The notes under the pieces: generated by a model
The model's input: only the letters and a program-made list of their open reading frames with translations
Told to the model about the DNA's origin: nothing
Databases searched by the model: none
In this document: positions 1 to 64,000 of the stretch, one piece after another
How positions within the stretch are numbered: the first letter of the stretch is position 1
Layout of the letters: each line of letters begins with the position of its first letter
Source: Candidatus Muiribacterium halophilum
GTDB taxonomy: Bacteria > Muiribacteriota > Muiribacteriia > Muiribacteriales > Muiribacteriaceae
Assembly: GCA_002869225.1 (NCBI GenBank)
Contig: PKTG01000107.1
Location: 9,623-73,622 of the forward strand
Reading direction: 5' to 3'
DNA length: 64,000 nt
Program-made: the position numbers and the translations under genes

Positions 1-1
1 C

Positions 2-2275
2 TCAGCTAAGATCGTTGGTACTCAGACTGACAATTATGTTAACGCATACTTTGTATATGATTCCAAAAAAGCAGGTTCTATGACTGTATCACATCTTAGA
101 TTCTCAGATAAACCACTTAGAAGTTCATATCTTATACAGCCAGGACAGGCTGATCTTGTAGCTTGTCATAACTTCTCATTTTTAGAAAAATATGAGATGG
201 TAAAATTCCTTAAACAGGGTGGAACTTTCCTTGTAAATAGTATATATGGAAAAGATGAGCTTTGGGAAAAACTTCCTTATGAAGTACAGCAGCAGCTGAT
301 TGAAAAAAATGCTAAGTTATTTTCTATTAACGCTGTTAAAATAGCTGAAGAACTTGGACTTGGTGCAAGGATCAATACAGTAATGCAATCAGCTTTCTTC
401 AAGATAGCTGACATAATACCATTTGATCAGGCTGTTAAGTTTATTAAAGATGCTATTAAAAAAACTTATGGAAAACGTGGAGACAAAGTTGTCAAGATGA
501 ACGAAGATGCTGTTGATGAAGCGATCAACAATCTTTTTGAAATTGATATGGCAGCAAAAGCAACATCACAGATTCATACTAATCCTTGTGTAATACCTCA
601 GGGTGTACCAGATTTTATGAAGAAGACTACCTGTCAGCTTATTGCACAGAAAGGTGATGATCTTCCTGTATCAGCGTTTCCTGCTGATGGAACATATCCT
701 GTTGGAACCACAAAACTTGAAAAGAGAAATGTAGCTGTAAATATTCCTGTCTGGAACAAGGATGTTTGTATACAGTGTGGTATATGTTCGTTTGTATGTC
801 CTCATGCTTCTATTAGAATGAAAGTCTATGATGCTGATGATCTTTCAAATGCACCTAAGACATTCAAATCGACTGATTCAAAGATACAGGGTTATAAAGA
901 TAAAAAGATGACCATACAGGTTGCTCCTGAAGATTGTACTGGTTGTGGTGCTTGTGTATTCAACTGTCCAGCAAAAGATAAGAGCAATCCAGGTCAAAAA
1001 GCTATAAATATGCATCCGCAGACTCCACTTAGAGATCAGGAAAAAGAAAACTTTGATTTCTTCCTTTCACTTCCTGAACTTCCTTTTGATGAACTTGACA
1101 AGGGTAGTCTAAGAACATCACAGCTTGCTCCTCATCTTTTCGAATTCTCAGGAGCTTGCCCAGGTTGTGGAGAGACTCCTTATGTAAAACTTCTCTCACA
1201 GCTTTTCGGTGATAGAGCACTTGTTGCAAACGCTACAGGTTGTTCTTCGATATATGGTGGTAACCTTCCAACAACTCCTTATACTTCAAGAGAAGATGGA
1301 AGAGGACCATCCTGGTCTAACTCTCTATTTGAAGATAATGCGGAATTTGGTTTCGGTATGAGACTTGCTGCTAAGAAGTTTAACGAGATGGCTGTTGAAT
1401 ATCTTGAAAAGATGTCATCTACTATTGGTCAGGATCTTGTAAACGAATTAAGAGGAGCTACTCAGATAACTCAGGCTGATATCGAAAAACAGAGAGAGAG
1501 AGTTGCTAAACTTAAAGAAATATTAAAAAATAATGATTCAGAAGATGCTAAAAACCTTCTTGCTGTTGCAGATTATCTTATCAAGAAATCTGTATGGATT
1601 GTTGGTGGAGATGGTTGGGCTTATGATATTGGTTATGGCGGACTTGATCATGTACTTGCAAGTGATGAGAATATAAACGTTCTTGTCATGGATACCGAGG
1701 TTTATTCAAATACAGGTGGTCAGTCATCAAAAGCTACTCCAATTGGAGCTTCTGCGAAATTTGCTTTCTCAGGAAAAGCAATAGAGAAAAAAGATCTTGG
1801 AATGATAGCTATGACTTATGGACATATATATGTCGCTAAAGTATCACTTTCAAATCCTGCACAATGTATCAAAGCGTTTATTGAAGCGGAAAGATATAAC
1901 GGACCTTCACTTATACTTGCATATGCTCATTGTATCGCACACGGTATAAACATGACAGAAGGTGTTCAGGAACAGAAAAATGCTGTTAATTCAGGACATT
2001 GGCCGCTACTTAGATTCAATCCTGAGCTTACACTTGAAGGAAAGAATCCTCTAATGCTTGATTCAAGAGATCCAAGTATATCACTTGATGAATACATGGG
2101 AAGAGAAAATAGATTTAATGTAGTCAAGAAGATGTATCCTGAAAGAGCAGAAAGGCTTGCAAAAGAAGCTAATAAAAAGGTTCTTACAAGATTTGCTCTT
2201 TACAAACAACTTGCAACTAAACTCGATTGTTCTGTGAAAAACGAAAAAGAGGAACTCGAGAAAGAACAGAGTTAA
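2..2275 (+). CDS. nifJ: pyruvate:ferredoxin (flavodoxin) oxidoreductase, C-terminal part (5' end lies outside the window)
   Basis: Frame is open from the window edge (..YFVYDSKKAGSMTVSHLRF). Two 4Fe-4S ferredoxin motifs (CIQCGICSFVCP, CTGCGACVFNCP). TPP-binding GGDGWAYDIGYGGLDH. Ends TAA, followed by a terminator. Confidence 0.95.
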   Translation, partial: SAKIVGTQTDNYVNAYFVYDSKKAGSMTVSHLRFSDKPLRSSYLIQPGQADLVACHNFSFLEKYEMVKFLKQGGTFLVNSIYGKDELWEKLPYEVQQQLIEKNAKLFSINAVKIAEELGLGARINTVMQSAFFKIADIIPFDQAVKFIKDAIKKTYGKRGDKVVKMNEDAVDEAINNLFEIDMAAKATSQIHTNPCVIPQGVPDFMKKTTCQLIAQKGDDLPVSAFPADGTYPVGTTKLEKRNVAVNIPVWNKDVCIQCGICSFVCPHASIRMKVYDADDLSNAPKTFKSTDSKIQGYKDKKMTIQVAPEDCTGCGACVFNCPAKDKSNPGQKAINMHPQTPLRDQEKENFDFFLSLPELPFDELDKGSLRTSQLAPHLFEFSGACPGCGETPYVKLLSQLFGDRALVANATGCSSIYGGNLPTTPYTSREDGRGPSWSNSLFEDNAEFGFGMRLAAKKFNEMAVEYLEKMSSTIGQDLVNELRGATQITQADIEKQRERVAKLKEILKNNDSEDAKNLLAVADYLIKKSVWIVGGDGWAYDIGYGGLDHVLASDENINVLVMDTEVYSNTGGQSSKATPIGASAKFAFSGKAIEKKDLGMIAMTYGHIYVAKVSLSNPAQCIKAFIEAERYNGPSLILAYAHCIAHGINMTEGVQEQKNAVNSGHWPLLRFNPELTLEGKNPLMLDSRDPSISLDEYMGRENRFNVVKKMYPERAERLAKEANKKVLTRFALYKQLATKLDCSVKNEKEELEKEQS

Positions 2276-2291
2276 GAAACGTTTTCAACAA

Positions 2292-2325
2292 AAAGGGATT
2301 GGCGATAAGTCAATCCCTTTTTTTA
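2292..2325 (+). terminator. rho-independent terminator after PFOR
   Basis: AAAGGGATTG / CAATCCCTTT 10-bp stem with a 9-nt loop, followed by a T-run. Confidence 0.8.
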
Positions 2326-2385
2326 TATGAAATCGATACTGTTATATGTTATAATTAATAAAAATCATTAATGAAGGAGCTAATA

Positions 2386-2787
2386 ATGGAAATAAAGATA
2401 ATGGTAGTGGACGACGAAGAAGAGATCTTGAATCTGTTAAGAAAGTATCTTGAAAAAGCAGGTTTCAACAATGTTGTAACTATTAATGACCCTGAAAAGG
2501 CTCTTGAACTTATGCAGAAGGAACTGTATAAGATAGTACTTCTTGATATAAGAATGCCGAAGATGGATGGTATAGAACTACTGCAGAAGATAAAGGATAT
2601 AAATCCTCTTTGTAATATAATCATGGTAACAGCCTATTCGGACCTTAATAATGTTGTTGAATGTATTGCAAGAGGAGCAGTAGATTTTGTAGCAAAACCT
2701 TTTAAGATGAAAGAACTTACAAATATAGTGGGACAATGTAGAGAAAGAATAGATAGATGGAAAGATGTCATCTTGAAAAATGGATAA
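2386..2787 (+). CDS. single-domain response regulator (CheY-like receiver)
   Basis: VVDDEEE, LLDIRMPKMDG, MVTAYSD and AKPF receiver motifs. AAGGAG RBS 7 nt before ATG 2386; the ORF-track start at 2371 contains that RBS. Confidence 0.85.
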   Translation: MEIKIMVVDDEEEILNLLRKYLEKAGFNNVVTINDPEKALELMQKELYKIVLLDIRMPKMDGIELLQKIKDINPLCNIIMVTAYSDLNNVVECIARGAVDFVAKPFKMKELTNIVGQCRERIDRWKDVILKNG

Positions 2788-3805
2788 TATTCTAAGAGAA
2801 AATTTCTCTTCAGCTGTAAAGGTTAATATAGAAAGCCTTCAACAGATCATAGATAATGTCTTGAATTCTGACATGACAAATGGGCAGATTAGGCGTGTTT
2901 GTTCGAAAATATCCGTTGTAAAGGCTTTCTCTGCTTTTATCGGCGTGTCAGAGTATGCAGATGTGTTTCGTGGTATACAGAAGGTATGCGAAGACATTTA
3001 TAATAGAGATATGAATCATAAAAAAAGAGTGCTTTCAATCGTCAGAAAGTATATAAACTCAATAAAAGATCTTGAGGTTGACGGTAAGATATACGCTCAT
3101 CTTCCTGAACTGGAATATTTCATAGCTTTTCCTGATTCATTTATCTTTTTTGATATAGATCCTCTGGATATGATAATTAATGAGGATAATATCAAGATAC
3201 CAAGAGTAGATTGTATTCAGAATTTTATCTTTTTAAATAATCTTGAAAATAGTATTAAAAAAGAGGAGTTTTCGATCATAAAAGAATCAGCTAAACTTGT
3301 AAGAGATTCTTTTTATTTATCTTATTTTGATGATCTTAAAGATATAAAGAGTAAATTGGGAGAAAAATATACTGACATAATTTTTAATATACCGGATGTA
3401 AGTTTAAATCTCTTTAAGGATAATACTACTTTTATTGAAGATACAATAGAGTTCTTTATAAAAGGTTTCGGTTGTGAGGATAGGAAAATACATATAACTA
3501 TAGATAGAGAGGATGAGCTATCCTATTTCATAGAGTTTATCTGTGATAGTTCAAATGAAATGGTGTTGAAAAATTGTCAGGATAATGATCCGAAAATGCG
3601 CATCTTATATGATGATTGGAAAGAAATATATAAGATGATAAAGATAAGATCCGGAAATGAGAGCCTGAAAAAATTATTTCATCTTTTCTTATCTATTAAG
3701 ACTAGAATGAGAGACATCTCTTTTCAATTTGATAATAACAGTGCGAGACTAAAACTCATATTTCCTGACAACTTCTTTTTAAGTGAAGGTGTAATTGATG
3801 AATAA
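2780..3805 (+). CDS. hypothetical protein (341 aa) between the response regulator and the kinase, translationally coupled at both ends
   Basis: Long ORF whose start and stop overlap the neighbouring genes. I recognise no motif. Confidence 0.5.
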   Translation: MDNILRENFSSAVKVNIESLQQIIDNVLNSDMTNGQIRRVCSKISVVKAFSAFIGVSEYADVFRGIQKVCEDIYNRDMNHKKRVLSIVRKYINSIKDLEVDGKIYAHLPELEYFIAFPDSFIFFDIDPLDMIINEDNIKIPRVDCIQNFIFLNNLENSIKKEEFSIIKESAKLVRDSFYLSYFDDLKDIKSKLGEKYTDIIFNIPDVSLNLFKDNTTFIEDTIEFFIKGFGCEDRKIHITIDREDELSYFIEFICDSSNEMVLKNCQDNDPKMRILYDDWKEIYKMIKIRSGNESLKKLFHLFLSIKTRMRDISFQFDNNSARLKLIFPDNFFLSEGVIDE

Positions 3806-5567
3806 AAAAGAGATAATAACTATTATAAAAAGTTTAAAAAAAGATTTAAATCCGAAAAAGGATGTTCTTATTTCTGATCACTTTGAAGATAGTTCTTCTA
3901 AATATTCGATATTCTTACTTGTTGACGATGAAATAAAAAGACTCAGGTCGGAAAAAAAAGAAAATATTATATTTATTCGAAGCGAAGCTATATCTTTAGA
4001 TGACTCCAGAGCCTTGATCTATTTTATAGTGGAGAAATTTCTTAATAAAGGTATAGGTAGTATATTAGAACTTAAAGTAATAAATAATCTGGGAGTGGTA
4101 GTGGCACTTACTGGTAATCAGAGCAAGCTTATATATTCTGAGGAAGAGTTTTGTATTGGAGCATTTGATGATTGTAAGGAAAACTGTCTTTATAGAAAGG
4201 CAAGATATTCAAAAGAGGTCAAAGAAAAATTATCTCAACTGGGTGGTGATGTTTACTCTGTAAGTCTAAACTCCTTTAATATAAATGATAAAAGATTCTT
4301 TTTTGAGACAATAGAGAAGAAGATAGATCTAAAAATACTGGAAAAAGCAGTTTCAAATAAAACAGAGGAAGGGACTTTTTTTGCGCATTTTATCGATGTA
4401 CTTGAAGTGTTTTATATATCAAGATCTAAATCCGATTATATAGAGAAGATAGGAGAAAAACTATCATCTATTTTTAACAGTCCCTATTTTCTGCTTTCAG
4501 ATGGTGATTCTCTATATGAGTTCAGGGATAAACGACTGATTATTAAAAATGAAGCTAATTTACCTAAAAGATTTCAGAATGTGCAGTTTATAACTGATAT
4601 AAAAGATTAAAAATCTTTCTCGGATCTGGAAAGGTACGGACGATACATAATTTACTTTACCGCTTCCTCCTTAAATTCAGAACTAGCGCAAATATTGTTT
4701 GTTACGGATAGATTGGAAGAGGATATATTAAATCTAATAAACCTACTTTCGGGTCAGATATTCCTATGTCTTAATTATTTTGAGAAGGTTGAGAACGAAA
4801 GATTAGACAGTGTTAAACTCTTTCAAAGAGAGAAGATGGCTTCTTTAGGCCAGCTTTATCTTGGAATAACACATGAGATAAACAATCCCAATCCATTTAT
4901 ATCCGGTAACAGTTAACTTATAGAGATGAATATAGAAGATATTAGAGAGATGATAGCAAAAGGTGTTGATAAGAACATGCTATTAAAAAAGATGGATGAT
5001 ATAGATGAATCTCTTAAAGATATAATGAAAGGTTCTGAAAGAATAGATAGTATAGTGCAGAACCTTAAGCTTTTTTCGAGATTCGATTACTCCAATGTCA
5101 GGAAGAATGATATTAAGAGAATAATATCCGAAGCAATAAGAGTATCCCAGTATAGAGCTAAAGATAAAGATCTTTTTGAACTTATATCAAGATCTGGAGA
5201 ATTTAATGTTAAAGTAAATCATGATGAGATGCTACAGGTGTTTGTGAATATTTTTCTGAATTCAATACAATCTATTGAAAAGAAAAAAGAAATGCTTGAA
5301 GGAAGTTTCTTTCAAGGCAGAATACAGGTCGAGATAGAAATATTTGATAAAGAGATATGTATTAAAGTCGAGGATAACGGTGCTGGAATGGATAAGATAA
5401 TGGCTTCCAAGGTGTTTGACCCGTTTTTTACCACAAAGGGAAATGACGGTACCGGTCTTGGTATGAACATAGTCTATAATATTATTGCAAAATATTCAGG
5501 AAGGATAAAAGTTGAGACCGAGCTTGATAGTTTTTTCAGAACTATCATTAATTTGCCGATAGCTTGA
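3795..5567 (+). pseudogene. cytoplasmic sensor histidine kinase; three same-frame segments joined across two in-frame TAA (4608-4610, 4914-4916)
   Basis: ORFs 3795-4610, 4695-4916 and 4926-5567 are all in frame 0, and the 28 codons 4611-4694 are also open. H-box ITHEINNP lies just before the second TAA. HATPase motifs EDNGAGMD and GTGLGM follow it. Confidence 0.75.
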
Positions 5568-5646
5568 AAGATATAAAACGCTGATGTATAATAATTGTCT
5601 GTAAACAAAAGTAGTAATTAAGTTAATATAGTAAAGGGGAGTAGTT

Positions 5647-7242
5647 ATGAAAAAAATAGTTTTATTTTCACTTGTCATGGTTTTTCTTTTAGTCAATTCG
5701 CAAGCAGCTGTGATCGGCAATGATCTGAAAGATATGCTTCAGAAAATCGATGAGCCGATCAGCGTAATAGTCAAGATGAAGGATGTCTCTGCACTTGTCT
5801 CAAACAGTTATGACATCGCGACTCTTAAACAGAATGCACAGATCTCTCAGAAAGATATAATGGATTTTCTTACCTATGAAAAAAACATTTCAGATGTGAA
5901 AAATCTTTGGGCTATGAGTGCTATATCAATAAAAGCTGATAAAAATCTTATTGAGACTATTGCGAAAAGAGATGATGTGGAAAAGATATTCCTTAATAAG
6001 GAATTTAAACTTTTTGATAATAATACTTATCGTGATTCATTGTTCAGGACAACTGATGGAGACGGATTTGTATATGGTCTTAAAAGTATGAACGTTGATA
6101 AAGTATGGAAGGATTTTGGTATCGATGGTACTGGTGTGATATCTGGTGTTGTGGATTCTGGTTTGACAAAAGACCTTTCAGTATTTGATGGCAAGTTATT
6201 AGCTGGTAAAAACTTTGCTGGTGACGAAAATGATTTTGCAGATAAAAACGGTCATGGTACACATGTATCTGGAACTGTATTGGGTTCATGGGTAAGTGAT
6301 GATCTTTATGAACTTAAATGGGGAATGTTCTGGTCAAAAGCCGGAACTTTTGAAGGTAATATCGGAGTAGCTCCTGGAGCTAAGTTTTACTTTGCAAAAT
6401 GTATGCAGGATGATGGAAAGATATCTTTTGATGATATTCTTGAAAGTATGCAGTGGCTTGTAGATCCTGACGGAGACCCTCAGACACATGATGGAGCGAG
6501 AGTGATAAATGCTTCTCTTGGTTCAGATGAGAGTGTCCCGGAACTTAGAGAACCTCTTGTCAATCTTCAGAAAACAGGCGTATTTCTATGTTTTGCTGCT
6601 GGAAATTCAGGTAAGATCTGTGGATCACCTGCTGACTTTCCAGAAATATTTGCAGTTGGTGCTGTTGATTCAAACGATAACAAAGCATACTTCTCGAGTA
6701 TTGGTCCGGTTAATTGGGATGGAAAAGAATATATTAAACCTGATGTATGTGCACCAGGTGTGAAAGTAATATCATACTATGGAAGTAAATTATCCTACCT
6801 TGATGGTACATCAATGGCATCACCTAACACTACAGGTGTTATAACTTTGATGTTTCAGGCTGATCCTACTCTTACTACTGATGAGATAAAAGAAATATTA
6901 AAAGAGACCGCTCTTGATCTTGGTGATGAAGGTCCTGATAATAAATATGGTTACGGTAGAGTAGATGCTTACGCTGCAATATCCAAAATAACTGGAGAAA
7001 ATAAGATCAAATCTCTTGTCTATAGATATCAGAAGGTAAAGGATGATCTAGTGATAAGTAGTGATATACTTGATGAAAGTCTGGCCTCTGAAAAGGCTTA
7101 TTTAAACAAAGTAAACAGAAAAGATTCTATGGTGGATGAGATAGTTTCCATGGTAGATGATTCAAAAGATTGTGAAAGACAACTTAGAGAACTGGTAGAA
7201 GAAGGAATAGATCTTTCAGAAATATTTGAAAAAATAAATTAA
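5647..7242 (+). CDS. secreted subtilisin-family (S8) serine peptidase
   Basis: Signal peptide. Asp/His/Ser triad motifs VVDSGL, HGTHVSGT, GTSMASP. Confidence 0.9.
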   Translation: MKKIVLFSLVMVFLLVNSQAAVIGNDLKDMLQKIDEPISVIVKMKDVSALVSNSYDIATLKQNAQISQKDIMDFLTYEKNISDVKNLWAMSAISIKADKNLIETIAKRDDVEKIFLNKEFKLFDNNTYRDSLFRTTDGDGFVYGLKSMNVDKVWKDFGIDGTGVISGVVDSGLTKDLSVFDGKLLAGKNFAGDENDFADKNGHGTHVSGTVLGSWVSDDLYELKWGMFWSKAGTFEGNIGVAPGAKFYFAKCMQDDGKISFDDILESMQWLVDPDGDPQTHDGARVINASLGSDESVPELREPLVNLQKTGVFLCFAAGNSGKICGSPADFPEIFAVGAVDSNDNKAYFSSIGPVNWDGKEYIKPDVCAPGVKVISYYGSKLSYLDGTSMASPNTTGVITLMFQADPTLTTDEIKEILKETALDLGDEGPDNKYGYGRVDAYAAISKITGENKIKSLVYRYQKVKDDLVISSDILDESLASEKAYLNKVNRKDSMVDEIVSMVDDSKDCERQLRELVEEGIDLSEIFEKIN

Positions 7243-7373
7243 GCATATATAATATTAACATAATAATAAGATATTGGGAGTCCCGAATGATCGGGATTCC
7301 CTTTTTATTGGAGTATATTAATAATCCAATACTGGCATATATCAGATTAAATAGATCTGATGGAGGGGAAAAG

Positions 7374-7628
7374 ATGGCCGCAATGGTTAGGGTAAACAAG
7401 GTAAAGGTCAAGATCAGAGAAAATCCTAGGGATGTAGATTCTTATTTAAATCTGAAAAAGCTTTATATAAAGAATGGACAGGAAGAGTCAGCTATAAAGT
7501 GTCTTAACAAACTCTACAGGATGACCGGAGAAAAGGAATATCTTGAAGAGATCAGAGTGCTTTCATGTAAAAATTATTTCAAACTTCTTGATAAGTTCCA
7601 GTATCAGATGAAAGATGGTGTTTTATGA
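7374..7628 (+). CDS. small hypothetical protein (TPR-like helix pair)
   Basis: GGAGGGG RBS before ATG 7374. Stop overlaps the next start (ATGA). Confidence 0.45.
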   Translation: MAAMVRVNKVKVKIRENPRDVDSYLNLKKLYIKNGQEESAIKCLNKLYRMTGEKEYLEEIRVLSCKNYFKLLDKFQYQMKDGVL

Positions 7629-8614
7629 GAAAAATTTTTTTCATTATGGTCTTATTTTCAATCTTATTAACGATAGATGCTGAGACTTTTATACTAAAAA
7701 ACGGCACTTTGATAACCGGCGAGATTAAAGACTATTTTCCTGAAAAAGAGTTCTATACTGTAAATATAATGGGAAAAGATAAGATGGTGGATAAGATCAT
7801 CGATATAAAAAAAGAGAATGTTGAAGCTATTATGATAAGACAGGTATTGACCGGTCAAAACGGGAATGAGTTTAGAAATTTTAAATTTCAATTTTTTTTG
7901 AAGAAACCTTCGTCGGATTGGTTTTTTATTGAAAATCCTTCTGATACAAAACCTATATTAACAGTAGCTCAGAAAACTGATTTTGATGATTCCACGCCTA
8001 AAGCAAGAATATTTATATACGGTCCTTATCCTGAACTTACCCCTGATATGGTAGCTCATGATGATGATCTTAAAAAGTTTGCAAGAGATTTTTTTATAAA
8101 AAATTTTCGTATGTATATAGGTTATGAGGATGGTGTTGAATATATCAATAACCGCAAGTACTTCTGGAGAATAGCAAATAATTTTGTGTTTGACTCAAGT
8201 CAAAGAGAGATCAAGATGAAATACAAACAGATACTATGTCTTAATGCTCACTATGTATATGTAATAGATTATTGTAATGATGAGAAAAAGTTTTCTAGAG
8301 AGACTGGTCTTTTAGAACAGGTGATGCAATCCTTTAAATTTCAGTCGGATGAGAACATATATTTGCAGATCTCAAACATGTTCTATTATCAGAAAGAATA
8401 TAAGAAAGCAATGGAATTTTTAAAAAGAGCTGTAGATCTTGAACCTCATAGAGGAGATCTTTATCAGAAGATGGGTGACATATATGGAAGATTAGGTCTG
8501 ATGAAAGATGCTTTTAAATCGTTTAAAAAAGCTCTAAGAAATGGAGCTGATAAAACGCTTATACAGTTTGAACTTGATAATCTCGAAGAAGAATTTTATA
8601 ATGGAGTTAATTGA
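7625..8614 (+). CDS. secreted protein with C-terminal TPR repeats
   Basis: N-terminal signal-like helix. C-terminal TPR pattern (YKKAMEFLKRAVDLEP...GDIYGRLGLMKDAFKSFKKAL). Confidence 0.6.
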   Translation: MRKIFFIMVLFSILLTIDAETFILKNGTLITGEIKDYFPEKEFYTVNIMGKDKMVDKIIDIKKENVEAIMIRQVLTGQNGNEFRNFKFQFFLKKPSSDWFFIENPSDTKPILTVAQKTDFDDSTPKARIFIYGPYPELTPDMVAHDDDLKKFARDFFIKNFRMYIGYEDGVEYINNRKYFWRIANNFVFDSSQREIKMKYKQILCLNAHYVYVIDYCNDEKKFSRETGLLEQVMQSFKFQSDENIYLQISNMFYYQKEYKKAMEFLKRAVDLEPHRGDLYQKMGDIYGRLGLMKDAFKSFKKALRNGADKTLIQFELDNLEEEFYNGVN

Positions 8615-8666
8615 GATGAAAATTCTTCCTAATCTCGAAGAAGAATTTTATAATGGAGTAAACTAA
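8579..8666 (+). repeat. 36-bp direct duplication of the 3' end of the preceding gene (copies 8579-8614 and 8631-8666, 33/36 identical)
   Basis: Read directly. Both copies encode NLEEEFYNGVN-stop. The 16-nt spacer carries AAAATTCTTC, the complement of GAAGAATTTT present in both copies. Confidence 0.9.
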
Positions 8667-8689
8667 TAATAATATTAAGAGGCTAATAA

Positions 8690-8956
8690 ATGGCGGAAAA
8701 AAACTTCAGCACTCGTATTCAGGACCATATGATGAATTATCTTAGAAGAAAACATGTTCCTGTAACGATTTTTTTAAAGAACGGTCAGATATTAAAAGGT
8801 AAAGTAGAGAGTTTTGATTCTTTTACTATAAAACTGGCACAAACTGTAAACAGTAGAAATAATCCAAATATAAATCAGAAGACTTTGACTGCTCTTGTAT
8901 ACAAATCATGTATACTAACAATAATCCCAGCAAAAAAAGTCATGATGAAAAGATGA
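8690..8956 (+). CDS. hfq: Hfq-like RNA chaperone (divergent)
   Basis: Sm1-like VTIFLKNGQILKGKVESFDSFTI. An Sm2-like YKSCILT replaces YKHAIST. Extra ~11 aa lie between the two. AAGAGG RBS. Confidence 0.75.
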   Translation: MAEKNFSTRIQDHMMNYLRRKHVPVTIFLKNGQILKGKVESFDSFTIKLAQTVNSRNNPNINQKTLTALVYKSCILTIIPAKKVMMKR

Positions 8957-9528
8957 GATGGATATTAGCTTCGGGTTCTCCCAGAAGAAAAGATATACTC
9001 GAAAACATAGGTCTTGATTTTGTAGTCAAAACGAACTCAATAGAGGAAATATCAAATAAAAACACTCCCGAGAAGATCTGTGAACATATAGCGTGTATAA
9101 AGTCAGAAGGAATAATTACCGATACTGACGAAGTAGCGATTAGTGCAGATACTATTGTAGTACATAACAACAGGATCTTAGGGAAACCAAAGGATGTAGC
9201 TGAGGCTGAGAGTTATTTGAAAGAGCTTTCATCAAACTCTCATATGGTTATGACTGGACTTGCATTGAGGACAAAAGATAGACTTGTATCATCATGCGCT
9301 ATTACAAAGGTGTTTTTTAGGAAACTGGAAAAATCTGATATTCAGTTTTATCTAAAAAGTATGGAATGGACAGATAAAGCTGGCGGATATGGAATACAGG
9401 GAAAAGCTGGTATCTTTGTCGAGAGAATAGAGGGGTGTTATTTTAATGTAGTTGGATTCCCTTTGTCTTTATTTTATTTCCTTACAGCTGAAATTGATAT
9501 AGATGTTATGAAGGAGTTAAAGAGTTGA
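8953..9528 (+). CDS. maf: Maf-like nucleoside triphosphate pyrophosphatase
   Basis: ILASGSPRRKDIL N-terminus, and GGYGIQG near the C-terminus. ATGA overlap with hfq. Confidence 0.85.
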   Translation: MRWILASGSPRRKDILENIGLDFVVKTNSIEEISNKNTPEKICEHIACIKSEGIITDTDEVAISADTIVVHNNRILGKPKDVAEAESYLKELSSNSHMVMTGLALRTKDRLVSSCAITKVFFRKLEKSDIQFYLKSMEWTDKAGGYGIQGKAGIFVERIEGCYFNVVGFPLSLFYFLTAEIDIDVMKELKS

Positions 9529-9929
9529 GTGAATCTCTTCTTACAATAGGTTTTATTGGAGCAGTTTTAATTATATCGATGTTTGTTGTGATGAATTACT
9601 TTCATTCCACACAGAACAGACCAAAAAGACAATCTACCGGTAGTGTAAGTGGTGTTATGAATACCACTAGCGGAAAAGATCTTGAAAACATATTTATACA
9701 GGTAGGAAAAGTCAGGACGGATGAAAAATTCTCATATACCGCTCTTTCAGGAAAAGAGGGGAGGACATTTGAGACCTATACTGATATAAATGGAGAATTT
9801 GAAATAAATGGTATTCCTATTGGTAAGCATTGGCTTATAATAAAAAAGCGTGGTTATAAGACAATGCTAAGAATGGTTTCTGTTTATGAGGACAAGAATA
9901 CCAAAGTCGATGATATTACACTTTCATGA
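9525..9929 (+). CDS. membrane-anchored protein with a carboxypeptidase-regulatory-like (CarboxypepD_reg) beta-sandwich
   Basis: N-terminal TM helix. GEFEINGIPIGKHWLIIKKRGYK pattern. Confidence 0.5.
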   Translation: MSESLLTIGFIGAVLIISMFVVMNYFHSTQNRPKRQSTGSVSGVMNTTSGKDLENIFIQVGKVRTDEKFSYTALSGKEGRTFETYTDINGEFEINGIPIGKHWLIIKKRGYKTMLRMVSVYEDKNTKVDDITLS

Positions 9930-9985
9930 TCTTAAATGAAACAAAAAAGGAATTTTTAGTGTAATATATTATAAGTGGAGGGGCT

Positions 9986-10687
9986 ATGGATAGATTTAGA
10001 ATAAAAAACAGACTTGCGATGACTCTTATTGAGATAGTTATAGCTGTAGGTATCCTTGGTATTGCTATTGTTCCTATCGTTGGGATGATACAAAGATACT
10101 TAAGGCAGAGTGTCTCTATTGGTGGTAAGAGAGATTATATTGATAGGTCAAAGAATATAATGGAAAATCTTCTTGAAAATGTTAGTTTTCGTGAGATTCA
10201 AAGGTTTAATGATATACAAAACGCTGAGCTTGATGATAGGACCACTACTGTTATCGAAGATCTATCGGATATAAGAACTAGAAACCCTATAAATGCCGGA
10301 GCTGTTAGCGCTGAAGTCACTATTGATAACTATGATCCTGATGCTTTTGTGCCTCTTATTAAAGTCTATGATAATGATAAAAGAGATACTCCGGTAGATT
10401 CATATGTTGTAAAGGGCGGGAAGACGTTTTTTAGATATAAAGGTGTCAATTATTACTTTAAGTTAGAGATCACTAATATTCCTCTTTCAATGAGATATAA
10501 ATCTTATTTTCCAAATCCTGGCGAGATAATTCAGGAAAGGATCTTTACGAGAGATAAGGATGGTAATATGCGAGATATGTTTAAAAAACTCGTGTTAAAA
10601 GTGGATTGGACAGATTATGGAATGAAACAAAAATATTCTCTTGTATCATACAAAGGTAATGTAGAAACAGCTTTTGATAACGAATAG
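9986..10687 (+). CDS. pseudopilin-like protein with an atypical prepilin leader (A|MTLIE)
   Basis: NRLAMTLIEIVIAVGILGIAIV N-terminus resembles the prepilin methylation motif, with Ala in place of Gly. Confidence 0.6.
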   Translation: MDRFRIKNRLAMTLIEIVIAVGILGIAIVPIVGMIQRYLRQSVSIGGKRDYIDRSKNIMENLLENVSFREIQRFNDIQNAELDDRTTTVIEDLSDIRTRNPINAGAVSAEVTIDNYDPDAFVPLIKVYDNDKRDTPVDSYVVKGGKTFFRYKGVNYYFKLEITNIPLSMRYKSYFPNPGEIIQERIFTRDKDGNMRDMFKKLVLKVDWTDYGMKQKYSLVSYKGNVETAFDNE

Positions 10688-10698
10688 GGGGGGCTTTT

Positions 10699-11340
10699 AT
10701 GTTTTTGAAAAAGAAAGGAATCGCACTGGTAATAGTGCTTATGATAATATTTATTTCAACTGCTCTTCTCATGATGGTTTCTACAAAGTCAGATATTGAT
10801 GCTGATAAACAGATCTTTAAAGGTGAAAAGATCAGAGCAGAGATGCTTGCAAAGGGAGCTATTCAGCATGCTATGCTTAAAATAAGGTATTTCCCGACAG
10901 AATTTTATGATGCTGCTTCACTTTATTACGGTGAAGGAAAGATCGCTGATAAAGAGATTAACTTTATTGATAAATCATATCTTGGTGAAGTCTTTATTGA
11001 TGATAGTGATAATATCCGTTGTTCAGGTGAGTTCATCAGAGATCTAGGAGTTCTTCAAGGTGAAGAGGTGGAACAGGGATTTAATGCTGACGATGAAGAG
11101 TTTGCAGGTCAGGTAAAAGCAAAAGCTCCTTTTGGTGGAAGTTATTATGTGAAAAAGATCGAGCTATTATCTCATGATAATAGGACAAATCAGGATACTG
11201 TTAGAATCACAGTCTATGCTCAGGAAATATCAGGAAAGACAACCGCTGTGATAAAAAACGCTTTAAGAGGTACGGATAAAGAAAAACAGTTAAATGAAGG
11301 TCTTACATATACTGTGATTAAGGAGTTAAAATGGAGATAA
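10699..11340 (+). CDS. GspK/PilX-like minor pseudopilin
   Basis: KKKGIALVIVLMIIFISTALL hydrophobic N-terminus. Sits between two pseudopilins. Confidence 0.5.
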   Translation: MFLKKKGIALVIVLMIIFISTALLMMVSTKSDIDADKQIFKGEKIRAEMLAKGAIQHAMLKIRYFPTEFYDAASLYYGEGKIADKEINFIDKSYLGEVFIDDSDNIRCSGEFIRDLGVLQGEEVEQGFNADDEEFAGQVKAKAPFGGSYYVKKIELLSHDNRTNQDTVRITVYAQEISGKTTAVIKNALRGTDKEKQLNEGLTYTVIKELKWR

Positions 11341-12176
11341 GAAAAAAAGGTTTTACATTGACCGAGGTTACAATAGTAGTAGCTGTGCTTGGTGTTTTTA
11401 CACTGGTACTTTTTAATCTACTTGCCATAATAAACAGATCTTCAAGTGTTGTTGAGTGGAGAACAGAAACAAATATGCAGCTTACTGAAGCTTTTAAAAT
11501 ACTTTCAAGAGATCTTGAACAGGCTAACTATCCAACAATAATAACTCAGGATGGAGTGTATAGGAATCCTATATCCCTGGGTGCTGGTGAATATAGACAG
11601 GGTGATCCATTACCGGAAAGCATACTTAGAGTGCACAAAGGAAGTGGTGAGGTCATAACTCTTCCAACTGGAGTGGATGAGATCACCGTTATGATGTGGC
11701 AGATAAATACTCCTGAAGTCAATATCGTGGGAAGAGGACATGCAGCAGAGACTACAGTATGTATTTTAAAACTATATAAAGAGTTTCAGAATAGATTAAA
11801 TGTACTTACATATAAAGTGATTGCTCCAGCAAATTATGATTATCTTGTATATTCCAATTCGCGAAGAATAAAAAACAATACTGAGATACCAATTATAGAG
11901 AATGTAAAAAGTATCGAGGTATCATATGATAAAAAGTATAGTGATGAACAGATAAATGCTTTTAATGAGATAAAGACAAATCCTGGAAACTTCCTGCCAG
12001 AAGAAAATAAGGATTATTTTCATGAATGGATGAACCCAGGCGTGCTTGGAGTCAAAGTAATAGTTGAGCAATCCAGAAAAATGGGCGTCCTTATGAGGAA
12101 AAGAGAGTTCAGAGTAAATGGAGAATTCATTATAGATCCACTTAGTGTTATCATGGAAAGGGTAAATAATTTTTAA
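11331..12176 (+). CDS. prepilin-type N-terminal cleavage/methylation domain protein
   Basis: Canonical KKGFTLTEVTIVVAVLGV motif. Confidence 0.75.
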   Translation: MEIRKKGFTLTEVTIVVAVLGVFTLVLFNLLAIINRSSSVVEWRTETNMQLTEAFKILSRDLEQANYPTIITQDGVYRNPISLGAGEYRQGDPLPESILRVHKGSGEVITLPTGVDEITVMMWQINTPEVNIVGRGHAAETTVCILKLYKEFQNRLNVLTYKVIAPANYDYLVYSNSRRIKNNTEIPIIENVKSIEVSYDKKYSDEQINAFNEIKTNPGNFLPEENKDYFHEWMNPGVLGVKVIVEQSRKMGVLMRKREFRVNGEFIIDPLSVIMERVNNF

Positions 12177-13018
12177 TGGAAATAAACAAAAGGTATCTTG
12201 AAAGATTACTTGAAACCGCAATAGATGAGGATATAGCATTTTCAGGAGATATTACTTCTGAAAATATCTTTGAACGATCTCATATTTCAAAAGGTAGATT
12301 TATCTCAAAAGAAGAAGGAATATTCTGTGGAGAAGAAATACTAAGATACATATTTAAAAATAAAGTAAAAGATGGCGAGATAGAAATAAAAAAGAAAGAT
12401 GGAGAATATCTTCAAAAAGGTGATATCATTGCCAAAGTCAAAGGTAATACAAAAGATATTCTTTTATTTGAAAGAACATGTTTAAATATTATTTGCCATA
12501 TGTCTGGTATAGCCAACAAGACGATGAGATTAGTTAAAGCTTTGAATAGAGCTGATATAAGAGTGGTTGATACAAGGAAGACCCTTCAAGGATTAAGAGC
12601 ATTACAAAAATATGCTGTTAAGATTGGAGGAGGATACAATCACAGAAGCGGATTGTATGATGCTGTTATGATAAAAGAAAATCATATTAAAGCTGCTGGA
12701 TCAATAAAAGAAGCTGTATAGAAGGTTAGAAGGAACGTATCTCATGTGATAAAGATAGAAGTTGAGACAACTGATCTTAAGGAAGTTCATGAAGCGGTAG
12801 AAGCCGGAGCTGATATAATTATGCTTGATAATATGGAACATGAACAGATGAGTCAGGCCTGTATTATAATCAACAGAAGAGCATTGATTGAGATTAGTGG
12901 TAATATAAGTGATGATAATATAAAGGAAAGAGTAAAAGAACTTCCAGTGGATATTATATCAAGTGGAGCTTTGACACATTCTGTTAAGGTATTTGATATA
13001 TCTTTTTTATTAGATTGA
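12176..13018 (+). pseudogene. nadC: nicotinate-nucleotide pyrophosphorylase (quinolinate phosphoribosyltransferase) with one in-frame TAG (12719-12721)
   Basis: ORFs 12176-12721 and 12746-13018 share a frame. The combined 280 aa is the canonical NadC length. KENHIKAAGSIKEAV-stop-KVRR..IKIEVETTDL..AGADIIMLDNM spans the stop. Confidence 0.85.
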
Positions 13019-13030
13019 TCATATAATAAT

Positions 13031-13079
13031 ATAAAAAAAAGACCGGAATATTTCCGGTCTTTTTTTTTTGTTTTTTTTT
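13031..13079. terminator. bidirectional rho-independent terminator (nadC / porin)
   Basis: GACCGGAA / TTCCGGTC stem flanked by an A-run and a long T-run. Confidence 0.85.
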
Positions 13080-13084
13080 AAGAT

Positions 13085-14155
13085 TTAGAAAGCGTATTTC
13101 AAAGATAACATTATCCTCATATCATCATAATCAACTGATGAAGTAGCTGTCTTGTATTCTGTATTGTGATAAGCAATACCTTTATCAAAACTTATAACTT
13201 CGTTTATCTTACTGCAATGTATTATTGAAGCAAATTCGTTTTTCATCCTGTCTCCTGCTGCAAGGTACTGATCATCGTTTTCCTGGGTACCAATAGCGAA
13301 ACTTATCTTGGAGCTGTTATCAAGTGTCTTTATATAGTTAAACCAACCTCCTGTACATTCCACAGCATTAGAACCTTTTACATCGTATCCGATTCCACCG
13401 TAATAACCTGACATAGCTTCACCAGTGAATACTTCACATTTCATTTCTTTATCTGAAGATTTCTTGTGATAATCAAGTACAAATGCGTTTGAGTCGACTT
13501 TTACTCCTCTTACACCAGCAATATCTTCATATCTGTTCCCAAAATATCCGCCAATGCTAATACCTGAATTGAGTTTATAATTAAACTGAAAATCAGGAGA
13601 GTTTACTTCTGGATTCCATGTCTCTGAATTAGCATCTGCTGACCAAGGTCTTGCAAGTGCAAAAGTGAAGACTCCGCCGTTAGTCTCATTCTGAAATGCT
13701 ACCATAGGTCGTCTATATCCAACGTTCACATAGAGATTGGCGGAACCATCTATACCGTATGGAGACATAGTAGCAAAGATATCTCCATGCTGACCAAATA
13801 TAAAAGTCTTCTTATTGTCAATCACTTTTACATAAGCTTTCCTCATTCGAGGGTTAGCTTTAATCTGTGCACCACCACCATAAAAATCGGTTGCATAATA
13901 ACCTTTTATTAAAACACCGTTGTTAAGTTCCTGTTTAGTGTTGAATCCGAGTCTAGTTTGATTAGCAGTCATATTGAATTCTTCAATATCACCTGCAGCG
14001 TTATTATCAACATAATATGTCTGATTACCATTTGTGTTTTGAGCACTATCAAAGGACATATCAAGTTTAATAAAACCAAAAAAGTCCATTTCAGGGGTTG
14101 TAGCAAATACCATTACAGATATTACTAGTAGTGTTATGATCGTTAATTTTTTCAT
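13085..14155 (-). CDS. porin-like outer-membrane beta-barrel protein
   Basis: Signal peptide. Alternating aromatic/Gly beta-strand pattern. C-terminal ..LKYAF (terminal Phe). Confidence 0.65.
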   Translation of the reverse strand: MKKLTIITLLVISVMVFATTPEMDFFGFIKLDMSFDSAQNTNGNQTYYVDNNAAGDIEEFNMTANQTRLGFNTKQELNNGVLIKGYYATDFYGGGAQIKANPRMRKAYVKVIDNKKTFIFGQHGDIFATMSPYGIDGSANLYVNVGYRRPMVAFQNETNGGVFTFALARPWSADANSETWNPEVNSPDFQFNYKLNSGISIGGYFGNRYEDIAGVRGVKVDSNAFVLDYHKKSSDKEMKCEVFTGEAMSGYYGGIGYDVKGSNAVECTGGWFNYIKTLDNSSKISFAIGTQENDDQYLAAGDRMKNEFASIIHCSKINEVISFDKGIAYHNTEYKTATSSVDYDDMRIMLSLKYAF

Positions 14156-14230
14156 ATTTCCCTCCGGTTAAATTATAATTAATATCATATATAATAAAAA
14201 AAAAAACTTCAACGAAATTCAGGTATAAAA

Positions 14231-14262
14231 AAAAGCCGGATATTTATATCCGACTTTTTAGA
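14231..14262 (-). terminator. rho-independent terminator of the 14277-14804 gene
   Basis: CGGATA..TATCCG hairpin followed by a T-run on the minus strand. Confidence 0.6.
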
Positions 14263-14276
14263 TTTTTAATAAAAGA

Positions 14277-14804
14277 TCAAAGACATTCTATAAAATTTCG
14301 ATTTTCTATTGTGATTATTTGTTTATTTAATGGGTTTATTAGTCTTACGCTGTAGTTTATTACAAGATTATCAATTATATCAGTTCCAGTTAAGGTGTGT
14401 ACTTCTTCTTCTACTATATCAACATAATTGACTCTGATATTAAGAAGTTCCATTTTAGTCTTTTCTATTCTCTGATTAAAGAAAGACATTATAAGATCTA
14501 CTATTTCTTTGTTTTTCCATTCAAATTCTACCTGATCTATAGAATTAGCACCTATTACAGATTTAAGATTATCAAATACCATTATTGAGTTTTCTCTTAG
14601 ATTGATCTCAAAACCCCATCTGCTTTGACCAGCTTCAATAAGCTGACAAAGATCTTCTTTGTTTTCTGTTGTGTAGGCACTCTGATATTTCATGAACTCC
14701 CCAAGATTATGATAAACATCAAAGATGGATATCTTATTCATAGGTGCTGAGATAGTTGATACACAAAGAATTGTGATAATTAGTAAAAATAAAATATTTT
14801 TCAT
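14277..14804 (-). CDS. hypothetical secreted protein
   Basis: Signal peptide MKNILFLLIITILCVSTISA. GGAGGG RBS. Confidence 0.5.
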   Translation of the reverse strand: MKNILFLLIITILCVSTISAPMNKISIFDVYHNLGEFMKYQSAYTTENKEDLCQLIEAGQSRWGFEINLRENSIMVFDNLKSVIGANSIDQVEFEWKNKEIVDLIMSFFNQRIEKTKMELLNIRVNYVDIVEEEVHTLTGTDIIDNLVINYSVRLINPLNKQIITIENRNFIECL

Positions 14805-14920
14805 TTCCCCCTCCTTCTCTTATACTTTTATTTTCTTATAAAGAGGAATTTTTACTCCCCCATGATAAAAACATCGGCAAATAAAATCAAACTTATTAAT
14901 ATAATAAGAAAAGAACCGGT

Positions 14921-15052
14921 AACCTTTCGATAAGCGTGATACGTGGTGGGTAATGCGAAGGATCACGAAAGAACAGGAAAAATAACGATGTTTCGATAAG
15001 CATGATGAATAAAGAGGCGGTTAGATTTTCCCGAAATCCAAAATCCAGCTTT
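14921..15052. repeat. intergenic mosaic repeat: direct TTTCGATAAGC(G/A)TGAT copies plus an inverted copy of the AAGCTGGATTTTGG core
   Basis: The reverse complement of 15021-15052 matches 30185-30216 at 25/32 positions. TTTCGATAAGCGTGAT (around 14924) is repeated as TTTCGATAAGCATGAT (around 14991). Confidence 0.75.
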
Positions 15053-15080
15053 ATATAAAAACCCGGATGCTATAGTACTT

Positions 15081-16487
15081 CTAATAAAATCTTCTGAAAG
15101 CCCACTTAGCCATCTTTTTGATGAGTGAAGAATTCATTCGATTCATTGCCCACTGCTCAGCAGCCCTTTTGATTAAGAATGACATTGTTGGGAAAGAATG
15201 TTGCAAAAACAAAAGGTTATACATCCTTATATTTTTCTGAATACAAAGAGCAATCTCGTTAATCATCTCACCGGAACCTTCTCCGATTATTCTTGCTCCG
15301 AATATCCTACCAAAAGTATTTGTGTAAATATCAACACTGCCAACAGGTATCTCTTCAGCAATTGCTGCTCCGTAATCAGCATATTTCATACTGATAACCT
15401 CATATTTGATCTTTTTTTCCTTAAGTTCATATTCACTCATACCTGCAAGAGAGACCGCTGGTTCGGTGAAAACGGTCCATGGTACTATGAATTTTCTAAA
15501 ATCTTTTTTAAAAAGAGAGGGTGTCATACTGTTAATAAGAGCCATCATACCCTGATGCATGGCTGCATGAGACAATAGGAAATGACCGTTACAATCTCCA
15601 GGTGCATAAATGTTTTTAGCCGTTGTTCTTAGGAAAGGATCGACTATTATACCAGTTTTTTCATATTTCACCTGAGCATTATCGAGTTGAAGTTTATCAA
15701 AATCAAATTTGCGGCCAGCTGCTATAAGTATTCTTTCTCCCTCAAGTATCTCATTGTTATCAAGGTATAATCTTATAACGTTATTTTCTTTTTTTATCTC
15801 AGTAGCTTTTACAGAGTTTATAACTCTTATGCCTTCAGCAATCAGTTCATCTTCCATTATGTTTTTCGAGTTTTTATTTTTCCCGTATAGTAGATTAGGA
15901 TCCATATGAGCTATAGTAATAGTTGTTCCCAACCTTGAAAACGCTTGTGCCATCTCACAACCTATTGCACCGCCACCAAGTATTATCATTGATTTTGGGA
16001 GTCTATCAATTGAAAAGATATTTTCATTTGTCAAAATATCAATATCTTCTATACCTTTAATAGGAGGTACAAAAGGAGCAGATCCGGTGCAAATGAATAT
16101 CTTGTTTGCACTTATCGTCTTGTCTCCTACAATCAAGGTATGTCGATCTTTGAAAGTTGCATTTTCTCCTAAATATAGGTCTGTCTTATCAAACATGTTA
16201 AGCGTCTTTTTATCTCTAATAAAATCGATATGTTTTTGCATATCATCAAAGATTGTACAATTTTCCGGAGAAGATGAATCAGAGTTTAAAAATTTTGAAG
16301 AGGAATAAAATCTTTTTGAATAACGAAGCAATGCTTTACTTGGGATGCATCCGATGTTCATACATTCTCCACCGATCTTGTTTTTTTCAATAGCGGCTAT
16401 TTTTAATCCCATCTCTGAACCCATGATCGACACCGCCATACCTGCCGGTCCCAGTCCTATAACTGCAGCATCGTAATCGTATCTCAT
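15081..16487 (-). CDS. class I pyridine nucleotide-disulfide oxidoreductase (dihydrolipoyl dehydrogenase / mercuric reductase family)
   Basis: GLGPAGMA FAD motif. Redox-active GGECMNIGCIPSK. Second GGGAIGCE dinucleotide fold. C-terminal dimerisation region. Confidence 0.85.
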   Translation of the reverse strand: MRYDYDAAVIGLGPAGMAVSIMGSEMGLKIAAIEKNKIGGECMNIGCIPSKALLRYSKRFYSSSKFLNSDSSSPENCTIFDDMQKHIDFIRDKKTLNMFDKTDLYLGENATFKDRHTLIVGDKTISANKIFICTGSAPFVPPIKGIEDIDILTNENIFSIDRLPKSMIILGGGAIGCEMAQAFSRLGTTITIAHMDPNLLYGKNKNSKNIMEDELIAEGIRVINSVKATEIKKENNVIRLYLDNNEILEGERILIAAGRKFDFDKLQLDNAQVKYEKTGIIVDPFLRTTAKNIYAPGDCNGHFLLSHAAMHQGMMALINSMTPSLFKKDFRKFIVPWTVFTEPAVSLAGMSEYELKEKKIKYEVISMKYADYGAAIAEEIPVGSVDIYTNTFGRIFGARIIGEGSGEMINEIALCIQKNIRMYNLLFLQHSFPTMSFLIKRAAEQWAMNRMNSSLIKKMAKWAFRRFY

Positions 16488-16620
16488 GTAATCCTCCTAA
16501 GTAAAACTCAAAATAATATTATATAATGATATTATAATGTAAAAGAAAAATTAGGTCAAGACTAAAAAAGCAAGATAAGCAAACTTTGACATAAAACACT
16601 AATTTTGCTTTAATTAACGC

Positions 16621-17616
16621 ATGAAAAGATTTTTTGTAATATACATTATTTTTATATTCATATTCATGGCAATAGCGGATTCTACCGTCCATGATATGTA
16701 TCAGACTGCAGAAGAATATTATAAAGAGGGAATGATATAAAATTCCATTTCTCTACTTTAAAAAGTCATTCTTCAGGACCCTACCTTTATTAGTGCTTAT
16801 TATCTTTTAGGTAAGATTTACAAAGAGATAAATGAGTACGATAAGGCTATGTCATATTTTGAAAAGTGTATTGAGTTAAGACAGGATCTTAGAAATCGCG
16901 AAAAATCACTTGAAGAGAGTGGAATACCAAAGGTCAAGGTAGAGATGAGTGATGTTCTTAAAAAGATTGGAGAAGCTGAAGAGATACTCAGTCAGGGTAT
17001 AAGATTTGTAGAGGAAGGTGATTTTCTGTCTGCTGAGAACAGTTTTAAATATGCGATAGATCTAAACCCTAATGTTGCAGAATATTATTTTAGATTAGCG
17101 GATGTGTATCTTGATAGACAACTCGATGATATGGCTATAAGTACTTTAAAAAAAGGTCTGAGAATAGATACAAAAAATACTGACAGATATATACTACTTG
17201 CATCTTTATATTCAAAAAGCGGAGATGACAGGAAAGCTGTTCATCTTCTAAAGACAGCAGCTACTGATCATTTTAACGATAATCTTAAATTTAGAGATCT
17301 TATAAAGAGGTACTCTGCCAATATTATGGATAGAAGGGATTATACTGTAATAAGAAGAGATGGTAGAGAAGTTATAATAAATGCAGGGTTTAGAGATGGT
17401 ATAAAAAGAGGTATGGAATTCAGGACTCATCTGACTGTTTATAGGGGAGGCACTCCTGTGAAAGATCTAAATACAGGTGAGATACTTGGACAGACTGAAA
17501 GAAAGGTCATAGGAGAGTTGCTAATAACTAAGGTCGAAGAAAAACTCACTTATGGTCAGATAACTATTGAAAAAGAAGATAAGATTAGGATAGGGGATTT
17601 TATTTCAATTGAGTAA
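16621..17616 (+). pseudogene. TPR-repeat protein with N-terminal membrane anchor; two in-frame TAA (16738-16740, 16759-16761)
   Basis: ATG 16621 is in the same frame as ORF 16849-17616. MKRFFVIYIIFIFIFMAIA anchor. The first TPR unit reads YYKEGMI-stop-NSISLL-stop-KVILQDP..AYYLLGKIY and continues into the called ORF. Confidence 0.65.
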
Positions 17617-18055
17617 GCAAACTGATCTTAATATAAAAAATAAAAAAGCGTTTCATGAATATATAATTCTCGATAGATATGAAGCTGGTATAGCCTTAAA
17701 AGGTCCTGAAATCAAATCTGTCAGGCAGCATAATGTTAATTTTAGAGACAGCCATGTCAGAATACAGGGAAATGATGTCTTTTTAATAAATCTTCATATA
17801 GCAAGGTATAAAAACTCGGGATATTCGCAGATAGACCCTTCAAGAAACAGAAGACTTCTTTTAAATAAACGAGAGATTAGAAAGCTAAGTATTAGAGTTA
17901 TAGAAAGAGGCTTGACAATAGTTCCGTTAAGGTTGTATTTTAAGAATGGTCTTCTTAAAGTTGAGATAGGTCTTGCAAAAGGTAAGAAGATACATGATAA
18001 AAGAGAGACAATAAAAAAGAAGGAACTTGTTAGAGAATGGCAAAGAAAGCAATAA
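17609..18055 (+). CDS. smpB: SsrA-binding protein
   Basis: KNKKAFHEYIILDRYEAGIALKGPEIKSVR and a basic C-terminal tail. Confidence 0.9.
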   Translation: MSKQTDLNIKNKKAFHEYIILDRYEAGIALKGPEIKSVRQHNVNFRDSHVRIQGNDVFLINLHIARYKNSGYSQIDPSRNRRLLLNKREIRKLSIRVIERGLTIVPLRLYFKNGLLKVEIGLAKGKKIHDKRETIKKKELVREWQRKQ

Positions 18056-19590
18056 TACTTATATATATATTTACCTTTATGATCTTTTCCTTCTCAATAA
18101 ATAGTATATCAGTTCAGGTAAACGATATTACTTTTAAGGGAAATATTGACGGGGATATAGTATACCTTCCACTTACCGATGTATGTAAAGAATTCGATAT
18201 AAAGTTTGGTTTTTTTCCTGACACAAATATCATAGCTATCAACTTTCAGAATAAGATGATGAGTACCGTCGTGGATCAGAAAGAACTTATAGTAAATAAT
18301 GAGATAAGTGAACTTGAAAATCCACCAATTCTTATCAATTCCGAAGTCTATATGCCTATTGAGTTCTTCTCAAAATATCTGGAGTTGGATATATCATGGA
18401 AACCTGAAGAGATCTCAAAGAGTTCTGTTATAAGTGAACTTGTATTCAGGGAAAGTCCAGATGTTCTTGAAATATTTATTAAAGCCGATAAATCTTTTTC
18501 AAAGAACGAATATTTTGTGATACAGGATAAAAGAGATCTTATAATAAGTTTTCCTAATACTAAGATCGATTTAGAAGGTTTTGAATATCCTCATGATTAT
18601 ATTGAAGATGTAAATTATTTGAACGAAAAGCAGGAGACTGCTCAACTAACTATCAGATTTAAAAACAATCTTGACATTCAGTTGGGTCCTTCTGTAAAGC
18701 CAGCTGGGATGTATATTAGAGTAAATATATCTGATGTTCAGAAAACGCTTCCAGAAAATCGTGATGTATTGGATACTTCTGAGATCATTTCCTATAGAGA
18801 GCCAGGTTCTATTGAAGTATCTGCTTCAGAGATTCCCCTGATCTCAACGACTGAAGTTGCATCAGTGATCAGTTTAGACAGTCAGGAGACATATGAGGTA
18901 GAGGATTCATATATAGAAGAAGTTCCAGATATTGAACTTCAGCAATATACTTTTGTTGAGGAAACCTCTGAAAATATACTTGAGAATAAAGTCATCGTAA
19001 TCGATCCTGGCCATGGTGGTTCGGATTATGGTATTACCAAATTCGGTATATATGAAAAAGATATCGTACTTTCGATAGGAAGAAAACTTTTTGATAAGTT
19101 GTCTGAAGGGGATGCGTCAGTATTTCTGACAAGAAAGGGAAACGAGAATCTTACAGATGAAAAAAGGTCATATGTGGCAAATAGTAATAGGGCACAATTG
19201 TTTTTATCCTTGCATCTTGCTTTTAGCAGAGATGAAAAGATATCAGGATTTTCAATCTATTATTCTCCACAGTCTGAAAATGATCTAAAAGATAAACAGG
19301 ATTCGATGGAAGAACTAAAAAATATAAAAAGATATGATGATAGTATTAAATTTTAAAGACTCGTTAGCAGACACTTCGTGGACGATCTTGGTTTTATAGA
19401 TAGAAATATATTGCAGGCACCTATATCTGTTTTAAGAGATGTAAACTGTCCTTCTATATTACTTGAACTAAATCATTTATCAAATATGGAAATAGCACAG
19501 CTTTTAAAGGAAGATGATATACAGGATAAAATAGCCGATACTTTATATAAGGCTATTGAATCATATTTCATGAGAAAGAGAGCAAGATGA
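18037..19590 (+). pseudogene. N-acetylmuramoyl-L-alanine amidase (AmiC-like, AMIN plus Amidase_3) with one in-frame TAA (19354-19356)
   Basis: ORFs 18037-19356 and 19378-19590 share a frame. VIVIDPGHGGSDYG and ANSNRAQLFLSLHL lie before the stop. APISVLRDVNCPSILLELNHLSN lies after it. Confidence 0.8.
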
Positions 19591-20168
19591 AAGATAACTA
19601 TGGGTTTATAAAACTTTTTTTTAAGATCTTATGGCTAGCGATTATTCTAGTAGCGGGTTATTTTCTATTTTTCTCGAATCCGATCAAAAAGTATGACTCA
19701 CAGATCCCTGAAAGATTTATAAATTCATATGATAAAAAAGCTCCTGTTGAACTAATGAACATGACTTTTTATTACACAGATGGTATTAGTCTGATACCCG
19801 AAGATAGAAAAGTAGGTATATCAGATAACCCTGAGGTCCTAGCCGGTAATGTACTGACCGAATATATGAAAGGTTCAGAAGATACCGATCTTTATCTTCC
19901 GCTTCCGGAAAAGGCGGAGATCAGAAACTTTTTCTTTAAAGATGGAACATTATTTTTAGATTTTTCAAGGGAAATAAAAGTTAATTTTGATGGCGGAGTA
20001 GGTGCTGAGCTTTGCTGTCTTTATGGATTCGTAAATACACTTTCCGAGATAAACGCTATAAAGGAAGTAAGATTTCTTTTAAATGGAGAGGACCCTGAAG
20101 TACTTATATCACATATTTATACGGGTAATGCACTTAAAAGAGATGAAGATCTTATTCAGAAATTTTAA
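19587..20168 (+). CDS. GerMN-domain lipoprotein-like protein
   Basis: N-terminal TM helix. GerMN-like pattern (..LFLDFSREI...VNTLSEINAIKEVRFLLNGE). Coupled to the amidase gene. Confidence 0.55.
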   Translation: MKDNYGFIKLFFKILWLAIILVAGYFLFFSNPIKKYDSQIPERFINSYDKKAPVELMNMTFYYTDGISLIPEDRKVGISDNPEVLAGNVLTEYMKGSEDTDLYLPLPEKAEIRNFFFKDGTLFLDFSREIKVNFDGGVGAELCCLYGFVNTLSEINAIKEVRFLLNGEDPEVLISHIYTGNALKRDEDLIQKF

Positions 20169-20311
20169 ATTCCGATATTCCGACAACCCGACTTAAAAGC
20201 TTTTTCGTGATTTTCCCCGTTTCGCTTAACGTAATCAATTAATTTTTTTTTAATTGATTTATATGTTAAAATTAAAATCTAAATGAAAAAATCAAACAGG
20301 GAGGTAAAAAA

Positions 20312-20980
20312 ATGTACAAAGAAAACCCTGCATTTAATATCAAGGACTGTGCTCTTGTTGCTATAGCTACAGGTAAGAAAGCACATAATCTTAGAGAATT
20401 AAAGGATATCATTTCAACTATAGACGAGGGAAGTGTCTATTATCATTTTTGGGGAATGCTTCTTAAACCAAGATTTTTAAATAGGGAATATAACAATGAG
20501 TTTGCTATGTGGGTTAAAAGATCATTACATGATTCAGTTCTTGCAGAACGACTGGCAGTAATAGATCCTACTGATTATGATACATTAGAGGAACTTAGAA
20601 CTGAAGTTATTGATACAATAGAGGAAAGACTTGATGAGAATGAGTGGATAAACTTTGTTAAGCCTCATAGGAGATTTCATTTTATCCGTTCACATATTGT
20701 TGTGTTTGATACCCATACAACAATAGAAAGTCCTGAACAGCTTGTGGATATAATACCAAATATGTCAACTGGATCAATTTTTTATCATTTTATAGATGCA
20801 AGAGGAAGAGGTCATCAGAATGAGGATGATTTCAGACAGTGGCTTTCAGGTTTTGGAGAGGATCTAAAACCGCTTTGTGATAAGATAGCCGGACTAGATC
20901 CTTATTTTGTCTCTCCTCATACATTAAGAGATCAACTGGATGAGATCTTTACCGAATTTTTCAGAGGGGAGGTCAAATAA
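20312..20980 (+). CDS. conserved hypothetical protein coupled to treT
   Basis: GGGAGG RBS. One-nucleotide stop/start overlap with treT. No motif I can name with certainty. Confidence 0.5.
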   Translation: MYKENPAFNIKDCALVAIATGKKAHNLRELKDIISTIDEGSVYYHFWGMLLKPRFLNREYNNEFAMWVKRSLHDSVLAERLAVIDPTDYDTLEELRTEVIDTIEERLDENEWINFVKPHRRFHFIRSHIVVFDTHTTIESPEQLVDIIPNMSTGSIFYHFIDARGRGHQNEDDFRQWLSGFGEDLKPLCDKIAGLDPYFVSPHTLRDQLDEIFTEFFRGEVK

Positions 20981-22221
20981 TGAAAAAATTAAATCTATAT
21001 AGAGATATTGTTGGAGAGGATATAATCAATCAGCTAAAACAACTTGCTGAACCTCTCAAAGGAATAAAAGTCGTACATGTCAACTCAACAAAATTAGGCG
21101 GAGGTGTTGCTGAGATCCTTCATAAACTCCTTCCACTTAAAGAAGAGCTTGGGATAAAAGCTTCATGGGAAGTTGTTACAGGTGAATCCGAGTTTTATAA
21201 TTGTACAAAGAATTTTCATAATGGTCTTCAGGGAAATGCCGTTCCGGTCGATCAGAGACTCTTAAGAATATATGAACAGACAAACGCAGAAAACGCTGAC
21301 AGATTAAGAGAAAAATTAGCAGATGCTGATATTGTCTTTATACATGACCCGCAGCCTGCTATGCTTCTTCATTATATTCCTGAAAGAAAAGGAAAATGGT
21401 TATGGAGATGTCATATTGATGCAAGCAGACCTTTTAGACCGATTTGGAAATATCTTAGATCAAAAGTAGAGGGGTATGATGCAAGTATTTTCTCACTTGC
21501 AGATTTTGCTCAGCATCTTCCAAATACACAGTATCTTATACTTCCAAGTATAGATCCTCTTAGTGAAAAGAACATAGAGCTTGAAGAAAAAGAAATAGAT
21601 TCTATATGTGAAAAGTATAATATAGATCGTGAAAGACCAATGATGTCACAGATATCAAGGTTTGATCGTTTTAAAGATCCAATCGGTGTTATAAAAGCAT
21701 TTAAGCTGGCAAAAAAATTCACACCAGGACTTCAACTGGTACTGGCAGGTGGTGGAGCTACTGACGATCCTGAAGGTGAAGCAGTACTGAACGAGGTAAG
21801 AGCTGCTGCAGATGGTGATCCGGATGTAAACATTCTTCTATTGCCACCTGATGCTCATAGGATAATAAATGCGATTCAAAGAGCTTCTGATATTGTCCTC
21901 CAAAAATCTGTAAAAGAAGGGTTTGGACTTACAGTTACAGAAGGAATGTGGAAGGGTAAACCTCTTATTGGTGGTGATACAGGTGGAATTAGACTACAAG
22001 TAATAAATCATCATACTGGATTTCTAGTAAATTCTCCTGAAGGAGCAGCACTTAGAATAAGATATCTTTTCAATCATCGTGATAAGATGATTGAAATTGG
22101 AAATAATGCAAGAGAATTTGTTAGAGAGAATTTTCTTATTACAAGACATCTTAGAGAGTATCTTACTCTTATGCTTGCAATGTTACATTATCAGGATAAG
22201 GGTAGAATAGAGCTTAGTTGA
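20980..22221 (+). CDS. treT: trehalose glycosyltransferring synthase (TreT-type GT4)
   Basis: Long collinear similarity to TreT as I recall it: VHVNSTKLGGGVAEILH, TKNFHNGLQGN, WLWRCHID, PSIDPLSEKN, DDPEG, EGFGLTVTEGMWKGKP. Confidence 0.85.
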   Translation: MKKLNLYRDIVGEDIINQLKQLAEPLKGIKVVHVNSTKLGGGVAEILHKLLPLKEELGIKASWEVVTGESEFYNCTKNFHNGLQGNAVPVDQRLLRIYEQTNAENADRLREKLADADIVFIHDPQPAMLLHYIPERKGKWLWRCHIDASRPFRPIWKYLRSKVEGYDASIFSLADFAQHLPNTQYLILPSIDPLSEKNIELEEKEIDSICEKYNIDRERPMMSQISRFDRFKDPIGVIKAFKLAKKFTPGLQLVLAGGGATDDPEGEAVLNEVRAAADGDPDVNILLLPPDAHRIINAIQRASDIVLQKSVKEGFGLTVTEGMWKGKPLIGGDTGGIRLQVINHHTGFLVNSPEGAALRIRYLFNHRDKMIEIGNNAREFVRENFLITRHLREYLTLMLAMLHYQDKGRIELS

Positions 22222-22994
22222 TGTTCTTTTTTTGTGATGAAGAACAAATAAAAAATAATATACTTAGATCAAAAGAAAAGCAGAAGGTGTATTTCTTTGA
22301 TTATGATGGTACTTTATCACCGTTTGTCAAAGAAAGGCATAAAGCTTTTATGTATAAAGAGCTTATACCTTTTCTAAATAAACTTATTAGAAAAAATCAG
22401 GGGAAGGTATTCATCATAACAGGAAGAAGTATCGATTCAATATTACCACTACTTGATGATATTTATCCTATCCCTGAAATATGGGGAAGCCACGGTAACG
22501 AAAGGTATATTGATGGCAAATTGGAAAGATTGACTACTTCAAATGAAGATGTCCTTAAAAAATTATACAGTTTTATTATGGAAAAAGGGCTTGAGAATCA
22601 TTGTGAGAGGAAAGTCATATCTGTAACTCTTCATAAAAGAGGGCTTACTAAATCAGATATTCAATATATCGATTCTGTTAAAGATATTATCAAAAGAAGA
22701 TTTCCAGAAATTGATGTAAATAATTTTGATGGAGGATATGAATTTCTTATTGATAATAAAAATAAAGGCGATGCGGTTAGGGAAATATTGGATAGTTTTA
22801 AAGAAGACGTATTTCCTGTTTATTTTGGAGATGACCTTACAGATGAAGATGCTTTTAAAGAGATCAGAGATAAGGGACTGGGTGTTCTTGTAAGAAAAGA
22901 TAAAAGAGAAACTAATGCTCATGTGTGGGTTACCCCCCCCCATGGTATAGTTGAGATGTTTAAGGAGGTCTTATGTCCGAAGGAAGACTTATAA
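22218..22994 (+). CDS. otsB: trehalose-6-phosphate phosphatase (HAD family)
   Basis: FFDYDGTL motif I, ITGRS, and GDDLTDEDAF motif IV. Confidence 0.85.
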   Translation: MMFFFCDEEQIKNNILRSKEKQKVYFFDYDGTLSPFVKERHKAFMYKELIPFLNKLIRKNQGKVFIITGRSIDSILPLLDDIYPIPEIWGSHGNERYIDGKLERLTTSNEDVLKKLYSFIMEKGLENHCERKVISVTLHKRGLTKSDIQYIDSVKDIIKRRFPEIDVNNFDGGYEFLIDNKNKGDAVREILDSFKEDVFPVYFGDDLTDEDAFKEIRDKGLGVLVRKDKRETNAHVWVTPPHGIVEMFKEVLCPKEDL

Positions 22995-24409
22995 TAGCTT
23001 CTAACAGATTACCTATAGTCATTAAAAAAGAAAATGAAAAAGATTTTTCAATGACTCCTGGAAAATGAGGACTTGTTACAGCAATGGCTCCTGTCTTAAG
23101 AGACAGAGGTGGCATCTGGCTCGGATGGCCTGGAATAACTGATGAGGATAATATTAGTGATAAAAAGTTAAAAGAACTTATGGAAAAAGGTATAAAGGAT
23201 AGTGGTTATGATCTGGAACCCATAATCTTTTCTCATGAAGAAGCTGAAAAATATTATGAAGGTTTTTCAAATGAGATAATTTGGCCATTATTTCATGATC
23301 TTCCATCTCTTTGTAATTTCAAAGAGGAATACTGGAATATATATAAGGATGTAAACGAAAGATTTGCCAGTAAATTGACTGAAAAAGCTAAACCCGAGGA
23401 TTTTATATGGGTACATGATTATCATCTGATAAATGTTGCGACAAGATTAAGAAAAAGATCGCTGACAAATAAGATAGGATTTTTTCTGCATATTCCTTTT
23501 CCTCCGCTTGATGTCTTTTTAAAATTACCTTGGAGAAGGGAGATACTTCAGAGCCTTTTAGATTATGACCTGATAGGATTTCAGACACAAAGAGATAAAA
23601 GAAACTTTCTTCAATGTGTTCGTAGAGTGCTTAGATTTAGAGTTCAGGCAAGAGGAACAAAAAACATGGTCTATATAAAAAATCATAACAGAAAGGTCAG
23701 TGTAGCAGCTTTCCCTATTAGTATAGATTATGATAGTTTTGCAGAAGGTGCAGAGTCTGAAAACGTAGCAAAAAGAGCATGGTTTCTGCATGAAAACCTT
23801 CCAAATAGAACTCTGATTCTCGGGATAGATAGATTGGATTATACTAAAGGGATACCTTTTAAATTAAAAGCTTTTAAAAGAGCACTTGAAAAATATCCTG
23901 AACTACATAAAAATATTTCACTGGTTCAGATACTGGTACCTTCAAGAGTGCATATACCTAAATATAGGGAATTAAAGGAGAATATCGAAAAGCTTGTTGG
24001 AGAGATAAACGGAAAATTCACTGAACTTGGTTGGGTACCTGTATATTATATATTTAGATCGATGACAAGAGAAGAACTTTTAGCTTATTACCGGACTTCA
24101 GAGATAGCTTTTGTAACTCCGCTAAAAGATGGAATGAATCTGGTGGTAAAGGAGTTTTGTGCAAGTAATATTGAGGAGACTGGAGTTGTCATACTTTCCG
24201 AGTTTGCTGGTGCTGCTGCACAACTCGGTGAAGATTCTATCCTAGTTAATCCGTATGATGTAGAAAGAACAGCCGATGCTATATACAATGCTTTTACCAG
24301 TGATTATACATATAGAAAAAGAAGGATGAGAAAATTAAGACGATCTATTAAAAAATATGATATCTTCTGGTGGGTAAATGAATTTTTGGAATATGGAAAA
24401 GAAGAATAG
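22973..24409 (+). pseudogene. otsA: alpha,alpha-trehalose-phosphate synthase (GT20) with one in-frame TGA (23066-23068)
   Basis: ATG 22973 (GGAGG RBS) is in the same frame as ORF 23084-24409. MSEGRLIIASNRLP..TPGK-stop-GLVTAMAPVLRDRGGIWLGWPG matches the N-terminal GT20 signature. The total of 478 aa is canonical. Confidence 0.85.
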
Positions 24410-24410
24410 G

Positions 24411-24450
24411 ACGTTAAGACGCATAAACGCTAAGAACGCAATGAACGCAA
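24411..24450. repeat. 8-9 nt periodic AACGCA tract
   Basis: ACGC recurs at 24419, 24427, 24436 and 24445 (AAGACGCA TAAACGC TAAGAACGCA ATGAACGCA). Confidence 0.7.
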
Positions 24451-24452
24451 AA

Positions 24453-24484
24453 GAGGATGTCTTAATTGACATCCCCTTTTTTTA
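24453..24484. terminator. bidirectional terminator (otsA / OMP gene)
   Basis: GGATGTC-TTAATT-GACATCC hairpin followed by a T-run. Confidence 0.8.
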
Positions 24485-24502
24485 TCTTATGGAGTTGAGA
24501 TA

Positions 24503-25648
24503 TTAAAAATCAAATTTCTTTGTAGTAGAGAACCTGTGAATATCACCAAGTTCCTGCTCAGCAAATGCATATTCAAATGACCATTCGCCGCGTACAAAAG
24601 ACATACCAGCTGAAAGATCACCGTCGTGTGAACCTAATCTAAATGCGAATATATCGTTAAACCATTTTTCTACACCTAGATAAAGTTCTGCATCCATGTT
24701 TTCTACTTTGTTGTAATCCATTGCTACAAGCCAAGTTGGCTCAGGTACATAAGCTACACCAAGTGTTGTATCTACAGGTACTTTATCCTTTCTTCCACTT
24801 GGAGTGTCCCATTTCAGTTCGTTCATAAGGTTTCTGACTGAAAATCCGAATGATACTTTTGATGAGTAATCATATAAAAGACCGAGATCAAGTCCAATAC
24901 TATTTGCATCAGCATTGTATAGACTCTGAGTCATATATTTCATGTTTGCACCAAAATATAATCTATCAAAAGCCTTTGAGTATGAGAAGTAATAAGCGTT
25001 CTCACTATCATCAAAGTTTGAAAAGATCTTTACCGGATCAGCTGCTGGATTATATCCAACATTAACATCAGTATAAACCGCAGTTGTTGTCGGATCAGCC
25101 TGATAAACAGCTTCTACCTGTTCTCTAGACCAGCTTGTTGAATATCCTACAGGAACCGCAGGTGCACTTCCATCTGCCCATGTTCCTGTTGATGTGACTG
25201 GTATCGCTTTAGCAGTACCGGTAGCTGTATCATAATAATAGATAGGTGTGCCGTATATCTGGTCAGAAGCTAATGCTCCACCTCCGTTAAATCTCCATAC
25301 TCTGGTCTCAGGTATGTTATCTACACCAAATCTTACCATTGCAAAACCATAAGCTTCATTCTTTGTCTCATTCTTTTTTACATAGTTTATGAAATCAAAG
25401 TTTCTATCCATCTTAAGTCTTGCATGCATGAACGAGGCCTGATTCTTTTTGAGTTTGGCAAGGCCAGCTGGATTCCAATAGGAAGCAGTCGCATCATCGG
25501 ATACGGCTACAATTGCTCCACCCATACCAAGAGCTCTTGCACCTACTCCCATTCTAAGGTATGCACCTGCCTGACCGGAACCTTCTCCGGCAGCGAATGC
25601 GAATACGCAAAGTGTCAGGAGTCCTAGCACTATACCTAGTTTTTTCAT
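24503..25648 (-). CDS. outer-membrane beta-barrel protein (PorV/FadL-like)
   Basis: Signal peptide from ATG 25648 (GAGGTG RBS). ARALGMGGA..DDATASYWNPAGLA motif. C-terminal ..KKFDF. Confidence 0.6.
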   Translation of the reverse strand: MKKLGIVLGLLTLCVFAFAAGEGSGQAGAYLRMGVGARALGMGGAIVAVSDDATASYWNPAGLAKLKKNQASFMHARLKMDRNFDFINYVKKNETKNEAYGFAMVRFGVDNIPETRVWRFNGGGALASDQIYGTPIYYYDTATGTAKAIPVTSTGTWADGSAPAVPVGYSTSWSREQVEAVYQADPTTTAVYTDVNVGYNPAADPVKIFSNFDDSENAYYFSYSKAFDRLYFGANMKYMTQSLYNADANSIGLDLGLLYDYSSKVSFGFSVRNLMNELKWDTPSGRKDKVPVDTTLGVAYVPEPTWLVAMDYNKVENMDAELYLGVEKWFNDIFAFRLGSHDGDLSAGMSFVRGEWSFEYAFAEQELGDIHRFSTTKKFDF

Positions 25649-25711
25649 ATTACACCTCGCTTTTTCTTTTATCAATAAACATATTATACATCATTTCTCT
25701 TATGTTATAAA

Positions 25712-27166
25712 CTACTGCTTACTTGCTGTTACACCAAAGTTAGCTATATTATTAGCACCTTTTACAATAGTCACCTCTAGTTCTGCAGGAGCAAGCTGAG
25801 CTGCTACTGAAGCACCACCTGATGCAGTATAACCCGTAGCTGCACCGTTTATCTTTCTTTTTCCGATTGGTACATCATTGATTATAGCTGTTCCTGAAGT
25901 GTTTGCATAGTTTATTGAGATAGTCGCGTTATCTGAACTACCTGTTGCATAACCTACAAAGTCAACCCTATCATTAGTGTTCCAAGCTACTGTTGCAGAA
26001 CCCCATGATACACCAACGTTTACAGTTACATCACCTTTTTTAAGAGTGATCTCAAAAGGTGTCGCAAGTGAATAAGATTTGTTTGTAGTCTTCAAGGTAG
26101 CATTAAATGTCTGTGTAGGAGCATTTCCATCTATGAATGCTGAGAAAATGTCCATTCTACTGTATGCTACTCCATTATCACTAATTGGTAGATTATCAAA
26201 TGTAACAAGTCCACCATCTTCTACTTTCTTTGTAAGATATGGAGCACCATCTCTATAAAGGGTAGCAAATATTGGGGTATCAGTGAAATCTATAGCTATA
26301 CCTTCAGCAGACTGTACGAGAGCAGTTATAGTTCCTCCATCTTCCATCTGTGGTTCAAGAGAATCTTTTTCAAGATATATATCTTTTCTTACAGTATCAC
26401 CAGGAACAAGGAAGATCTCTGAGTTAGATCCATTTCCAGTTACTTCGGCTGATGAACCAGTAGTCTCAAGTGGTTTATAAATATTTGGATAATCGTTAGC
26501 AGGATAACATGAGATCTTATAACCCTGTGGCTCGATTGGTACTGAGGATATAAAATAATATCCATTTGTATCGGTTACCGCACTGAATGCTACAGAACTA
26601 TCTGAGTTCTGAATAACAACAGTAGAATTTGCTAGAGGTGTTGATGCTCCACCGCCATTAGGGTCGATTCCTCTAACATATCCTGATATGCTTCCAGTTG
26701 CAGGATTTGGATTATTTTTCATAAATAATTTAACAAAATAATCCTGTCCATCTTCAACTGTGATTCTTTTGTAAGCTCTGTCAGCAACCGCATCAGCTCT
26801 TCTTGGAGCTCCACCAGTAGCCTGTTCCTGTGTAGTCATAGCTTCATTAATATAACCTGATGCTTCTGAATATACATCATAAACTACATTTGGTGGAAGA
26901 TCTTCAAATACATAAGTATTTCCGTTTCCATTAGGTGTTGAAAATTGTCTGTGAAGAGAAGCACTTGAGTTTCCACCTTCACTTGATGATTCAATACCTA
27001 CAAGAGCATTAGTTATAATGCTTTCTGACTGATCTACCATTTCTACTACCTGTACTCTTACTGACCCACTAGTTACTCCAGCGGATCCACATCCAGCTAG
27101 CAGGAAGGTAACCATAAGCATGGCTGTAAGAAGTGCCAGCTTTTTAATCAGTTTTCTCCTGTTCAT
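25712..27166 (-). CDS. large lipoprotein with repeated carboxypeptidase-regulatory-like domains
   Basis: Lipobox LLAGC after MNRRKLIKK (GGAGGAG RBS at ATG 27166). TDTNGYYFISSVP-type beta-sandwich signatures. Confidence 0.6.
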   Translation of the reverse strand: MNRRKLIKKLALLTAMLMVTFLLAGCGSAGVTSGSVRVQVVEMVDQSESIITNALVGIESSSEGGNSSASLHRQFSTPNGNGNTYVFEDLPPNVVYDVYSEASGYINEAMTTQEQATGGAPRRADAVADRAYKRITVEDGQDYFVKLFMKNNPNPATGSISGYVRGIDPNGGGASTPLANSTVVIQNSDSSVAFSAVTDTNGYYFISSVPIEPQGYKISCYPANDYPNIYKPLETTGSSAEVTGNGSNSEIFLVPGDTVRKDIYLEKDSLEPQMEDGGTITALVQSAEGIAIDFTDTPIFATLYRDGAPYLTKKVEDGGLVTFDNLPISDNGVAYSRMDIFSAFIDGNAPTQTFNATLKTTNKSYSLATPFEITLKKGDVTVNVGVSWGSATVAWNTNDRVDFVGYATGSSDNATISINYANTSGTAIINDVPIGKRKINGAATGYTASGGASVAAQLAPAELEVTIVKGANNIANFGVTASKQ

Positions 27167-27525
27167 ATCTCTCCTCCTTCTTTTAAAAAAGATAAAGCTT
27201 TTGTATATTTCATTTATCGGCTTAAAAGTAATAATCACTTATAGCCAAATGAAACTTTTTATATTGCATGTATATAATCTTTCGGAAGAATAGTCCTTTG
27301 TTATAAGAAAAAGAGTTTATACCGGTCACTACTTTTAGAAAAATATTGAATATAAAAAGAATAATCTGGTCATTATTTGTTATAATAATCAAACAAGTTA
27401 TTATACTTGTCTTGTTTGCATAGTAAAAAATAACTTGGTTAAATGTATTTTAAGTAATAACTGGTTGCAATGTATCTATGACTTTTTTTATTACAAACAA
27501 TAAAAATTAAGGATTTTAAAAGCAA

Positions 27526-28629
27526 ATGATAGCATATGGAGTTGATGAAGTACTGGAAAATCGAAAACATCTAATTAAGGGTGTTCCGATCATTTTAATA
27601 ACCCATTACTATATAAAGGATTCAAATAAGGAGTCTGTTGCTGAGTTGTTTTATCAGGATCCGGAGATTAATCTTTCAAAGATAGTTTGTCCTAAATTTG
27701 GCTTTTTTCTTGATTCTAATACGACTGAAGATTTTGAAGGAATACCAGTTGAGTTTTTTAATATAGAGGATTTTAAAAAATCTCTTAAAAATATCCGCAC
27801 AGTTGTATTTGATCTTCAGGATACAGGAGTTAAGAACTCTCCTATACTTATCATGCTATTTGATATAATGAAAATATTAAATGATGTTGATGTAAACTTT
27901 TTGGTCCTTGATAGACCCAATCCTTTAAACAGTATTTCCTATGCAGGTATTATAGGACCTCTTGACGAGAAAAGACTGCCTCTCAGACATGGTATGACTA
28001 TTGGTGAACTTGCGAGTTATTTTAAATCACAGTTCTTTATAAGTACAAGGTTAAACGTAATTAAGATGATAAATTACGATAGGGAAGAGACTATATACGA
28101 TATAGAAGCTGGCGATAATCCATATTTGCCCGGTATAAGAAACAGAGATAGTCTTTGCCTATATTCTTTTTTACATCTTTTCACTTCAATGAATATCTCT
28201 GTAGGGCTTTGAAGTGATGTTGAATTTCTTGTGTTTGGTGCTCCATGGATCGATCCTGATATAGTATTTGATCAGATCATAATGATGGGTTTTGATGGAT
28301 TTTCTATGGAGACCTGTTCATTTACTCCAAGAGTCGGAATCTATTCTTCCACTGAATGTCACGGTATAAGGTTTAGGATAAATGATCTTTCTATGTTTGA
28401 TCCTATAGAACTCTTCTTAAATATAACAGAGATCTTATACTCATCATTTGGTGAGATAGAATTTCTTATGGATGAAGATGGGATTTATTTAATTGATTCT
28501 TTTTTTTCTGATGAGAGGATCAGAATAACAATAGAGAGATATATTCCAGCAACAAATGCTTATTATAAAGCGATGTCTACAATGGAGAGTTTTATTCCGG
28601 CAAGGCAAGAGGTACTTTTATATTCATGA
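27526..28629 (+). pseudogene. DUF1343 / NamZ-like exo-N-acetylmuramidase with one in-frame TGA (28210-28212)
   Basis: ORFs 27526-28212 and 28231-28629 share a frame. FDLQDTGV and VLDRPNPLN lie before the stop. NISVGL-stop-SDVEFLVFGAPWI spans it. Confidence 0.8.
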
Positions 28630-30092
28630 ATATAAATTCTTTTTTTGAAGAAAAACTCATATATCCATTATTTGATAATAAAAAAGAAGTTCTTTTTCAG
28701 GCTTTTTTTTATATTGATCATTATAATGCAAGACTCTTTGATATTACTCCAGCAAGACTCTCAGGGCCAGGAGAAATAAAATCCTGTATAACTGAGATCA
28801 AAAAAAGAAGACCGGATTCAATTGTTTTTCTAAGACACGGTACGGGTGGGCAGGAGACTATTAAGAAAAACATTGACATGACTCCTTCAAACAGAGCTTT
28901 AGGTCTAATTGATGAAAAAAAATCTGCTTTTGACAGCGGACTTATTATTGCAAAAGAACTAAAAAGTATTGGAATTGATATAATAATAAGTGATTTTCTT
29001 GGGATTAACATCAACAAGGAAAATCCAATAATAGGTGTTAGATCATTTTCAGATGATCCAAATAAGGTGTCGGAATTTGCGAAAGAATATAAAAAAGGCA
29101 TAGAAAAAGGTGGATTAAAACTGGTAGCATGTGGATTTCCTGGAAAAGGCGCTCTTTCATATTATCATAAGGATAAGATCACGACTTATAAAAGAGATCT
29201 TGATTCTATGTATATGGATGAACTGATTCCTTATGTGAATATAATTAAAGAACACATGGAAATGATAGAACTATCAGATCTATATTATTTTCTTGAGAGT
29301 AACACTGTACATGAACCAGCTACTCTATCATCATCTGTAATAGATTATTTAAGAAAACCACTTTCATATAGTGGAAAGATAATATCATTTCCTATATATA
29401 ATGAAAATTTTTCTTCCTACGAAGGTCTGAATCTTTTAAGAAGATGTATTGAAGCTGGTTGTGATATTGTATATCTTCCTGGTAATCTGAAAAAGAATAT
29501 AGAGATATTGGATAATATTAAAGTCTTATTCTCTACAGGAAGATTTCAATTTCAGGTAGACTTTAATAAATTAAAAACTGATTCAACAACAAATGAAGAG
29601 TCTTTATATTATATTAAGAAAAAAAACTCTCATCTGCTTGAGAAGATCGAGGATAGCATAGCTTTAAGATTGGAGAGCAAAGATTTTGAAACTCTTTCTG
29701 ATGTAATAGAACCATTTGTTGTTGTTCCAAAACAAAGTGATGATAAAGAAGAAAAAGAGAATTACTTTTTTAAAAGTATAAAATATTACAAAAGAAAATC
29801 AAAGATGATCGAGTACTCATATAAGAACAGTGAAGAGTGGTTTGAAAAAACAATTAAAAAGCTAAAAGACAAAGAAGTAATAATAATATCTGAAGGAGTA
29901 TATTCAAATAAACATCTACAGGATCTGTTTTTAAAAATAATAAAGAACGCTTCTTCCGCCCATGTTATTGGAGTAAGTGTTGAATACGAGGAAGATATTT
30001 TTTCTGAGGATACCCCTTATTTTTGTATAGGTACTTCACTTGAATCTACTTTTAAAAGAGTGGTTAAAGAGATATTTAAAAACCGTTATTGA
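28626..30092 (+). CDS. divergent glycoside hydrolase family 3 (NagZ-like) domain protein
   Basis: IAKELKSIGIDI..IGVRSFSDDP..GFPGKG resembles the GH3 N-terminal region, with the KHFPGHG motif degenerate. Confidence 0.5.
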   Translation: MNINSFFEEKLIYPLFDNKKEVLFQAFFYIDHYNARLFDITPARLSGPGEIKSCITEIKKRRPDSIVFLRHGTGGQETIKKNIDMTPSNRALGLIDEKKSAFDSGLIIAKELKSIGIDIIISDFLGININKENPIIGVRSFSDDPNKVSEFAKEYKKGIEKGGLKLVACGFPGKGALSYYHKDKITTYKRDLDSMYMDELIPYVNIIKEHMEMIELSDLYYFLESNTVHEPATLSSSVIDYLRKPLSYSGKIISFPIYNENFSSYEGLNLLRRCIEAGCDIVYLPGNLKKNIEILDNIKVLFSTGRFQFQVDFNKLKTDSTTNEESLYYIKKKNSHLLEKIEDSIALRLESKDFETLSDVIEPFVVVPKQSDDKEEKENYFFKSIKYYKRKSKMIEYSYKNSEEWFEKTIKKLKDKEVIIISEGVYSNKHLQDLFLKIIKNASSAHVIGVSVEYEEDIFSEDTPYFCIGTSLESTFKRVVKEIFKNRY

Positions 30093-30135
30093 TTAATAAA
30101 TTAATCAGGTTATTGTTCATAAAAAACAGTAAACT

Positions 30136-30250
30136 GTGAATAGTGAATGGTGATTAGTGAATGGAAAAACATGGATTTTGGGATGAAGCTGGATTTTGGC
30201 TTTTGGGAAGTTCAAGTCCGACCATAACCCTTAATTCCTAAATCCTAACA
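30136..30250 (+). repeat. intergenic mosaic repeat A: GTGAA heptads (30136-30164) plus GGATTTTGG/CTAAATCCTAA element (30173-30250)
   Basis: The first 21 nt of 30173-30250 are identical to 42904-42924. Related copies occur at 45434-45537, 15021-15052 (inverted) and 31302-31330 (inverted tail). Confidence 0.85.
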
Positions 30251-30270
30251 GCTGCTTTTAAGGAGTTTTT

Positions 30271-31299
30271 ATGAATAAGAAGAACTTAATATATGTATTA
30301 ATTATTTTATCTATAGTAATAGTATTAGCAGGTGAAGCTAATACAGAAAAGGATACTCTTGATTATTTTCAAAGAAGAGGATTCGTAAAGACCTCTTATA
30401 TCTTGTTACAGAACGAGACTATTAGACCAATCGAAAAAGCTCAGATAATAAGCGAGATATGTACTAGATTGTTTTTTTATGATCAGCAGACTGATATAGA
30501 TGCTGTTAGATTGTATAGTCTATACAAGATGGTTCAAAAATATCGTCTTGAGATAACTACAGTTGATCTTATAGATGTAGACGGTGCCATTAAAAAGTTA
30601 AAACATATAATTGATAATTCGGGAAGTCTTAACCAGGGATATAAGTTTGATAATAAAAAGGGTGTATCAGCTTATGAACTTGAAAAAAGAGTATTAAATA
30701 AAGATATTAAAGAGAAAAAGCCGTTATTGAAAAAATATACTCCTTACGAAGCCTGGTACTATGATTTGAAAGGTATATCTTATTTTCAGGCTAACATGAC
30801 ACTTTATAGACCTTCCACCGATCTTTCATATGTTGCCGACGATGAACTTATGTTTTCAGCAGCTTTTGGATATTACATAAAAATAGATACTGCTTTTGAA
30901 CTAAGAAGGTTTTATTATAGTTATTATGAAAGAAGGAATTATTTTGGAAATACCGTAAGTAGATATGGTACAAGGGTAGAACCATTATCCTTTACTCTAA
31001 AAAAGGATTATTTTCAGGGGAAGGTTCATAAACTTTATTTCGGTTATGGTCTTACAAGAATGAAAACAGAGCATATAGCAGAATCAAATCGAAGAGAAAA
31101 AGTAGAAGATTCATATATTTGTCCACATATCCTCTGGGGAACTGATGTATATTCAAGAAAAAAATATGCTCTAAACTTTGAGATGTTATACTTTATAAAT
31201 GCTAATGGAAGTATGAACGTAAGAGGTATAGATTATAATATAAAGACAGATGATGTACTTATGTTCTTTGGTATGAAGTTCTATTTCTCAGATAAATAA
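30271..31299 (+). CDS. hypothetical secreted/outer-membrane protein
   Basis: Signal-anchor N-terminus. Tyr/Phe-rich C-terminal half. AAGGAG RBS. Confidence 0.5.
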   Translation: MNKKNLIYVLIILSIVIVLAGEANTEKDTLDYFQRRGFVKTSYILLQNETIRPIEKAQIISEICTRLFFYDQQTDIDAVRLYSLYKMVQKYRLEITTVDLIDVDGAIKKLKHIIDNSGSLNQGYKFDNKKGVSAYELEKRVLNKDIKEKKPLLKKYTPYEAWYYDLKGISYFQANMTLYRPSTDLSYVADDELMFSAAFGYYIKIDTAFELRRFYYSYYERRNYFGNTVSRYGTRVEPLSFTLKKDYFQGKVHKLYFGYGLTRMKTEHIAESNRREKVEDSYICPHILWGTDVYSRKKYALNFEMLYFINANGSMNVRGIDYNIKTDDVLMFFGMKFYFSDK

Positions 31300-31301
31300 A
31301 A

Positions 31302-31368
31302 AAACAGGGGTTAGGGATTAGGATTTAGTGATTAGTTTAAATCACACTTTACCCATTACGCTTCACGC
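31302..31368 (-). repeat. intergenic mosaic repeat E (inverted relative to A/B)
   Basis: The reverse complement of 31304-31325 (CCTAATCCCTAACCCCTGTTTT) differs at 1 of 22 positions (21/22) from the tail of repeat B at 42954-42975. Followed by the ACGCTT-type tract CATTACGCTTCACGCTT. Confidence 0.8.
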
Positions 31369-32472
31369 TTATTTCTTTATAGGGACTTTGATATCAAACA
31401 CCGATATCTCTGGTCTTGAAAGTACTCTGATAGGAGGACCCCATGTTCCGGTTCCTGCTGATATATAAAAATGAAAATCTTTTTCCAGATCATACATTCC
31501 TTTCAGAAAACCATATCTTTTAAAAACGAAGAAACCAAAAGGAAAGACCTGACCTCCATGAGAATGACCACTAAGTTGAAGATGTGGTTTCTTTTTATAT
31601 TTGTATGGGACAGGTTGATGTTTTAAAAGCACGAGCATCTTTTCTTTTTTATCATATTTTTGAAAGATATCAGGATAGTTTGAGGTTGATCGTTCATAAC
31701 GACCTGTTACTGCAGGATCATCAACCCCCCCGATTATCAGGTTTTTATAAGCTTCAACAGTTCTCTGTTGTATTATCTTAAACCCGCCGTCTTTTATTAT
31801 CTGTATATTTCGATCAAGGCCAGAGTAAACCTCGTGATTTCCAAGTACTGCATATTTTCCTATCTTTGCATCAAAGTCCTTAAATATAGATGAGATCTCT
31901 TTGTCACCACCGGTAAGCCCGTCTAAAAGATCTCCTGTTGAGACAACTATATCAGGATCTGTAGTGTTTGAAAGATCTTTGATCTTTGTTAAAAAAGCCT
32001 TGTTTCTTAACATGTCAATATGTACATCTGAAATCTGGGTGATCCTGATATTTTTTGTCTGGACATCTGGAAAATCATTGATCTCAAACCTGTTTATTTG
32101 AATAAGGTCTTTTTCAACACTTCCATAAAGTACAAAAAGAGAAAGCAATGTAAGAGAAATATAAAAATTCCTGTCTGCAGAATATAGGTGGATCAATTTT
32201 GTAATACCAATCGTCAATAGATGAAAAAATGGAAATAAGAAAGAGTAAACCATTAAAAAATATCCAGTTATATGAAAAAAAAGTGAAAGACTTGATATTC
32301 CCTTGCTAAGAAATATTCTTTGAAAAAGTGGAAAATACATCGCTATAAACAAAAATGTTCCCAATATCCACAATGATCTTGTATTAAGAGAAAAAGCTTT
32401 TTTTATAGCTAAGAAAAGATATGTCTGAAACAAAGCATATATAGTTGAGTAAAAAAGCAAAAAGTATATCAT
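31369..32472 (-). CDS. membrane-anchored metallophosphoesterase (YkuE-like)
   Basis: Multi-TM N-terminus. ISDVHID, GDLLDG, GNHE and GHSHGGQ phosphoesterase motifs. Confidence 0.85.
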   Translation of the reverse strand: MIYFLLFYSTIYALFQTYLFLAIKKAFSLNTRSLWILGTFLFIAMYFPLFQRIFLSKGISSLSLFFHITGYFLMVYSFLFPFFHLLTIGITKLIHLYSADRNFYISLTLLSLFVLYGSVEKDLIQINRFEINDFPDVQTKNIRITQISDVHIDMLRNKAFLTKIKDLSNTTDPDIVVSTGDLLDGLTGGDKEISSIFKDFDAKIGKYAVLGNHEVYSGLDRNIQIIKDGGFKIIQQRTVEAYKNLIIGGVDDPAVTGRYERSTSNYPDIFQKYDKKEKMLVLLKHQPVPYKYKKKPHLQLSGHSHGGQVFPFGFFVFKRYGFLKGMYDLEKDFHFYISAGTGTWGPPIRVLSRPEISVFDIKVPIKK

Positions 32473-32642
32473 CTAAATGTCTGTCTCCTTATACTTGAAT
32501 TGGATGACGCACTCTAATCATACTATTCAATTCTTTTTTTAACAAGTATAGATAACTTTTTCAGGCTTATTGTTGATACTAAATTTTTTAAAAATATGAG
32601 TTTTGATATATAATAAAAAAAAATAATTACAGGAGAAGTATT

Positions 32643-34910
32643 ATGGGAGTTGGCAAATCTGTTATCAGAGTTGATTCAGTTGAAAAAGTCACGGGAAGAT
32701 CTAAATATGTTGAAGATATCTATATGTCTGGTATGCTTCATGCCTATGTATTCAGATCCCCAGTATCTCATGGCGTTATAAAGAGACTTGATGTTGAAAA
32801 AGCAAAAGAGTGTGAAGGTATACATGGAATATTCACCTGGAAAGATGTTCCGGGAAAGAATATTATACATGTCATATACGATGATCAGATCTTTCTTGCA
32901 AAGGATAGAGTTTTGTATCAGGGGCAGCCAATAGCTGTAATAGCGGCGAAGACCCCTGAGAAAGCTCGAGAAGCAGCTAAGCTTATAGAAATTGAGATTG
33001 AAAAACAAACACCTCTTGTTGATTTCGAACAATCAAAAGGTTCCGACATAAAGATCTATGGTGATGATAATGTCTTCTGTTCATTTAAAGTAAAACGTGG
33101 AGATATAAAGGAAGCGATTAAAAACGAGGATCTGATAAAGGTCGAGGACACATATTATACGCAGCATCAGGAACATGCTTATCTCGAACCGCAGGGTGCT
33201 ATAGTATATTGGGAAAATGATACCCTTACTATTAGAGGTTCGATGCAGGCTCCATTTTATGTGCAGCAGGCTCTTACAGAAGTGTTGAATATGAAAAAGT
33301 CTCGAATCAGGGTGATACAACAAACAACTGGTGGAGCTTTTGGTGGAAAAGAGGATGTTCCAAATATCGTATGTGCACAGGCTGCAATATGTGCTTATCA
33401 TCTTAAAGTACCGGTTAGAATGGTATATGAAAGAGATGAGGATATGATGACTATGTCCAAGAGACATCCTGGTAGAACAAAGATCTCACTATACTGTGAT
33501 AAAAACGGATTCTTCAAAGCTATTAAAGGAGAATATCTGGAAAACGCCGGAGCTTTTTCTACTTTGACTCCTGCTGTGCTTTATAGAGGAACGGTTCATC
33601 TTACAGGACCATATAATATAGATAATGTTGATGTTATTGGTGAAGCTGTAGCTACTAATACTGTCCCAAACGGAGCTTATAGAGGTTTTGGATCTCCACA
33701 GGTCATATTTGCTATGGAATCTATAATAGATACAATGGCGAAAAAGCTTAATATGGACCCGGTGAGACTAAGAGAGATAAACCTTCTTAAACCAGGTGAA
33801 AAGACCTGTACAGGACAGATAGTAGATGATTCTATGGGTATGCAGGAAGTCTTCAAAAAATGTGTTAAAGAGTCAGATTATTTTAAAAGAAAAGAAGAGA
33901 TAGAGAAATATAATGAAGAAAACGAGTTTTATAAAAGAGGTCTTGGTGTGTCTACATTATATTATGGTGTAGGACTTGGAGCTGCCGGAAAACATATGTC
34001 CCGTTGTGCAGCAGTAGTCAAGATAGATGGAGATGGTTCTATGACGGTCTCCGTTGGTATAACAGAGATGGGACAGGGACTAAGGACAGTAGCTGCTCAG
34101 ATGACAGCGGAAGCATTTGGAGTTGATGAAGATCTTGTCGTAGTATCAGAGATAGACACCTCAAGAATAATGGATACTGGACCTACGGTAGCATCAAGAG
34201 GAACAATTACCGCAGGTTGGGGAATAGTACAGGCAACAGGTAGGATAAAGAAGAGGATTCATAAGTTTCTTGAGAAAAAATATAAAGAAAGATTTGAAGA
34301 TGTGCATTATAGAGATGGAAAAGTCTACTTTGGTAAAAATGAGATGGATTTTCATGAACTAATAGATTTGTGTACATCTGAAAAGGTCAGATTGCATGAG
34401 ACGGCTCTTGATATGCCGCCAGAATGCACTTTTGATGATAACGGACAGGGAGAGGCTTATTTTGTTTACGCATGGGCTATGAACGTGGTAGAGACAAAAG
34501 TCAATCTTTTGACAGGCGAGGTAGACATAATCAAAGCTCATTGCTGCCATGATGTTGGTAAGGCAGTTAATCCTAGAGAAGTAAAAGGTCAGATAATGGG
34601 AGGTTCTCTTCAGGGTCTAGGATATGGACTCATGGAAAACATGCAATTATCATCATCTGGTTCCCTGCTTACAAGAAACTTCTCTACTTATACTATTCCG
34701 ACCTCATGTGATTATCCTGAGTTTATTCCTCTGATCGTCGAATCAGAGTATTCAAAGGGGCCTTATGGTGCAAAAGGTTTTGCAGAGCAACCACTTATGG
34801 GTATGGCGCCTGCACTTACAAATTCGATTCGAGACGCATGTGATATTCATCTTAAGAATATACCTGCCACACCTGAAAGAGTTTATAAGCTTCTTATGGA
34901 GGAAAAATGA
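32643..34910 (+). CDS. molybdopterin-binding large subunit of a xanthine dehydrogenase / aldehyde oxidoreductase family enzyme
   Basis: 755 aa. GGAFGGKED, YRGFGSPQ, and GFAEQP near the C-terminus. Confidence 0.9.
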   Translation: MGVGKSVIRVDSVEKVTGRSKYVEDIYMSGMLHAYVFRSPVSHGVIKRLDVEKAKECEGIHGIFTWKDVPGKNIIHVIYDDQIFLAKDRVLYQGQPIAVIAAKTPEKAREAAKLIEIEIEKQTPLVDFEQSKGSDIKIYGDDNVFCSFKVKRGDIKEAIKNEDLIKVEDTYYTQHQEHAYLEPQGAIVYWENDTLTIRGSMQAPFYVQQALTEVLNMKKSRIRVIQQTTGGAFGGKEDVPNIVCAQAAICAYHLKVPVRMVYERDEDMMTMSKRHPGRTKISLYCDKNGFFKAIKGEYLENAGAFSTLTPAVLYRGTVHLTGPYNIDNVDVIGEAVATNTVPNGAYRGFGSPQVIFAMESIIDTMAKKLNMDPVRLREINLLKPGEKTCTGQIVDDSMGMQEVFKKCVKESDYFKRKEEIEKYNEENEFYKRGLGVSTLYYGVGLGAAGKHMSRCAAVVKIDGDGSMTVSVGITEMGQGLRTVAAQMTAEAFGVDEDLVVVSEIDTSRIMDTGPTVASRGTITAGWGIVQATGRIKKRIHKFLEKKYKERFEDVHYRDGKVYFGKNEMDFHELIDLCTSEKVRLHETALDMPPECTFDDNGQGEAYFVYAWAMNVVETKVNLLTGEVDIIKAHCCHDVGKAVNPREVKGQIMGGSLQGLGYGLMENMQLSSSGSLLTRNFSTYTIPTSCDYPEFIPLIVESEYSKGPYGAKGFAEQPLMGMAPALTNSIRDACDIHLKNIPATPERVYKLLMEEK

Positions 34911-35371
34911 AAATAGAATTCAGACTTAATGGAAAAGATGTGAGTTGTGATGTTCCGGAAAATTATACGCTTCTTAGGATGATAAGAGAGGTTTTTGGTC
35001 TTACAGGTACTAAAAAGGGTTGTGATCAGGGAGAATGTGGAGCTTGTACAGTGCTTATGGATAAAAAAGCTGTTACTTCATGTACAGTTCTAGCTCCTGT
35101 TGTTAATGGAAAGGATATTATAACTATAGAAGGTATTGAAAAAGATGGAAAGATGCATATCATTCAGGAGAAGATGGTAGAAGCCGGTGCTGTACAATGT
35201 GGATTCTGTACGCCGGGAATGGTGATGTCAGCATATGCTCTTTTTATTCAGGATAAGCATTTCACAAGAGAAGATATTAAAAAAGCAATTGCAGGAAATC
35301 TATGTAGATGTACTGGTTATGAGTTTATAATAGACGGTATTGAAAAAGCTCTTGAAAGTAGAGGAAAATAG
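34907..35371 (+). CDS. [2Fe-2S] small subunit of the molybdenum hydroxylase
   Basis: CDQGECGACTV and CGFCTPG..CRCTGY cluster motifs. 154 aa. Confidence 0.9.
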   Translation: MKIEFRLNGKDVSCDVPENYTLLRMIREVFGLTGTKKGCDQGECGACTVLMDKKAVTSCTVLAPVVNGKDIITIEGIEKDGKMHIIQEKMVEAGAVQCGFCTPGMVMSAYALFIQDKHFTREDIKKAIAGNLCRCTGYEFIIDGIEKALESRGK

Positions 35372-36142
35372 ATGCATAAGAAGATAAACGAACTTATGGA
35401 AAAAAAGATACCTTTTTCCTTATGTACAGTTGTATGGACAGAAGGTTCTACTCCGTCAAGAGTCGGTATGAAGATGATAGTTAAAGATGAGGATGATATC
35501 GAAGGTACTATTGGTGGTGGTAGTATAGAAAAAAATGTAATAAAAAAAGCCGTTGAATATCTTAAAGAAGGAAAAAAAGGCAAAGAACGATTTACTCTTT
35601 CTGATATCGATATGAAATGTGGTGGAGATGTTGAGGTCTTTATTGAGAGTTTTGTATCTCTCCCAAGAATAGTAATAGCTGGTGCCGGCCATATTGGTAG
35701 AGAACTTTTGAATATACTAAGATCAAATGAGCAGTTTATTGTAAAAGCTTTTGATAACAGAAAGGAAAACGCTAAGCAGCTTTCTACGGAATTTGATGTA
35801 GATTACCTTGAGGATTTCAATGGTCTTGAAAATTGTCTTAAAAAAGATGATTATCTTGTCGTACTTACTCATGGACATGAGTTTGATTATAAAGTAGTAA
35901 AAGCTGGTTGTGATTTTAAGTATCTTAAATATTTAGGATGTATTGGGAGCAGACACAAAGTAAAAGATATGCTAAATCGTCTGATAAAAGAAGGTATTGA
36001 TAAAAATCTTGTTGATAATGTCAACACACCAATAGGGCTCAAAATTGGTGGAGATTCCCCTTTTGAGATAGCGATTTCAATATTGGCGGAGATAATATCT
36101 ATAAAAAATTCGGAGGAAACAGGATGCTCAATGAAAATCTGA
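35372..36142 (+). CDS. xdhC: XdhC/CoxI-family molybdenum cofactor insertion chaperone
   Basis: N-terminal ..TEGSTPSRVGMKMIV. Rossmann-like IAGAGHIGREL. Confidence 0.8.
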   Translation: MHKKINELMEKKIPFSLCTVVWTEGSTPSRVGMKMIVKDEDDIEGTIGGGSIEKNVIKKAVEYLKEGKKGKERFTLSDIDMKCGGDVEVFIESFVSLPRIVIAGAGHIGRELLNILRSNEQFIVKAFDNRKENAKQLSTEFDVDYLEDFNGLENCLKKDDYLVVLTHGHEFDYKVVKAGCDFKYLKYLGCIGSRHKVKDMLNRLIKEGIDKNLVDNVNTPIGLKIGGDSPFEIAISILAEIISIKNSEETGCSMKI

Positions 36143-36981
36143 TCTTTAAAAAAGCAAATGATATGAGTGATATATTCACATATTTAAAGGAAGGTCATCT
36201 GCCATTTTCAGGTGGCACTGATGTTCTGATAAAATTAAAAGAAGGCTTTTTAAAGAACAATAAAGTCGTATATATAGGTGATGTACCTCAGCTAAGAGGG
36301 ATAAGTATAGTAAATGATAAAGTGGTTATTGGAAGTGCTGAAAAGATAACCAACATAATTGAGTTCTTCGAGGAAAAGAATATATTCCCAGCCTTAAAAA
36401 ATGCTCTGCTTACTATTGGATCTGTTCAGATAAGGAATCAGGCAACTTTAGGTGGTAATCTCGGAAACTGTTCTCCTGTAGCAGATTCTATACCAATGTT
36501 GATGTGTCTAGACGCCGTTGTCAATCTCGTGTCTTCAGAAAATAAAAGAAAACTCCCTTTGGTGGATTTTCCAAAAGGTGTATGTCAGAATGCTCTTTTA
36601 ACAGGTGAGATAATCCATTCTATCGAGATACCTTTAAGTGAATCTAAAAATATTCAATTCTATAGGAAATTTGGACAGAGAAAAGAGGTAGCAATTCAAA
36701 AATGTTCAGTTGGTGCATATATTGAGATAGAAAAAGATATTGTGAAAGATGCAAGAATAGCTATTGGAGCTGTATATACAAGGGCTTTAAGGGTGGACGA
36801 TGCTGAAAGTTATCTTAATGGAAAATCTTTAAGTGAGGATGTAATAAAGGAAGCTGCAACGCTTATAAGCGCGGCTTCCAAACCAATAACTGATATAAGA
36901 TCAGATGAGGAATACAGAAAGGTTATGGTTGGTAATGGTTTTTATGAGGAGATGTTAAAAGCTGTGAAAAGTGAGAAGTGA
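36124..36981 (+). CDS. FAD-binding (CO dehydrogenase flavoprotein-like) medium subunit
   Basis: SGGTDVLIKLK, ATLGGNLGN, and a C-terminal CO_deh_flav_C-like TDIRSDEEYR. Confidence 0.85.
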   Translation: MLNENLIFKKANDMSDIFTYLKEGHLPFSGGTDVLIKLKEGFLKNNKVVYIGDVPQLRGISIVNDKVVIGSAEKITNIIEFFEEKNIFPALKNALLTIGSVQIRNQATLGGNLGNCSPVADSIPMLMCLDAVVNLVSSENKRKLPLVDFPKGVCQNALLTGEIIHSIEIPLSESKNIQFYRKFGQRKEVAIQKCSVGAYIEIEKDIVKDARIAIGAVYTRALRVDDAESYLNGKSLSEDVIKEAATLISAASKPITDIRSDEEYRKVMVGNGFYEEMLKAVKSEK

Positions 36982-36991
36982 AAAGTGAATA
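36964..36991 (+). repeat. four tandem heptads GTGAAAA GTGAGAA GTGAAAA GTGAATA
   Basis: Read directly. Spans the TGA stop (36979-36981) of the FAD subunit gene and ends 11 nt before the next ATG. Confidence 0.85.
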
Positions 36992-37001
36992 GGGAGCAAA
37001 T

Positions 37002-38372
37002 ATGAAAAAATATGATGCTATAATCATTGGCGCTGGTCCTGCAGGTCTTTTTGCAGCTTATGAGCTGAGAGACAAAAAAGTACTTGTAATCGATGAAGGT
37101 AAATCCCCCCAAAAAAGAAACTGTCCTGTCAAACTGGATAAGGAATGTATTAATTGTAATCCTTGCGATATAATGTCTGGTGTTGGTGGCGCTGGTCTTT
37201 TTTCTGATGGAAAACTAAATTTCATTCACAAACTTGGAAAGACAGACCTGACAAGATTTCTTCCTGTTGATAAATGTCATGAACTTATAAAAGAGACTGA
37301 GGAAGTCTTTAATAAGTTTAAAATGGATGGGAAAGTGTATCCAACAGATATGAAACAGGCTATTAAAGTTAGACAGAAAGCATTAAAAGCAGGTATTGAT
37401 CTTTTACTTATAAAACAAAAGCATCTTGGTTCTGATATGCTTCCCGGATATATAAATGACATGATGGTATTTCTCGAAAAGAATGGTGTAGAGTTTATGC
37501 TTGGGAAAAAAGTCTCTTCACTTGATACAGAAAAAGATGTCATAAAGGGTGTAATACTAAATGATGGAACAAATATAGGTAGTAAAAATGTGATAGCAGC
37601 TCCGGGAAGAGTCGGTGCGAAATGGTTTTATAAGGAATGCATAGAAAAAGGAGTAAAGGTAGACTTTCAACCTGTTGAAGTAGGCGTAAGAGTGGAAGTC
37701 CCTAACGAGATAATGGATGATATAACAGATGTAATATATGATCCTACCTTTTTCATCTACGGAGATACATTTGATGACCAGCTAAGGACTTTTTGTACTA
37801 ATCGTGGAGGTTTCGTTGCAAAGGAAAATTATCAGGATTTTGTATGTGTAAACGGACACGCTGAAATAAACAAGAAATCCTCAAATACAAACTTTGCTTT
37901 TCTAAGTAAGATAACCTTGACCGAACCTATAAACGATACTTTCAGATATGGTAAAGCTATTGGGAAACTGGCCTCTGTTATAGGTGGCGGAAAACCAATT
38001 CTTCAGAGATTTATAGATCTTAAAAAAGGAAGGAGAAGTACATGGCAGAGAATAAACAATGGTCATGTTCAACCTACTTTTACTGATGTTGTTCCAGGAG
38101 ATATAAGTATGGCTATGCCAAGAAGAATAGTCGAGAACCTTATAGATGGACTTGAAAAACTTGATAAAGTGATACCTGGAATAGCTTCTAATTCAACTCT
38201 TTTATACGCTCCTGAAATAAAATTCTTCTCAACTGAGATACATAATGAATGTCTTGAGACTATGATAAAAGGTCTTTATATAGCCGGAGATGGAGCAGGA
38301 GTTGCTGGAAACATCGTCAGTGCAGCAGCAACAGGTCTTCTTGCAGCTAAACGCTCGCTTGAAAATATGTAA
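37002..38372 (+). CDS. FAD-dependent oxidoreductase (COG2509-like)
   Basis: IIGAGPAGLFAA N-terminus. C-terminal GDGAGVAGNIVSAAATG. Confidence 0.75.
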   Translation: MKKYDAIIIGAGPAGLFAAYELRDKKVLVIDEGKSPQKRNCPVKLDKECINCNPCDIMSGVGGAGLFSDGKLNFIHKLGKTDLTRFLPVDKCHELIKETEEVFNKFKMDGKVYPTDMKQAIKVRQKALKAGIDLLLIKQKHLGSDMLPGYINDMMVFLEKNGVEFMLGKKVSSLDTEKDVIKGVILNDGTNIGSKNVIAAPGRVGAKWFYKECIEKGVKVDFQPVEVGVRVEVPNEIMDDITDVIYDPTFFIYGDTFDDQLRTFCTNRGGFVAKENYQDFVCVNGHAEINKKSSNTNFAFLSKITLTEPINDTFRYGKAIGKLASVIGGGKPILQRFIDLKKGRRSTWQRINNGHVQPTFTDVVPGDISMAMPRRIVENLIDGLEKLDKVIPGIASNSTLLYAPEIKFFSTEIHNECLETMIKGLYIAGDGAGVAGNIVSAAATGLLAAKRSLENM

Positions 38373-38392
38373 ATAGATATCAGGAGGTCTGA

Positions 38393-39745
38393 ATGAGTAC
38401 TTTTCTTTTAAAGAACATCTTTTTACCGAATGGAGATGAATTTAAAAAATGTGATCTTTTATTTAATGAAAAGATACTGGAGATCTCAGATGAAATTAAA
38501 TCAAAAAGCGAATATAAGATATTAGATTGTGATGGTTTTTATGCTATGCCTGGTTTTATTGATTCGCATGTTCATTTTAATACTCCGGGGTTTGAAAATC
38601 ACGAGACTTTTGAGAAAGGCTCTAGAAGTGCAATAAAAGGTGGAGTGACTTCTATTATAGATATGCCTTGTACATCGCTTCCACCGATAGTATCTAAAGA
38701 AGCTTTTTATGAAAAATTAAAAGTCATAAAAGATCAGGCTTACTGTGATTTTGCTTTTCATGGCGGAGTTGAGGCAACATTTTTTCAGGATGATGCTAAC
38801 CTGCGTAAGAATTTTGAAGAGATGATAGTTGCTGGAATCAAAGCGGTTAAGATATATACAGTATCAGGTATGGAGACCTTTAAGGAGCTTTCAAACAATC
38901 AGATGTTCGAAGTGTTTACGACTGCAGCTGAAATGAACCTTCCTGTAATGGTGCATGCTGAGGACCCATCGTTTGTCAGAGAACGAGAAGAAGAGATGAA
39001 AAAACAGAAAAGAAAAGACCCTAAGTCCTATGCATATTCAAGAAGTGTAGAGGCTGAACTTGTTGCTATTAACACCTGTGGTATACTTTCAAACCTTACG
39101 GGTGCAAGAGTACATATTGTTCATATTAGTAGTTATAAAGGAGTGCAGTTAGTCAAGATGTGGAGAGAACAGGGAGCAAAGATATCATGTGAGACCTGCC
39201 CACATTATATGGCTTTTGATATTTCAAGTCTAGAAAGAATGGGTGGTATATTAAAGACTGCACCTGTGGTGAAGAGTGAAAATGATTCAGAAGGATTATG
39301 GAAGGCATTTTCTCAAGGGGATATAAGTTTTATAACAACCGATCATGCGCCATGTGATCTTGAGACTGAGAAGAACACCGGCTCTATATGGACTGATTAT
39401 GGTGGAATACCTGGTGTTGAGACAATTTATAGTTATATTATTTCTGAAGGATTGCTTAAGGATAGGATAAGCCTTTCTGTGCTTACAGATAGTATAAAAA
39501 GAAGTGCATCATTATTTTCCCTGAATGACAAAGGAGAACTATTGCCAGGGAAGGATGCTGATATAACTATATGGGACTTTGATCACAAACATGAGGTCAA
39601 AGCAAAAGAGTTTGAAAGTACAGGTAAATACTCACCTTTTGATAAATGGATATTTTCATGTTCTTTAAAACGGGTCTTTTTAAGAGGAGAACTTGTAGTT
39701 GAAGATGAAAATATCCTCCAAAGGAAAGGGAAATATATCAAATGA
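38393..39745 (+). CDS. cyclic amidohydrolase (allantoinase / dihydroorotase / hydantoinase family)
   Basis: GFIDSHVHF metal motif, VHAED, HIVHISS, TTDHAPC. Confidence 0.8.
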   Translation: MSTFLLKNIFLPNGDEFKKCDLLFNEKILEISDEIKSKSEYKILDCDGFYAMPGFIDSHVHFNTPGFENHETFEKGSRSAIKGGVTSIIDMPCTSLPPIVSKEAFYEKLKVIKDQAYCDFAFHGGVEATFFQDDANLRKNFEEMIVAGIKAVKIYTVSGMETFKELSNNQMFEVFTTAAEMNLPVMVHAEDPSFVREREEEMKKQKRKDPKSYAYSRSVEAELVAINTCGILSNLTGARVHIVHISSYKGVQLVKMWREQGAKISCETCPHYMAFDISSLERMGGILKTAPVVKSENDSEGLWKAFSQGDISFITTDHAPCDLETEKNTGSIWTDYGGIPGVETIYSYIISEGLLKDRISLSVLTDSIKRSASLFSLNDKGELLPGKDADITIWDFDHKHEVKAKEFESTGKYSPFDKWIFSCSLKRVFLRGELVVEDENILQRKGKYIK

Positions 39746-40143
39746 ATGAGATGATAGAAAGAGGGAAAGTTTTTTTAAAGGGAAAAAGAATTGCTGTTAT
39801 CGGAGCAAAACAAAAAAAAGAAAAATGGGGTTATAAGATATACGATCTTCTTAAAAGTAAAGGATATAAGGTCTTTGGAGTAAATCCAAATGTAGATAAC
39901 ATAGATGGCGATAAAGTATACGACAGTCTAAGTAAGATAGATTCAAAAATAGATGGATTAGTATTAATAGTAAGTCCTGCTATTGGAATGAGCCTAAGTA
40001 AAGAGATCATAGATAAAAAGATCTCTATGGTTTGGATGCAACCGGGAGCCCAGTCAGATGAGCTTATAAGTGAGTTCGAGAAGAACAACATAATGACAGT
40101 TCACGATAATTGTATCAAGGTGCATTTGACTAGTTATAATTAA
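39742..40143 (+). CDS. CoA-binding domain protein (YccU-like)
   Basis: KRIAVIGAKQKKEKWGYKIY..GYKVFGVNP pattern. 133 aa. Confidence 0.7.
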   Translation: MNEMIERGKVFLKGKRIAVIGAKQKKEKWGYKIYDLLKSKGYKVFGVNPNVDNIDGDKVYDSLSKIDSKIDGLVLIVSPAIGMSLSKEIIDKKISMVWMQPGAQSDELISEFEKNNIMTVHDNCIKVHLTSYN

Positions 40144-40286
40144 ATCTCATATGTTCCCTTTTAATAGTAATAACCATCATATTTTCTAAATCCTACCAAG
40201 TAAATCCTATTTCATGAAAAAAGTTATTGAAATATATAGTATTGCCAATTATAATTAAAGAAATTAAAAAAACACTTGGGGGTAGT

Positions 40287-41741
40287 ATGAGAAAAAAAAT
40301 CTTGTTCTCGATTTGTATGTTAATGGCATTGACATTACTTGTAAACGCAGCACCAAAGGAAAAACAGGTGCTTCCAGCTTCGCTTACAGATACTGAAAAG
40401 GAATTTATTCAGAATAATTATGATCAGTATATAAATTCCAAGACTACTAGAAATGCTGAAAGACTTCCACAGGGAAACTTCTGGGGACCAGCTGAATTTG
40501 AACCTGCAGATGAAGTCATCTTCTCGTGGAATGGTTATTCAACTTTTCTTAAACAGCTTATTAAGTTTACCGCTGATGGTGGAAAAGCCTGGGTTGTTGC
40601 TGATAATGGTTGGTATAACACAGTGGATTCAGTAAAAAGAGAACTTGAAGACTATGGTGTAAATACTGATAATGTAAGAATGATCGAATACGGACTAAAC
40701 TCAGTATGGATGAGAGACTTCGGACCTTGGTTCATATACACTGAAGATGGTGATAGAGAAATAATCGATTTTAAATATAACAGACCAAGACCTCTTGATG
40801 ATAGATTCCCTGAAAAGGTTGCTGAACTTCTTGAAATACAAAACAATCAGACAAACCTTATAATGCCAGGTGGAAACTTTATTCTTGATGGTCATGATGT
40901 TGCGATTCTTACAGATGTTGTTTTCAACACTGCTCAGGGTGGAATGCCAAATCTTTCAGTTGATGAACTTAAGGATTACCTTAAGAAACTTTTCAATGTA
41001 AAGAAAGTCATACTTCTTGAACAGATGAAAAGAGATGGAACAGGTCATGTCGATATGTTCTGTAAACTTCTTAATGATACTACTTTCATCGTAGGTGAAT
41101 ATGCAACTCCTTCAGATGGTGCGGATGACAACTATTATATACTTAATAGAAACGCTGAAAAATTAGCTCATGAGACTAATGGAAATGGCGAACCTTTCAA
41201 AGTGGTAAGAATACCGATGCCAAAATATGACGGAACATCATATTCCTATACAAACTCCCTTATCTATAATAAAAAAGTATTAGTACCTATTTATGGTTTC
41301 TCAACAGACGAAGAAGCTCTTAACATCTACAGACAGATCCTTCCAGGTTATGATGTAAGAGGTTTTGATGCAAGAAACATAATCACAGCAAACGGTGCTA
41401 TACATTGTATCACAAAGATGGTAATGGCAGATCCTCTTAAAATCGAAGCGGCTCCAATCACTGAAACTAGAGCTGGACAGGAAACTACTATTAACTTCAA
41501 AGTAGATAGTACAAGAGAAAGAGAATATAACAAAGTTGCAGTCTATTATTCAGACAATCCTGAAGGTCCATTTGCTGAAGTGATGGCTAATGAGACAGAA
41601 GATGGTTATGCTGCAAACATTCCTTCAATGAGAGCAGGAACCACAGTTTATTATTTTATTCAGGCTGAAAGCGATAATATGTATGAGACTTTCCCTGAAG
41701 ATGCTCCTGAAAGAGGAATCAGTACTTTCGTAGTAAGATAA
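40287..41741 (+). CDS. secreted PAD_porph-family guanidino-group hydrolase (agmatine / peptidyl-arginine deiminase homologue) with an extra C-terminal domain
   Basis: Signal peptide MRKKILFSICMLMALTLLVNA from ATG 40287. WMRDFGPW, GTGHVDMF, and catalytic-Cys motif GAIHCITK. About 100 extra C-terminal residues. Confidence 0.75.
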   Translation: MRKKILFSICMLMALTLLVNAAPKEKQVLPASLTDTEKEFIQNNYDQYINSKTTRNAERLPQGNFWGPAEFEPADEVIFSWNGYSTFLKQLIKFTADGGKAWVVADNGWYNTVDSVKRELEDYGVNTDNVRMIEYGLNSVWMRDFGPWFIYTEDGDREIIDFKYNRPRPLDDRFPEKVAELLEIQNNQTNLIMPGGNFILDGHDVAILTDVVFNTAQGGMPNLSVDELKDYLKKLFNVKKVILLEQMKRDGTGHVDMFCKLLNDTTFIVGEYATPSDGADDNYYILNRNAEKLAHETNGNGEPFKVVRIPMPKYDGTSYSYTNSLIYNKKVLVPIYGFSTDEEALNIYRQILPGYDVRGFDARNIITANGAIHCITKMVMADPLKIEAAPITETRAGQETTINFKVDSTREREYNKVAVYYSDNPEGPFAEVMANETEDGYAANIPSMRAGTTVYYFIQAESDNMYETFPEDAPERGISTFVVR

Positions 41742-41762
41742 TAATAAACATTAATAGATAAT

Positions 41763-41793
41763 AAAAAGCCGGTCTTATTGACCGGCTTTTTTT
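41763..41793. terminator. bidirectional terminator
   Basis: AAAGCCGGTC / GACCGGCTTT stem with a 5-nt loop, followed by a T-run. Confidence 0.85.
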
Positions 41794-41824
41794 ATTTGAA
41801 ACTCCCAATTTGTTTCTTTTTATA

Positions 41825-42340
41825 TTAAGCTATCTTTTTATCAACATCTACAACGGATACTTTAACCCAACCATCTATCATATCAAGAGCTTGAGCATAA
41901 TCTATACTTTCTACAAAATGAATCTCGCTTGCAATAATATTTTTAGATTTTTTAAGAAGCCATTTATCCATTGAGCCTAATTTTTTCTGAAGACTTTTAT
42001 GAAATAGAAACTTTAAAGCATGAGCTACTTTTGTTATATCACAGGAGTTAACTCTTTCCTCCTGTTTTTTAAATTGATCTTTCCATTTTTCCTCTATTTT
42101 AAGTTGTAGTTTTTCGCTTAGAATATCTTTTACTTCATCTATTGTCTCTTTATCTATAAGGTATCTTAGACCTAATGAATTGGCGTTTGATGTTGGTACA
42201 TAAATCTCTTCAAGTTGTGAATCTGGTAGTATTATCCGGTAAAACTGTTTTGTCGTGTTTAATATTTTCTTTGATTCTATACCCTCAATTATTCCCGCCC
42301 CATGGAGTGGGTGAAAAACTATTTCGCCAATTCTATACAT
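41825..42340 (-). CDS. CarD/CdnL-family RNA polymerase-binding regulator
   Basis: YRIGEIVFHPLHGAGIIEGIE...FYRIILP...IYVP N-terminal Tudor-like motif. Confidence 0.75.
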   Translation of the reverse strand: MYRIGEIVFHPLHGAGIIEGIESKKILNTTKQFYRIILPDSQLEEIYVPTSNANSLGLRYLIDKETIDEVKDILSEKLQLKIEEKWKDQFKKQEERVNSCDITKVAHALKFLFHKSLQKKLGSMDKWLLKKSKNIIASEIHFVESIDYAQALDMIDGWVKVSVVDVDKKIA

Positions 42341-42361
42341 ATATAATACCTCCGCTTTTTT

Positions 42362-42658
42362 CTATTTTATTTTTTGATTAAACTTTTTAAATAGGTCGTT
42401 CAATTCTTTTCTTAAGTAATTCTTATCTAAAGGATTATTTGTTTTAGTATATTCCAATAATTCCTTTCCCTTGTCGTTAATAAAGACTAAATCAAAGTTA
42501 TAAGCTACAGAATTGCCTTTAAGACCATGTAGTAATTTTTGGATGATATCAATATCATCATCATTTAATTCTTTTTTATTGTCTAAAAGTGCTATACATT
42601 CTTCAAAGCGCTTTTTTAGATTGACCGAAAAATTTAAAAAGATTTCTTCCGTTGTCAT
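42362..42658 (-). CDS. Hpt (histidine phosphotransfer) domain protein
   Basis: LHGLKGNS phosphoacceptor motif in a 98-aa helical protein. Confidence 0.65.
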   Translation of the reverse strand: MTTEEIFLNFSVNLKKRFEECIALLDNKKELNDDDIDIIQKLLHGLKGNSVAYNFDLVFINDKGKELLEYTKTNNPLDKNYLRKELNDLFKKFNQKIK

Positions 42659-42840
42659 CTTGTCGTGTCTCCCTGATGTATCTCACTATAATTATCGGAA
42701 AATTTACATGTTTCGATTAAAAAAACAGTAGTAAAAATGTTGAAAAAATGCTAAAACAAATTGCTGGTAAAGGATTCTAATGAGTTCAGGTATCGGTAAA
42801 TCCTGAATCTTTTAAATAACAAATACAGAGAATCGATTAT

Positions 42841-42869
42841 TTGACCGTCGACATATTGTATATTATACT
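42841..42869 (+). promoter_or_regulatory. candidate sigma-70 promoter TTGACC-17-TATACT
   Basis: Read directly. It would place repeat B (42904-42975) in the 5' UTR of the GT2/radical SAM operon. Confidence 0.45.
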
Positions 42870-42903
42870 ACTTGAAGCAGTAGGTAGATAACAGAAAAAA
42901 TCC

Positions 42904-42975
42904 GGATTTTGGGATGAAGCTGGAGTTAGGATTTTGGGAAGATCAAAACCAAACCTAATCCATAACCCCTGTTTT
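42904..42975 (+). repeat. intergenic mosaic repeat B (GGATTTTGGGATGAAGCTGGA...CCTAATCCATAACCCCTGTTTT)
   Basis: 21/21 identity with the start of repeat A. The tail matches the inverted repeat E. Confidence 0.85.
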
Positions 42976-42990
42976 AAATTGGAGGATCAG

Positions 42991-43851
42991 ATGGAAGTTT
43001 CTGTAGTAGTACCAGTATATAACGAACAGCATATGATTAAAGAGACTATTGACACTATAAAAGAATCCTTCAAAGGTTCAGAAATAAGATATGAGATAAT
43101 AGCTGTAGAGGATGGAAGCTCAGATGATACCTGGGAAGTCCTTTCAGCAATCGAAGACATAATAATCATTAGAAATAAAAAGAACTCAGGTTATGGTTAT
43201 TCAATAAAAAAAGGCATGAAGGTCGCAAAATATAAAAATATATTTATAACAGATGCTGACGGTACTTATCCAAATGAAAGAATGCCTGAATTTGTTCGTT
43301 ATTTTCACGATAATAATCTTGATATGCTTGTTGGAAGAAGGGATAGAAAAAACATTCCTCTTATAAGAAGACCACCTAAAGCTTTTTTAAGAAAATTTGC
43401 CTCATATATCTCGGGATTTGATATTCCAGATCTTAACTCAGGATTTAGGATGTTCAGGAAGGATTATGCTATAGCTTTTTCAAAAATGCTTCCAGATGGT
43501 TTTTCTTTGACATCCACTATAACATTATCCTTTTTTTCTGAGAAACTGGATATTGATTATGTACCTATTAAATATGGTAAACGTGAGGGGAAATCAAAGA
43601 TTCGTCCTATAAAAGATACAATGGCTTTCTTTCATCTAATATGGAAGACTGTATTTTATTTCAATCCTTTGAAGATATTCCTCCCATTATCTATACTTCT
43701 TTTCCTATCAGCTTTGGGAATATTCTCTTATTCATTTTTTAAGCTTGAAAAAGTAATGGATATAACAACGATAGTCCTACTTCTTACATCGGTACAGATA
43801 TTTTGCATAGGACTTGTAGCAGATCTTATAGTAAAAAGAGGAAATATATGA
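42991..43851 (+). CDS. family 2 glycosyltransferase (polyprenyl-phosphate sugar transferase-like) with C-terminal TM helices
   Basis: VVVPVYNE, AVEDGSSD, and DAD motif (ITDADG). GGAGGA RBS before ATG 42991. Confidence 0.8.
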   Translation: MEVSVVVPVYNEQHMIKETIDTIKESFKGSEIRYEIIAVEDGSSDDTWEVLSAIEDIIIIRNKKNSGYGYSIKKGMKVAKYKNIFITDADGTYPNERMPEFVRYFHDNNLDMLVGRRDRKNIPLIRRPPKAFLRKFASYISGFDIPDLNSGFRMFRKDYAIAFSKMLPDGFSLTSTITLSFFSEKLDIDYVPIKYGKREGKSKIRPIKDTMAFFHLIWKTVFYFNPLKIFLPLSILLFLSALGIFSYSFFKLEKVMDITTIVLLLTSVQIFCIGLVADLIVKRGNI

Positions 43852-45269
43852 AAGTACTTCTAGTAAATCAACCTGATACAGAGGTAATACTTGCTAATAA
43901 TCCGGAGATACTTGAAGAGGAAAGAGGATATAACCCTCCACTTGGAATACTATATGTAGCCGGTGCTTTAAAGCAGGCTGGAATAGATGTGGAAGTTCTT
44001 GATGCGCAGGTTGAAAGATTGGATTATGAGCAGCTTGAAAATAGAATAAGATAAAACAAACCAGATGCAGTTGGTATGACTCTAATGACATTTACTATAT
44101 TTGATGTCATAAAGACAGCAAAAGTCGTTAGAAAGATCGACAAGAATATAAAAATAGTCCTTGGTGGTCCACATGTATTTATTTATCCTGAAGAGACGCT
44201 TTTACAGGATTGGGTTGATATTATACAGATAGGCGAAGGAGAGAAAAATACTCCTGAGCTTTTTAAAAATATTAAAGATCTAGAAAAACTGAAAACAATT
44301 CATGGTGTAGGAATAAAAAATGAGGATGGTACATTTCAGATAAATCCTCCTGATGAAGCTATAAAGGATCTTGATGATCTTCCATTCCCGGCAAGAGAAC
44401 TTACACCTATTCAAAAATATTCATCTGTTATAGCTAAAAGAAATCCCATAACGACTATGTTTACAAGTAGAGGCTGTCCTTATAAATGTCTTTTCTGCAA
44501 TCGACCGCATCTTGGAAAGACATTCAGAGCCCGTAGTGCTGAGAATGTAATAGAAGAGTTTAAAGTGTGTTTTGATCTTGGAATAAGAGAGTTTTTAATA
44601 TACGATGATACGTTCACAATTAACCGAGAAAGGGTTGTTGATTTCTGTGAACTTATGAAAAAGACTGGACTTAACACAAAAGTTGGTTTTGATATTAGAG
44701 CAAGAGTCAATACAGTTGATAGAGAACTTCTTATAATGCTTAAAGAAGCTGGATGTGAAAGAATACATTACGGTGTAGAGTCTGGTACTGAAAAGATATT
44801 AAAAGTCCTTAGAAAAGGTATTACACTTAATCAGGCAAGAGAAGTCTTTAAGATAACCAAAGAGGTTGGGATATCAACACTTGCTTATTTTATGATAGGT
44901 TCTCCGACTGAGACAGAAGAAGATGTTGAGAAGACCATTGATTTTGCTCTTGAACTTGATCCTGATTTTGTACATGTTACAATAACTAGTCCATTTCCTG
45001 ATACTCCATTATATGCAATGGCGCTTGAAGAAAATGTAATAAAAAGGGATGTTTGGAGAGAGTTTGCTAAAAACCCAACAAAAGATTTTGTAGCACCGCA
45101 TTGGAATAGAGAACTTTCGGATGAGACTTTGCATAGACTGATTAAAAAAGCTTATAAAAAATTCTATATGAGACCTGGTTATATCATAAGAAGACTTCTT
45201 GACTTGAGATCATTTTCAGAGTTTATGAGAAAAGCCAAAGCAGGTATAAAGGTGTTCCTGTTAAAGTAA
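43848..45269 (+). pseudogene. B12-binding-domain radical SAM enzyme with one in-frame TAA (44052-44054)
   Basis: ATG 43848 and ORF 44076-45269 share a frame. ..ENRIR-stop-NKPDAVGMT..VLGGPH is the B12-binding fold. CPYKCLFC is the radical SAM cluster. Confidence 0.8.
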
Positions 45270-45433
45270 TATATTTACTCGACGTAGCTAAGGCTATGTC
45301 TCCGTCATTGTCGTTGAAATCCATTTTCACAGTCATAAGAATCAAAAGAACTTTAAACCTTAGATATATGTTTGTTTTAATAATTATAAATGTGGATTTT
45401 TTATACGATTCTCTGTAGAGATTTTCAACAAAA

Positions 45434-45602
45434 GAAGCAGGGATTTTGGTCAGAATTAATAACTGAGACTTGGGATAAAACTGGATTTTGGGAAGATAAA
45501 AACCAACCCAGACCACAAACCCCAAATTCCAAATCCCACGCTTTGCAGATTCTATGCTTTAGTCCATATTACCCATTTCACTTCACGCTTTACGCTTTAC
45601 GA
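45434..45602 (+). repeat. intergenic mosaic repeat C plus ACGCTT heptad tract
   Basis: GAAGCAGGGATTTTGG, then CTGGATTTTGGGAAGATAAAAACC...CCCCAAATTCCAAATCCC (imperfect palindrome), then CACTTCACGCTTTACGCTTTACG. Confidence 0.8.
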
Positions 45603-45615
45603 AAATGTTTCATTT

Positions 45616-45631
45616 TGGCATATTCTTTGCA
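45616..45631 (+). promoter_or_regulatory. sigma-54 (-24/-12) promoter TGGCATATTCTTTGCA upstream of hsp20
   Basis: Exact GG-N10-GC spacing and a TGGCA..TTGCA consensus match, 41 nt before ATG 45672. Confidence 0.65.
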
Positions 45632-45671
45632 GTAATATAAGTAGGTCAAATAAATTAAGGAGGTGGGCATT

Positions 45672-46103
45672 ATGAAACTCACAAAATATCGTAATCGAGA
45701 AAACTGGTTAGACAAGTCTTTCTTTAACGATTTCTTTAATCTGGGACCTGTATTTCCAGAAATGTGGAAAACAGAAGGAAGTTTTAAAGTTGATGTATAC
45801 TCAAAAGATAACAAACTAAACATTGATGCCGAACTTCCATCTGTAAAAAAGGAAGACATAACTCTTGAACTAACCGAAGGGGTTTTAACAATTACTACAA
45901 AGAAGGAAAAATCGGAAGAAGTAAAAGAAGATGATTACTATTACAGTGAAAGAAGTTATGGAACAATGAGTAGAAGCTTTAATGTAGGTTCAGAGATAAC
46001 AGAGGATGATATAAACGCAGAATTTAAGGATGGATTACTACATATTGAACTGCCAAAGAAAGAAATAGTGAAAAATGATACAAAAAAGATAACTATTAAA
46101 TGA
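45672..46103 (+). CDS. Hsp20/alpha-crystallin small heat-shock protein
   Basis: AAGGAGG RBS. VDVYSKDN..IDAELPSVKKEDITLEL..GVLTI..ERSYG.. ..GLLHIELPK alpha-crystallin pattern. Confidence 0.9.
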   Translation: MKLTKYRNRENWLDKSFFNDFFNLGPVFPEMWKTEGSFKVDVYSKDNKLNIDAELPSVKKEDITLELTEGVLTITTKKEKSEEVKEDDYYYSERSYGTMSRSFNVGSEITEDDINAEFKDGLLHIELPKKEIVKNDTKKITIK

Positions 46104-46150
46104 TACAAATAAAGTAAAGCTTAAAGAGAAAAGTCATAAAAAGAGAGATT

Positions 46151-46183
46151 AAAGGAAGGACAAACATGTCCTTCCTTTTAATT
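46151..46183 (+). terminator. rho-independent terminator of hsp20
   Basis: AAAGGAAGGAC-AAACAT-GTCCTTCCTTT hairpin followed by T residues. Confidence 0.8.
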
Positions 46184-46210
46184 CTTGTTGATTTCAGATA
46201 ATATGACATC

Positions 46211-46984
46211 ATGATCAAAAATAAAATCGAACTTATAAATCGTACAAATTCACTTGTGCTTGATGCTGGAAGACTTGCACATGAGAGATTTATCAACAAT
46301 GATTTTAAAGTCTCTAGAAAAGAAGATAATTCTTTTCTGACTACATCCGATATCATGACAGAGGAATTTTTAAGGAAAGGTCTTTCGGATATTTATTCCT
46401 GTCCTATATTGGGTGAGGAAGAAGGACTTGATACGGAATCTTTAGATGACGAACTTTGGGTAATAGATCCTATTGATGGAACACATTCGTATTCAAACGG
46501 TCTTGCTCCATGGACTGTATGTGTTGCTTTGTTTGAAGATGGTAATCCTTTCTATGGAGCAGTTTATGCTCCTGCGCTTAATGAGTTTTATTATGGTGCG
46601 AAAGGTCATGGTAGCTTTTTTAATTATAAAAGGATACATTGTAAATATTTTCCATCTGATGAAAAGACTATATGCATTGATTCTAAGACTTTAAAAACTG
46701 GTATTGATCTAAAAAACTTAAAGAATGCGAAGATTCGCTCATATGGTTCAACAGCTCTTCATATAGTCCTGGCAGCTAGAAATGCAGTGCAGGCAAGTTA
46801 TACATTGCCTGTAAAGATATGTGATGTAGCAGCTGCACATTCTATAATAAGTGAAGCTGGTGGAGTGCTTTTATATGAAGATGGAAAAGTCATAGATTAT
46901 GATAGACTTTTTTCGGGAGAGTATCTGGAAAAACCAGTTATTTCAGGTAACATTGATAATCTGAAGATGTTATTTGATGTTTAG
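46211..46984 (+). CDS. inositol monophosphatase family phosphatase
   Basis: ILGEEEG, WVIDPIDGT, and a C-terminal ..DVAAAHSIISEAGG motif. Confidence 0.8.
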   Translation: MIKNKIELINRTNSLVLDAGRLAHERFINNDFKVSRKEDNSFLTTSDIMTEEFLRKGLSDIYSCPILGEEEGLDTESLDDELWVIDPIDGTHSYSNGLAPWTVCVALFEDGNPFYGAVYAPALNEFYYGAKGHGSFFNYKRIHCKYFPSDEKTICIDSKTLKTGIDLKNLKNAKIRSYGSTALHIVLAARNAVQASYTLPVKICDVAAAHSIISEAGGVLLYEDGKVIDYDRLFSGEYLEKPVISGNIDNLKMLFDV

Positions 46985-47063
46985 AAAAAGTAATTAGGGG
47001 GCAGGTTCCAGGGAAAAGGGATGGACTTGTTTAATCCTACCAATTGATGTAGAATCTTAAATT

Positions 47064-48005
47064 ATGAAGACAATAGGCATATCATTTCTGGACAGTTATC
47101 TGAAGAACTCAGAGTGTAACAATAAAAGATTTATTAAAGAACTTAGAAAGATATATTATTCAAGTCAACTTAATCTGGTCTTAGGGTCAGGAGTCTCGAA
47201 AGCAGCTGGTCTTCCGTTGTGGCCTCAACTCGTTAAAGAACTCTATATCGATGTCATAGTAAATAATTTTATGGAAGAGGAACCAGATTGGGAAAAACTC
47301 GATCTTAAGACAGATGAGCTTATTCTTCAAGCAAGATATATAAAAAAAGGTTATGGAGATCTTACAAAATTTGTTGAAGCAATAAGGAAAAATCTCTATA
47401 CCAGGGAAGTTGATGTTGATAATGATCTTATGCAGGCTATTGGAAGGTTATGTGTTCCTACAAGGGCAAGTCATCTGAAATCAATAATAACTTATAATTT
47501 TGACGATCTTCTTGAAAAAAAACTGGAGACTCTTAAAGTCGAATACAAAGGGATTTATGATTCGAATATTTGTTTTAATAAATCAGATCTTCCTATTTAT
47601 CATGTTCATGGATTTCTTCCGCAGGATTCTAAAGAGGTAACGACAAAGAACCTTATATTTAGCGATGATGATTATAATAAACAGGCGAGCGGAAAGATAT
47701 TCTCATGGTCTAATGTAATTCAACTTACCAGTTTCAAAGATTCCTGTAATCTATTCATTGGTGCTTCTTTTAATGATAGTAATCTTAGAAGGATACTTGA
47801 GATAGTTAAGAATAACTTTCAGGGTGTGGTTAACTATGCTATTCAGAAAAGATCTTTTGATTCAAAAAAACAGGATGAGAAAAATAGAAAATTCTGTCTT
47901 ATAAACGATTATCTTAAAGAAAATGTTTTGGATGAACTTGGAATAAAGATAATATGGGTTGATGATTTTTCGGAGATACCGGAGATTATAGAAAGTATAA
48001 AATAA
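47064..48005 (+). CDS. standalone SIR2-like (SIR2_2 family) protein, putative NAD-consuming enzyme
   Basis: LVLGSGVSKAAGLPLWPQL, ITYNFDDLLE, PIYHVHGF and LFIGASFNDSNLRRIL match the order of motifs in the ThsA/DSR-type SIR2 domain as I recall them. Confidence 0.65.
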   Translation: MKTIGISFLDSYLKNSECNNKRFIKELRKIYYSSQLNLVLGSGVSKAAGLPLWPQLVKELYIDVIVNNFMEEEPDWEKLDLKTDELILQARYIKKGYGDLTKFVEAIRKNLYTREVDVDNDLMQAIGRLCVPTRASHLKSIITYNFDDLLEKKLETLKVEYKGIYDSNICFNKSDLPIYHVHGFLPQDSKEVTTKNLIFSDDDYNKQASGKIFSWSNVIQLTSFKDSCNLFIGASFNDSNLRRILEIVKNNFQGVVNYAIQKRSFDSKKQDEKNRKFCLINDYLKENVLDELGIKIIWVDDFSEIPEIIESIK

Positions 48006-48020
48006 ACAACAAAAAATAAA

Positions 48021-48052
48021 AAAAGGCTATCCATTTGGATAGCCTTTTTTTT
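48021..48052. terminator. bidirectional terminator
   Basis: AAAAGGCTATCC-ATTT-GGATAGCCTTTT hairpin followed by a T-run. Confidence 0.85.
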
Positions 48053-48061
48053 CTTGTTCTT

Positions 48062-50596
48062 TTATCTATTGATCATTGCTTCTTTTAGTTCTTCTGGTAG
48101 ATCGATCTTATTAAGATTAAAAGGATCTATACCTTCTTCATAAATTTCTTTTTCTAAAAGACTTGTGTAATCTTCAACTATATTAGTTAAAGTCTCTTTA
48201 TACATTTCTTTAAGAGTAGCTAGTCTCTTTATTCTTGTTTCAAGATCAGGGTAGATAGTATCGATTACGATTCCCATGACATCTTTTCTATTTTGCTGAG
48301 TAGAGATAGCCTCAAATCCGAATCCAAAATAAACGACTTTATAATCGCCAACATAATAAAGTGCAGCAGCTCCGTCATCTTTATAATCAAATAACACCTG
48401 TGAACCTTCAGGCTCTATTACATCAGGATACTTCTGATTATCAGCTCCGTCTCCATCCTCAATTGCAAAGGATATCGTATCAGATCTTACTATTCGAGTA
48501 TCAGCTTTATCCTTTATATATTTAGCTTTAAGCATATCTTTATAAAATGCTTTTGTCTTTATATTGTATCCAATATCCTGACCAGTTATGAAAAGACTTC
48601 CACCCGAGTTGAGATATTTTTCTAAGATAGCTGAATCGTTATCGTCCACAGTATCCGAAGTCTTACCGCCTGTAAACCATATAACCATATTATATGGCAT
48701 TAAAATATCTTCTGAAACATCTCCATCTTTATCCGTATTATGACAATTGAAATCGATTCCAAGATCCTGTAATGCCTGACTGTAATAATTTATTAGATTA
48801 TCTGATGATTTGCTGTTATCAACAACAAGTACTGGAGGCAGTGCTTCAAGTGATATATCGAGATCTGTGTTATAGGAATAGTTTGTCTTTTCTATAACTA
48901 GAGTCTCATACCCGTATGCTTTGACTGTAAGAGAATATAATCCAGCAACAAGCTCGAGTTCAAATTCTCCAAAATTATCAGTATCCGCAGAAACGCCTTC
49001 CACTTCGTTTATAATTACAGTAGCTTTGATAGGTTCGTTGTCCTTATTGACAACCTTTCCGCTTATCTCTATCTTCTGAGCTTCTGAAAGGTAGAAGTCG
49101 CAGTCGCTAGTCTGTGATGAATAGACTGTTACGGTTTGCTCTTTTGGAAGATAACCATAAGCTGATGCTATAAGAGTATAACTTCCTGATGGAAGCATAA
49201 ATTTATAATCTCCGTCTTTATTACATCTATAAGTAGTTCCTGTCTCTTTTACAGTAATGCTTACAGCTACGCCGCTTACGTTTACACTACCGCTTACAAA
49301 ACCACCGTTTTTAGCAAGTTTGACTGCAGTGTATGCATCAAGCCAACCATGTCCATATGAATAATCATAACCTTCGTCTCCTGCATCATGACAGGATGCA
49401 TAAAGTATCTGTCTGACATCGTCTATTGTGAGCGCAGGGTTAGCTGAAAGTATAAGTGCAACAACACCAGTTGTATGTGGTGAAGCCATTGAAGTACCGG
49501 ACATAGTCCTGTATCCGCCGCCTGCTTTAACTGAATATACATCAACACCAGGTGAAGCGACATCGGGTTTATCTATGTTCATACCTTTAAAGATCGCTGG
49601 TCCTCTGCTTGAGAAACTCGCAACTTTTTTATTACTGTCAAGAGCAGCTGTAGCAATAAGAGCTGGAAATTCTTTAGGTTTAGTTATAGTTGAAGCGCCA
49701 GGCCCTGAGTTTCCGGCTGAAAAACAAGGGATTATACCTGTATCTATCCATCTTTCAAGCATAGCATAATATGGAGTCTGATCGCCATATCCTGAATGCC
49801 ATGAACAGTTAATTGCTCTTGGAAAATCTGCAGTATCAGGATTTCCATCAGGATCTATCATATGTTCCATTGCTTCAAGTAGATATGAAGCTCTGGTTCC
49901 TTTAGAGGATATTCCTTTTGCTATAATCAGTTTAGCTTCTGGAGCGACTCCTATGTGTTTTCCGGAAATGGTTCCACCAGCTATGGTTCCTGCAACATGT
50001 GAACCGTGTCCATGTCCATCGGTCATATTATCAAGACTTGTATTTCCACCAGGTTCCCAATATGAGATTACCTTTTTTGTTCCTTTAAATTCAGGATGAT
50101 TTCCATCAATTCCTGTATCTATTATTCCAACATTTATTCCCTGTCCTTTAATTCCTAGTTCATCCCACACTTTTTGGACATTCATGTTTTTAAGTCCATA
50201 AGTAAGGTTATCAGATGAAGTCTCAATAATCGGTGTATCTTTTGATACAGGTTCTTCCGGATATTCAATAATATCAGGAAGTATATAGAGAACTTCAGGC
50301 ATACTTTCAAGAGATTTAGTGATATTTATATCATCTTTTACTACAATTGCGTTAACGGACCATAGAAAGTTTTCTATATTAAATCTGTTTCCAACTTTTG
50401 TCATAAACATGTTTAAGGATTTTTCAGCACCTGATTTCATCTCTCGCAAGATCATAGGTCTGTTAGACATATCCTTTTTTAATTTCTGTACCTGATAACC
50501 CACAGGGTATTTCAGGAAGATGATTGAACCTTCAGATGCGAAGGTGTTTACGCATATAAAAAGTATCATCATGGTTAATAAGATAGTTCTTTTCAT
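48062..50596 (-). CDS. large secreted subtilisin-family (S8) peptidase with carboxypeptidase-regulatory-like and C-terminal domains
   Basis: Signal peptide. IIDTGID, HGHGSHVAGT, SGTSMASPH triad motifs. Two YGY..beta-sandwich repeats. Confidence 0.9.
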   Translation of the reverse strand: MKRTILLTMMILFICVNTFASEGSIIFLKYPVGYQVQKLKKDMSNRPMILREMKSGAEKSLNMFMTKVGNRFNIENFLWSVNAIVVKDDINITKSLESMPEVLYILPDIIEYPEEPVSKDTPIIETSSDNLTYGLKNMNVQKVWDELGIKGQGINVGIIDTGIDGNHPEFKGTKKVISYWEPGGNTSLDNMTDGHGHGSHVAGTIAGGTISGKHIGVAPEAKLIIAKGISSKGTRASYLLEAMEHMIDPDGNPDTADFPRAINCSWHSGYGDQTPYYAMLERWIDTGIIPCFSAGNSGPGASTITKPKEFPALIATAALDSNKKVASFSSRGPAIFKGMNIDKPDVASPGVDVYSVKAGGGYRTMSGTSMASPHTTGVVALILSANPALTIDDVRQILYASCHDAGDEGYDYSYGHGWLDAYTAVKLAKNGGFVSGSVNVSGVAVSITVKETGTTYRCNKDGDYKFMLPSGSYTLIASAYGYLPKEQTVTVYSSQTSDCDFYLSEAQKIEISGKVVNKDNEPIKATVIINEVEGVSADTDNFGEFELELVAGLYSLTVKAYGYETLVIEKTNYSYNTDLDISLEALPPVLVVDNSKSSDNLINYYSQALQDLGIDFNCHNTDKDGDVSEDILMPYNMVIWFTGGKTSDTVDDNDSAILEKYLNSGGSLFITGQDIGYNIKTKAFYKDMLKAKYIKDKADTRIVRSDTISFAIEDGDGADNQKYPDVIEPEGSQVLFDYKDDGAAALYYVGDYKVVYFGFGFEAISTQQNRKDVMGIVIDTIYPDLETRIKRLATLKEMYKETLTNIVEDYTSLLEKEIYEEGIDPFNLNKIDLPEELKEAMINR

Positions 50597-50658
50597 TGTA
50601 TTCTCCCTTTTTATTGTTTTTTCTAAATAAAGACTTATTTGTTATATAGCGTTCAATT

Positions 50659-52014
50659 CTATAATAAATTTGATAGATGTTCAATCTTTATCGGAAAATA
50701 AAGGTCTACTGTAAAACTTTGACCTTTTATACTGCTTACATTAATACGGCCTTTCAGCTTATTTATGAGTTTGTCTGCAAGTGAAAGCCCAAGACCGAGT
50801 CCTGAAAAGGTCCTGTTAAGTCCGTTTTCATCCTGATAAAAATCAAGAAATAAGTATTTTAACTTATCCTCTTCTATACCTATACCATAATCTTTTATAG
50901 TTATATTAATAAGATCGTTTTCTGTTTTTAGTGATACACTGATATTTACCTTATTTGGATCTTTAGAGAATTTAGTTGAATTATCAATAATTATATTAAG
51001 TATCTGATAAAAAAAAGTTTGATTGGTTCTTATAAAAATTTCTTTATCAGGAAAGTAAAGATCAAAGTTCATTTCTTTTTCATAAGCGTTTTTCTTTTTA
51101 TGTATATTTATTATATTGTTGATTGATTCTTTTAATGGGATTATTTCGGTCTCTATTATATTGTTTTCCTCTAATTGAAGACGGCTTAGCTGTATTATCT
51201 CATCGACTTTTTCGCATAGTTTTTCAGTATTCTTTGTTACAATGGCTATTTTACTTTTTTGTTTTTCATTCAATGGACCAAATCTTTCTTTTTGTAGAAG
51301 TTCTATATATCCTTGAATAGCTATAAGCGGTGTCCTTATCTCGTGTCCTATTATTGCTATTATATCTCTTTTAGTTGAAGCAAGCGAATCTCTGGTGAAG
51401 GAGTTCATTATAGACCTCCGTCTTTCTATATCAAGATAATATATAAGTGTTAAAAATGAGAAAAAAATTGAGGATAAAACGAACAAAACGTTAAAAATAA
51501 AATTATTTTTCAAGCACATCAATATAGCTGAAAAAGAATTTAAAAGTAAAGATATATACTGTAGATTAGCTGTATGAGAAACTTTTAAAAAAAAATGCAA
51601 TCTTTTTATAGAGTAAATCGATATCAAAACAAAAAATATACATATAAGGTAATTGTGAATTGGGTTGTAATTATCTATTGTTGTTAGAATTATCGATAAA
51701 AAAATATAAGGTAAAAATAATTTATTAAAAGAGATTGGTTTTTTTCTTAAAGAATTAAAAAGGAGTATTATAAAGAAAATAGCCCAAATCAAAAGCATGT
51801 TTTTAAAAATATTTGATTCTAAAGTCATATTATAAAAATCAAGTAGATTTCCAGAGTGGATATTTGTGAATAATCTTGAAAAAGAAAAAAGTAAAAAAGA
51901 TGTTCCCAACAACTTATATAGATTATTCTCATACCTTGTATGAATAAATATAAGTGTTGAAAATATTATTACGCCCGGTAATAAAGATGAGATAAAAATC
52001 GGTAAAGTATTCAA
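50659..52014 (-). CDS. membrane sensor histidine kinase (multi-TM N-terminus)
   Basis: At least 5 TM helices. H-box IIGHEIRTPL. HATPase GLGLGLSLA. Confidence 0.85.
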   Translation of the reverse strand: MNTLPIFISSLLPGVIIFSTLIFIHTRYENNLYKLLGTSFLLFSFSRLFTNIHSGNLLDFYNMTLESNIFKNMLLIWAIFFIILLFNSLRKKPISFNKLFLPYIFLSIILTTIDNYNPIHNYLICIFFVLISIYSIKRLHFFLKVSHTANLQYISLLLNSFSAILMCLKNNFIFNVLFVLSSIFFSFLTLIYYLDIERRRSIMNSFTRDSLASTKRDIIAIIGHEIRTPLIAIQGYIELLQKERFGPLNEKQKSKIAIVTKNTEKLCEKVDEIIQLSRLQLEENNIIETEIIPLKESINNIINIHKKKNAYEKEMNFDLYFPDKEIFIRTNQTFFYQILNIIIDNSTKFSKDPNKVNISVSLKTENDLINITIKDYGIGIEEDKLKYLFLDFYQDENGLNRTFSGLGLGLSLADKLINKLKGRINVSSIKGQSFTVDLYFPIKIEHLSNLL

Positions 52015-52085
52015 AGCCTCTCCATTATAAAAGGTGAAAAATATAATTAGATGTTATAACAAAATAGACATATATGCAAGGTAAT

Positions 52086-52114
52086 TTGACTATAAATGGA
52101 ATGGTTTGTAATAT
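52086..52114 (+). promoter_or_regulatory. candidate sigma-70 promoter TTGACT-17-TAATAT for metG
   Basis: Read directly, 43 nt upstream of ATG 52157. Confidence 0.5.
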
Positions 52115-52156
52115 GTAAAAAATATAAAATGTAAGTAGATAATCGGGAGGATTTTA

Positions 52157-54061
52157 ATGGAAAAAAGACCTTTTTATATTACAACTGCGATAGATTATGT
52201 TAATTCGGTACCTCATATTGGACATGCTCTGGAAAAAATAGGTGCTGATGTCATCGCCAGATACAAAAGATTAGACGGATTTGATGTCCGATTTACAATA
52301 GGCACTGATGAACATGGAAGTAAGATAGAAAGAGAAGCTCAAAAACAAGGTATTACACCTAATGAACTTGTTGATAAAAATGCCAAAGCTTTTAAAGAGG
52401 CATGGGAAAGACTAAATATAAAATACGATGATTTTATAAGGACAACTGAACAAAGACATGAAGATGTCGTAAAAGCGATGTTCTCTAAGATCTTTGATAA
52501 TGGCTATATATATAAATCAGCTTATAGTGGTCTTTATTGTGTGGGTTGCGAGACCTTTTTAAAGGAAAAGGATCTTGTTGATGGGAAATGTCCAAATCAC
52601 GGTACCGTTCCTGAAAAGATGGAAGAGGAGAATTATTTCTTTGCATTATCGAAATTTGAAGAACCGCTGAAGAAGATGTACGAAGAATTTCCAGATAAGA
52701 TGGTGCCGGAGTTTAGGAAAAATGAGATATTAAACATATTAGAAGGTGGTTTAGAAGACGTATCTGTATCAAGAGGTTCTTTAAATTGGGGTGTTAGATT
52801 ACCTAATGACGAGGAACACGTTGTCTGGGTGTGGTTTGATGCCCTTATAAATTACATATCTTCTATTAAATATTCCACCAATCAGGAGTTTTTTGAAAAA
52901 TACTGGGAAAATTCACTTCATATTATTGGAAAAGATATAACCAGACTTCATTGTATCATATGGCCTGCAATGCTTATGGCTGCAGATATACCAGTCTTTA
53001 CAAAAGTACTTGCTCATGGTTTTGTCAATATGAAAGGTGAGAAGATGTCTAAATCTCTTGGAAACGTACTTGACCCTATGGATATAGCTGATAAATACGG
53101 AGCTGATCCGTTAAGATACTATATGATGAGTGAAGTAGGCATGATCAGAGATGGAGATTTTTCATGGGAGCTTTTTATAAAGAGGTATAACTCCGATCTT
53201 GCAAATGATCTTGGTAATCTTCTACACAGGACAAAAAATATGGTTAAGAAATATCTTGGTGGAGAACTTGATTGTAAGGATTGTTCATCTGATAAAAAGA
53301 TAATTGAAAATACAAAGATAAAGACGGATGAATATATTGATTCAATGAATGATTATGATATAGCGACAGCTACATCCAAAGCTATAGATATTGTAAAGTA
53401 TGCAAACTGGTACATTGATAATTCTGCGCCTTGGACAAGTTTCAAGGAAGGAAACCTCGCTCAGGTAAATAATATACTTTATAATGTACTTGAATCTCTT
53501 CGAATAGCTACATTATTACTTTATCCGATAATACCTCAGACAAGTGAAAAAATATTTGATGAGATGGGAATAGTTGATAAACCAGAGGAGCTTGAACTAA
53601 ATAAAGCAAAAGCTTGGGGTGGATATTCTTCTAAAAAGACTCTTGTTGTTGGAAAACCTATTTTCCCTAGAATAGAGATTAAAAAAGAAGAGGAAAATAA
53701 GACCACAGATACGAAAAAAGAGAATATAAAAGATGATAATCTGATCGAGTTTTCTGATTTTGAAAAAGTGCAGATGAAAGTAGCTGAGATAATAGAAGCT
53801 AAAAAACATCCCAAAGCAGATAGGTTGCTTTTAGTAAAGGTAAAAGTAGGTCAGGAGGAAAGACAGGTGGTTGCCGGTATAGCTGATTATTACAAACCTG
53901 AAGAGTTATCTGGAAAAAGAGTCGCTATGGTGTGTAATCTTAAGCCGGTCAAACTCAGAGGAGAACTTTCAGAAGGCATGCTTTTAGCTGTAAAAGATAA
54001 AAAAGAACTTTCACTTGTAACCTTTGACAGGGAAGTAAGACCGGGCAGAAAATTATCCTGA
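52157..54061 (+). CDS. metG: methionine--tRNA ligase with C-terminal tRNA-binding domain
   Basis: HIGH motif (PHIGHALE), KMSKS, zinc knuckle CVGCE..CPNHG, and a C-terminal EMAPII/Trbp111-like domain. Confidence 0.95.
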   Translation: MEKRPFYITTAIDYVNSVPHIGHALEKIGADVIARYKRLDGFDVRFTIGTDEHGSKIEREAQKQGITPNELVDKNAKAFKEAWERLNIKYDDFIRTTEQRHEDVVKAMFSKIFDNGYIYKSAYSGLYCVGCETFLKEKDLVDGKCPNHGTVPEKMEEENYFFALSKFEEPLKKMYEEFPDKMVPEFRKNEILNILEGGLEDVSVSRGSLNWGVRLPNDEEHVVWVWFDALINYISSIKYSTNQEFFEKYWENSLHIIGKDITRLHCIIWPAMLMAADIPVFTKVLAHGFVNMKGEKMSKSLGNVLDPMDIADKYGADPLRYYMMSEVGMIRDGDFSWELFIKRYNSDLANDLGNLLHRTKNMVKKYLGGELDCKDCSSDKKIIENTKIKTDEYIDSMNDYDIATATSKAIDIVKYANWYIDNSAPWTSFKEGNLAQVNNILYNVLESLRIATLLLYPIIPQTSEKIFDEMGIVDKPEELELNKAKAWGGYSSKKTLVVGKPIFPRIEIKKEEENKTTDTKKENIKDDNLIEFSDFEKVQMKVAEIIEAKKHPKADRLLLVKVKVGQEERQVVAGIADYYKPEELSGKRVAMVCNLKPVKLRGELSEGMLLAVKDKKELSLVTFDREVRPGRKLS

Positions 54062-54168
54062 AAAAATAGCTTTATCAGGAATAAATAAGTGGTACTAAAA
54101 AAAATCACTTGAAATAAAGATTAATGTTATTATAATTATAATATACAATCATAATATGGAGGGGTGGT

Positions 54169-54528
54169 ATGGTACAACTTGAAAATGTAAAGGTGGAAAG
54201 TCTGGTTGAAGCAAACAGAAACTTTAAGCTTCTAGTCAATGAACTTTTGGAGCAACCGGATATCTTCCTATCTCAGCAGGAAAGATGGACAATGCTTCTA
54301 AGACTTAGAGATCGACTAAAGGATTCAAACACTACAAATGAACATGTCTCTAAATTTAATCAATTTATTGTAGACAATGTGGATCTATTTGCGTCTCTTC
54401 CTTCACACAAGGAAAGACCACCGTTTTACTGGTGGAATCATCTTGATAAAGTGAAAGATGGTGAGATGAATGTTTTTCTTAATAAAGCTTTTATTGAGTT
54501 TAATGGAGTGGGTTATAGCGTAGAATAA
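54169..54528 (+). CDS. hypothetical protein (119 aa)
   Basis: GGAGGGG RBS. A strong terminator lies downstream. No recognised motif. Confidence 0.45.
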   Translation: MVQLENVKVESLVEANRNFKLLVNELLEQPDIFLSQQERWTMLLRLRDRLKDSNTTNEHVSKFNQFIVDNVDLFASLPSHKERPPFYWWNHLDKVKDGEMNVFLNKAFIEFNGVGYSVE

Positions 54529-54563
54529 AAAAGAATTTAAATTTTATGATCCTTCGGGATCTG

Positions 54564-54612
54564 ATGACAAAAAGACATCAACCTTAACGGGAGATGTCTT
54601 TTTGTCATTTTA
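54564..54612 (+). terminator. rho-independent terminator with a 16-bp stem
   Basis: ATGACAAAAAGACATC (54564-54579) pairs with GATGTCTTTTTGTCAT (54593-54608), then TTT. Confidence 0.8.
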
Positions 54613-54637
54613 TCGGTTAGAGGTAAAAAAAAACTTT

Positions 54638-54666
54638 TTGAAATAATACTGTTTTTTTTTTATAAT
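54638..54666 (+). promoter_or_regulatory. near-consensus sigma-70 promoter TTGAAA-17-TATAAT upstream of fliE
   Basis: Read directly, about 75 nt upstream of the fliE start. Confidence 0.55.
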
Positions 54667-54742
54667 CATTCCCATAAGAATGCGGTTCTTTAGATAGTAT
54701 CAGGCCCTAAATAAAAAAATAAAAAAATGGGGGCATCCGGTT

Positions 54743-55060
54743 ATGATGGAGAGGGTGAGTCCGGATATTTTATCCGGTAATTCAATTGATAGATCAACAA
54801 AGAATAAACCTGCAAGTCAAGCGTATAGAAGAGATATGGTGCAGGATTTCAAAACTTTGTTTTCTGACAGTATAAAAAAGACAGTAGGTCTTCAGAAGAA
54901 TGCTGAAAATATGACTCAGAAGATGGTGGCAGGTGATGTAGAAGATATACATCAGGTCATGATCGCTGCAGAAAAAGCAAAGATCGCTTTCCGATTCACG
55001 ATGGAAGTCAAAAACAAAATAATGTCAGCATATCAGGAACTGCAGAGAATGCAGATATGA
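54743..55060 (+). CDS. fliE: flagellar hook-basal body complex protein FliE
   Basis: Size, a C-terminal ..VRNKxxxAYQEIMRMQ-like motif (VKNKIMSAYQELQRMQI), and position before fliF. Confidence 0.85.
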   Translation: MMERVSPDILSGNSIDRSTKNKPASQAYRRDMVQDFKTLFSDSIKKTVGLQKNAENMTQKMVAGDVEDIHQVMIAAEKAKIAFRFTMEVKNKIMSAYQELQRMQI

Positions 55061-55079
55061 TTCTTGAGAGGGTTAATAA

Positions 55080-56636
55080 ATGAATTACAAACAATTTTTG
55101 GATAATATAAAAACGAGTTTTCATAATCTGAGGAAACCACAGCAGTATCTTCTTATAGGTATTGTAGTCTGTGTTATGTTAGCTATGACTGTGATGCTTT
55201 TCTGGGGCGGGAAGACCGAATGGGTTGTTCTTTTTCCTGATCTTAATCCTAAAGAGGCATCAAGGATTGTTAATGAGCTAAAGAACAAACAATTTGAATA
55301 TATCACTGAAACATCTGGAACAATAAAGGTCCCTGCACGAAAAAAAAGTGAGATAATGCTATCGCTTGCTGGTTCAGATGTGCTTCCTGATAGAAATGTA
55401 TCCTGGGAAAAACTCTTTTCCAATACCTCTATTCTCGGGCAGACAAAACAAAGGGAAAGAATAGATTATATTAGAGGTATGCAGGGTGAACTTGAATATA
55501 CGATAAATAGAATAGACCAGGTAAAATCTTCAAGAGTGCATATAAATATTCCAGCTGAAAAGCTTTTTAAAGAAGATGAACTTGATCCTACAGCATCGGT
55601 TCTTTTAAAGCTTACTCCTTTTGAAGAACTCAACGAGGAAAACATTAGAGCTATACAAAATATGGTTGCTTATTCTGTTGAAGGCTTGCTTCCTGAAAAT
55701 GTTAAAGTAACTGATACTTCTGGAAAAATACTTTCTGATGAAGTGGATTATGCTAAAGATGATGCAAGTAAGACCATGACTGTCTTGCAGATACAGAAGG
55801 AATACGAAAAAGACCTTTCTGATAAAGCGAGGAAAATGCTTGAGAAGATAATGGGGTCTGAAAATGCCAGAGTAGAAGTGGCTGTGGAATTTGATTTTGA
55901 TAAGATCGAGACTACTATCAAAAAATACTCTCCTCCAATACCTGGTGAAGATGGCGGAATAATAAGATCGACTGAACAGGAATCTGAAAAATACGAAGGA
56001 ACCGGAAGATTTCCAGGAGGAGTACCTGGTACTGATTCTAATGTTCCTGGCTATAAGGAAATTGAGGGTGATAGCTCAAAATATAACAGAGAAAAAGTAA
56101 TAAATAACTTTGAGATAAATACTGAAGATAAACATCTTATCAAAAAGCCAGGTACGGTAAAAAGATTGACGATAGCAGTGTTTCTTAACGATAAGACTAA
56201 ACTTACGGATGACCAGAAAAAAGGTTTGGAGGAAGGTGTTAAGAATGCTGTGGGATTTAATACGCAACGTGGAGATAAGATATCCCTTATGCAGATACAC
56301 TTTGATAATGAATGGTTTGAAAAGATGCTTAGGGAGATGGAAAAAAGAGAACGTTTGAAAATCATAATTATGATCTCGTCTATAAGTGGTATTCTTCTGA
56401 TAATAATAGCTATACTCGTTATAAGATGGTATAGAAACTACATAGAAGCTAAAAGAAGAAAAAGCATGGAACAGGAAGAGATAAGGCAGGTCGTGGAGAT
56501 CGAAGAGGAATTTGAACCAATACTTTCTATAGAAGAACAGGAAAAACGTGAGATGCATGATAAGATCAGGAAAAGTGCTCAGGCCAATCCTGAGGAGTTT
56601 GCAAAACTTTTAAAAGCATGGATGATGGAGGAGTAG
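55080..56636 (+). CDS. fliF: flagellar M-ring protein FliF
   Basis: 518 aa. N-terminal TM, YscJ/FliF domain, second TM near residue 430. Gene order. Confidence 0.9.
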   Translation: MNYKQFLDNIKTSFHNLRKPQQYLLIGIVVCVMLAMTVMLFWGGKTEWVVLFPDLNPKEASRIVNELKNKQFEYITETSGTIKVPARKKSEIMLSLAGSDVLPDRNVSWEKLFSNTSILGQTKQRERIDYIRGMQGELEYTINRIDQVKSSRVHINIPAEKLFKEDELDPTASVLLKLTPFEELNEENIRAIQNMVAYSVEGLLPENVKVTDTSGKILSDEVDYAKDDASKTMTVLQIQKEYEKDLSDKARKMLEKIMGSENARVEVAVEFDFDKIETTIKKYSPPIPGEDGGIIRSTEQESEKYEGTGRFPGGVPGTDSNVPGYKEIEGDSSKYNREKVINNFEINTEDKHLIKKPGTVKRLTIAVFLNDKTKLTDDQKKGLEEGVKNAVGFNTQRGDKISLMQIHFDNEWFEKMLREMEKRERLKIIIMISSISGILLIIIAILVIRWYRNYIEAKRRKSMEQEEIRQVVEIEEEFEPILSIEEQEKREMHDKIRKSAQANPEEFAKLLKAWMMEE

Positions 56637-56639
56637 TAT

Positions 56640-57653
56640 ATGCCTAAGACTAAACTAGAACTAACTGGAAGACAGAAGGTCGCTATACTACTTATTTTCC
56701 TCGGACCTGAGATATCAGCTCATATATTCAAAGAGTTCTCTGAAGAGGAAATAGAACTTCTAACACTTGAGATCGCAAAGATGCAAAAAGTAGATCCAGA
56801 TGTAAGAGATTCTGTCCTTGATGAATTTAAGCAGCTTCTTGATGCTAGTGAATTTATCAGTATGGGTGGTATCGGTTATGCAAGAGAGCTTCTTGAAAAG
56901 ACACTTGGCTCTGAAAAAGCAAGTGAGATACTTGGTAAACTTACCGCAACGTTTCAGGTCAGACCTTTTGATGTTGTAAGGACACTTGACCCAAGTCAGC
57001 TTCTGAATTTCATACAGGGAGAACATCCTCAGGCAATTGCTTTGATCTTATCTTTTCTATCTGCTGAAAAATCAGCATATATACTCTCACAGTTAAGCCA
57101 GGAAGTACAGGCTGATGTTGCAAGAAGGGTAGCAAAGATGGAATCTACATCACCTGAAGTTGTTAGAGAGATGGAAAGAATACTCGAAAAGAAATTATCA
57201 AGTGTTCTTTCAGAGGATTATACATCTGTTGGTGGTATAGATGCTATAGTTGAAGTGCTTAGTAAAGTGGATAGAGGTACAGAGAAAAGTATTATCGAGA
57301 CACTTGAGATTCAAGACCCTGAACTTGCTGAAGAGATCAAGAAAAGGATGTTCGTATTTGAAGATGTTATTCATATTGATGATAGAGGTATTCAGAGAAT
57401 TCTCAGAGAAGTGGATACAAAAGATTTATCGGTTGCGCTTAAAGGTAGTACTGAAGAAGTCATGGAAAAATTCACCAAGAACATGTCAAAGAGAGCTGCT
57501 GCTATGCTTGAAGAAGATATGGAATTCATGGGACCTGTTCGTGTCAAAGATGTTGAAGAATCTCAGCAGAAAGTTGTTAATATCATAAGAAGTCTTGAAG
57601 AACAGGGTGAGATCGTGATATCAAGAGGTGGTGAAGAGGAAATTATCGCATAA
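56640..57653 (+). CDS. fliG: flagellar motor switch protein FliG
   Basis: GRQKVAILLIFLGPE start, a MFVFEDV motif, and C-terminal charged-ridge helices. Confidence 0.9.
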   Translation: MPKTKLELTGRQKVAILLIFLGPEISAHIFKEFSEEEIELLTLEIAKMQKVDPDVRDSVLDEFKQLLDASEFISMGGIGYARELLEKTLGSEKASEILGKLTATFQVRPFDVVRTLDPSQLLNFIQGEHPQAIALILSFLSAEKSAYILSQLSQEVQADVARRVAKMESTSPEVVREMERILEKKLSSVLSEDYTSVGGIDAIVEVLSKVDRGTEKSIIETLEIQDPELAEEIKKRMFVFEDVIHIDDRGIQRILREVDTKDLSVALKGSTEEVMEKFTKNMSKRAAAMLEEDMEFMGPVRVKDVEESQQKVVNIIRSLEEQGEIVISRGGEEEIIA

Positions 57654-58489
57654 TGCCTGTATTTAGAATAAAAAAAGGACAAGATAATAAAAAAAAGATC
57701 ACTATTGGTCAGCAGGGTATTCTTCGTGAAGATGAATTTAAAGAAGAAAAAAATGAACTTGATGATCTTATAAGAAAAAAGAATTCTATTATATCTGAGA
57801 TAAACTCTCTTAAGCATGAATCGGAAGGTATTATAAGCGATGCAAGAGACCAGGCTGATAGAATAAATGAACAATCTAAAGTTCAGAAAACAGAGGCTGA
57901 GAATATTCTAAGTGAGGCAAAGGAACAGGCTGAAAAAATACTAGTTAAGGCCAAAGAGGAAGCTGAAAAAGAAAAAGAAAAAGGTTATTCCGAGGGATTC
58001 GATCAGGGTTATACAAAAGGTGCCAAAGAAGGAAACGAATCCGCTATAAAAAGTATAAGAGAGGAATACCAAAGTATATTAAAAGAATCTGAAAATGTAT
58101 TGAATCAGGTTATTTCGAAAAAACAGGAGATAATCAAAAAAGCTGATGAAGAGATACTAAGAATAGTTTTAAAAGTCGCCAGGAAAGTAATAAGCGGAGA
58201 ACTCAGAATAAATAAGGAAATAGTATACAACAATCTGAAAGAAGCTCTGAAAAGACTTACAGATAGAGAAAATGTCATCATTCATATCAACAAGAAGGAC
58301 CTTCCAATTGTAGAATCTCATCGAGATGAATTTTTCTCAGAGATCAGAGGTCTTAAAAACTTCAAGATAGTTGAAGAAAACTTTCTTAATCCCGGTGATT
58401 GTATTGTAGAGACACAGTTTGGATTTATTGATGCTGTGATAGATTCTCAATTTGAAGAACTGGAAAGAATATTGCTTGAAGAGGAGTAG
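57653..58489 (+). CDS. fliH: flagellar assembly protein FliH
   Basis: Glu/Lys-rich coiled coil plus a C-terminal FliH domain. Sits between fliG and fliI. Confidence 0.75.
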   Translation: MPVFRIKKGQDNKKKITIGQQGILREDEFKEEKNELDDLIRKKNSIISEINSLKHESEGIISDARDQADRINEQSKVQKTEAENILSEAKEQAEKILVKAKEEAEKEKEKGYSEGFDQGYTKGAKEGNESAIKSIREEYQSILKESENVLNQVISKKQEIIKKADEEILRIVLKVARKVISGELRINKEIVYNNLKEALKRLTDRENVIIHINKKDLPIVESHRDEFFSEIRGLKNFKIVEENFLNPGDCIVETQFGFIDAVIDSQFEELERILLEEE

Positions 58490-58492
58490 ATT

Positions 58493-59800
58493 TTGGATTT
58501 TGAACATCTCGAGGAGAAGATAGATTCAATCGATACATTGAAGGTAAATGGGAAAGTGACCCATGTAATAGGTCTTTTGATTGAATCTATGGGACCTTCA
58601 GCAAGAATAGGAGAGCTCTGTTATATATACCCGAGAGGTTCAAAGGAACCTATTTACTCTGAGATTGTTGGATTTAAAGAAAATAAAGTGCTTCTTATGC
58701 CTTTCTCCGAGGTGCATAACATTGCTCCCGGATGTGAAGTAAGAGCAAGCGGTCATACAATGAAGGTGCCAGTTGGCAAAGCTCTTCTTGGAAGAGTTAT
58801 CGATGGACTTGGAAGACCCCTTGACGGAAAAGGACCTATAAGACCGGAAAAATATTGTGAGGTATATAATGAACCTCCAAATCCTCTTTCAAGACCAAGA
58901 ATAGATAAAAAACTCGAGCTTGGAGTCAAAGCTTTAGATGGAATGCTCTCCGTTGGTAGAGGACAAAGAATTGGAATATTTGCAGGTTCAGGAGTTGGTA
59001 AATCAACACTTATGGGAATGATAGCCAGAAATACTGAAGCTGATATAAACGTTTTTGCATTAGTTGGAGAGCGTGGTAGAGAGGTAAGAGAATTTATAGA
59101 AAGAGATCTTGGTGAAGAAGGTCTGAAAAGGTCTGTAGTGATATGTGCAACAAGTGACCAACCAGCTCTTATAAGACTAAAAGGAGCCTTTGTAGCTACA
59201 GCAGTAGCAGAATATTTTAGGGATCTAGGTAAAGATGTGATTCTTATGATGGATTCTGTTACTAGATTTGCGATGGCTCAGAGAGAGGTTGGACTTACAG
59301 TTGGGGAACCACCTGCAACGAGAGGATATACACCGTCTGTTTTTGCGATTCTTCCTAAATTACTTGAAAGAAGTGGAAGATCTGAAAAAGGAAGTATAAC
59401 AGGAATATATACAGTGCTTGTAGAAGGTTCAGATATGGATGAACCTGTTGCAGATGCTGTGAGAGGTATTTTAGACGGTCATATTGTGTTAAGACGTGAA
59501 CTTGTCATGCAGAACCATTATCCTGCTATAGATATTCTTGAATCTGTATCGAGACTTATGCCTGAGATAATTGAAAAAGAACATCTTTCCACTGCAAATA
59601 GGTTAAGGAGTACTTATTCTACTTACAAAGATACTGAAGATCTAATAAACATCGGTGCTTATGTAAGTGGTTCAAATCCACAGGTGGATTATTCTATTAG
59701 GAAAATAGATGAGATAAAGGATTTTCTTACTCAGGGAGTATATGAAAAATTCTCTTTTGAAGATACAGTTGATATGCTTAAGGATATTTTTAAAGGATGA
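58493..59800 (+). CDS. fliI: flagellum-specific ATP synthase FliI
   Basis: Walker A GSGVGKST. Walker B ILMMDSVTRFA. F1-ATPase-like fold length. Confidence 0.95.
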   Translation: MDFEHLEEKIDSIDTLKVNGKVTHVIGLLIESMGPSARIGELCYIYPRGSKEPIYSEIVGFKENKVLLMPFSEVHNIAPGCEVRASGHTMKVPVGKALLGRVIDGLGRPLDGKGPIRPEKYCEVYNEPPNPLSRPRIDKKLELGVKALDGMLSVGRGQRIGIFAGSGVGKSTLMGMIARNTEADINVFALVGERGREVREFIERDLGEEGLKRSVVICATSDQPALIRLKGAFVATAVAEYFRDLGKDVILMMDSVTRFAMAQREVGLTVGEPPATRGYTPSVFAILPKLLERSGRSEKGSITGIYTVLVEGSDMDEPVADAVRGILDGHIVLRRELVMQNHYPAIDILESVSRLMPEIIEKEHLSTANRLRSTYSTYKDTEDLINIGAYVSGSNPQVDYSIRKIDEIKDFLTQGVYEKFSFEDTVDMLKDIFKG

Positions 59801-59808
59801 AGGTTTAG

Positions 59809-60258
59809 ATGGCAAAATTCAAATATAAGTTTGAAAGACTTTTAAATATAAAAGAGATCGAAGAAAAAAAAGAATATTCAGAACTTGTTAGGATAAGAGA
59901 GGCTATAAAGATCAAGATAGGTGAAAAAGAAGAGGTAAATAAAAAAGTTATAGAGCTTGAAAATAACATTGAGAAGTTAGAAGTATTCTCGGTTGACCAG
60001 ATGAAATATTACAATTCAAGATTTGTAGAGCTTGATAATGAAATAGAGAAAATACAAAAAAATATTGAAAAGCTGCAGGACAATGAGAAGGTACAGAACG
60101 AAAAAGTTATAGAGATAAGTAAGAAAAAAAAGATCCTGGAAAAGTTAAAGGAAAAACATAGATTAGCTTTTAATAAGGAAGAGGAACGTAAATTGAATAA
60201 AGTGCTTGATGAACTCGGTACAAGAGGTTTTATTAGGAAGGGAAGGGGGAGTCTATGA
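59809..60258 (+). CDS. fliJ: flagellar export chaperone FliJ
   Basis: 149-aa coiled coil beginning FKYKFERLLNIKE. Position after fliI. Confidence 0.7.
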   Translation: MAKFKYKFERLLNIKEIEEKKEYSELVRIREAIKIKIGEKEEVNKKVIELENNIEKLEVFSVDQMKYYNSRFVELDNEIEKIQKNIEKLQDNEKVQNEKVIEISKKKKILEKLKEKHRLAFNKEEERKLNKVLDELGTRGFIRKGRGSL

Positions 60259-60551
60259 TAGAGAATATAATGAAAGTTAAAAATAGAATAAAGGATATTA
60301 AAAGTGATATAAACAATATTCATAAGATAAAGACCGAAGATTTTAAAAAAGAGCTGGAAAAGACTAAAGAGACAAAAAAGACTAAAGAAGTTGAAAAAGA
60401 GAGTGTAGAGACTAAGCTCAAAAAGATGGTTGACGATAATCAACTTGATAGTATTCTTGATAATAGCTCAATTAAAGATATGAAGAGAGGGGAGATCATT
60501 AATAAAAACAAACTGGATTTTTATAAGATGATCTCTGAAAAACTTTTTTAA
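60255..60551 (+). CDS. hypothetical Lys-rich protein in the flagellar operon
   Basis: Stop/start overlap with fliJ. No motif recognised. Confidence 0.4.
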   Translation: MIENIMKVKNRIKDIKSDINNIHKIKTEDFKKELEKTKETKKTKEVEKESVETKLKKMVDDNQLDSILDNSSIKDMKRGEIINKNKLDFYKMISEKLF

Positions 60552-60561
60552 GGGGTAGATC

Positions 60562-61275
60562 ATGCCTGAAGAAGAATTAGAACAACAACAAAAACCAAAA
60601 AGAAAGGCTGGATTTTTTCAAAACCTTTTAGCTTTATTATTATTTGTATTTTTTATTATATCTTTGTCTGCATTGGTAGTACTAATGGATTTCATCGGTG
60701 TAATAAATTTTAGAAGAAAACTTCCACCAAAAATAAGAGAAAATATGTATGTACAGGAATATATAAAAAAAGCCAACCTTTTAGATATGAGTGAAGAGGA
60801 AAGGCTCAAAGTTATGATAGAAAGTCAGAATAAGACCTATGAGGAGCAACAGGATCAACTGAAAAAACTCGAACATAATATTGAAGAAAAATTAAAAGCT
60901 ATGTCTGATTATGAAAAGCAATACGCTTCAAAAAAGAAGGAACTTGATGAAGCGGATAACAAGCTTGAAGATATGAAAAAAGAGATGCAGGAACTTGAAA
61001 AACAAAAGAAGCAGTATCAGGATGATATAAGAAGTGCACAGCTTGACGATCTTACAAAACAGGAAAAGTTAAAACAACTTGCGGTAATTTATGAAAAGAT
61101 GGAGCCTGAAGCAGCAGGATTGACCTTTAATGATATGGATGATGATCTTGCTATAGATATTCTGATGACTATGAAAGAGTCAAAAGCTGCTGAGATAATG
61201 AACAATATGAATGCGGAAAAAGTAGTCAAGATCGCAGAAAAATTAAAATCTAAAGGAATATGGCGGAATAAATGA
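60562..61275 (+). CDS. MgtE_N/MotE-like flagellar operon protein (YlxF-like)
   Basis: N-terminal TM, coiled coil, and a C-terminal ..MEPEAAGLTFNDMDDDLAIDILMTMKESKAAEIMNNM pattern. Confidence 0.6.
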   Translation: MPEEELEQQQKPKRKAGFFQNLLALLLFVFFIISLSALVVLMDFIGVINFRRKLPPKIRENMYVQEYIKKANLLDMSEEERLKVMIESQNKTYEEQQDQLKKLEHNIEEKLKAMSDYEKQYASKKKELDEADNKLEDMKKEMQELEKQKKQYQDDIRSAQLDDLTKQEKLKQLAVIYEKMEPEAAGLTFNDMDDDLAIDILMTMKESKAAEIMNNMNAEKVVKIAEKLKSKGIWRNK

Positions 61276-62060
61276 TGAATGATGTTATATTATTTGTATC
61301 AGGAATTATTCAGGGACTTACAGAGTTTTTACCGGTATCAAGTTCAGGTCATCTGGTTGTGTTTCAGACACTTTTTTCTTTTAAAGCACCGAAGGTAGCT
61401 ATTGAACTCATACTTCATTCAGCGACACTGCTTAGTGTGTTTTATCTTTTTAAGAAAAGGATATGGAGTATTATAAGATCGATGTTGGCTTTCAAAAAGG
61501 ATGATGATTTTAGAATGGGTATGAATATAATAATCGGAAACATACCAACTGCTATAATTGGATTTACTTTTAAAGATTTCTTTGCAAGCCTTTTTAATTC
61601 AGGAAGTTTCCCGGTAGCAATAGCACTTTTGTTTACAGGTTCTATGCTTCTTTTCACAGAAAAGATAAAAAAAGGGGAAAAGGATATCAATATAGTAACA
61701 TCAATTATAATAGGAATTGCTCAAGGACTTGCTATTATTCCTGGGATATCTAGATCAGGATCTACTATATTTATTGCATTAGCAAGAGGTGTTAAACCTG
61801 AGAAAGCGTTTGAATATTCCTTCCTTTTATCGATACCCGCAATAATGGGAGCTACAATACTTGAACTTAAGGATATCGATCTTTCTATGATCCACCCCGT
61901 TAAAATAATACCAGCCTTCCTGGCAGCTTTCTTTTCAGGAATATTTGCTTTAAAACTTTTGAAAAACTCTATCAGACAAGGAAAATTATATTTATTTGGT
62001 GTTTATTGTATAGTTATAGCGGTTGCTCTGATAATTTATACGAGGTTTCTAAATGCTTGA
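61272..62060 (+). CDS. uppP: undecaprenyl-diphosphate phosphatase
   Basis: GLTEFLPVSSSGHL and PGISRSGSTI motifs. 8-TM profile. Confidence 0.9.
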   Translation: MMNDVILFVSGIIQGLTEFLPVSSSGHLVVFQTLFSFKAPKVAIELILHSATLLSVFYLFKKRIWSIIRSMLAFKKDDDFRMGMNIIIGNIPTAIIGFTFKDFFASLFNSGSFPVAIALLFTGSMLLFTEKIKKGEKDINIVTSIIIGIAQGLAIIPGISRSGSTIFIALARGVKPEKAFEYSFLLSIPAIMGATILELKDIDLSMIHPVKIIPAFLAAFFSGIFALKLLKNSIRQGKLYLFGVYCIVIAVALIIYTRFLNA

Positions 62061-64000
62061 TAAAAGACATAAAAAACAGGTGGCTGGGGTCTTATTCTGT
62101 GGGGTTTCTATATTACTTATATTTGCTTTTTTTTCAAGTGATTCTGGTCTGTTTGGTAATCTTGTAGAACATCTGAAAAGATTTACTGGTACTGGAGTAT
62201 TACTTGCTGCCTATTTTTTCTGGATAACAGGAGTTTCTTTTTTTTATAAAGAAAAGGATGAGAATAAAGATTTTATGCTGGATCTACTTGCGTGGCTTCT
62301 ATTCACGTGTTGTTTTCTTATAATAACCGGTAAAATTGACAAAGGCGGGAATATAGGTTCTTTTGTATATCAATCTTTTGTATATGTTTTTGGAAATACA
62401 GGAACGATCATCTTAGCATATCTTTTGACTTTAGTTTCTCTGTTGATAACATTTAGGATCGATCTGGTAAAAGTCTTTTTAAAGATAAACACATATATCA
62501 AAAGTGAAAGATTAAAAGATGTATTAAAAAGATTTTTAGTAAAACAAAAAAATAAGGAAAACAGTTTAAAAGAAGAGAATATATCCACAGATAGTTTAGC
62601 TCAAACACATGTGTTTGATGTAAGAAAGACAATTGAAAAAGAAGAAGATGTCAATAATAAAAAATCGGAAACAAAATCAATTGAAGAGAATAAGGTTGAA
62701 GAAAAACCAAAACAGGAAAAATCAGAGAAAAATGAAAATAAATCCGATAAAAAAAGAAAAGAAAATATTAAAAAATCAAAAGATCAGGAAGATAACAGTT
62801 CAGATATTTCTGAAGAGATAAAAGAGAAAAAAGGATTAGAAAAGGAATCTGAGACAGAAGAGTTTGTGCTTCCACCGGTAGAACTATTGGATGATATAGA
62901 AGTTAAACAGACTGTTTCTGAGGATGAACTTCAAATAAAGGGAGAAAAACTCCTTAGTACATTGTCATCTTTTAAGATACAGGCAGAGATAATAGCAACC
63001 ACCATAGGACCATCAGTTACACGATTTGAACTCAGGTTGGCTGCGGGAATCAAAGTCTCTAAATTACTTGGTTTATCAAATGATATAGGTGTTACCCTTG
63101 CTACAAAAAATATTAGGATCGAAGCTCCTATACCAGGAAAATCAGCTATTGGTATTGAGATACCAAATGAAAATCCTATGTTAGTCCCATTCAGACAGGT
63201 AATAGATAAAGTCAAAAAATCCGATCATTCACTTAGAATGGGTCTAGGTAAGAATATAAACGGTAAAGAGGTAATATAGAATCTTGGAAAGATGCCGCAT
63301 CTTCTTATTGCAGGATCAACCGGTTCAGGTAAGAGTGTATGTGTAAATACCATCATAGCTTCAATGCTTTTTAATGCTTATCCCGATGATCTTAAGTTTA
63401 TTATGGTAGATCCTAAGATGGTTGAGTTAAGTGTATACAATGGTATACCACATCTTCTTATACCAGTTGTGACAGATCCAAAGAAAGCTGCCGCAGCTCT
63501 TGGTTGGGCAGTTGAAGAGATGGAAAGAAGATACTCTATGCTTGCTGATTATAAAGTGAAAAAACTGGAGGAGTTTAACGAAAAGATGCAGGGGCTAGCC
63601 GAAGAATATCCTTCGGATAAGGATAAATATGAAAAACTTCCTTATATTGTAATAATAATTGATGAACTTGCTGATCTTATGGTTGTTGCAAGAAATGAAG
63701 TCGAGGAATCTATCATGAGAATAGCTCAGAAGGCAAGAGCTGTTGGAATACATCTTATTATCGCAACTCAGAGACCTTCTGTAAATGTTATAACCGGTGT
63801 TATAAAAGCTAATCTGCCATCGAGAATTTCCTTCGCCGTACAATCTCAGACCGATTCAAGGACGATATTGGATCAGAAAGGTGCTGAGAGTCTTATTGGA
63901 AAAGGGGATATGCTTTTCTGGCCAATAGGTCAAAACGCACCGATGAGGATGCATGGTGCATTCGTCTCAAACGAAGAGGTTGAAAGACTTGTAAGTTACT
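62053..64000 (+). pseudogene. ftsK: DNA translocase FtsK (3' end outside the window) with one in-frame TAG (63277-63279)
   Basis: N-terminal TM helices, Lys/Glu-rich linker, alpha domain. ..[34 protein letters not shown] continues in the same frame through Walker A and the [11 protein letters not shown]alker B. Confidence 0.85.

Follow-up and report, generated by a model that had tools for sequence, protein, structure and literature searches.

Ten in-frame stop codons in a Candidatus Muiribacterium halophilum contig are private, unselected G:C>T:A changes, most likely consensus errors of one deposited genome rather than recoding

Introduction

Do in-frame stop codons within conserved genes mean that a bacterium reads its stops as sense codons, or do they have another origin? 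The question is raised by a 64,000-nucleotide stretch of the deposited metagenome-assembled genome (MAG) of Candidatus Muiribacterium halophilum (contig PKTG01000107.1, positions 9,623 to 73,622 of the forward strand; hereafter the window), in which eight conserved genes, all on the plus strand, are each interrupted by one or two stop codons. The original description of the organism is said to be that of Barnum et al. 2018. An initial annotation of the window had named read-through or suppressor tRNAs, a strand-biased G-to-T mutational or damage signature and consensus errors among the candidate explanations. Comparison with sister assemblies shows that the stops are private, unselected G:C>T:A changes of the oxidised-guanine type, most likely consensus errors of a single deposited MAG, and not recoding.

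Results

The ten stops that the initial annotation had listed are all present and in frame with the fragments on either side. Its claim that each protein family continues across the stop is borne out by Pfam domains that run uninterrupted through the stop positions in six genes, namely QRPTase_C (residues 112-276) across X182 of nadC, Amidase_3 (320-508) across X440 of the amidase, Glyco_transf_20 (5-473) across X32 of otsA, NamZ_C (212-366) across X229 of NamZ, B12-binding (27-138) across X69 of the B12-radical SAM protein and FtsK_SpoIIIE (386-577) across X409 of ftsK. With gene models borrowed from intact sister assemblies, the window holds exactly ten internal stops in 8 of its 60 genes (~13%), compared with zero in the sister sequence. 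As had been noted, TAA, TGA and TAG each serve as ordinary terminators as well, closing 25, 24 and 10 of the 59 complete genes, respectively; a simple genome-wide reassignment such as code 4 or 25 therefore does not fit. Searches of the window found no tRNA genes and no Rfam families. As the initial annotation observed, eight of the ten stops are followed by A, yet A is already the next base after 42% of these codons in the background, and the enrichment is marginal (P = 0.017, post hoc).

The references were four assemblies made independently from the same population, one from JGI/IMG, two from ENA and one from Logan. All four are colinear with the window and ~99.9% identical to it (divergence ~0.1%), with zero indels over 64 kb, which confirms that frameshifts are absent, and none of the eight genes is interrupted in any of them. 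Between 34.4 and 44.2 kb a single reference (JGI) was available, and the polarity of changes is assumed there. A relative with a 71% identical otsA (P0002, L011-L014) comes from other metagenomes and hence provides no control for the pipeline. Only one NCBI record, that of the Candidatus Muiribacterium halophilum MAG (PLX16692.1-PLX16753.1; locus tags C0601_09450-09760; contig of 84,284 bp), has the split fragments as proteins in their own right, while full-length forms of the split proteins are found in JGI/IMG, Logan, ENA and a second NCBI record.

When the ancestral codons were checked against the sister assemblies, every one of the ten sites proved to be a sense codon (GAA four times, GAG once, GGA twice, TCA twice and TCG once), and seven of the ten stop-making changes are first-position G>T. 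In the sensor kinase (589 aa when intact), TAA codons at 4608..4610 and 4914..4916 on the plus strand, the strand of all ten stops, each replace GAA (Glu) through G>T at 4608 and 4914, where the four references have G. A TAG at 12719..12721 in nadC (280 aa intact) replaces GAG (Glu) through G>T at 12719, with G in two references, and the TPR protein (331 aa intact) carries two TAA codons, at 16738..16740 and 16759..16761, in place of GAA through G>T at 16738 and 16759, with G in three references. Both TGA codons replace a conserved Gly codon GGA, as had been proposed: that of otsA (478 aa intact) at 23066..23068 through G>T at 23066, Gly also being the residue in P0001, and that of NamZ (367 aa intact) at 28210..28212 through G>T at 28210. 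The truncated otsA reading frame at 23084-24409 (441 aa) is identical to PLX16715.1.

The other three changes are second-position C>A. In the MurNAc-LAA amidase (517 aa intact), the TAA at 19354..19356 derives from TCA (Ser) through C>A at the second codon position, 19355, and the resulting fragments PLX16709.1 and PLX16710.1 occur in the GenBank MAG only. The TAA at 44052..44054 in the B12-binding radical SAM protein (473 aa intact) likewise derives from TCA (Ser) through C>A at 44053, a base covered by the JGI reference only; the intact 473-aa product is also present in Logan, ENA and NCBI. The TAG at 63277..63279 in ftsK (755 aa intact) derives from TCG (Ser) through C>A at 63278, again at codon position 2. 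The earlier proposal of first-position changes to T, best explained as G-to-T from GAA, GAG or GGA, thus holds at seven of the ten sites and fails at these three; similarly, the expectation that TAA and TAG stand at Glu, Gln or Lys sites is right for five Glu codons and wrong for the Ser codons hit at 19355, 44053 and 63278. Deamination of the C>T type (CAA, CAG or CGA to stop, as produced by base editors or in ancient DNA) was considered and rejected, since the ancestral bases are G or C and the changes are transversions to T or A.

The stops are part of a larger class of changes. We counted 49 substitutions private to the window, 34 of which are G:C>T:A (18 G>T and 16 C>A) and 15 of other types; where at least two references agree, the G:C>T:A share is 29/37. 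All ten stops fall within the 34-member class, which has a density of ~5e-4 per bp (~0.5 per kb) and includes 24 further members that make no stop. Those read as G>T change PFOR (K>N at 2173), the protein TPR329 (A>S at 7913), otsA (Q>H at 23236), inositol monophosphatase (W>C at 46822), ftsK (Q>H at 63954) and a minus-strand gene for a 98-aa protein (F>L at 42533), are synonymous at 12149 and, in a minus-strand gene, at 26027, and are intergenic at 20260, 27492 and 32589. Those read as C>A change a hypothetical 341-aa protein (L>I at 3434), the kinase (L>I at 3822), nadC (P>Q at 12588), otsB (H>N at 22755), minus-strand genes (G>V at 26442 and K>N at 26714), XdhC (Q>K at 35774), a CoA-binding protein (H>N at 40108), PAD_porph (P>T at 40929) and the B12-radical SAM protein (P>H at 44302), and are synonymous at 5435 in the kinase, at 18927 in the amidase and at 19877 in a Germane-domain protein. 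The changes at 35774, 40108, 40929 and 42533 are scored against JGI as the single reference. Because of the private changes at 40108 and 42533, the CoA-binding and 98-aa proteins of the window have no exact match.

The class has a marked sequence context: 33 of the 34 changes lie at 5'-YC (that is, at a G followed by a purine) compared with a background of 59% (P = 4e-7), the change at 7913 being the sole exception. Per-site rates at TCN and CCN are equal (2.5 versus 2.7 per kb). Both strands are affected alike, with G>T at 1.44e-3 per G and C>A at 1.74e-3 per C (P = 0.6), so the strand bias suspected in the initial annotation does not hold; all stops lie in plus-strand genes because 50 of the 60 genes are on that strand. 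A 16.5-kb stretch, 46822-63278, is free of any G:C>T:A event (P = 0.0013). Strand-coordinated clustering of G>T versus C>A, which would be a mark of single-molecule origin, is not significant in the window: the changes form 19 runs where 17.9 are expected, and a test on neighbours of the same type less than 350 bp apart gave P = 0.2.

The G:C>T:A class is unselected, whereas the other private changes have been purified. Stops within the class number 10 against 7.9 expected from trinucleotide context (P = 0.24), and 5 of its 31 coding changes are synonymous against 2.7 expected, which is not significant. Among the 15 other private changes, by contrast, 9 of the 13 coding ones are synonymous against 3.7 expected (P = 0.0026), and the two groups differ (Fisher P = 0.001).

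None of the 34 private G:C>T:A alleles was found in the JGI, the two ENA or the Logan assemblies. The ten stops are thus private to one deposit, and the class they belong to is context-specific, strand-symmetric and unselected. Private changes of the other assemblies number 1-15 each; none makes a stop, and most are transitions, synonymous or intergenic. Four private G:C>T:A changes, different from those of the window, occur in the JGI assembly, 4/4 in the G-purine context and 4/4 non-synonymous, as against 0/4 in that context for the four private G:C>T:A changes of the ENA assemblies. Since the JGI changes bear the same signature, the signature is tied to data sets or assemblies and not to one lineage. 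The window also alternates at sub-kb scale between two haplotypes known from single-run assemblies, as expected of a pooled or chimeric (mosaic) consensus.

Discussion

Because near-identical sister assemblies have sense codons at these sites, the stops are best read as unselected substitutions and not as recoding. The evidence agrees with two of the earlier candidates, consensus errors and a mutational or damage signature of G-to-T type, and we suggest that the two combine as follows. The changes strike guanines that precede a purine (5'-GA or 5'-GG) on either strand, regardless of codon position or protein function, and because the genome is AT-rich and abounds in GAA, GGA and TCA codons, roughly one change in four creates a stop. 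The chemistry would probably be guanine oxidation, in which 8-oxoguanine pairs with A on copying; in GG and GA it is the 5' G that oxidises most readily. Entry into the consensus was in all likelihood technical, through damaged template together with low effective unique coverage, amplification or a reassembly or consensus step, and the changes would not be carried by a living lineage. Coverage of an 84-kb contig is normally high enough for random read errors to be outvoted, so a further factor has to be assumed, for which low library complexity or amplification, read subsampling and a faulty consensus or polishing step are candidates.

Oxidation during library preparation is known to yield C>A/G>T changes via 8-oxoguanine, most readily where another C comes before the C (PMC3616734). 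The window resembles such artefacts of sheared Illumina libraries (Costello et al. 2013, PMC3616734) in that G>T/C>A makes up nearly the whole excess, in its dependence on neighbouring bases (a pyrimidine before C, a purine after G), in being blind to coding consequences and in being missing from independent data sets. It differs from them in that the changes stand in the deposited consensus and not at low allele fraction in reads. The context is also not identical: the published one is CCG>CAG (PMC3616734), while in the window TCA>TAA forms the largest class, TC (GA) sites match CC (GG) sites per site, and CCG does not dominate.

The alternative that survives best is that the changes are real, the MAG having sampled a hypermutator lineage that gathered G:C>T:A changes almost without selection. 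Possible causes would be loss of 8-oxoguanine repair of the MutY/MutM type, the mutY and mutM genes lying outside the window, or heavy oxidative or reactive-chlorine stress in the reported source enrichment culture. Indeed, the spectrum and the G-purine context suit 8-oxoguanine mutagenesis whether in vivo or in vitro, strand symmetry is the expectation for fixed mutations, neutral accumulation is also expected of an extreme hypermutator, and ~5e-4 per bp is of the order of the density in long-term laboratory mutator lines. Mutators deficient in MutY/MutM (the GO system), with their MUTYH-type C>A signature, are likewise dominated by G:C>T:A on both strands and near-neutral. We nevertheless consider this reading unlikely. 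It would have to accommodate nonsense codons in 13% of genes, including ftsK, nadC, otsA and a cell-wall amidase, with neither stops nor non-synonymous changes depleted, although other differences of the same lineage are clearly purified. Nor does any independent assembly hold one of the 34 alleles; unlike in such mutators, the alleles do not recur and there is no sign of a living carrier lineage. The different private changes of JGI, with the same signature, would demand a second mutator lineage, and the event-free 16.5-kb stretch is unexpected under uniform mutagenesis. That the deposit is a faithful record of a real, extreme G:C>T:A hypermutator clone, whether through stress in a perchlorate-reducing enrichment or lost 8-oxoguanine repair, is very unlikely; such a clone would have borne hundreds of nonsense mutations yet stayed abundant enough to assemble.

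Pseudogenisation of the usual kind, or the decay of a genome whose lineage is declining or restricted to a host, would account for the many interrupted genes (8/60), but it is highly improbable for a 64-kb stretch that has no indels, frameshifts, deletions or IS elements, in which one substitution class lies behind all stops and which is only ~0.1% divergent from relatives with every gene intact. The initial annotation had likewise seen little resemblance to ordinary gene decay.

Decoding of the stops by context-dependent read-through, suppressor tRNAs or partial reassignment can be virtually dismissed, for although in-frame TGA, TAG and TAA in conserved genes recall known reassignment or read-through (codes 4 and 25, selenocysteine, pyrrolysine), both TGA codons stand at Gly in superficial likeness to code 25 (TGA=Gly; in code 4, TGA=Trp) and A follows 8 of 10 stops, every test run contradicts it: the stops are not conserved among ~99.9% identical genomes, which have GGA, GAA, GAG, TCA or TCG at these sites; three stop codons would stand for three different amino acids (Glu, Gly and Ser) while all three terminate the complete genes of the window; no dedicated tRNA or RNA element lies within it; and the stops, accompanied by 24 unselected G:C>T:A changes that make none, are as frequent as a blind G:C>T:A process predicts.

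To conclude, the value of this locus lies in a data-quality warning. The species name Muiribacterium halophilum stands as the type of a candidate phylum (PMC10408702), and one public MAG under this name has ~0.5 G:C>T:A changes per kb and ~13% of the window genes probably split falsely. At least 11 fragment entries are already in GenBank and UniRef, among them PLX16692.1, PLX16694.1, PLX16709.1, PLX16710.1, PLX16715.1, PLX16718.1, PLX16719.1, PLX16735.1, PLX16752.1 and PLX16753.1, and screens for recoding, pseudogenes or gene loss will be misled by such records. A cheap and general diagnostic is to polarise changes against sister assemblies, to seek G:C>T:A at G-purine sites and to compare selection on this class with that on the rest. 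No read-through, suppressor tRNA or code change has to be invoked, and the standard code applies; the genes themselves are very probably unbroken in the organism, and the locus then holds no new biology.

Results

Comparison with sister assemblies

The initial annotation described ten in-frame stop codons inside eight + strand genes, and we found these coordinates to be right, each stop lying in the same frame as its flanking fragments. Using the gene models of the sister assemblies, the window holds exactly ten internal stops, in 8 of 60 genes, and its reconstructed ancestral sequence holds none under the same 60 models; the original list is therefore complete. Family continuity across the stops was likewise borne out. 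With X placed at the stops, a single Pfam domain spans the interruption in each of six + strand genes, namely QRPTase_C in nadC, Amidase_3 in the amidase gene, Glyco_transf_20 in otsA, NamZ_C in NamZ, B12-binding in the radical SAM protein gene and FtsK_SpoIIIE in ftsK. The window has a G+C content of 33.9%, and no tRNA genes or Rfam families were found in it.

As references we chose sister contigs encoding identical proteins from four other assemblies of the same population: JGI 3300007102 (Ga0102541_1031384, 83.9 kb), ENA ERZ794998 (NODE_34), ENA ERZ794999 (NODE_15 and NODE_44) and Logan SRR5894289. These cover the whole window, with one assembly over 9.8 kb and two to four over the other 54.2 kb. 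All eight split genes are called intact in every sister assembly and, in line with the earlier claim that frameshifts were lacking, there are 0 indels between the window and these assemblies. At shared polymorphic sites (2276-7828 and 46930-62609) the window alternates between the ENA ERZ794998/JGI and ENA ERZ794999/Logan haplotypes in less than 1 kb. Such switching is typical of a pooled consensus; it suggests that the consensus is chimeric between strains or that the window is recombinant. At three places the assemblies differ from one another at two neighbouring bases (43296-43297, 15056-15057 and 47927-47928; CT versus TC, CC versus TA and CC versus TT), which may reflect dinucleotide substitution or slips in the local consensus.

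An otsA query carrying X at the TGA retrieved an intact OtsA of 478 aa (P0001), present in JGI, Logan and ENA, which has Gly at the TGA site and otherwise differs from the window only by Gln in place of His. In exact look-ups, a single NCBI record, and no other source, listed the split fragments as separate proteins: the MAG 'Candidatus Muiribacterium (Muirbacterium) halophilum' (C0601_09450 to C0601_09760, PLX16692.1 to PLX16753.1, on a contig of 84,284 bp), in which PLX16715.1 is identical to the truncated otsA ORF at 23084-24409. Full-length forms (589, 517, 478, 367, 473 and 755 aa) are found in JGI/IMG, Logan and ENA and in one further NCBI record. The species, with type assembly GCA_002869225.1, gives its name as the type to a genus, a family, an order and a class (PMC10408702). 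At NCBI the name Candidatus Muirbacterium halophilum covers both this MAG and the relative that encodes P0002. The OtsA proteins of the two share only 71% identity, and the two organisms probably belong to different genera.

Spectrum, context and selection

The ancestral codons show that the proposal of single first-position changes holds for seven of the ten stops, all G>T: Glu GAA at 4608, 4914, 16738 and 16759, Glu GAG at 12719 and Gly GGA at 23066 and 28210, so that both TGA codons do replace Gly as had been suggested. The other three, not foreseen in the initial annotation, arose by C>A at the second position of Ser codons, TCA at 19355 and 44053 and TCG at 63278. All ten belong to a wider set of changes. 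At 49 positions, 37 of them with at least two agreeing references, the window disagrees with every available reference; of these 49 private changes, 18 are G>T and 16 are C>A, 34 in all. In 33 of the 34 events a pyrimidine precedes the C, that is, a purine follows the G (background 59%, P = 4e-7). GA sites are hit about 2.5 times per kb and GG sites about 2.7 times, against 0 of 5,535 GT sites and 1 of 3,364 GC sites, and TCA>TAA is the biggest single class (13 events). The strand bias suspected at first is absent: G and C are hit at 1.44e-3 and 1.74e-3 per base, respectively (P = 0.6), and the mutated G belongs to the coding strand 15 times and to the template strand 16 times. All stops lie in + strand genes because 50 of the 60 genes are on that strand. 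An A directly follows the stop in 8 of 10 cases, as noted before (background 42% A, P = 0.017, post hoc), a pattern that we treat as compositional. Events are unevenly spread, with none across 16.5 kb between 46822 and 63278 (P = 0.0013).

Uniform blind G>T/C>A substitution would turn 12.7% of events into stops, i.e. 4.3 of 34; given the trinucleotide contexts, 7.9 are expected and 10 were observed (P = 0.24). Among the 31 coding changes of the G:C>T:A class, 5 are synonymous against 2.7 expected (P = 0.19), whereas among the 13 other coding private changes, mostly transitions, 9 are synonymous against 3.7 expected (P = 0.0026). The synonymous share differs between the two classes (Fisher's test, P = 0.001), and the private differences in the window are therefore of two sorts: a small set that resembles common strain polymorphism already filtered by selection, and the G:C>T:A set, to which selection was never applied.

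Each sister assembly has 1 to 15 private changes of its own; most of them are transitions, silent or located between genes, and no stop arises from any. The JGI contig carries four private G:C>T:A changes (window positions 28932, 31245, 31569 and 48778), 4/4 in G-purine context and 4/4 non-synonymous; the same artefact may be present in that assembly, at about a seventh of the rate. The four private G:C>T:A changes of the ENA assemblies all lie outside this context. The signature tracks individual assemblies or read sets rather than a single lineage.

Other genes in the window

A four-gene trehalose cluster (20312-24409, DUF5752-TreT-OtsB-OtsA), in which the OtsB and OtsA genes overlap by 22 bases, is kept in the relative with the 71% identical OtsA (contig L011, 7188-11482). 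The gene order of a xanthine-dehydrogenase-like cluster at 32643-41741 is found there in part. This cluster encodes a molybdopterin subunit, a 2Fe-2S subunit, XdhC and an FAD subunit, together with an FAD-dependent protein, an amidohydrolase, a CoA-binding protein and a PAD_porph-family protein, and has the appearance of a catabolic island of the purine or agmatine type. At 47064-48005 (+), flanked by genes for an inositol monophosphatase and a large S8 peptidase, lies the gene for a stand-alone SIR2_2 protein of 313 aa. In PADLOC this protein hits the SIR2 portion of Thoeris ThsA (E = 4e-21, profile positions 5-275 of 478). A SLOG domain is lacking, and neither neighbouring gene product is TIR/ThsB-like.

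Discussion

When copied, 8-oxoG pairs with A, and in GG and GA steps the 5' guanine is the one most readily oxidised. Guanine oxidation thus predicts G:C>T:A changes at guanines 5' to a purine, and the private G:C>T:A substitutions are most probably consensus errors of this oxidised-guanine type. A technical origin is indicated by the G-purine changes private to the JGI assembly, the uneven spread of events, the haplotype switching and the implied loss of 13% of genes. Candidate routes into the consensus of an 84-kb contig are low library complexity or amplification, read subsampling, and a reassembly or polishing step. C>A/G>T artefacts from oxidation during library preparation are documented and arise preferentially where another C comes before the affected one (Costello et al. 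2013, PMC3616734).

A real hypermutator clone, deficient in GO repair or oxidatively stressed, would be expected to show the same spectrum and neutrality. It is, however, disfavoured: a knockout load of 13% of genes at about 0.1% divergence is hard to square with a viable clone, private changes of this kind recur in a second assembly but at other sites, the events are distributed unevenly, and 0 of the 34 alleles were found in other assemblies. Recoding, read-through or suppressor tRNAs, which the initial annotation had put forward as candidates, fail every test. The sister assemblies have sense codons at all ten sites, so the stops are not conserved among genomes about 99.9% identical; three different amino acids are replaced by three stop codons; normal genes are terminated by all three (TAA 25, TGA 24, TAG 10), as had already been recognised; and the stop count agrees with a blind substitution process. 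Ordinary gene decay is contradicted by the complete absence of indels and the single substitution class.

To conclude, the ten stops are no biological feature of this bacterium: they belong to a group of G:C>T:A substitutions, unfiltered by selection, that only one public MAG carries, most probably as errors in its consensus. The result is a warning about this MAG record, and a recipe for spotting the same problem elsewhere.

Follow-up and report, generated by a model that had tools for sequence, protein, structure and literature searches.

Organization of the kinase locus

The window, i.e. the whole stretch of DNA that was analyzed, comprises 64,000 nucleotides. It contains a three-gene operon on the + strand that ends with a sensor histidine kinase gene. 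The features of this locus are:

2371..2787, + strand, receiver-only response regulator, first gene of the operon (Response_reg, 113.7 bits, Pfam)
2780..3805, + strand, conserved 341-aa protein of no known family, syntenic in sister genera
3798..5567, + strand, sensor histidine kinase gene, 589 codons and a TGA stop, here in three pieces through two nonsense codons
3798..4817, + strand, N-terminal sensor region of the kinase, ~340 residues, no known domain
4608..4610, + strand, first of the two in-frame TAA codons (codon 271), within the sensor region, which is poorly conserved
4860..5087, + strand, HisKA (DHp) phospho-acceptor domain, residues 355-430, split by the second TAA (Pfam)
4914..4916, + strand, second in-frame TAA (codon 373), 14 codons past the phospho-accepting His359
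5223..5558, + strand, HATPase_c (catalytic), residues 476-587, Pfam scores of 57.7-60.3 bits (cut-off 26.4)

The gene for the 341-aa protein overlaps with both adjacent genes, so that stops and starts overlap throughout the operon. Pfam and NCBIfam profiles did not assign this protein to a family; homologous ORFs are located directly upstream of the kinase in two sister genera (genomes G003 and G002). Promoter-like sites were found ahead of the operon (2327-2355) and after the kinase (5564-5592). The receiver gene lies two genes upstream of the kinase, an order which is kept in other assemblies of the population, and its product is the probable phosphotransfer partner: the kinase would autophosphorylate at His359 and then pass the phosphate to the receiver protein encoded nearby.

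In an earlier sequence-only reading the ORFs 3795-4610, 4695-4916 and 4926-5567 had been proposed to be segments of a single histidine kinase gene separated by two TAA codons. All three ORFs indeed share one frame, and translation confirms the two TAA codons at 4608-4610 and 4914-4916. The 28 codons between the first TAA and the TTG at 4695 (4611-4694) are open as described, with the chance of such an open stretch amounting to 9.4% when calculated from the base composition of the window, instead of the ~12% given previously. The second stop is found in the context ITHEINNPNPFISGNS-TAA-LIEMNIEDI, with the codon of His359 at 4872-4874. The kinase likely initiates at the ATG at 3798. The sequence GAAGGTG (3785-3791) is located six bases ahead of this ATG, and an intact version of the protein in the databases (P0002) likewise begins with MNKKEI.

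Domain composition of the kinase

In the intact allele P0002 the Pfam HisKA model reaches 28.3 bits at a cut-off of 26.9 and the match spans codon 373. When the pieces are searched separately HisKA remains below the cut-off, with no match in piece 2 and 14.7 bits in piece 3. The H-box lies in piece 2 and the distal half of HisKA in piece 3. Similarly, the NCBIfam AtoS model matches piece 2 up to approximately model position 416 and is picked up again by piece 3 at approximately position 429. HATPase_c scores 57.7 bits in P0002 and 60.3 bits in piece 3 of the window, and its N, G1 (DNGAGM), F (FDPFFTTK) and G2 (GTGLGM) boxes were all identified. The intact allele therefore combines a HisKA domain with the conserved His and a HATPase_c domain, both above the Pfam cut-offs, as is characteristic of HisKA-type kinases.

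Residues ~330-589, the kinase core, align over their full length with the sensor kinases KinB (PDB 3d36), ZraS (9jfj) and LvrB (8vc9) with E-values of 1e-16 to 2e-12, these being the closest to the core. The H-box of the kinase, HEINNPNT, resembles the HE(I/L)(N/R)NP of KinB, ZraS, AtoS (NF008468) and LvrB, and a response regulator gene in the kinase operon is a further trait in common with known HisKA-family sensor kinases. However, the kinase of the window stays far below the cut-offs of the equivalog models (AtoS NF008468 and others), and for its sensor region relatives could be detected only within the bacterial family.

Within the ~340 residues of the sensor region we found no Pfam family, no PAS, GAF or HAMP match and no transmembrane segment. 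Since it does not contain a hydrophobic segment, the region is probably cytoplasmic. A phmmer search with the 340 residues against 1.84 billion representative sequences gave nothing below 1e-10 except a fragment of the kinase itself, and a word-based database search found the intact allele alone. The alignment of the region to the orthologues from both sister genera is weak, yet collinear. Residues 119-130 contain a Cys-x6-Cys-x3-Cys pattern (EEFCIGAFDDCKENCL), which is also present in the G003 orthologue (NTCKGEFEDCNKLCL) and absent from the one in G002; that it might form a metal or redox site is pure speculation. The structure predicted for the intact protein from an alignment of three sequences has a mean pLDDT of 37.6 and a pTM of 0.28, a quality that does not permit a fold search.

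Orthologues in sister genera

We carried out a six-frame search for orthologues of the kinase in 41 related genomes. In G003 and G002 syntenic kinases were found as single ORFs of 602 aa (G003) and 615 aa (G002), in open frames of 605 and 623 aa, respectively, without stops, which align over both stop positions of the window with 39% identity over residues 39-585 for G003 and 35% over residues 161-589 for G002. The gene order is partly conserved in these sister genera, with the homologue of the 341-aa protein, the kinase and then an S8 subtilase. E373, the residue at which the second TAA falls, is invariant in the orthologues (GNSELIE or GNTELID). The first TAA falls in a variable stretch opposite a Tyr in G002 and a gap in G003. 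Comparison with full-length orthologues, which had been suggested as a check, is thus in favor of the joined reading: the three segments belong to a single kinase gene with a length of about 590 codons, of which intact alleles exist as well (see below). Based on these alignments and on the domain matches across the pieces the joining of the segments is far beyond chance.

The opposite arrangement, in which the N-terminal protein and the kinase are genuinely separate genes, was not encountered in any of the orthologous loci found. The split kinase would then consist of a sensor protein of 270 aa and a catalytic fragment of 213 aa. An ATG is present at 4926, and NCBI nr and UniRef list the pieces as individual proteins. 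On the other hand the phospho-acceptor domain would be cut mid-way, and the helix with His359 would be left in a piece of 73-101 codons without a ribosome-binding site. Together with the unsplit state of all related loci this makes a split kinase barely conceivable.

The locus in other assemblies of the population

Two public bioreactor-metagenome runs, referred to as X1 and X2, contain the stretch under study (word shares of 0.91 and 0.86, respectively). Both were compared in the form of Logan contigs, which drop minor variants, at a depth of ~22x (X1) and ~15x (X2). At 4608 and 4914 the contigs of X1 and X2 carry a G, i.e. GAA at both sites, where the window has a T. The same two G are found in ENA ERZ794998 NODE_34, ENA ERZ794999 NODE_15, Logan SRR5894289 and JGI 3300007102 Ga0102541_1031384, and the gene order around the kinase is identical in the other assemblies. 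As ERZ794998, ERZ794999, SRR5894289 and JGI 3300007102 differ from each other at ordinary polymorphic sites, there must be three or more consensus haplotypes among them. The suggestion that a Glu codon, GAA, would fit at the second TAA is therefore correct, the residue being an invariant Glu in the orthologues and the codon GAA in all other assemblies; GAA is the original codon at the first TAA as well.

The protein databases contain three intact 589-aa versions of the kinase. When both TAA codons are taken as Glu, the translation of the window is identical to P0002 at 585 of 589 residues. Judging by these comparisons, the locus encodes a single sensor histidine kinase of 589 residues, ordinary and probably cytoplasmic, which is intact in the population. 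In the assembly under study it has in-frame stops where intact orthologues and alleles have sense codons, as would be expected of a pseudogene. Three more private changes were found in the same gene:

3822, + strand, C>A, Leu to Ile
4893, + strand, A>C, invariant Thr366 of the H-box (HEINNPNT) to Pro; Thr in P0002 and the orthologues
5435, + strand, C>A, synonymous

The kinase fragments from the contig of the window (C27) stand separately in NCBI nr and UniRef (P0007 and P0008; 213 aa and 270 aa) and share clusters with the intact versions (589 aa) that stem from ENA, Logan and JGI.

Class, context and distribution of the private substitutions

The two stops are private to this assembly, and they belong to a class of changes with a distinct sequence context that is spread over the whole genome and lacks signs of selection. 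For the analysis of these changes ~83 kb (window 1-64000 and positions 163001-182030 of a second contig, G000:C138) were compared with X1 and X2. A difference was considered private when X1 and X2 agree against this assembly. We found 54 private differences, 48 of which are G:C>T:A in this assembly. One, the A>C at 4893, goes in the opposite direction. Differences found in a single run were regarded as natural polymorphism; in the first 64.3 kb they number 59 and comprise 33 transitions and 16 exchanges between A:T and C:G. G>T or C>A changes are consequently in clear excess among the private differences (48/54 compared to 16/59 natural ones).

In 45 of the 48 cases the changed G has a purine as its 3’ neighbor, against a background of 59% (chi-square p-value = 2e-5). 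This is the sequence context of guanine oxidation: the context published for 8-oxoG, CCG>CAG, corresponds to the 5’ G of a GG step on the G strand (PMC3616734).

Private G:C>T:A changes are not distributed evenly along the window. There are 31 in positions 1-45311 and 3 in positions 45295-64000, a decrease from 0.68 to 0.16 per kb. This drop at ~45.3 kb might be due to a local coverage, or to source data of the assembly, that differs between the two parts. A short multi-copy repeat is located at 45270-45610, with a summed depth of ~270x/180x in comparison to 22x/15x in the surrounding sequence. The Logan contigs all break at this repeat, and many joints and loose ends lead from it to other genomic places. 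A chimeric contig, considered because of zero depth past ~45.6 kb, was dropped as an explanation after other X1 and X2 contigs were found to cover the region at >99.9% identity. At natural polymorphic sites the window has a haplotype of its own, which is a mosaic of X1-like and X2-like states.

Nonsense changes and selection

Of the private changes in the first 64.3 kb, 13 are nonsense, 25 missense and 9 synonymous, and 3 lie between genes; position 63278, within ftsK, adds a 14th nonsense change. Variants found in one run, in contrast, include no nonsense, 20 missense and 28 synonymous changes. Ten private nonsense codons lie in the window, two in the kinase and eight in other genes:

12719-12721, nadC (QRPTase, Pfam label), GAG in X1 and X2
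16738-16740, TPR-like protein, GAA in X1 and X2
16759-16761, the same TPR-like protein, second stop, GAA in X1 and X2
19354-19356 (changed base 19355), amidase-like gene, TCA in X1 and X2
23066-23068, otsA-like gene, GGA in X1 and X2
28210-28212, conserved gene of 365 aa, GGA in X1 and X2
44052-44054 (changed base 44053), radical-SAM gene, TCA in X1 and X2
63277-63279 (changed base 63278), ftsK, TCG in X1 and X2

We extended the analysis to the whole genome by a tblastn screen with ORFs from 1.03 Mb of the sister genome G003 as queries. In 136,303 aligned codons 49 in-frame stops were detected, and ~12% of 428 orthologues were interrupted. From the measured rate per G/C, 39 stops would be expected without selection. 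Restricting the comparison to genes with at least 65% identity gave 6 stops against 8.0 expected, which is no depletion. The interrupted genes include ones conserved at 65-76% identity, and judging from their motifs the genes hit look like PNPase, a 2-oxoacid:ferredoxin oxidoreductase subunit, FtsK, NadC, OtsA and Mfd. Stops are spread across all contigs without heterogeneity (p = 0.39). The private changes are thus blind to their coding consequences, with 14 nonsense changes in 83 kb and conserved genes equally affected. The most conserved genes at first seemed slightly poor in stops, an effect that vanished once the expectation was calculated from the counts of stop-prone codons. A screen based on paralogues (94 sites: 63 TAA, 18 TGA, 13 TAG) was abandoned in favor of the orthologue screen due to false positives from tandem paralogues.

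Evidence against TAA as a sense codon

An expression of one product across the two TAA codons, as was implied by the sequence-only reading, would have to rely on programmed readthrough, a suppressor tRNA or a reassignment of TAA to Glu. Both TAA codons stand for Glu codons in a frame that is open throughout, and in-frame TAA codons occur in further genes of this assembly. However, the DNA itself differs, as GAA is found at both sites in all other assemblies. The in-frame stops of the orthologue screen are of all three kinds (35 TAA, 11 TGA, 11 TAG), the residues replaced include Glu, Gly, Ser and others, and the G>T class to which the stops belong also comprises missense and synonymous changes. 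TAA is moreover the commonest genuine terminator of this genome: among the 1240 ORFs with 300 or more codons 643 (52%) end with it, and so do all four neighboring genes. None of the 39 tRNAs detected with ARAGORN in the whole assembly, a genome that is 89% complete, has a UUA anticodon, and no tRNA genes were found in the 64-kb window. Orthologues have sense codons at the stop sites, therefore nothing is conserved there. Taken together, neither mark of a reassigned codon is present: TAA is in regular use as a terminator without being conserved in-frame, and a matching tRNA was not found among those detected. Considering the sequence data, readthrough or recoding of the two TAA codons is essentially excluded, and we give this explanation next to no weight. 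RNA sequencing or proteomics, which had been recommended as a check for a single product, are not supported as the decisive one; four to five other assemblies of the population have GAA in their DNA at both sites.

Origin of the private changes

We consider it very probable that the stops are G-to-T errors which became fixed in the consensus of this assembly. The two TAA codons would be 2 of roughly two thousand G:C>T:A changes across the whole assembly. In the proposed mechanism guanine is oxidized to 8-oxoG, which pairs with A and would lead to G>T changes, nearly always at a G that precedes a purine. Such errors might have entered the consensus e.g. via an oxidized library and/or one amplified from low input. 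Artefacts of 8-oxoG described by Costello et al. (2013, PMC3616734) belong to the same substitution class and likewise depend on the bases beside the G. They differ in that the published artefact has a low allele fraction and a read-orientation bias, whereas the changes described here sit in the assembly consensus. Classical 8-oxoG library artefacts remain at an allele fraction under 10% (PMC3616734), and at such low fractions they are unlikely to enter a consensus at ordinary coverage. An additional circumstance must therefore be assumed: the coverage may have been very low, the DNA may have been amplified from a small amount, or a processing step may have been faulty. The uneven density of private changes along the window and the lack of a MutY-like gene in the whole family (see below) also speak against an artefact of the simple kind.

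The assembly could also represent a real sub-lineage, a hypermutator or one under strong oxidative stress, that has acquired ~2000 G:C>T:A mutations. In that case the kinase would be a true, very young pseudogene, as would about one in ten of all genes. Mutation class and 5’-GR context are those of oxidized guanine, which acts in vivo too, and since the haplotype of the window is a mosaic of its own at polymorphic sites, it could stem from a different sample. However, there is no depletion of nonsense changes (49 were observed where 39 would be expected, some of them in genes at 65-76% identity) and the ratio of missense to synonymous changes is neutral, while natural variants of the population are mostly synonymous. 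A real sub-lineage would have to grow with ~250 knocked-out genes, without any class being purged, and nevertheless dominate the assembly. Searching for 31-mers of the private variants (window 4880-4945 and 16708-16790) listed no indexed public run, which with 2-3 words sampled speaks only weakly against a real sub-lineage. On balance we regard such a sub-lineage as unlikely.

Lineages with defects in GO repair (mutY/mutM) are mutators with a G:C>T:A spectrum. When they persist, they still purge nonsense mutations from needed genes. The spectrum found here is the same, and the bacterial family seems to be without MutY: no recognizable MutY is present in this assembly or in the genomes of three sister genera (G001-G003), where the search returned only an Nth-like ORF at 67-79 bits, while other families of the phylum have MutY-like matches of 180-280 bits. 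An in-vivo bias towards G:C>T:A is plausible for a bacterial family without MutY. In contrast to mutY/mutM mutators, nonsense changes are present here at or above the neutral expectation, and sister populations with the same gene content do not have the changes. The lack of MutY was rejected as the cause, because it is shared by the whole family including the intact populations and leaves a private burst unexplained. The absence of MutY may be one reason for the low G+C content (33%) and for the fact that A:T<->C:G exchanges are fairly frequent among the natural polymorphisms. The Nth-like ORF of this assembly (endonuclease III family, G000:C126:5579-6145) has an in-frame TGA within the matched range.

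In its most specific form, a real sub-lineage would be a Muiribacteriota-like bioreactor inhabitant of a MutY-less family in which a burst of oxidized-guanine mutations has knocked out ~10% of the genes, including the kinase, and which still became abundant enough for assembly. We find this scenario distinctly unlikely; if true, it would be an extreme natural hypermutator or an event of genome decay caught in the act. We favor an error in the consensus, since nonsense changes are not depleted, ~250 broken genes are implausible for an assembled lineage, and the natural variants show purifying selection. We infer that the private changes arose in vitro and not in a living lineage.

Implications for the use of the assembly

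The stops in the kinase gene are no biological signal. Biologically the locus is unremarkable, a normal sensor kinase that is intact in the organism and has no bearing on recoding. For users of the assembly the finding is a warning about data quality. About one gene in eight has a false or unselected stop here, and many more genes carry missense changes, such as Thr366Pro in the H-box of the kinase. This genome will mislead any scan that looks for split genes or readthrough, for an altered genetic code or for the load of pseudogenes. Intact contigs with which in-frame stops can be compared are available in ENA ERZ794998, ENA ERZ794999, JGI 3300007102 and Logan SRR5894289.

Follow-up and report, generated by a model that had tools for sequence, protein, structure and literature searches.

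The window, by which we mean the whole 64-kb stretch of DNA that was analysed, carries a four-gene trehalose cluster, the last gene of which is interrupted by an in-frame stop codon. The features of this region, all on the forward strand, are as follows:

20312-20980, + strand: DUF5752 gene, recognized from gene calls and Pfam families on near-identical contigs
20980-22221, + strand: treT (PF21269)
22221-22994, + strand: otsB (PF02358), with a 22-nt overlap with the start of otsA
22973-24409, + strand: otsA, a GT20 trehalose-6-phosphate synthase gene of 478 codons, broken at codon 32; assigned from its translation, from PF00982 in the intact near-identical protein P0001, and from matches to OtsA entries of the PDB
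23066-23068, + strand: the in-frame TGA, produced by G>T at 23066, which turns GGA, the codon of Gly32 at the head of the invariant GGL, into TGA; GGA in the contigs L001 and L002 described below
23084-24409, + strand: residual otsA ORF of 441 aa, starting at Met38 and devoid of the N-terminal strand and of the GGL loop

The position of treT confirms the statement of an earlier note on this DNA that a TreT synthase lies in the same cluster as otsA; the DUF5752 gene adjoins two routes of trehalose synthesis. The order DUF5752-treT-otsB-otsA is kept in a relative known from other metagenomes (L011 1188-5482; L012 462-4756), whose OtsA is 71% identical to the one studied here and has GGC as the codon for Gly32. 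This 71% identical protein (P0002) is listed under the same species name, and was considered as a possible redundant second otsA paralogue; this idea was rejected, because P0002 was recovered from other samples, with the four genes of its cluster in the same order, which makes it the orthologue of a related organism. Towards the 3' end of otsB, at 22933-22941, nine C stand in a row and read Thr-Pro-Pro-His; this run has equal length in all the compared assemblies, and therefore gives no sign of slippage.

The otsA frame opens with the ATG at 22973, meets the TGA at 23066-23068, and beyond it stays open in that frame as far as the stop at 24409. Positions 23063-23074 of the window read AAA TGA GGA CTT, and the translation is MSEGRLIIASNRLPIVIKKENEKDFSMTPGK*GLVTAMAPVL..., with the asterisk at codon 32. 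The earlier note had called this gene a GT20 otsA, and the call is well founded: PF00982 is carried by each of the 120 best database homologues of the product, and among the solved OtsA/Tps1 structures 5jij is matched with E = 4.5e-105 over residues 5-473, that is, over nearly the full length. With the GT20 synthases of known structure (E. coli OtsA, 1gz5; 5jij; 6jbi) the gene shares both this full-length match and the N-terminal GGL loop, but the window copy stops at the first Gly of that loop: its frame is interrupted exactly where the family has an intact GGL, while the loop is whole in the near-identical contigs.

The same note had assigned the TGA to a Gly that is invariant in the GGL motif and had proposed an alignment of orthologues as a check. 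When the 120 best homologues were aligned with MAFFT, all 120 had Gly at the position of the TGA and again at the next one, and Leu at the one after that; the position is thus not variable. In 5jij (SPGGLVTAL) and in 6jbi (SSGGLVTGL) it corresponds to the leading G of GGL. By our own count along the E. coli sequence, this Gly is Gly21 of E. coli OtsA, adjoining Gly22. In the E. coli enzyme Gly22 is among the residues that bind UDP-glucose (PMC1769515), and the N-loop from Arg9 to Gly22 sits within the catalytic centre (PMC5685639).

In sequence, the residual 441-aa ORF does not differ from GenBank PLX16715.1, entered as [quoted passage not shown] (UniRef100_A0A2N5ZDH9). The protein names that were retrieved with this record give no hint of a truncation.

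The state of the codon in other assemblies of the same population could be read directly. Four assemblies were placed on the window: JGI, covering all 64 kb; ERZ794998, covering 35 kb; ERZ794999, covering 26 kb; and Logan, covering 30 kb. Between 34410 and 46639 there is a single comparison contig. No indels were found anywhere between the window and these four assemblies. Two of the contigs, L001 (Logan SRR5894289) and L002 (JGI 3300007102, a contig of 83.9 kb), were compared with window positions 12973-34409: they are 99.9% identical to it with zero indels, and both have GGA at codon 32 of otsA, in the context AAA GGA GGA CTT. The earlier proposal that the TGA replaces a GGA, one base away, is borne out by these contigs; GGA, which the note called the common Gly codon, is one of the two common ones in the window (GGT 557, GGA 522, GGC 84, GGG 78).

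Intact OtsA proteins of 478 aa (P0001 and P0123) are present in the JGI, Logan and ENA assemblies, and no product with the truncated sequence of the window is recorded in any of the three sets. Exact-pattern scans for the locus in collections of genome and metagenome contigs, run both with and without N at the variable base, gave no match. P0001, the best database match, differs from the read-through translation of the window only by Gly32 and by Gln in place of His88. We considered whether the Gly of P0001 could be the product of a gene caller using an alternative code; this was rejected because the DNA of L001 and L002 encodes GGA, and the Gly does not come from an alternative translation table.

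The stop in otsA is one of ten in-frame stops in the window, the other nine of which correspond to Glu, Ser or Gly codons in the near-identical contigs:

4608-4610, + strand: GAA>TAA (G>T), codon 271 of the HisKA/HATPase kinase gene at 3798-5567
4914-4916, + strand: GAA>TAA (G>T), codon 373 of the same kinase gene
12719-12721, + strand: GAG>TAG (G>T), codon 182 of the QRPTase (nadC-type) gene at 12176-13018
16738-16761, + strand: two GAA>TAA (G>T at 16738 and 16759), codons 40 and 47 of the TPR gene at 16621-17616
19354-19356, + strand: TCA>TAA (C>A at 19355), codon 440 of the Amidase_3 gene at 18037-19590
28210-28212, + strand: GGA>TGA (G>T), codon 229 of the NamZ gene at 27526-28629; the only other in-frame TGA
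44052-44054, + strand: TCA>TAA (C>A at 44053), codon 69 of the radical-SAM gene at 43848-45269; this site is covered only by the JGI contig
63277-63279, + strand: TCG>TAG (C>A at 63278), codon 409 of 755 of ftsK, which runs from 62053 past the end of the window

A full-length OtsA would still be made if the UGA at codon 32 were recoded, whether as Gly in the manner of genetic code 25, as selenocysteine, or through programmed read-through. Code 25, in which UGA stands for Gly, is the code of Gracilibacteria/Absconditabacteria. The case of otsA is similar in that the UGA falls exactly on an invariant Gly, one base from GGA, and the second in-frame TGA, at 28210, likewise stands in place of a GGA. 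The set of ten stops, however, speaks against this reading, since TGA accounts for just two of them: the other eight are TAA (six) or TAG (two), at Glu or Ser codons, so that no single codon reassignment covers all of them. Moreover, while under code 25 UGA does not serve as a terminator and occurs in frame at conserved Gly positions in many genes, here 24 of 59 window genes normally end in TGA, the in-frame TGAs number two, and the lineage is Muiribacteriota. The near-identical genomes use GGA at both TGA sites; contigs that are only 0.1% apart cannot differ in their genetic code, and recoding is therefore contradicted.

Selenocysteine would be expected to come with a SECIS hairpin 3' of the UGA and with Cys or Sec in the homologues. 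No SECIS-like fold was found 3' of the TGA (the segment 23060-23130 folds no better than its shuffles, z = 0.17), and the Gly of the homologue column is replaced by Cys or Sec in none of the 120 sequences. No Rfam family reached its gathering score anywhere in the window, and around the TGA site Rfam gave only noise; no tRNA genes, and so no tRNA-Gly with anticodon UCA, were found in the 64-kb window. On account of the TAA and TAG stops, of the many TGA terminators, and of the absence of a SECIS element and of a tRNA in the window, we cannot sustain the suggestion of the earlier note that decoding as Gly would mimic code 25 locally, and we regard recoding of any kind as hardly credible. As a side observation, smpB is present at 17609-18055, yet no tmRNA gene was found in the 64-kb window.

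Altogether, 49 substitutions are private to the window with respect to the four assemblies, and 34 of them are G:C>T:A. All ten nonsense changes, which affect eight genes, fall in this class. At the sites that it covers, no other assembly has any of the 34 G:C>T:A alleles. In stretches with three or more overlapping sequences, the share of G:C>T:A among singletons is 28/36 for the window versus 0/12, 4/7, 0/1 and 1/5 for the other assemblies (5/25 in total; Fisher p = 1.7e-5). The four out of seven belong to the JGI assembly, which may thus be affected in the same way, though less severely. In a JGI contig beyond the end of the window (L005 20268-21014) a LuxE-family gene is split into a call of 147 aa and a second call; the same gene is a single one of 374 aa in L003 and L004.

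The sequence context of the 34 changes is equally distinctive. On the strand that carries it, the mutated G has a purine as its 3' neighbour at 33 of the 34 sites, versus a background frequency of 0.59 (p = 4e-7); guanine is oxidised most readily when it stands 5' of a purine, and 8-oxoguanine (8-oxoG) pairs with A, giving G>T. Both marks of an 8-oxoG-type signature, an excess of G>T/C>A and a G 5' of a purine, are thus found in the window. In terms of trinucleotides, TGA>TTA makes up 13 of the 34 changes versus an expectation of 12.8%, while the CGG context, which corresponds to the CCG>CAG peak of Costello et al., makes up only 2 of the 34.

Of the 31 coding G:C>T:A changes, 10 are nonsense, 16 are missense and 5 are synonymous; a neutral expectation weighted by context is 24% nonsense, 63% missense and 12.5% synonymous, and the observed split fits it (p = 0.20). 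Under a uniform model nonsense changes appeared to be specifically favoured (p = 0.005), but this excess disappears once the trinucleotide context is included, because the context alone accounts for it. The remaining private coding changes behave differently, with 9 synonymous versus 4 non-synonymous (Fisher p = 0.001 with respect to the G:C>T:A split), as expected of real strain variation under purifying selection, while the G:C>T:A burst fits a process that selection has not filtered.

Neither are the changes evenly spread along the window. No private G:C>T:A is found between 46823 and 63277, a tract of 16.5 kb (P = 0.0017), while elsewhere there is about one per 1.4 kb; the clean tract could result from mosaic assembly, from coverage or from recombination. 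The other assemblies differ among themselves at 48 sites, and there the window mixes alleles in a way that no single other assembly does: for example, in the region 5647-7242, position 5959 has the allele of ERZ794999 and Logan, while positions 6238 and 6249 have the allele of ERZ794998. Some window proteins have no exact recorded match because of these mixed alleles, and look-ups of window proteins with private alleles were likewise empty. The mixture suggests a consensus drawn from several strains (a mosaic), or recombination.

From these data we infer that oxidised guanine was the cause of the changes, and that they originated in vitro or in the course of assembly rather than in a living lineage. 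The TGA in otsA is, in our judgment, quite probably a technical error in the deposited consensus, and part of an oxidised-guanine-type burst that is private to this assembly. Pairing of 8-oxoguanine with A would have given rise to the 34 G:C>T:A changes of the GenBank MAG of Candidatus Muiribacterium halophilum, and the errors would have entered the deposited assembly from damaged template DNA, or through a consensus that was of low complexity or a mosaic. The real otsA of the organism would then be intact, with its Gly-Gly-Leu. This UGA is decoded by nothing; were the sequence real, translation would simply stop.

Artefacts of the C>A/G>T type that stem from the oxidation of guanine during library preparation have been documented (Costello et al. 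2013, PMC3616734). The window resembles them in the dominant class of change (34/49), in the position of the G 5' of a purine, where the C of the opposite strand comes after a pyrimidine, in the absence of the changes from independent assemblies, and in the lack of any biological filtering. There are also differences: the artefact of library oxidation has a low allele fraction, is specific for read orientation and occurs mainly in the CCG>CAG context (PMC3616734), whereas the changes described here are in the consensus of an assembly, and are dominated by TGA>TTA with CGG a minor component.

It is also conceivable that the changes are genuine, as the outcome of a burst of G:C>T:A mutations in vivo, due to a defect in the repair of 8-oxoG (of the MutY/MutM type, whose genes lie outside the window) or to strong oxidants, with the loss of otsA being tolerated by virtue of TreT. 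Changes of G:C to T:A at a G before A are also the signature of unrepaired 8-oxoG in vivo, as in the spectra of MutY/MUTYH deficiency, so that the spectrum and the context count for this reading as well; as in the pseudogenes of such mutators, the stops arise from GAA, GAG, GGA, TCA and TCG. Reactive chlorine species, which occur in perchlorate-reducing enrichments, would point in the same direction: the MAG reportedly derives from the perchlorate-reducing enrichments of Barnum et al. 2018. Other protein accessions of the PLX series are attributed to that work, again with perchlorate-reducing enrichments as the source. A mutator in vivo keeps a small probability because the changes have reached the consensus of an 84,284-bp contig and because no gene that is hit is clearly essential; treT and otsB are, in addition, intact in the window.

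Several observations nonetheless make a burst in vivo unlikely. Nonsense changes are not depleted (10/31 versus the expected 24%), as they would be in a lineage of MutY/MutM-type mutators; the 16.5-kb tract is clean, unlike what a genome-wide mutator would leave; and the assemblies that co-occur in the same population have none of the 34 alleles at the covered sites, nor is a truncated OtsA recorded among the Logan, ENA and JGI products. The burden of broken genes points the same way. With 34 changes per 64 kb, 8 of 60 window genes are broken, about one in eight; the same rate over the genome would disrupt about 13% of all genes, hundreds of knock-outs, which we would consider incompatible with a living clone. 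The window alone does not prove lethality, because it is not clear for any of the eight broken genes that the cell needs it: in ftsK the N-terminal part precedes the stop, and nadC, otsA and namZ count as accessory. The earlier note had held that a true null allele of otsA would be tolerated thanks to TreT; an assembly error is likelier than an allele compensated in this way, because the burst to which the stop belongs shows no selection and is absent from the assemblies that cover it.

A more specific version of the same idea, in which massive 8-oxoG mutagenesis struck part of a Muiribacterium population in an enrichment rich in oxidants (perchlorate/chlorite) and the MAG captured the result, seems to us distinctly improbable. 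If it were true, the truncations of otsA, namZ, nadC and ftsK would be real alleles from a hypermutator lineage in decay.

Technical error in the consensus thus being the reading that we favour, its main consequences concern the use of the genome. GCA_002869225.1 is the nomenclatural type genome of Muiribacterium halophilum (PMC10408702), and in 64 kb of it G>T changes truncate or split roughly one in eight genes. At least one of the shortened products, the 441-aa PLX16715.1, has been deposited as though it were normal. Surveys of gene content, of pseudogenes or of stop-codon recoding that are based on this assembly would be misled, and any of the nine further stops could be mistaken for a case of recoding or for a pseudogene. 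A check of the substitution spectrum is a cheap filter for findings of in-frame stops in MAGs. For the biology of the organism the finding has little importance, as it entails no recoding and no new mechanism, and the case is ordinary either way: its DUF5752-treT-otsB-otsA cluster is almost certainly an ordinary one.

Follow-up and report, generated by a model that had tools for sequence, protein, structure and literature searches.

The DNA analysed here, hereafter the window, is a continuous stretch of 64,000 nucleotides. The locus of interest comprises a gene interrupted by an in-frame TGA and the gene that follows it:

27526-28629, plus strand: gene of the NamZ/DUF1343 family, 367 aa, intact in other assemblies, with its own terminator TGA at 28627
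28210-28212, plus strand: in-frame TGA, codon 229 of the NamZ homologue; GGA (Gly) in the other four assemblies
28626-30092, plus strand: GH3 (NagZ-like) gene with a GH3 N-terminal domain, its start overlapping the stop of the upstream NamZ homologue as ATGA

The reading frame of the NamZ homologue runs from the ATG at 27526 to the TGA at 28627, and the TGA at 28210-28212 is its sole internal stop; the translation around this stop reads ...FTSMNISVGL(stop)SDVEFLVFGAPWIDPD. Two Pfam domains were matched significantly, namely NamZ_N (PF07075) at residues 23-190 (E = 1.3e-25, 90.5 bits, cut-off 26.9) and NamZ_C (PF20732) at residues 212-366 (E = 7.3e-18, 66.2 bits, cut-off 25). Codon 229 lies inside the NamZ_C match, and the homology continues across the stop. 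By domain architecture, the gene thus belongs to the NamZ/DUF1343 family, as the first-pass annotation had proposed. The C-terminus reads ...VLLYS before the TGA at 28627, and the homologues end with ...LLY at the same place. The position next to a GH3 (NagZ-like) gene also resembles the nagZ-ybbC gene arrangement of B. subtilis (PMC8054146).

The window belongs to an NCBI metagenome-assembled genome (MAG) of Candidatus Muiribacterium halophilum, for which the describing paper is reportedly Barnum et al. 2018. In its annotation, the NamZ homologue appears as two adjacent 'hypothetical proteins', C0601_09585 and C0601_09590, on an 84,284-bp contig. The first, PLX16718.1 (228 aa), is identical to the N-terminal piece of 228 aa, and the second, PLX16719.1 (132 aa), to the C-terminal piece of 132 aa. 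Since both pieces are in the NCBI record, the TGA at 28210 is present in the public sequence. Upstream, the run of plus-strand genes is interrupted at 24503-27166 by two minus-strand genes, one for a UPF0164-like protein that has a signal peptide and one for a CarboxypepD_reg-like repeat protein of 484 aa; this is the most GC-rich patch near the TGA (0.41, the window mean being 0.34).

The stop falls on a conserved glycine of the NamZ family

The first-pass annotation had placed the stop on the second Gly of an N-x-S-E-G-R-G-T motif, and had suggested that an HMM or structure be aligned across it. The motif indeed proved to be the consensus of the family. Among the 119 homologues examined, the column counts were N 81, S 106, E 48 or V 39, G 118, R 106, G 118 and T 107. 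In the MAFFT alignment, the stop column is the second Gly of S-x-G-x-G-T, with Gly in 118 of the 119. The phmmer alignments likewise put the stop on the second Gly of two structures of NamZ/DUF1343 homologues, PDB 4k05 (SIGVGYT) and PDB 4jja (SLGRGTT). The column is therefore a highly conserved Gly column, and a non-Gly placement was not seen in these alignments. The first Gly of the motif, G227, is kept in the window copy, and the other assemblies encode G229 by GGA, so that the original codon was Gly, as the first-pass reading had held.

It is to be noted that, even in its intact form, the protein of this species has lost several of the family's near-invariant residues. The S-x-G-R-G-T segment is not kept in full, the Arg column (R in 106/119) being Leu and the Thr column (107/119) being Ser. 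In the P-E-H-G segment, the Glu column, where 95 of the 119 homologues have E and 18 have Q, is Lys here. The departures of the intact protein comprise P-K-F-G for P-E-H-G, R103K, Y105S, T106P, E220T and R228L. Its sole close relative, from another Muirbacterium MAG (P0002, 43% identity), shares most of these losses and has Ser in the Glu column. Over 60 highly conserved columns, the window copy keeps 40 and the intact P0002 keeps 38, and the intact copies found elsewhere differ from the window copy only at 28210 and at synonymous sites. The possibility that the NamZ homologue is a decaying pseudogene, raised by the odd residues near the motif, was therefore rejected: most of the losses are also present in the intact P0002 and the intact copies are near-identical to that of the window, which makes the divergence a trait of the lineage and not a decay linked to the stop.

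What these departures mean for activity can be gauged from B. subtilis NamZ, in which Glu92 at the tip of strand beta-2 is the proposed catalytic residue and Arg279 is an exposed residue of the C-terminal domain (PMC8054146). Judged by sequence, the Glu of P-E-H-G would correspond to Glu92, and the Arg of S-E-G-R-G-T would probably be the equivalent of Arg279. Because near-invariant residues are missing, most of them also in P0002, it is doubtful that the homologue of this species is equivalent to NamZ as an exo-beta-N-acetylmuramidase; even when intact, the product of 27526-28629 (also found at L001:14554-15657) may not be an exo-muramidase. Overall, the likeness to NamZ/DUF1343 (B. subtilis YbbC) lies in the NamZ_N and NamZ_C domains, the GH3 neighbour and the G-x-G of S-x-G-x-G-T, whereas the lost near-invariant residues set the protein apart from the family consensus.

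GGA at both TGA sites in four further assemblies of the population

Four other assemblies contain the same region, namely JGI 3300007102, Logan SRR5894289, ENA ERZ794998 (218-kb contig, coverage 11.9) and ENA ERZ794999 (162-kb contig, coverage 18.1). All four have GGA at 28210 and at a second in-frame TGA of the window, which lies in a trehalose-6-phosphate synthase (OtsA) gene, and in all four both genes are intact. The contigs of JGI 3300007102 and Logan SRR5894289 are collinear with the window, with no indels, and their gene calls give a single NamZ homologue of 367 aa and a single OtsA of 478 aa. The protein cluster that holds the NCBI fragments of the NamZ homologue (P0001) also has an intact 367-aa member, with NCBI, JGI, Logan and ENA sources. 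When the OtsA sequence with Gly read through the TGA was used as query, an identical, uninterrupted protein of 478 aa (P0121, with Gly32) was retrieved from JGI, Logan and ENA.

Several searches returned nothing. DNA-pattern scans around the TGA at 28210 gave no match in genome contigs or metagenome contigs, and the intact NamZ protein as query gave none in genome contigs. Exact-protein look-ups with the products of the window genes at 5647-7242, 44076-45269, 7625-8614 and 39742-40143 also found no match; these four failures are informative since the products carry changes private to the window. For three window-private missense alleles, the Logan, ENA and JGI assemblies had no record.

The assemblies also differ from one another by ordinary polymorphism. 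Between 45415 and 57293 there are 21 polymorphic sites, at which ERZ794998 and Logan SRR5894287 share one haplotype, and ERZ794999 and Logan SRR5894289 share another. Within this interval the window alternates between the two haplotypes, with roughly a dozen switches, and the JGI contig mixes them in another pattern. The contigs are therefore either chimeric consensus sequences from two or more co-existing strains, or products of strains that recombine; a haplotype mosaic as fine as that at 45.4-57.3 kb is typical of a mixed consensus. A Metallophos gene, called as 294 aa in ERZ794999 (L015:8744-9628) and as 367 aa in the others (L014:8744-9847), has identical DNA over the gene, and this difference in length is one of gene calling, not of sequence.

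Ten premature stops in eight genes

The two TGAs are part of a larger set. Ten private changes were found to create premature stops in eight genes of the window, the original codon being Glu in five cases, Ser in three and GGA in two. Besides the TGA of the NamZ homologue, they are as follows (codon of the other assemblies > codon of the window):

4608-4610, plus strand: GAA>TAA, premature stop in a histidine-kinase gene (HisKA/HATPase_c, 589 aa), 3798-5567
4914-4916, plus strand: GAA>TAA, second premature stop of this HisKA/HATPase_c gene, 3798-5567
12719-12721, plus strand: GAG>TAG, premature stop in a QRPTase gene, 12176-13018
16738-16740, plus strand: GAA>TAA, premature stop in a TPR gene (331 aa), 16621-17616
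16759-16761, plus strand: GAA>TAA, second premature stop of this TPR gene, 16621-17616, 21 bases downstream of that at 16738
19354-19356, plus strand: TCA>TAA, premature stop in an Amidase_3 gene (517 aa), 18037-19590
23066-23068, plus strand: GGA>TGA, the in-frame TGA at codon 32 of OtsA, the gene for trehalose-6-phosphate synthase, 22973-24409; all four other assemblies have GGA
44052-44054, plus strand: TCA>TAA, premature stop in a B12-binding radical-SAM gene (473 aa), 43848-45269
63277-63279, plus strand: TCG>TAG, premature stop in FtsK, which starts at 62053 and is 755 aa in the other assemblies

Two of the genes are thus hit twice, the histidine kinase at 4608 and 4914 and the TPR gene at 16738 and 16759; the two stops of the TPR gene, 21 bases apart, are both G>T on one strand. 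The OtsA gene starts with the ATG at 22973, and its TGA is on the first Gly of a G-G-L loop, where all 120 homologues have Gly. It is the last gene of a compact trehalose cluster at 20312-24409, which holds DUF5752, a TreT-like GT1, a trehalose-phosphatase and OtsA (GT20); two trehalose routes lie next to each other here, plausibly for osmoprotection in a halophile.

Spectrum, context and effects of the window-private substitutions

Private differences were compared over the 62,331 of 64,000 bases that are covered by at least one other assembly. The window has 43, of which 36 are G:C>T:A (18 G>T and 18 C>A), and all four other assemblies keep G/C at these 36 sites. The share of G:C>T:A among the private differences of the others was 5/9 for JGI and 0/8, 0/6 and 0/1 for the rest (Fisher P = 1.3e-6), i.e., none of the 15 private changes of the ENA and Logan assemblies are of this class and the signature is present in weaker form in the JGI assembly. 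Among the polymorphisms common to several assemblies, 25 of 36 are transitions. A further G:C>T:A change lies outside the window: JGI 3300007102 has a C>A of its own at L005:19697, about 3.3 kb past the window end, where TCA>TAA splits a gene of the LuxE family into pieces of 147 aa and 224 aa, the gene being intact (374 aa) in both ENA assemblies.

The sequence context of the changes is also narrow, as 35 of the 36 are at a G with a 3' purine, where the background share is 59% (P = 1.6e-7). Guanine oxidises most readily as the 5' G of a GG or GA step, and G>T at such sites is the trace that oxidation to 8-oxoG would be expected to leave. In this G-purine context, only GAA, GAG, GGA, TCA and TCG can be turned into stops, and 21% of the possible coding changes give a stop. 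The coding effects observed were 10 nonsense, 17 missense and 6 synonymous, where 7.0, 22.1 and 3.9 are expected under no selection in the G-purine context. An excess of nonsense changes, considered under a uniform G:C>T:A model (10 observed, 4.4 expected, P = 0.009), was rejected, for it vanishes when the G-purine context is taken into account (7.0 expected, P = 0.14).

This context also bears on the argument that had been made from the two TGAs, namely that two of two in-frame TGAs on conserved Gly is unlikely for random nonsense mutations. The observation itself is sound, as both sites are conserved Gly columns (118/119 and 120/120), but the improbability is not, since every route to TGA starts from GGA. 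Among the changes possible in the window genes by G>T at G-purine sites, all 490 of 490 that create a TGA start from this codon. As G>T makes TGA from GGA alone, a score of 'two of two on Gly' is automatic, and the high conservation of both sites is unsurprising because Gly is often conserved. The number of TGAs is also as it should be, 20% of new stops being expected to be TGA and 2 of 10 being observed.

The density of the private G:C>T:A changes is about 1.8 per 1000 G:C sites, and their distribution is uneven. The interval 46823-62744 (15.9 kb), which includes MetRS and the fliE-fliJ flagellar genes, has zero private changes (P = 1.5e-4), while outside it there is about one private change per 1.1 kb of the window. 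The clean stretch could result from coverage or from a different assembly origin.

Origin of the substitutions

These results lead us to read the TGA at 28210 as a G>T replacement of GGA that is private to one assembly, and not as a recoded codon; we put the probability of this reading at roughly 0.9. The cause of the 36 G:C>T:A changes is in turn probably damage to, or an artefact of, that one assembly. In the organism itself, as the four other assemblies show, the NamZ-family gene is uninterrupted, encodes 367 aa and is followed by the GH3 gene. Guanine would have been oxidised to 8-oxoG, which pairs with A on copying and thereby gives G>T, and such copies would then have become the consensus of a single assembly, the NCBI MAG. 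The route to the consensus may have been a damaged or low-complexity library, or else the path of assembly or bin refinement.

The closest precedent is the work of Costello et al. 2013 (PMC3616734), in which 8-oxoG that formed while DNA was extracted, sheared or made into libraries gave rise to C>A/G>T artefacts, preferentially in the context CCG>CAG, i.e., a G followed by a G. The window changes share the main features of those artefacts: a near-exclusive substitution class that depends on the neighboring base (36/43 and 35/36, respectively), absence from independent assemblies, and no filtering by selection. They also differ, as the artefacts of that study were of low allele fraction and amenable to filtering at the level of reads (PMC3616734), whereas those of the window are fixed in a consensus contig. 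This difference speaks against the artefact explanation, since oxidation errors are usually of low allele fraction and could win a consensus only at very low coverage or library complexity. The rate of about 1.8 per 1000 G:C sites is also high for an artefact, and the eight truncated genes are all plausibly dispensable, as would be expected of a real lineage too.

The best-surviving alternative is that the stops are real nonsense mutations, carried by one strain of the perchlorate-reducing enrichment that had undergone heavy oxidative G>T mutagenesis, owing to a repair defect of the MutY/MutM type or to reactive chlorine or oxygen species. NamZ, OtsA and the other six genes of the window would then be fresh pseudogenes. 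The spectrum and the G-purine context fit guanine oxidation whether it took place in cells or in the tube, and the alleles did, after all, become the consensus of a deposited assembly. The substitution class, and the stops made from GAA, GAG, GGA and TCA, are those of G:C>T:A mutator lineages deficient in MutY/MutM. The truncated genes are plausibly non-essential, which applies to NamZ, OtsA (with the TreT gene adjoining), QRPTase and the amidase, and further to the kinase, the TPR protein, the radical-SAM protein and the C-terminal part of FtsK. The JGI assembly, with its weaker form of the same signature that includes the LuxE TCA>TAA stop, also speaks for this alternative.

Nonetheless, a real sub-lineage is the less likely of the two explanations, and we regard it as unlikely on its own terms. 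Truncation of 8 of about 59 genes is hard to square with a viable clone; scaled to the genome, hundreds of genes would be broken. Nonsense and missense changes are not depleted, so that there is no trace of selection in the coding effects. The uneven spread, with 15.9 kb free of changes, fits an effect of assembly or coverage better than it fits uniform mutagenesis. The private alleles that were tested have no record among the Logan, ENA and JGI assemblies, and the window is otherwise a mosaic of two haplotypes, as in a mixed consensus and not in one clone. Unselected truncations at this density, unevenly spread and missing from all the other assemblies, thus set the window apart from a viable mutator clone and favour oxidative damage or artefact as the cause.

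TGA as a sense codon, a rejected reading

The first-pass annotation had implied that TGA is read as Gly. Such a reading could be complete, as in genetic code 25, or ambiguous at some sites, and NamZ and OtsA would then be intact as they stand in the window. In code 25, used by candidate division SR1 and the Gracilibacteria, UGA is a frequent Gly codon and never a terminator. The window resembles such organisms in that both in-frame TGAs are on conserved Gly columns and that the DNA is that of an AT-rich (34% GC) uncultivated bacterium. The resemblance ends there. In the corrected gene set, TGA terminates 24 of the 59 genes, the NamZ homologue among them, with ends that match those of homologues, and nine gene pairs have ATGA overlaps. 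Internal TGAs number only 2 in about 19,000 codons, compared with about 1,190 standard Gly codons, and at both sites the population has GGA in the four other assemblies. TGA is therefore neither unused as a terminator nor common at Gly columns and stable across the lineage. In addition, eight equally private TAA and TAG stops at Glu and Ser codons, which the first-pass annotation had not counted, belong to the same single substitution class and would be left unexplained. No tRNA gene of any kind was found within the 64-kb window. On the strength of the terminator use, the GGA elsewhere, the near-absence of internal TGA from long reading frames and the eight TAA/TAG stops, the reading of TGA as Gly was rejected as highly improbable.

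Even more remote is a selenocysteine or a programmed read-through site at 28210: the TGA is in frame and the frame is otherwise open, but no Rfam family was matched at the gathering score anywhere in the window, neither a downstream SECIS nor a tRNA-Sec was found there, and the column, GGA in the other assemblies, is never Cys or Sec and has no TGA or TGC in any of the 119 homologues examined.

Implications

The candidate recoding event at 28210 is not real, and what it most closely resembles is an artefact of oxidative damage that has become fixed in a consensus. The case demonstrates that a pattern in which every in-frame TGA is on an invariant Gly can arise wholly from a biased G>T process. 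Stop-codon reassignments in MAGs should therefore be compared with other assemblies, and with premature TAA and TAG, before they are believed. It also means that a public MAG has about one premature stop per 6 kb in the region of the window, and that PLX16718.1/A0A2N5ZDH4 and PLX16719.1/A0A2N5ZDI6 are database halves of one gene.

There is a smaller chance, which we consider slight, that all 36 G>T changes are real and that a sub-population of Muiribacterium, with about 1 in 7 genes truncated by massive guanine oxidation in vivo, came to dominate one assembly. The source of such oxidation might be, for example, chlorite or hypochlorite from neighboring cells, or a defect of repair. If the changes were real in this way, the window would be a record of extreme oxidative mutagenesis in an enrichment culture.

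Follow-up and report, generated by a model that had tools for sequence, protein, structure and literature searches.

The in-frame TAG that interrupts ftsK in the deposited metagenome-assembled genome (MAG) of Candidatus Muiribacterium halophilum is very probably a sequence artefact of this deposit. The miscall of one base, A in place of C, would have turned a serine codon, TCG, into the stop, and the ftsK of the organism would be intact and unexceptional, a DNA translocase gene present in one copy; the error would belong to a genome-wide, assembly-private class of G>T/C>A substitutions that occur at about one per 2 kb and break genes at random. The MAG (148 contigs, 2.93 Mb, 32.8% G+C, 89% complete) originates from a bioreactor metagenome, and the stretch of DNA that was analysed, referred to as the window, comprises 64,000 nucleotides of its contig C27. 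The comparison data were the Logan contigs of two 2017 sequencing runs (X1 and X2), which stem from separate samples of a single "bioreactor metagenome" study.

According to the ORF listing and the translation, the TAG at window positions 63277-63279 is in frame with the open reading frame that starts at ATG 62053 (see Table 1 for the coordinates of all features); it constitutes codon 409 of an ftsK of 755 codons (stop site included). The protein sequence upstream of the stop ends with ..GLGKNINGKEVI, and eleven codons separate the TAG from the first glycine of the P-loop (GSTGSGKS begins 12 codons past the TAG), a trivial difference from the nine codons that had been counted to the Walker A motif in the first-pass annotation of this DNA. 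The same annotation had described the frame as open to the window end through the Walker B region and the RISFAV motif downstream of it in the ftsK frame; indeed, it continues for approximately 320 nt past the end, up to C27:73942 (window-equivalent position 64320). When the stop was replaced by X, the Pfam search of the ftsK product revealed FtsK_alpha (PF17854) at residues 273-372 (101 bits), FtsK_SpoIIIE (PF01580) at residues 386-577 (218 bits versus a cut-off of 24) and FtsK_gamma (PF09397) at residues 687-746 (85 bits); the match to FtsK_4TM was weak (20.2 bits, cut-off 23.1), with hydrophobic segments visible at residues 10-140. As the motor-domain match spans the X at residue 409, a single gene has been cut in two, in agreement with the initial view that the TAG interrupts ftsK ahead of the Walker A motif of the motor. 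The domains follow the same order as in the FtsK/SpoIIIE proteins E. coli FtsK and B. subtilis SpoIIIE/SftA: a putative N-terminal membrane segment precedes a low-complexity linker, the alpha domain, a RecA-like motor that contains Walker A and B, and gamma, the KOPS-reading winged-helix domain. The sole difference from these proteins is the in-frame TAG of the deposit, which is absent from the run assemblies.

In each of the two runs the locus is covered by one 30-kb contig (99.9% identity; word depth of 14.7 and 21.8, respectively), and at position 63278 both contigs contain a C instead of the A of the MAG, which results in the serine codon. No alternative run contig with an A at this position was present down to a likeness threshold of 90%, and the 31-mers across the A allele, of which three words were sampled, matched no run in the index search. 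The run evidence is made up of assembled contigs, which drop minor variants, so that the A allele could persist at low frequency in both samples; it could instead dominate in the MAG's own source sample(s).

The comparison with related genomes was in line with an uninterrupted gene. Among the 40 relatives searched, 37 yielded an ftsK match and none of these 37 contained an internal stop; the motor domain is 74-77% identical to that of the uninterrupted ftsK of three same-family genomes. At the position of the TAG, these three relatives possess Phe, Gly and Gly; since the site is variable, a serine at this position is unremarkable. At the second MAG-private base of ftsK (position 63954), the glutamine of the runs also occurs in each of the three same-family relatives (R[IL]QGAFVSN), and the runs thus carry the ancestral allele. 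A second ftsK/spoIIIE paralogue, for which a search had been recommended, was not found in the 2.93-Mb, 89% complete genome (no further FtsK/SpoIIIE match); the question is moot because the sequencing runs contain an intact gene.

The altered base in ftsK is one of many. MAG and runs were compared over 100 kb (window positions 1-40000 and 44001-64000, and 20 kb each of the contigs C14 and C138), in which the identity among the MAG, run X1 and run X2 was 99.9%. Rearrangements were absent, and the sole indel, of 1 bp, lies at C138:64675, where both runs contain one additional A compared with the MAG. At 61 single bases on the three contigs the MAG stood alone against both runs, and 51 of these sites belonged to the C>A/G>T class, i.e. 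a C or G of the runs is replaced by A or T in the MAG (binomial p ~3e-30 versus a uniform spectrum); A-for-C and T-for-G changes were balanced within this class. The G was followed by a 3' purine at 48 of the 51 class sites, versus 59% expected from composition (p = 2.6e-8). Guanine oxidation is known to prefer a G with a purine on its 3' side. The density of about one G>T/C>A change per 2 kb corresponds to 5e-4 per base, which is high for pure read error at normal coverage. The class sites within ORFs comprised 7 nonsense, 19 missense and 5 synonymous changes; the neutral expectation, obtained by introducing all possible C>A/G>T changes into the long ORFs of this genome, amounted to 13.4% nonsense, 78% missense and 8% synonymous (class versus neutral, chi-square p = 0.07). 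In consequence of this proximity to the neutral expectation, the coding effects of the class are indistinguishable from those of unselected change.

The sites at which a single run deviated presented a different picture (Fisher p = 1.6e-4 for the synonymous fraction and p = 6e-8 for the transition fraction, MAG-private versus run-private). Within the window, 59 single-run-private sites were counted, 33 of them transitions; the coding ones were divided into 35 synonymous, 17 missense and 1 nonsense change, the last being located in a repeat. These variants are ordinary strain microdiversity under purifying selection. Where polymorphism looked natural, the allele of the MAG was almost invariably that of one run or the other; the MAG is therefore to be regarded as a consensus of the same population, not as a separate lineage. 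For approximately 8 sites that fall into the C>A/G>T class, the A or T was common to the MAG and one run, which indicates that reads do contain some variants of this kind. The two runs differed from each other at ~0.06-0.09% of sites (window, C14 and C138), mostly by synonymous transitions; accordingly, the bioreactor population contains two or more haplotypes that are closely related.

Table 1. Coordinates of ftsK, its motifs and the MAG-private changes within the window
Feature	Position in window	Strand	Basis
Sensor histidine kinase gene, MAG-private TAA (runs GAA)	4608..4610	+	Pfam HisKA/HATPase_c
Same histidine kinase gene, second MAG-private TAA (runs GAA)	4914..4916	+	Pfam HisKA/HATPase_c
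nadC, MAG-private TAG (runs GAG)	12719..12721	+	QRPTase_C (112-276) spans stop
TPR-like gene, MAG-private TAA (runs G at 16738)	16738..16740	+	
TPR-like gene, MAG-private TAA (runs GAA), 7 codons after the 16738 stop	16759..16761	+	
N-acetylmuramoyl-L-alanine amidase gene, MAG-private TAA (runs TCA)	19354..19356	+	Amidase_3 (320-508) spans stop
446-codon frame, MAG-private TGA near its start (runs GGA)	23066..23068	+	
NamZ-like gene, MAG-private TGA (runs GGA)	28210..28212	+	NamZ_C (212-366) spans stop
B12-binding radical-SAM gene, MAG-private TAA (runs TCA)	44052..44054	+	B12-binding domain (27-138) spans stop
ftsK (DNA translocase)	62053..64000, continues past window	+	ORF, translation, Pfam, relatives
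In-frame TAG of ftsK; middle base 63278 is A in MAG, C in both runs (TCG, Ser)	63277..63279	+	
Walker A / P-loop GSTGSGKS of ftsK (pattern GxxGxGKS/T)	63313..63336	+	direct sequence reading
Walker B region of ftsK	63652..63681	+	direct sequence reading
Second MAG-private base of the G>T class in ftsK: MAG CAT (His), runs CAG (Gln)	63954	+	

The six-frame check identified 10 in-frame stops in the window that are private to the MAG and correspond to sense codons in both runs (see Table 1); together with about 5 more on C14 and C138, the total is ~15 MAG-private in-frame stops per 100 kb. Pfam domains extend across the MAG-private stops in the histidine kinase gene as well. The same check detected no run allele that breaks a real gene, the sole converse case being situated in an antisense frame. 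As the stops of the MAG are sense codons in both runs, the polarity of the changes is fixed by function, and the run alleles are the original ones. An Nth-like gene (endonuclease III family) at C126:5579-6145 also contains an in-frame TGA in the MAG, probably a further error of the G>T/C>A class. An estimate of broken genes across the genome, based on the pairs of long ORFs in the same frame, sorted according to the stop that divides them and compared with neighbours in the other two frames, proved to be non-discriminating and was discarded, because overlapping starts inflate the count for the other frames.

The first-pass annotation had left the choice between read-through and a sequence artefact; the artefact half of this proposal is upheld by the TCG codon in both runs and by the private G>T/C>A class on three contigs. 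With regard to its source, the G-then-purine signature would point to oxidised guanine (8-oxoG) in the DNA or in the library from which the assembly was made; the miscalls may have entered the consensus through reads that were damaged or of low quality where effective coverage was low, or through a processing step. We infer the technical cause, i.e. the entry of damaged or low-coverage reads into the consensus, from this pattern of substitutions. Oxidative damage reportedly generates G>T/C>A artefacts in sheared Illumina libraries (Costello et al. 2013, Nucleic Acids Res), and the MAG-private class resembles such Costello-type 8-oxoG artefacts in being almost purely G>T/C>A, strand-balanced, enriched in G followed by a purine and free of a selection signature; the CCG>CAG context, which is reported to mark the shearing artefact, is, however, not dominant here. 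A further difference concerns allele frequency: 8-oxoG library artefacts normally stay at a low allele fraction, whereas the errors described here got into the assembly consensus. Their presence at consensus level implies that effective coverage was very low, that the DNA was damaged or that some processing step intervened.

Alternatively, the TAG might be a real nonsense allele, and the MAG would then represent a genuine clone (a hypermutator of the G:C>T:A type, or a sub-lineage under oxidative stress) unlike the majority haplotypes of the runs, whose ftsK product would be restricted to the membrane, linker and alpha portions. E. coli tolerates such a truncation of FtsK, of which only the N-terminal domain is essential. 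We consider a clone of this kind unlikely, although several observations would suit it: 8-oxoG that is formed in vivo in the absence of MutY/MutM also causes G:C>T:A changes with a preference for a 3' purine; the genome search of the MAG revealed neither MutY above cut-off nor Fpg; a few A/T alleles of the class are common to the MAG and one run; and near-neutral spectra, as observed for the MAG-private class, may accumulate in long-term mutator lineages. However, MutY is missing from the three same-family relatives too and its absence is therefore not a lesion specific to one clone; for this reason, loss of MutY/Fpg was rejected as a clone-specific cause. The resemblance to the mutator spectra of the GO system (MutY/MutM), with G:C>T:A likewise dominant and MutY and Fpg undetected, thus ends where the absence of MutY is lineage-typical and the natural variation of the population consists mainly of transitions that are mostly synonymous; the latter observation implies that the G>T spectrum is specific to the assembly and not to the organism. 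The burden of broken genes speaks against the clone as well: ~15 stops per 100 kb extrapolate to ~400 broken genes in 2.9 Mb, among them nadC, the cell-wall amidase and the only ftsK, and the nonsense changes are not depleted. Such an unselected nonsense load is implausible for an abundant, viable clone, and the MAG has the appearance of a consensus of the same population instead of a separate lineage. More improbable still is the specific scenario in which a real clone without GO repair went through a burst of guanine oxidation, acquired ~1500 G:C>T:A changes including several hundred nonsense mutations, lost the FtsK motor and was nevertheless abundant enough in the bioreactor to be assembled.

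Irrespective of the origin of the ftsK stop, the repair gene content of these genomes deserves mention. In the MAG and the three same-family genomes no match to MutY exceeded the family cut-off, and only Nth-like proteins (~70-79 bits) were retrieved; Fpg gave no match in the MAG. GO (8-oxoG) repair may be absent from this Muiribacteriota family, and its absence might be related to the low G+C content (32.8%).

In contrast to the reading as a nonsense allele, decoding of the UAG by programmed read-through or recoding (suppressor tRNA, pyrrolysine or reassigned TAG) would yield a full-length FtsK; it is essentially excluded, and with it the other half of the initial proposal falls. The open frame on either side of the TAG, the variable residue position and the status of the interrupted gene as the only ftsK of the genome would suit recoding, and an in-frame TAG in a conserved single-copy gene is indeed what pyrrolysine systems and TAG-reassigned codes have in common with the present case. 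Yet the components and the genome-wide codon usage of such systems are lacking: none of the 39 tRNAs detected by ARAGORN in the whole MAG (89% complete) has a CUA, UCA or UUA anticodon; PylS was not found in the genome (best TIGR02367 match 27 bits versus a cut-off of 178); RF1 (prfA) is uninterrupted (545 bits versus a cut-off of 423); TAG is the terminator of 336 among 2363 long stop-to-stop frames; and an open continuation past the stop is no commoner for TAG than for TAA. TAG is a normal stop in the Muiribacterium genome. Moreover, the runs contain TCG at the ftsK codon, and the assembly-private stops include TAA and TGA besides TAG, so that no single recoding explains them. ARAGORN reported no tmRNA gene in the genome, which may reflect its 89% completeness.

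A naturally split ftsK, with an N-terminal membrane/alpha protein and a motor protein that is re-initiated at ATG 63292, can be dismissed with near certainty: the ATG is situated 12 nt (five codons) past the stop and the cut lies close to the alpha/beta domain boundary, but a Shine-Dalgarno-like motif at usable spacing is missing upstream of this ATG (GGAAAG abuts it, AAGAGG is more than 20 nt upstream), a split gene exists in no relative and the frame is uninterrupted in the runs.

With the TAG attributed to an artefact of the deposit, there is no biological finding at this locus; the sequenced population possesses an intact ftsK, and the result is of practical value only. The genus Muiribacterium was described from a metagenome by Barnum et al. 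2018, as cited in PMC10408702. The assembly is a species representative within Muiribacteriota, a candidate phylum with sparse sampling, and may be among the reference genomes of this phylum. Extrapolated to the complete assembly, the error load amounts to ~1500 errors and ~400 broken reading frames, which are inherited by the gene calls and proteins derived from it, including those in clustered protein databases. Pseudogenes, split genes, read-through and odd substitutions in this assembly should be checked against public reads before they are interpreted.

Two further sites in the window became apparent in the comparison with the runs. Between positions 45270 and 45620 the long contigs of both runs break; the stretch is represented by many short contigs with loose ends toward several different sequences and a summed depth of up to 248-441 versus ~15-22 for the genome, and is a multi-copy repeat or a stretch common to other community members. 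A segment of about 40 nt (positions 30172-30215), at which joints and loose ends occur in both runs, matches several spots on the same and on other run contigs and represents a small dispersed repeat.
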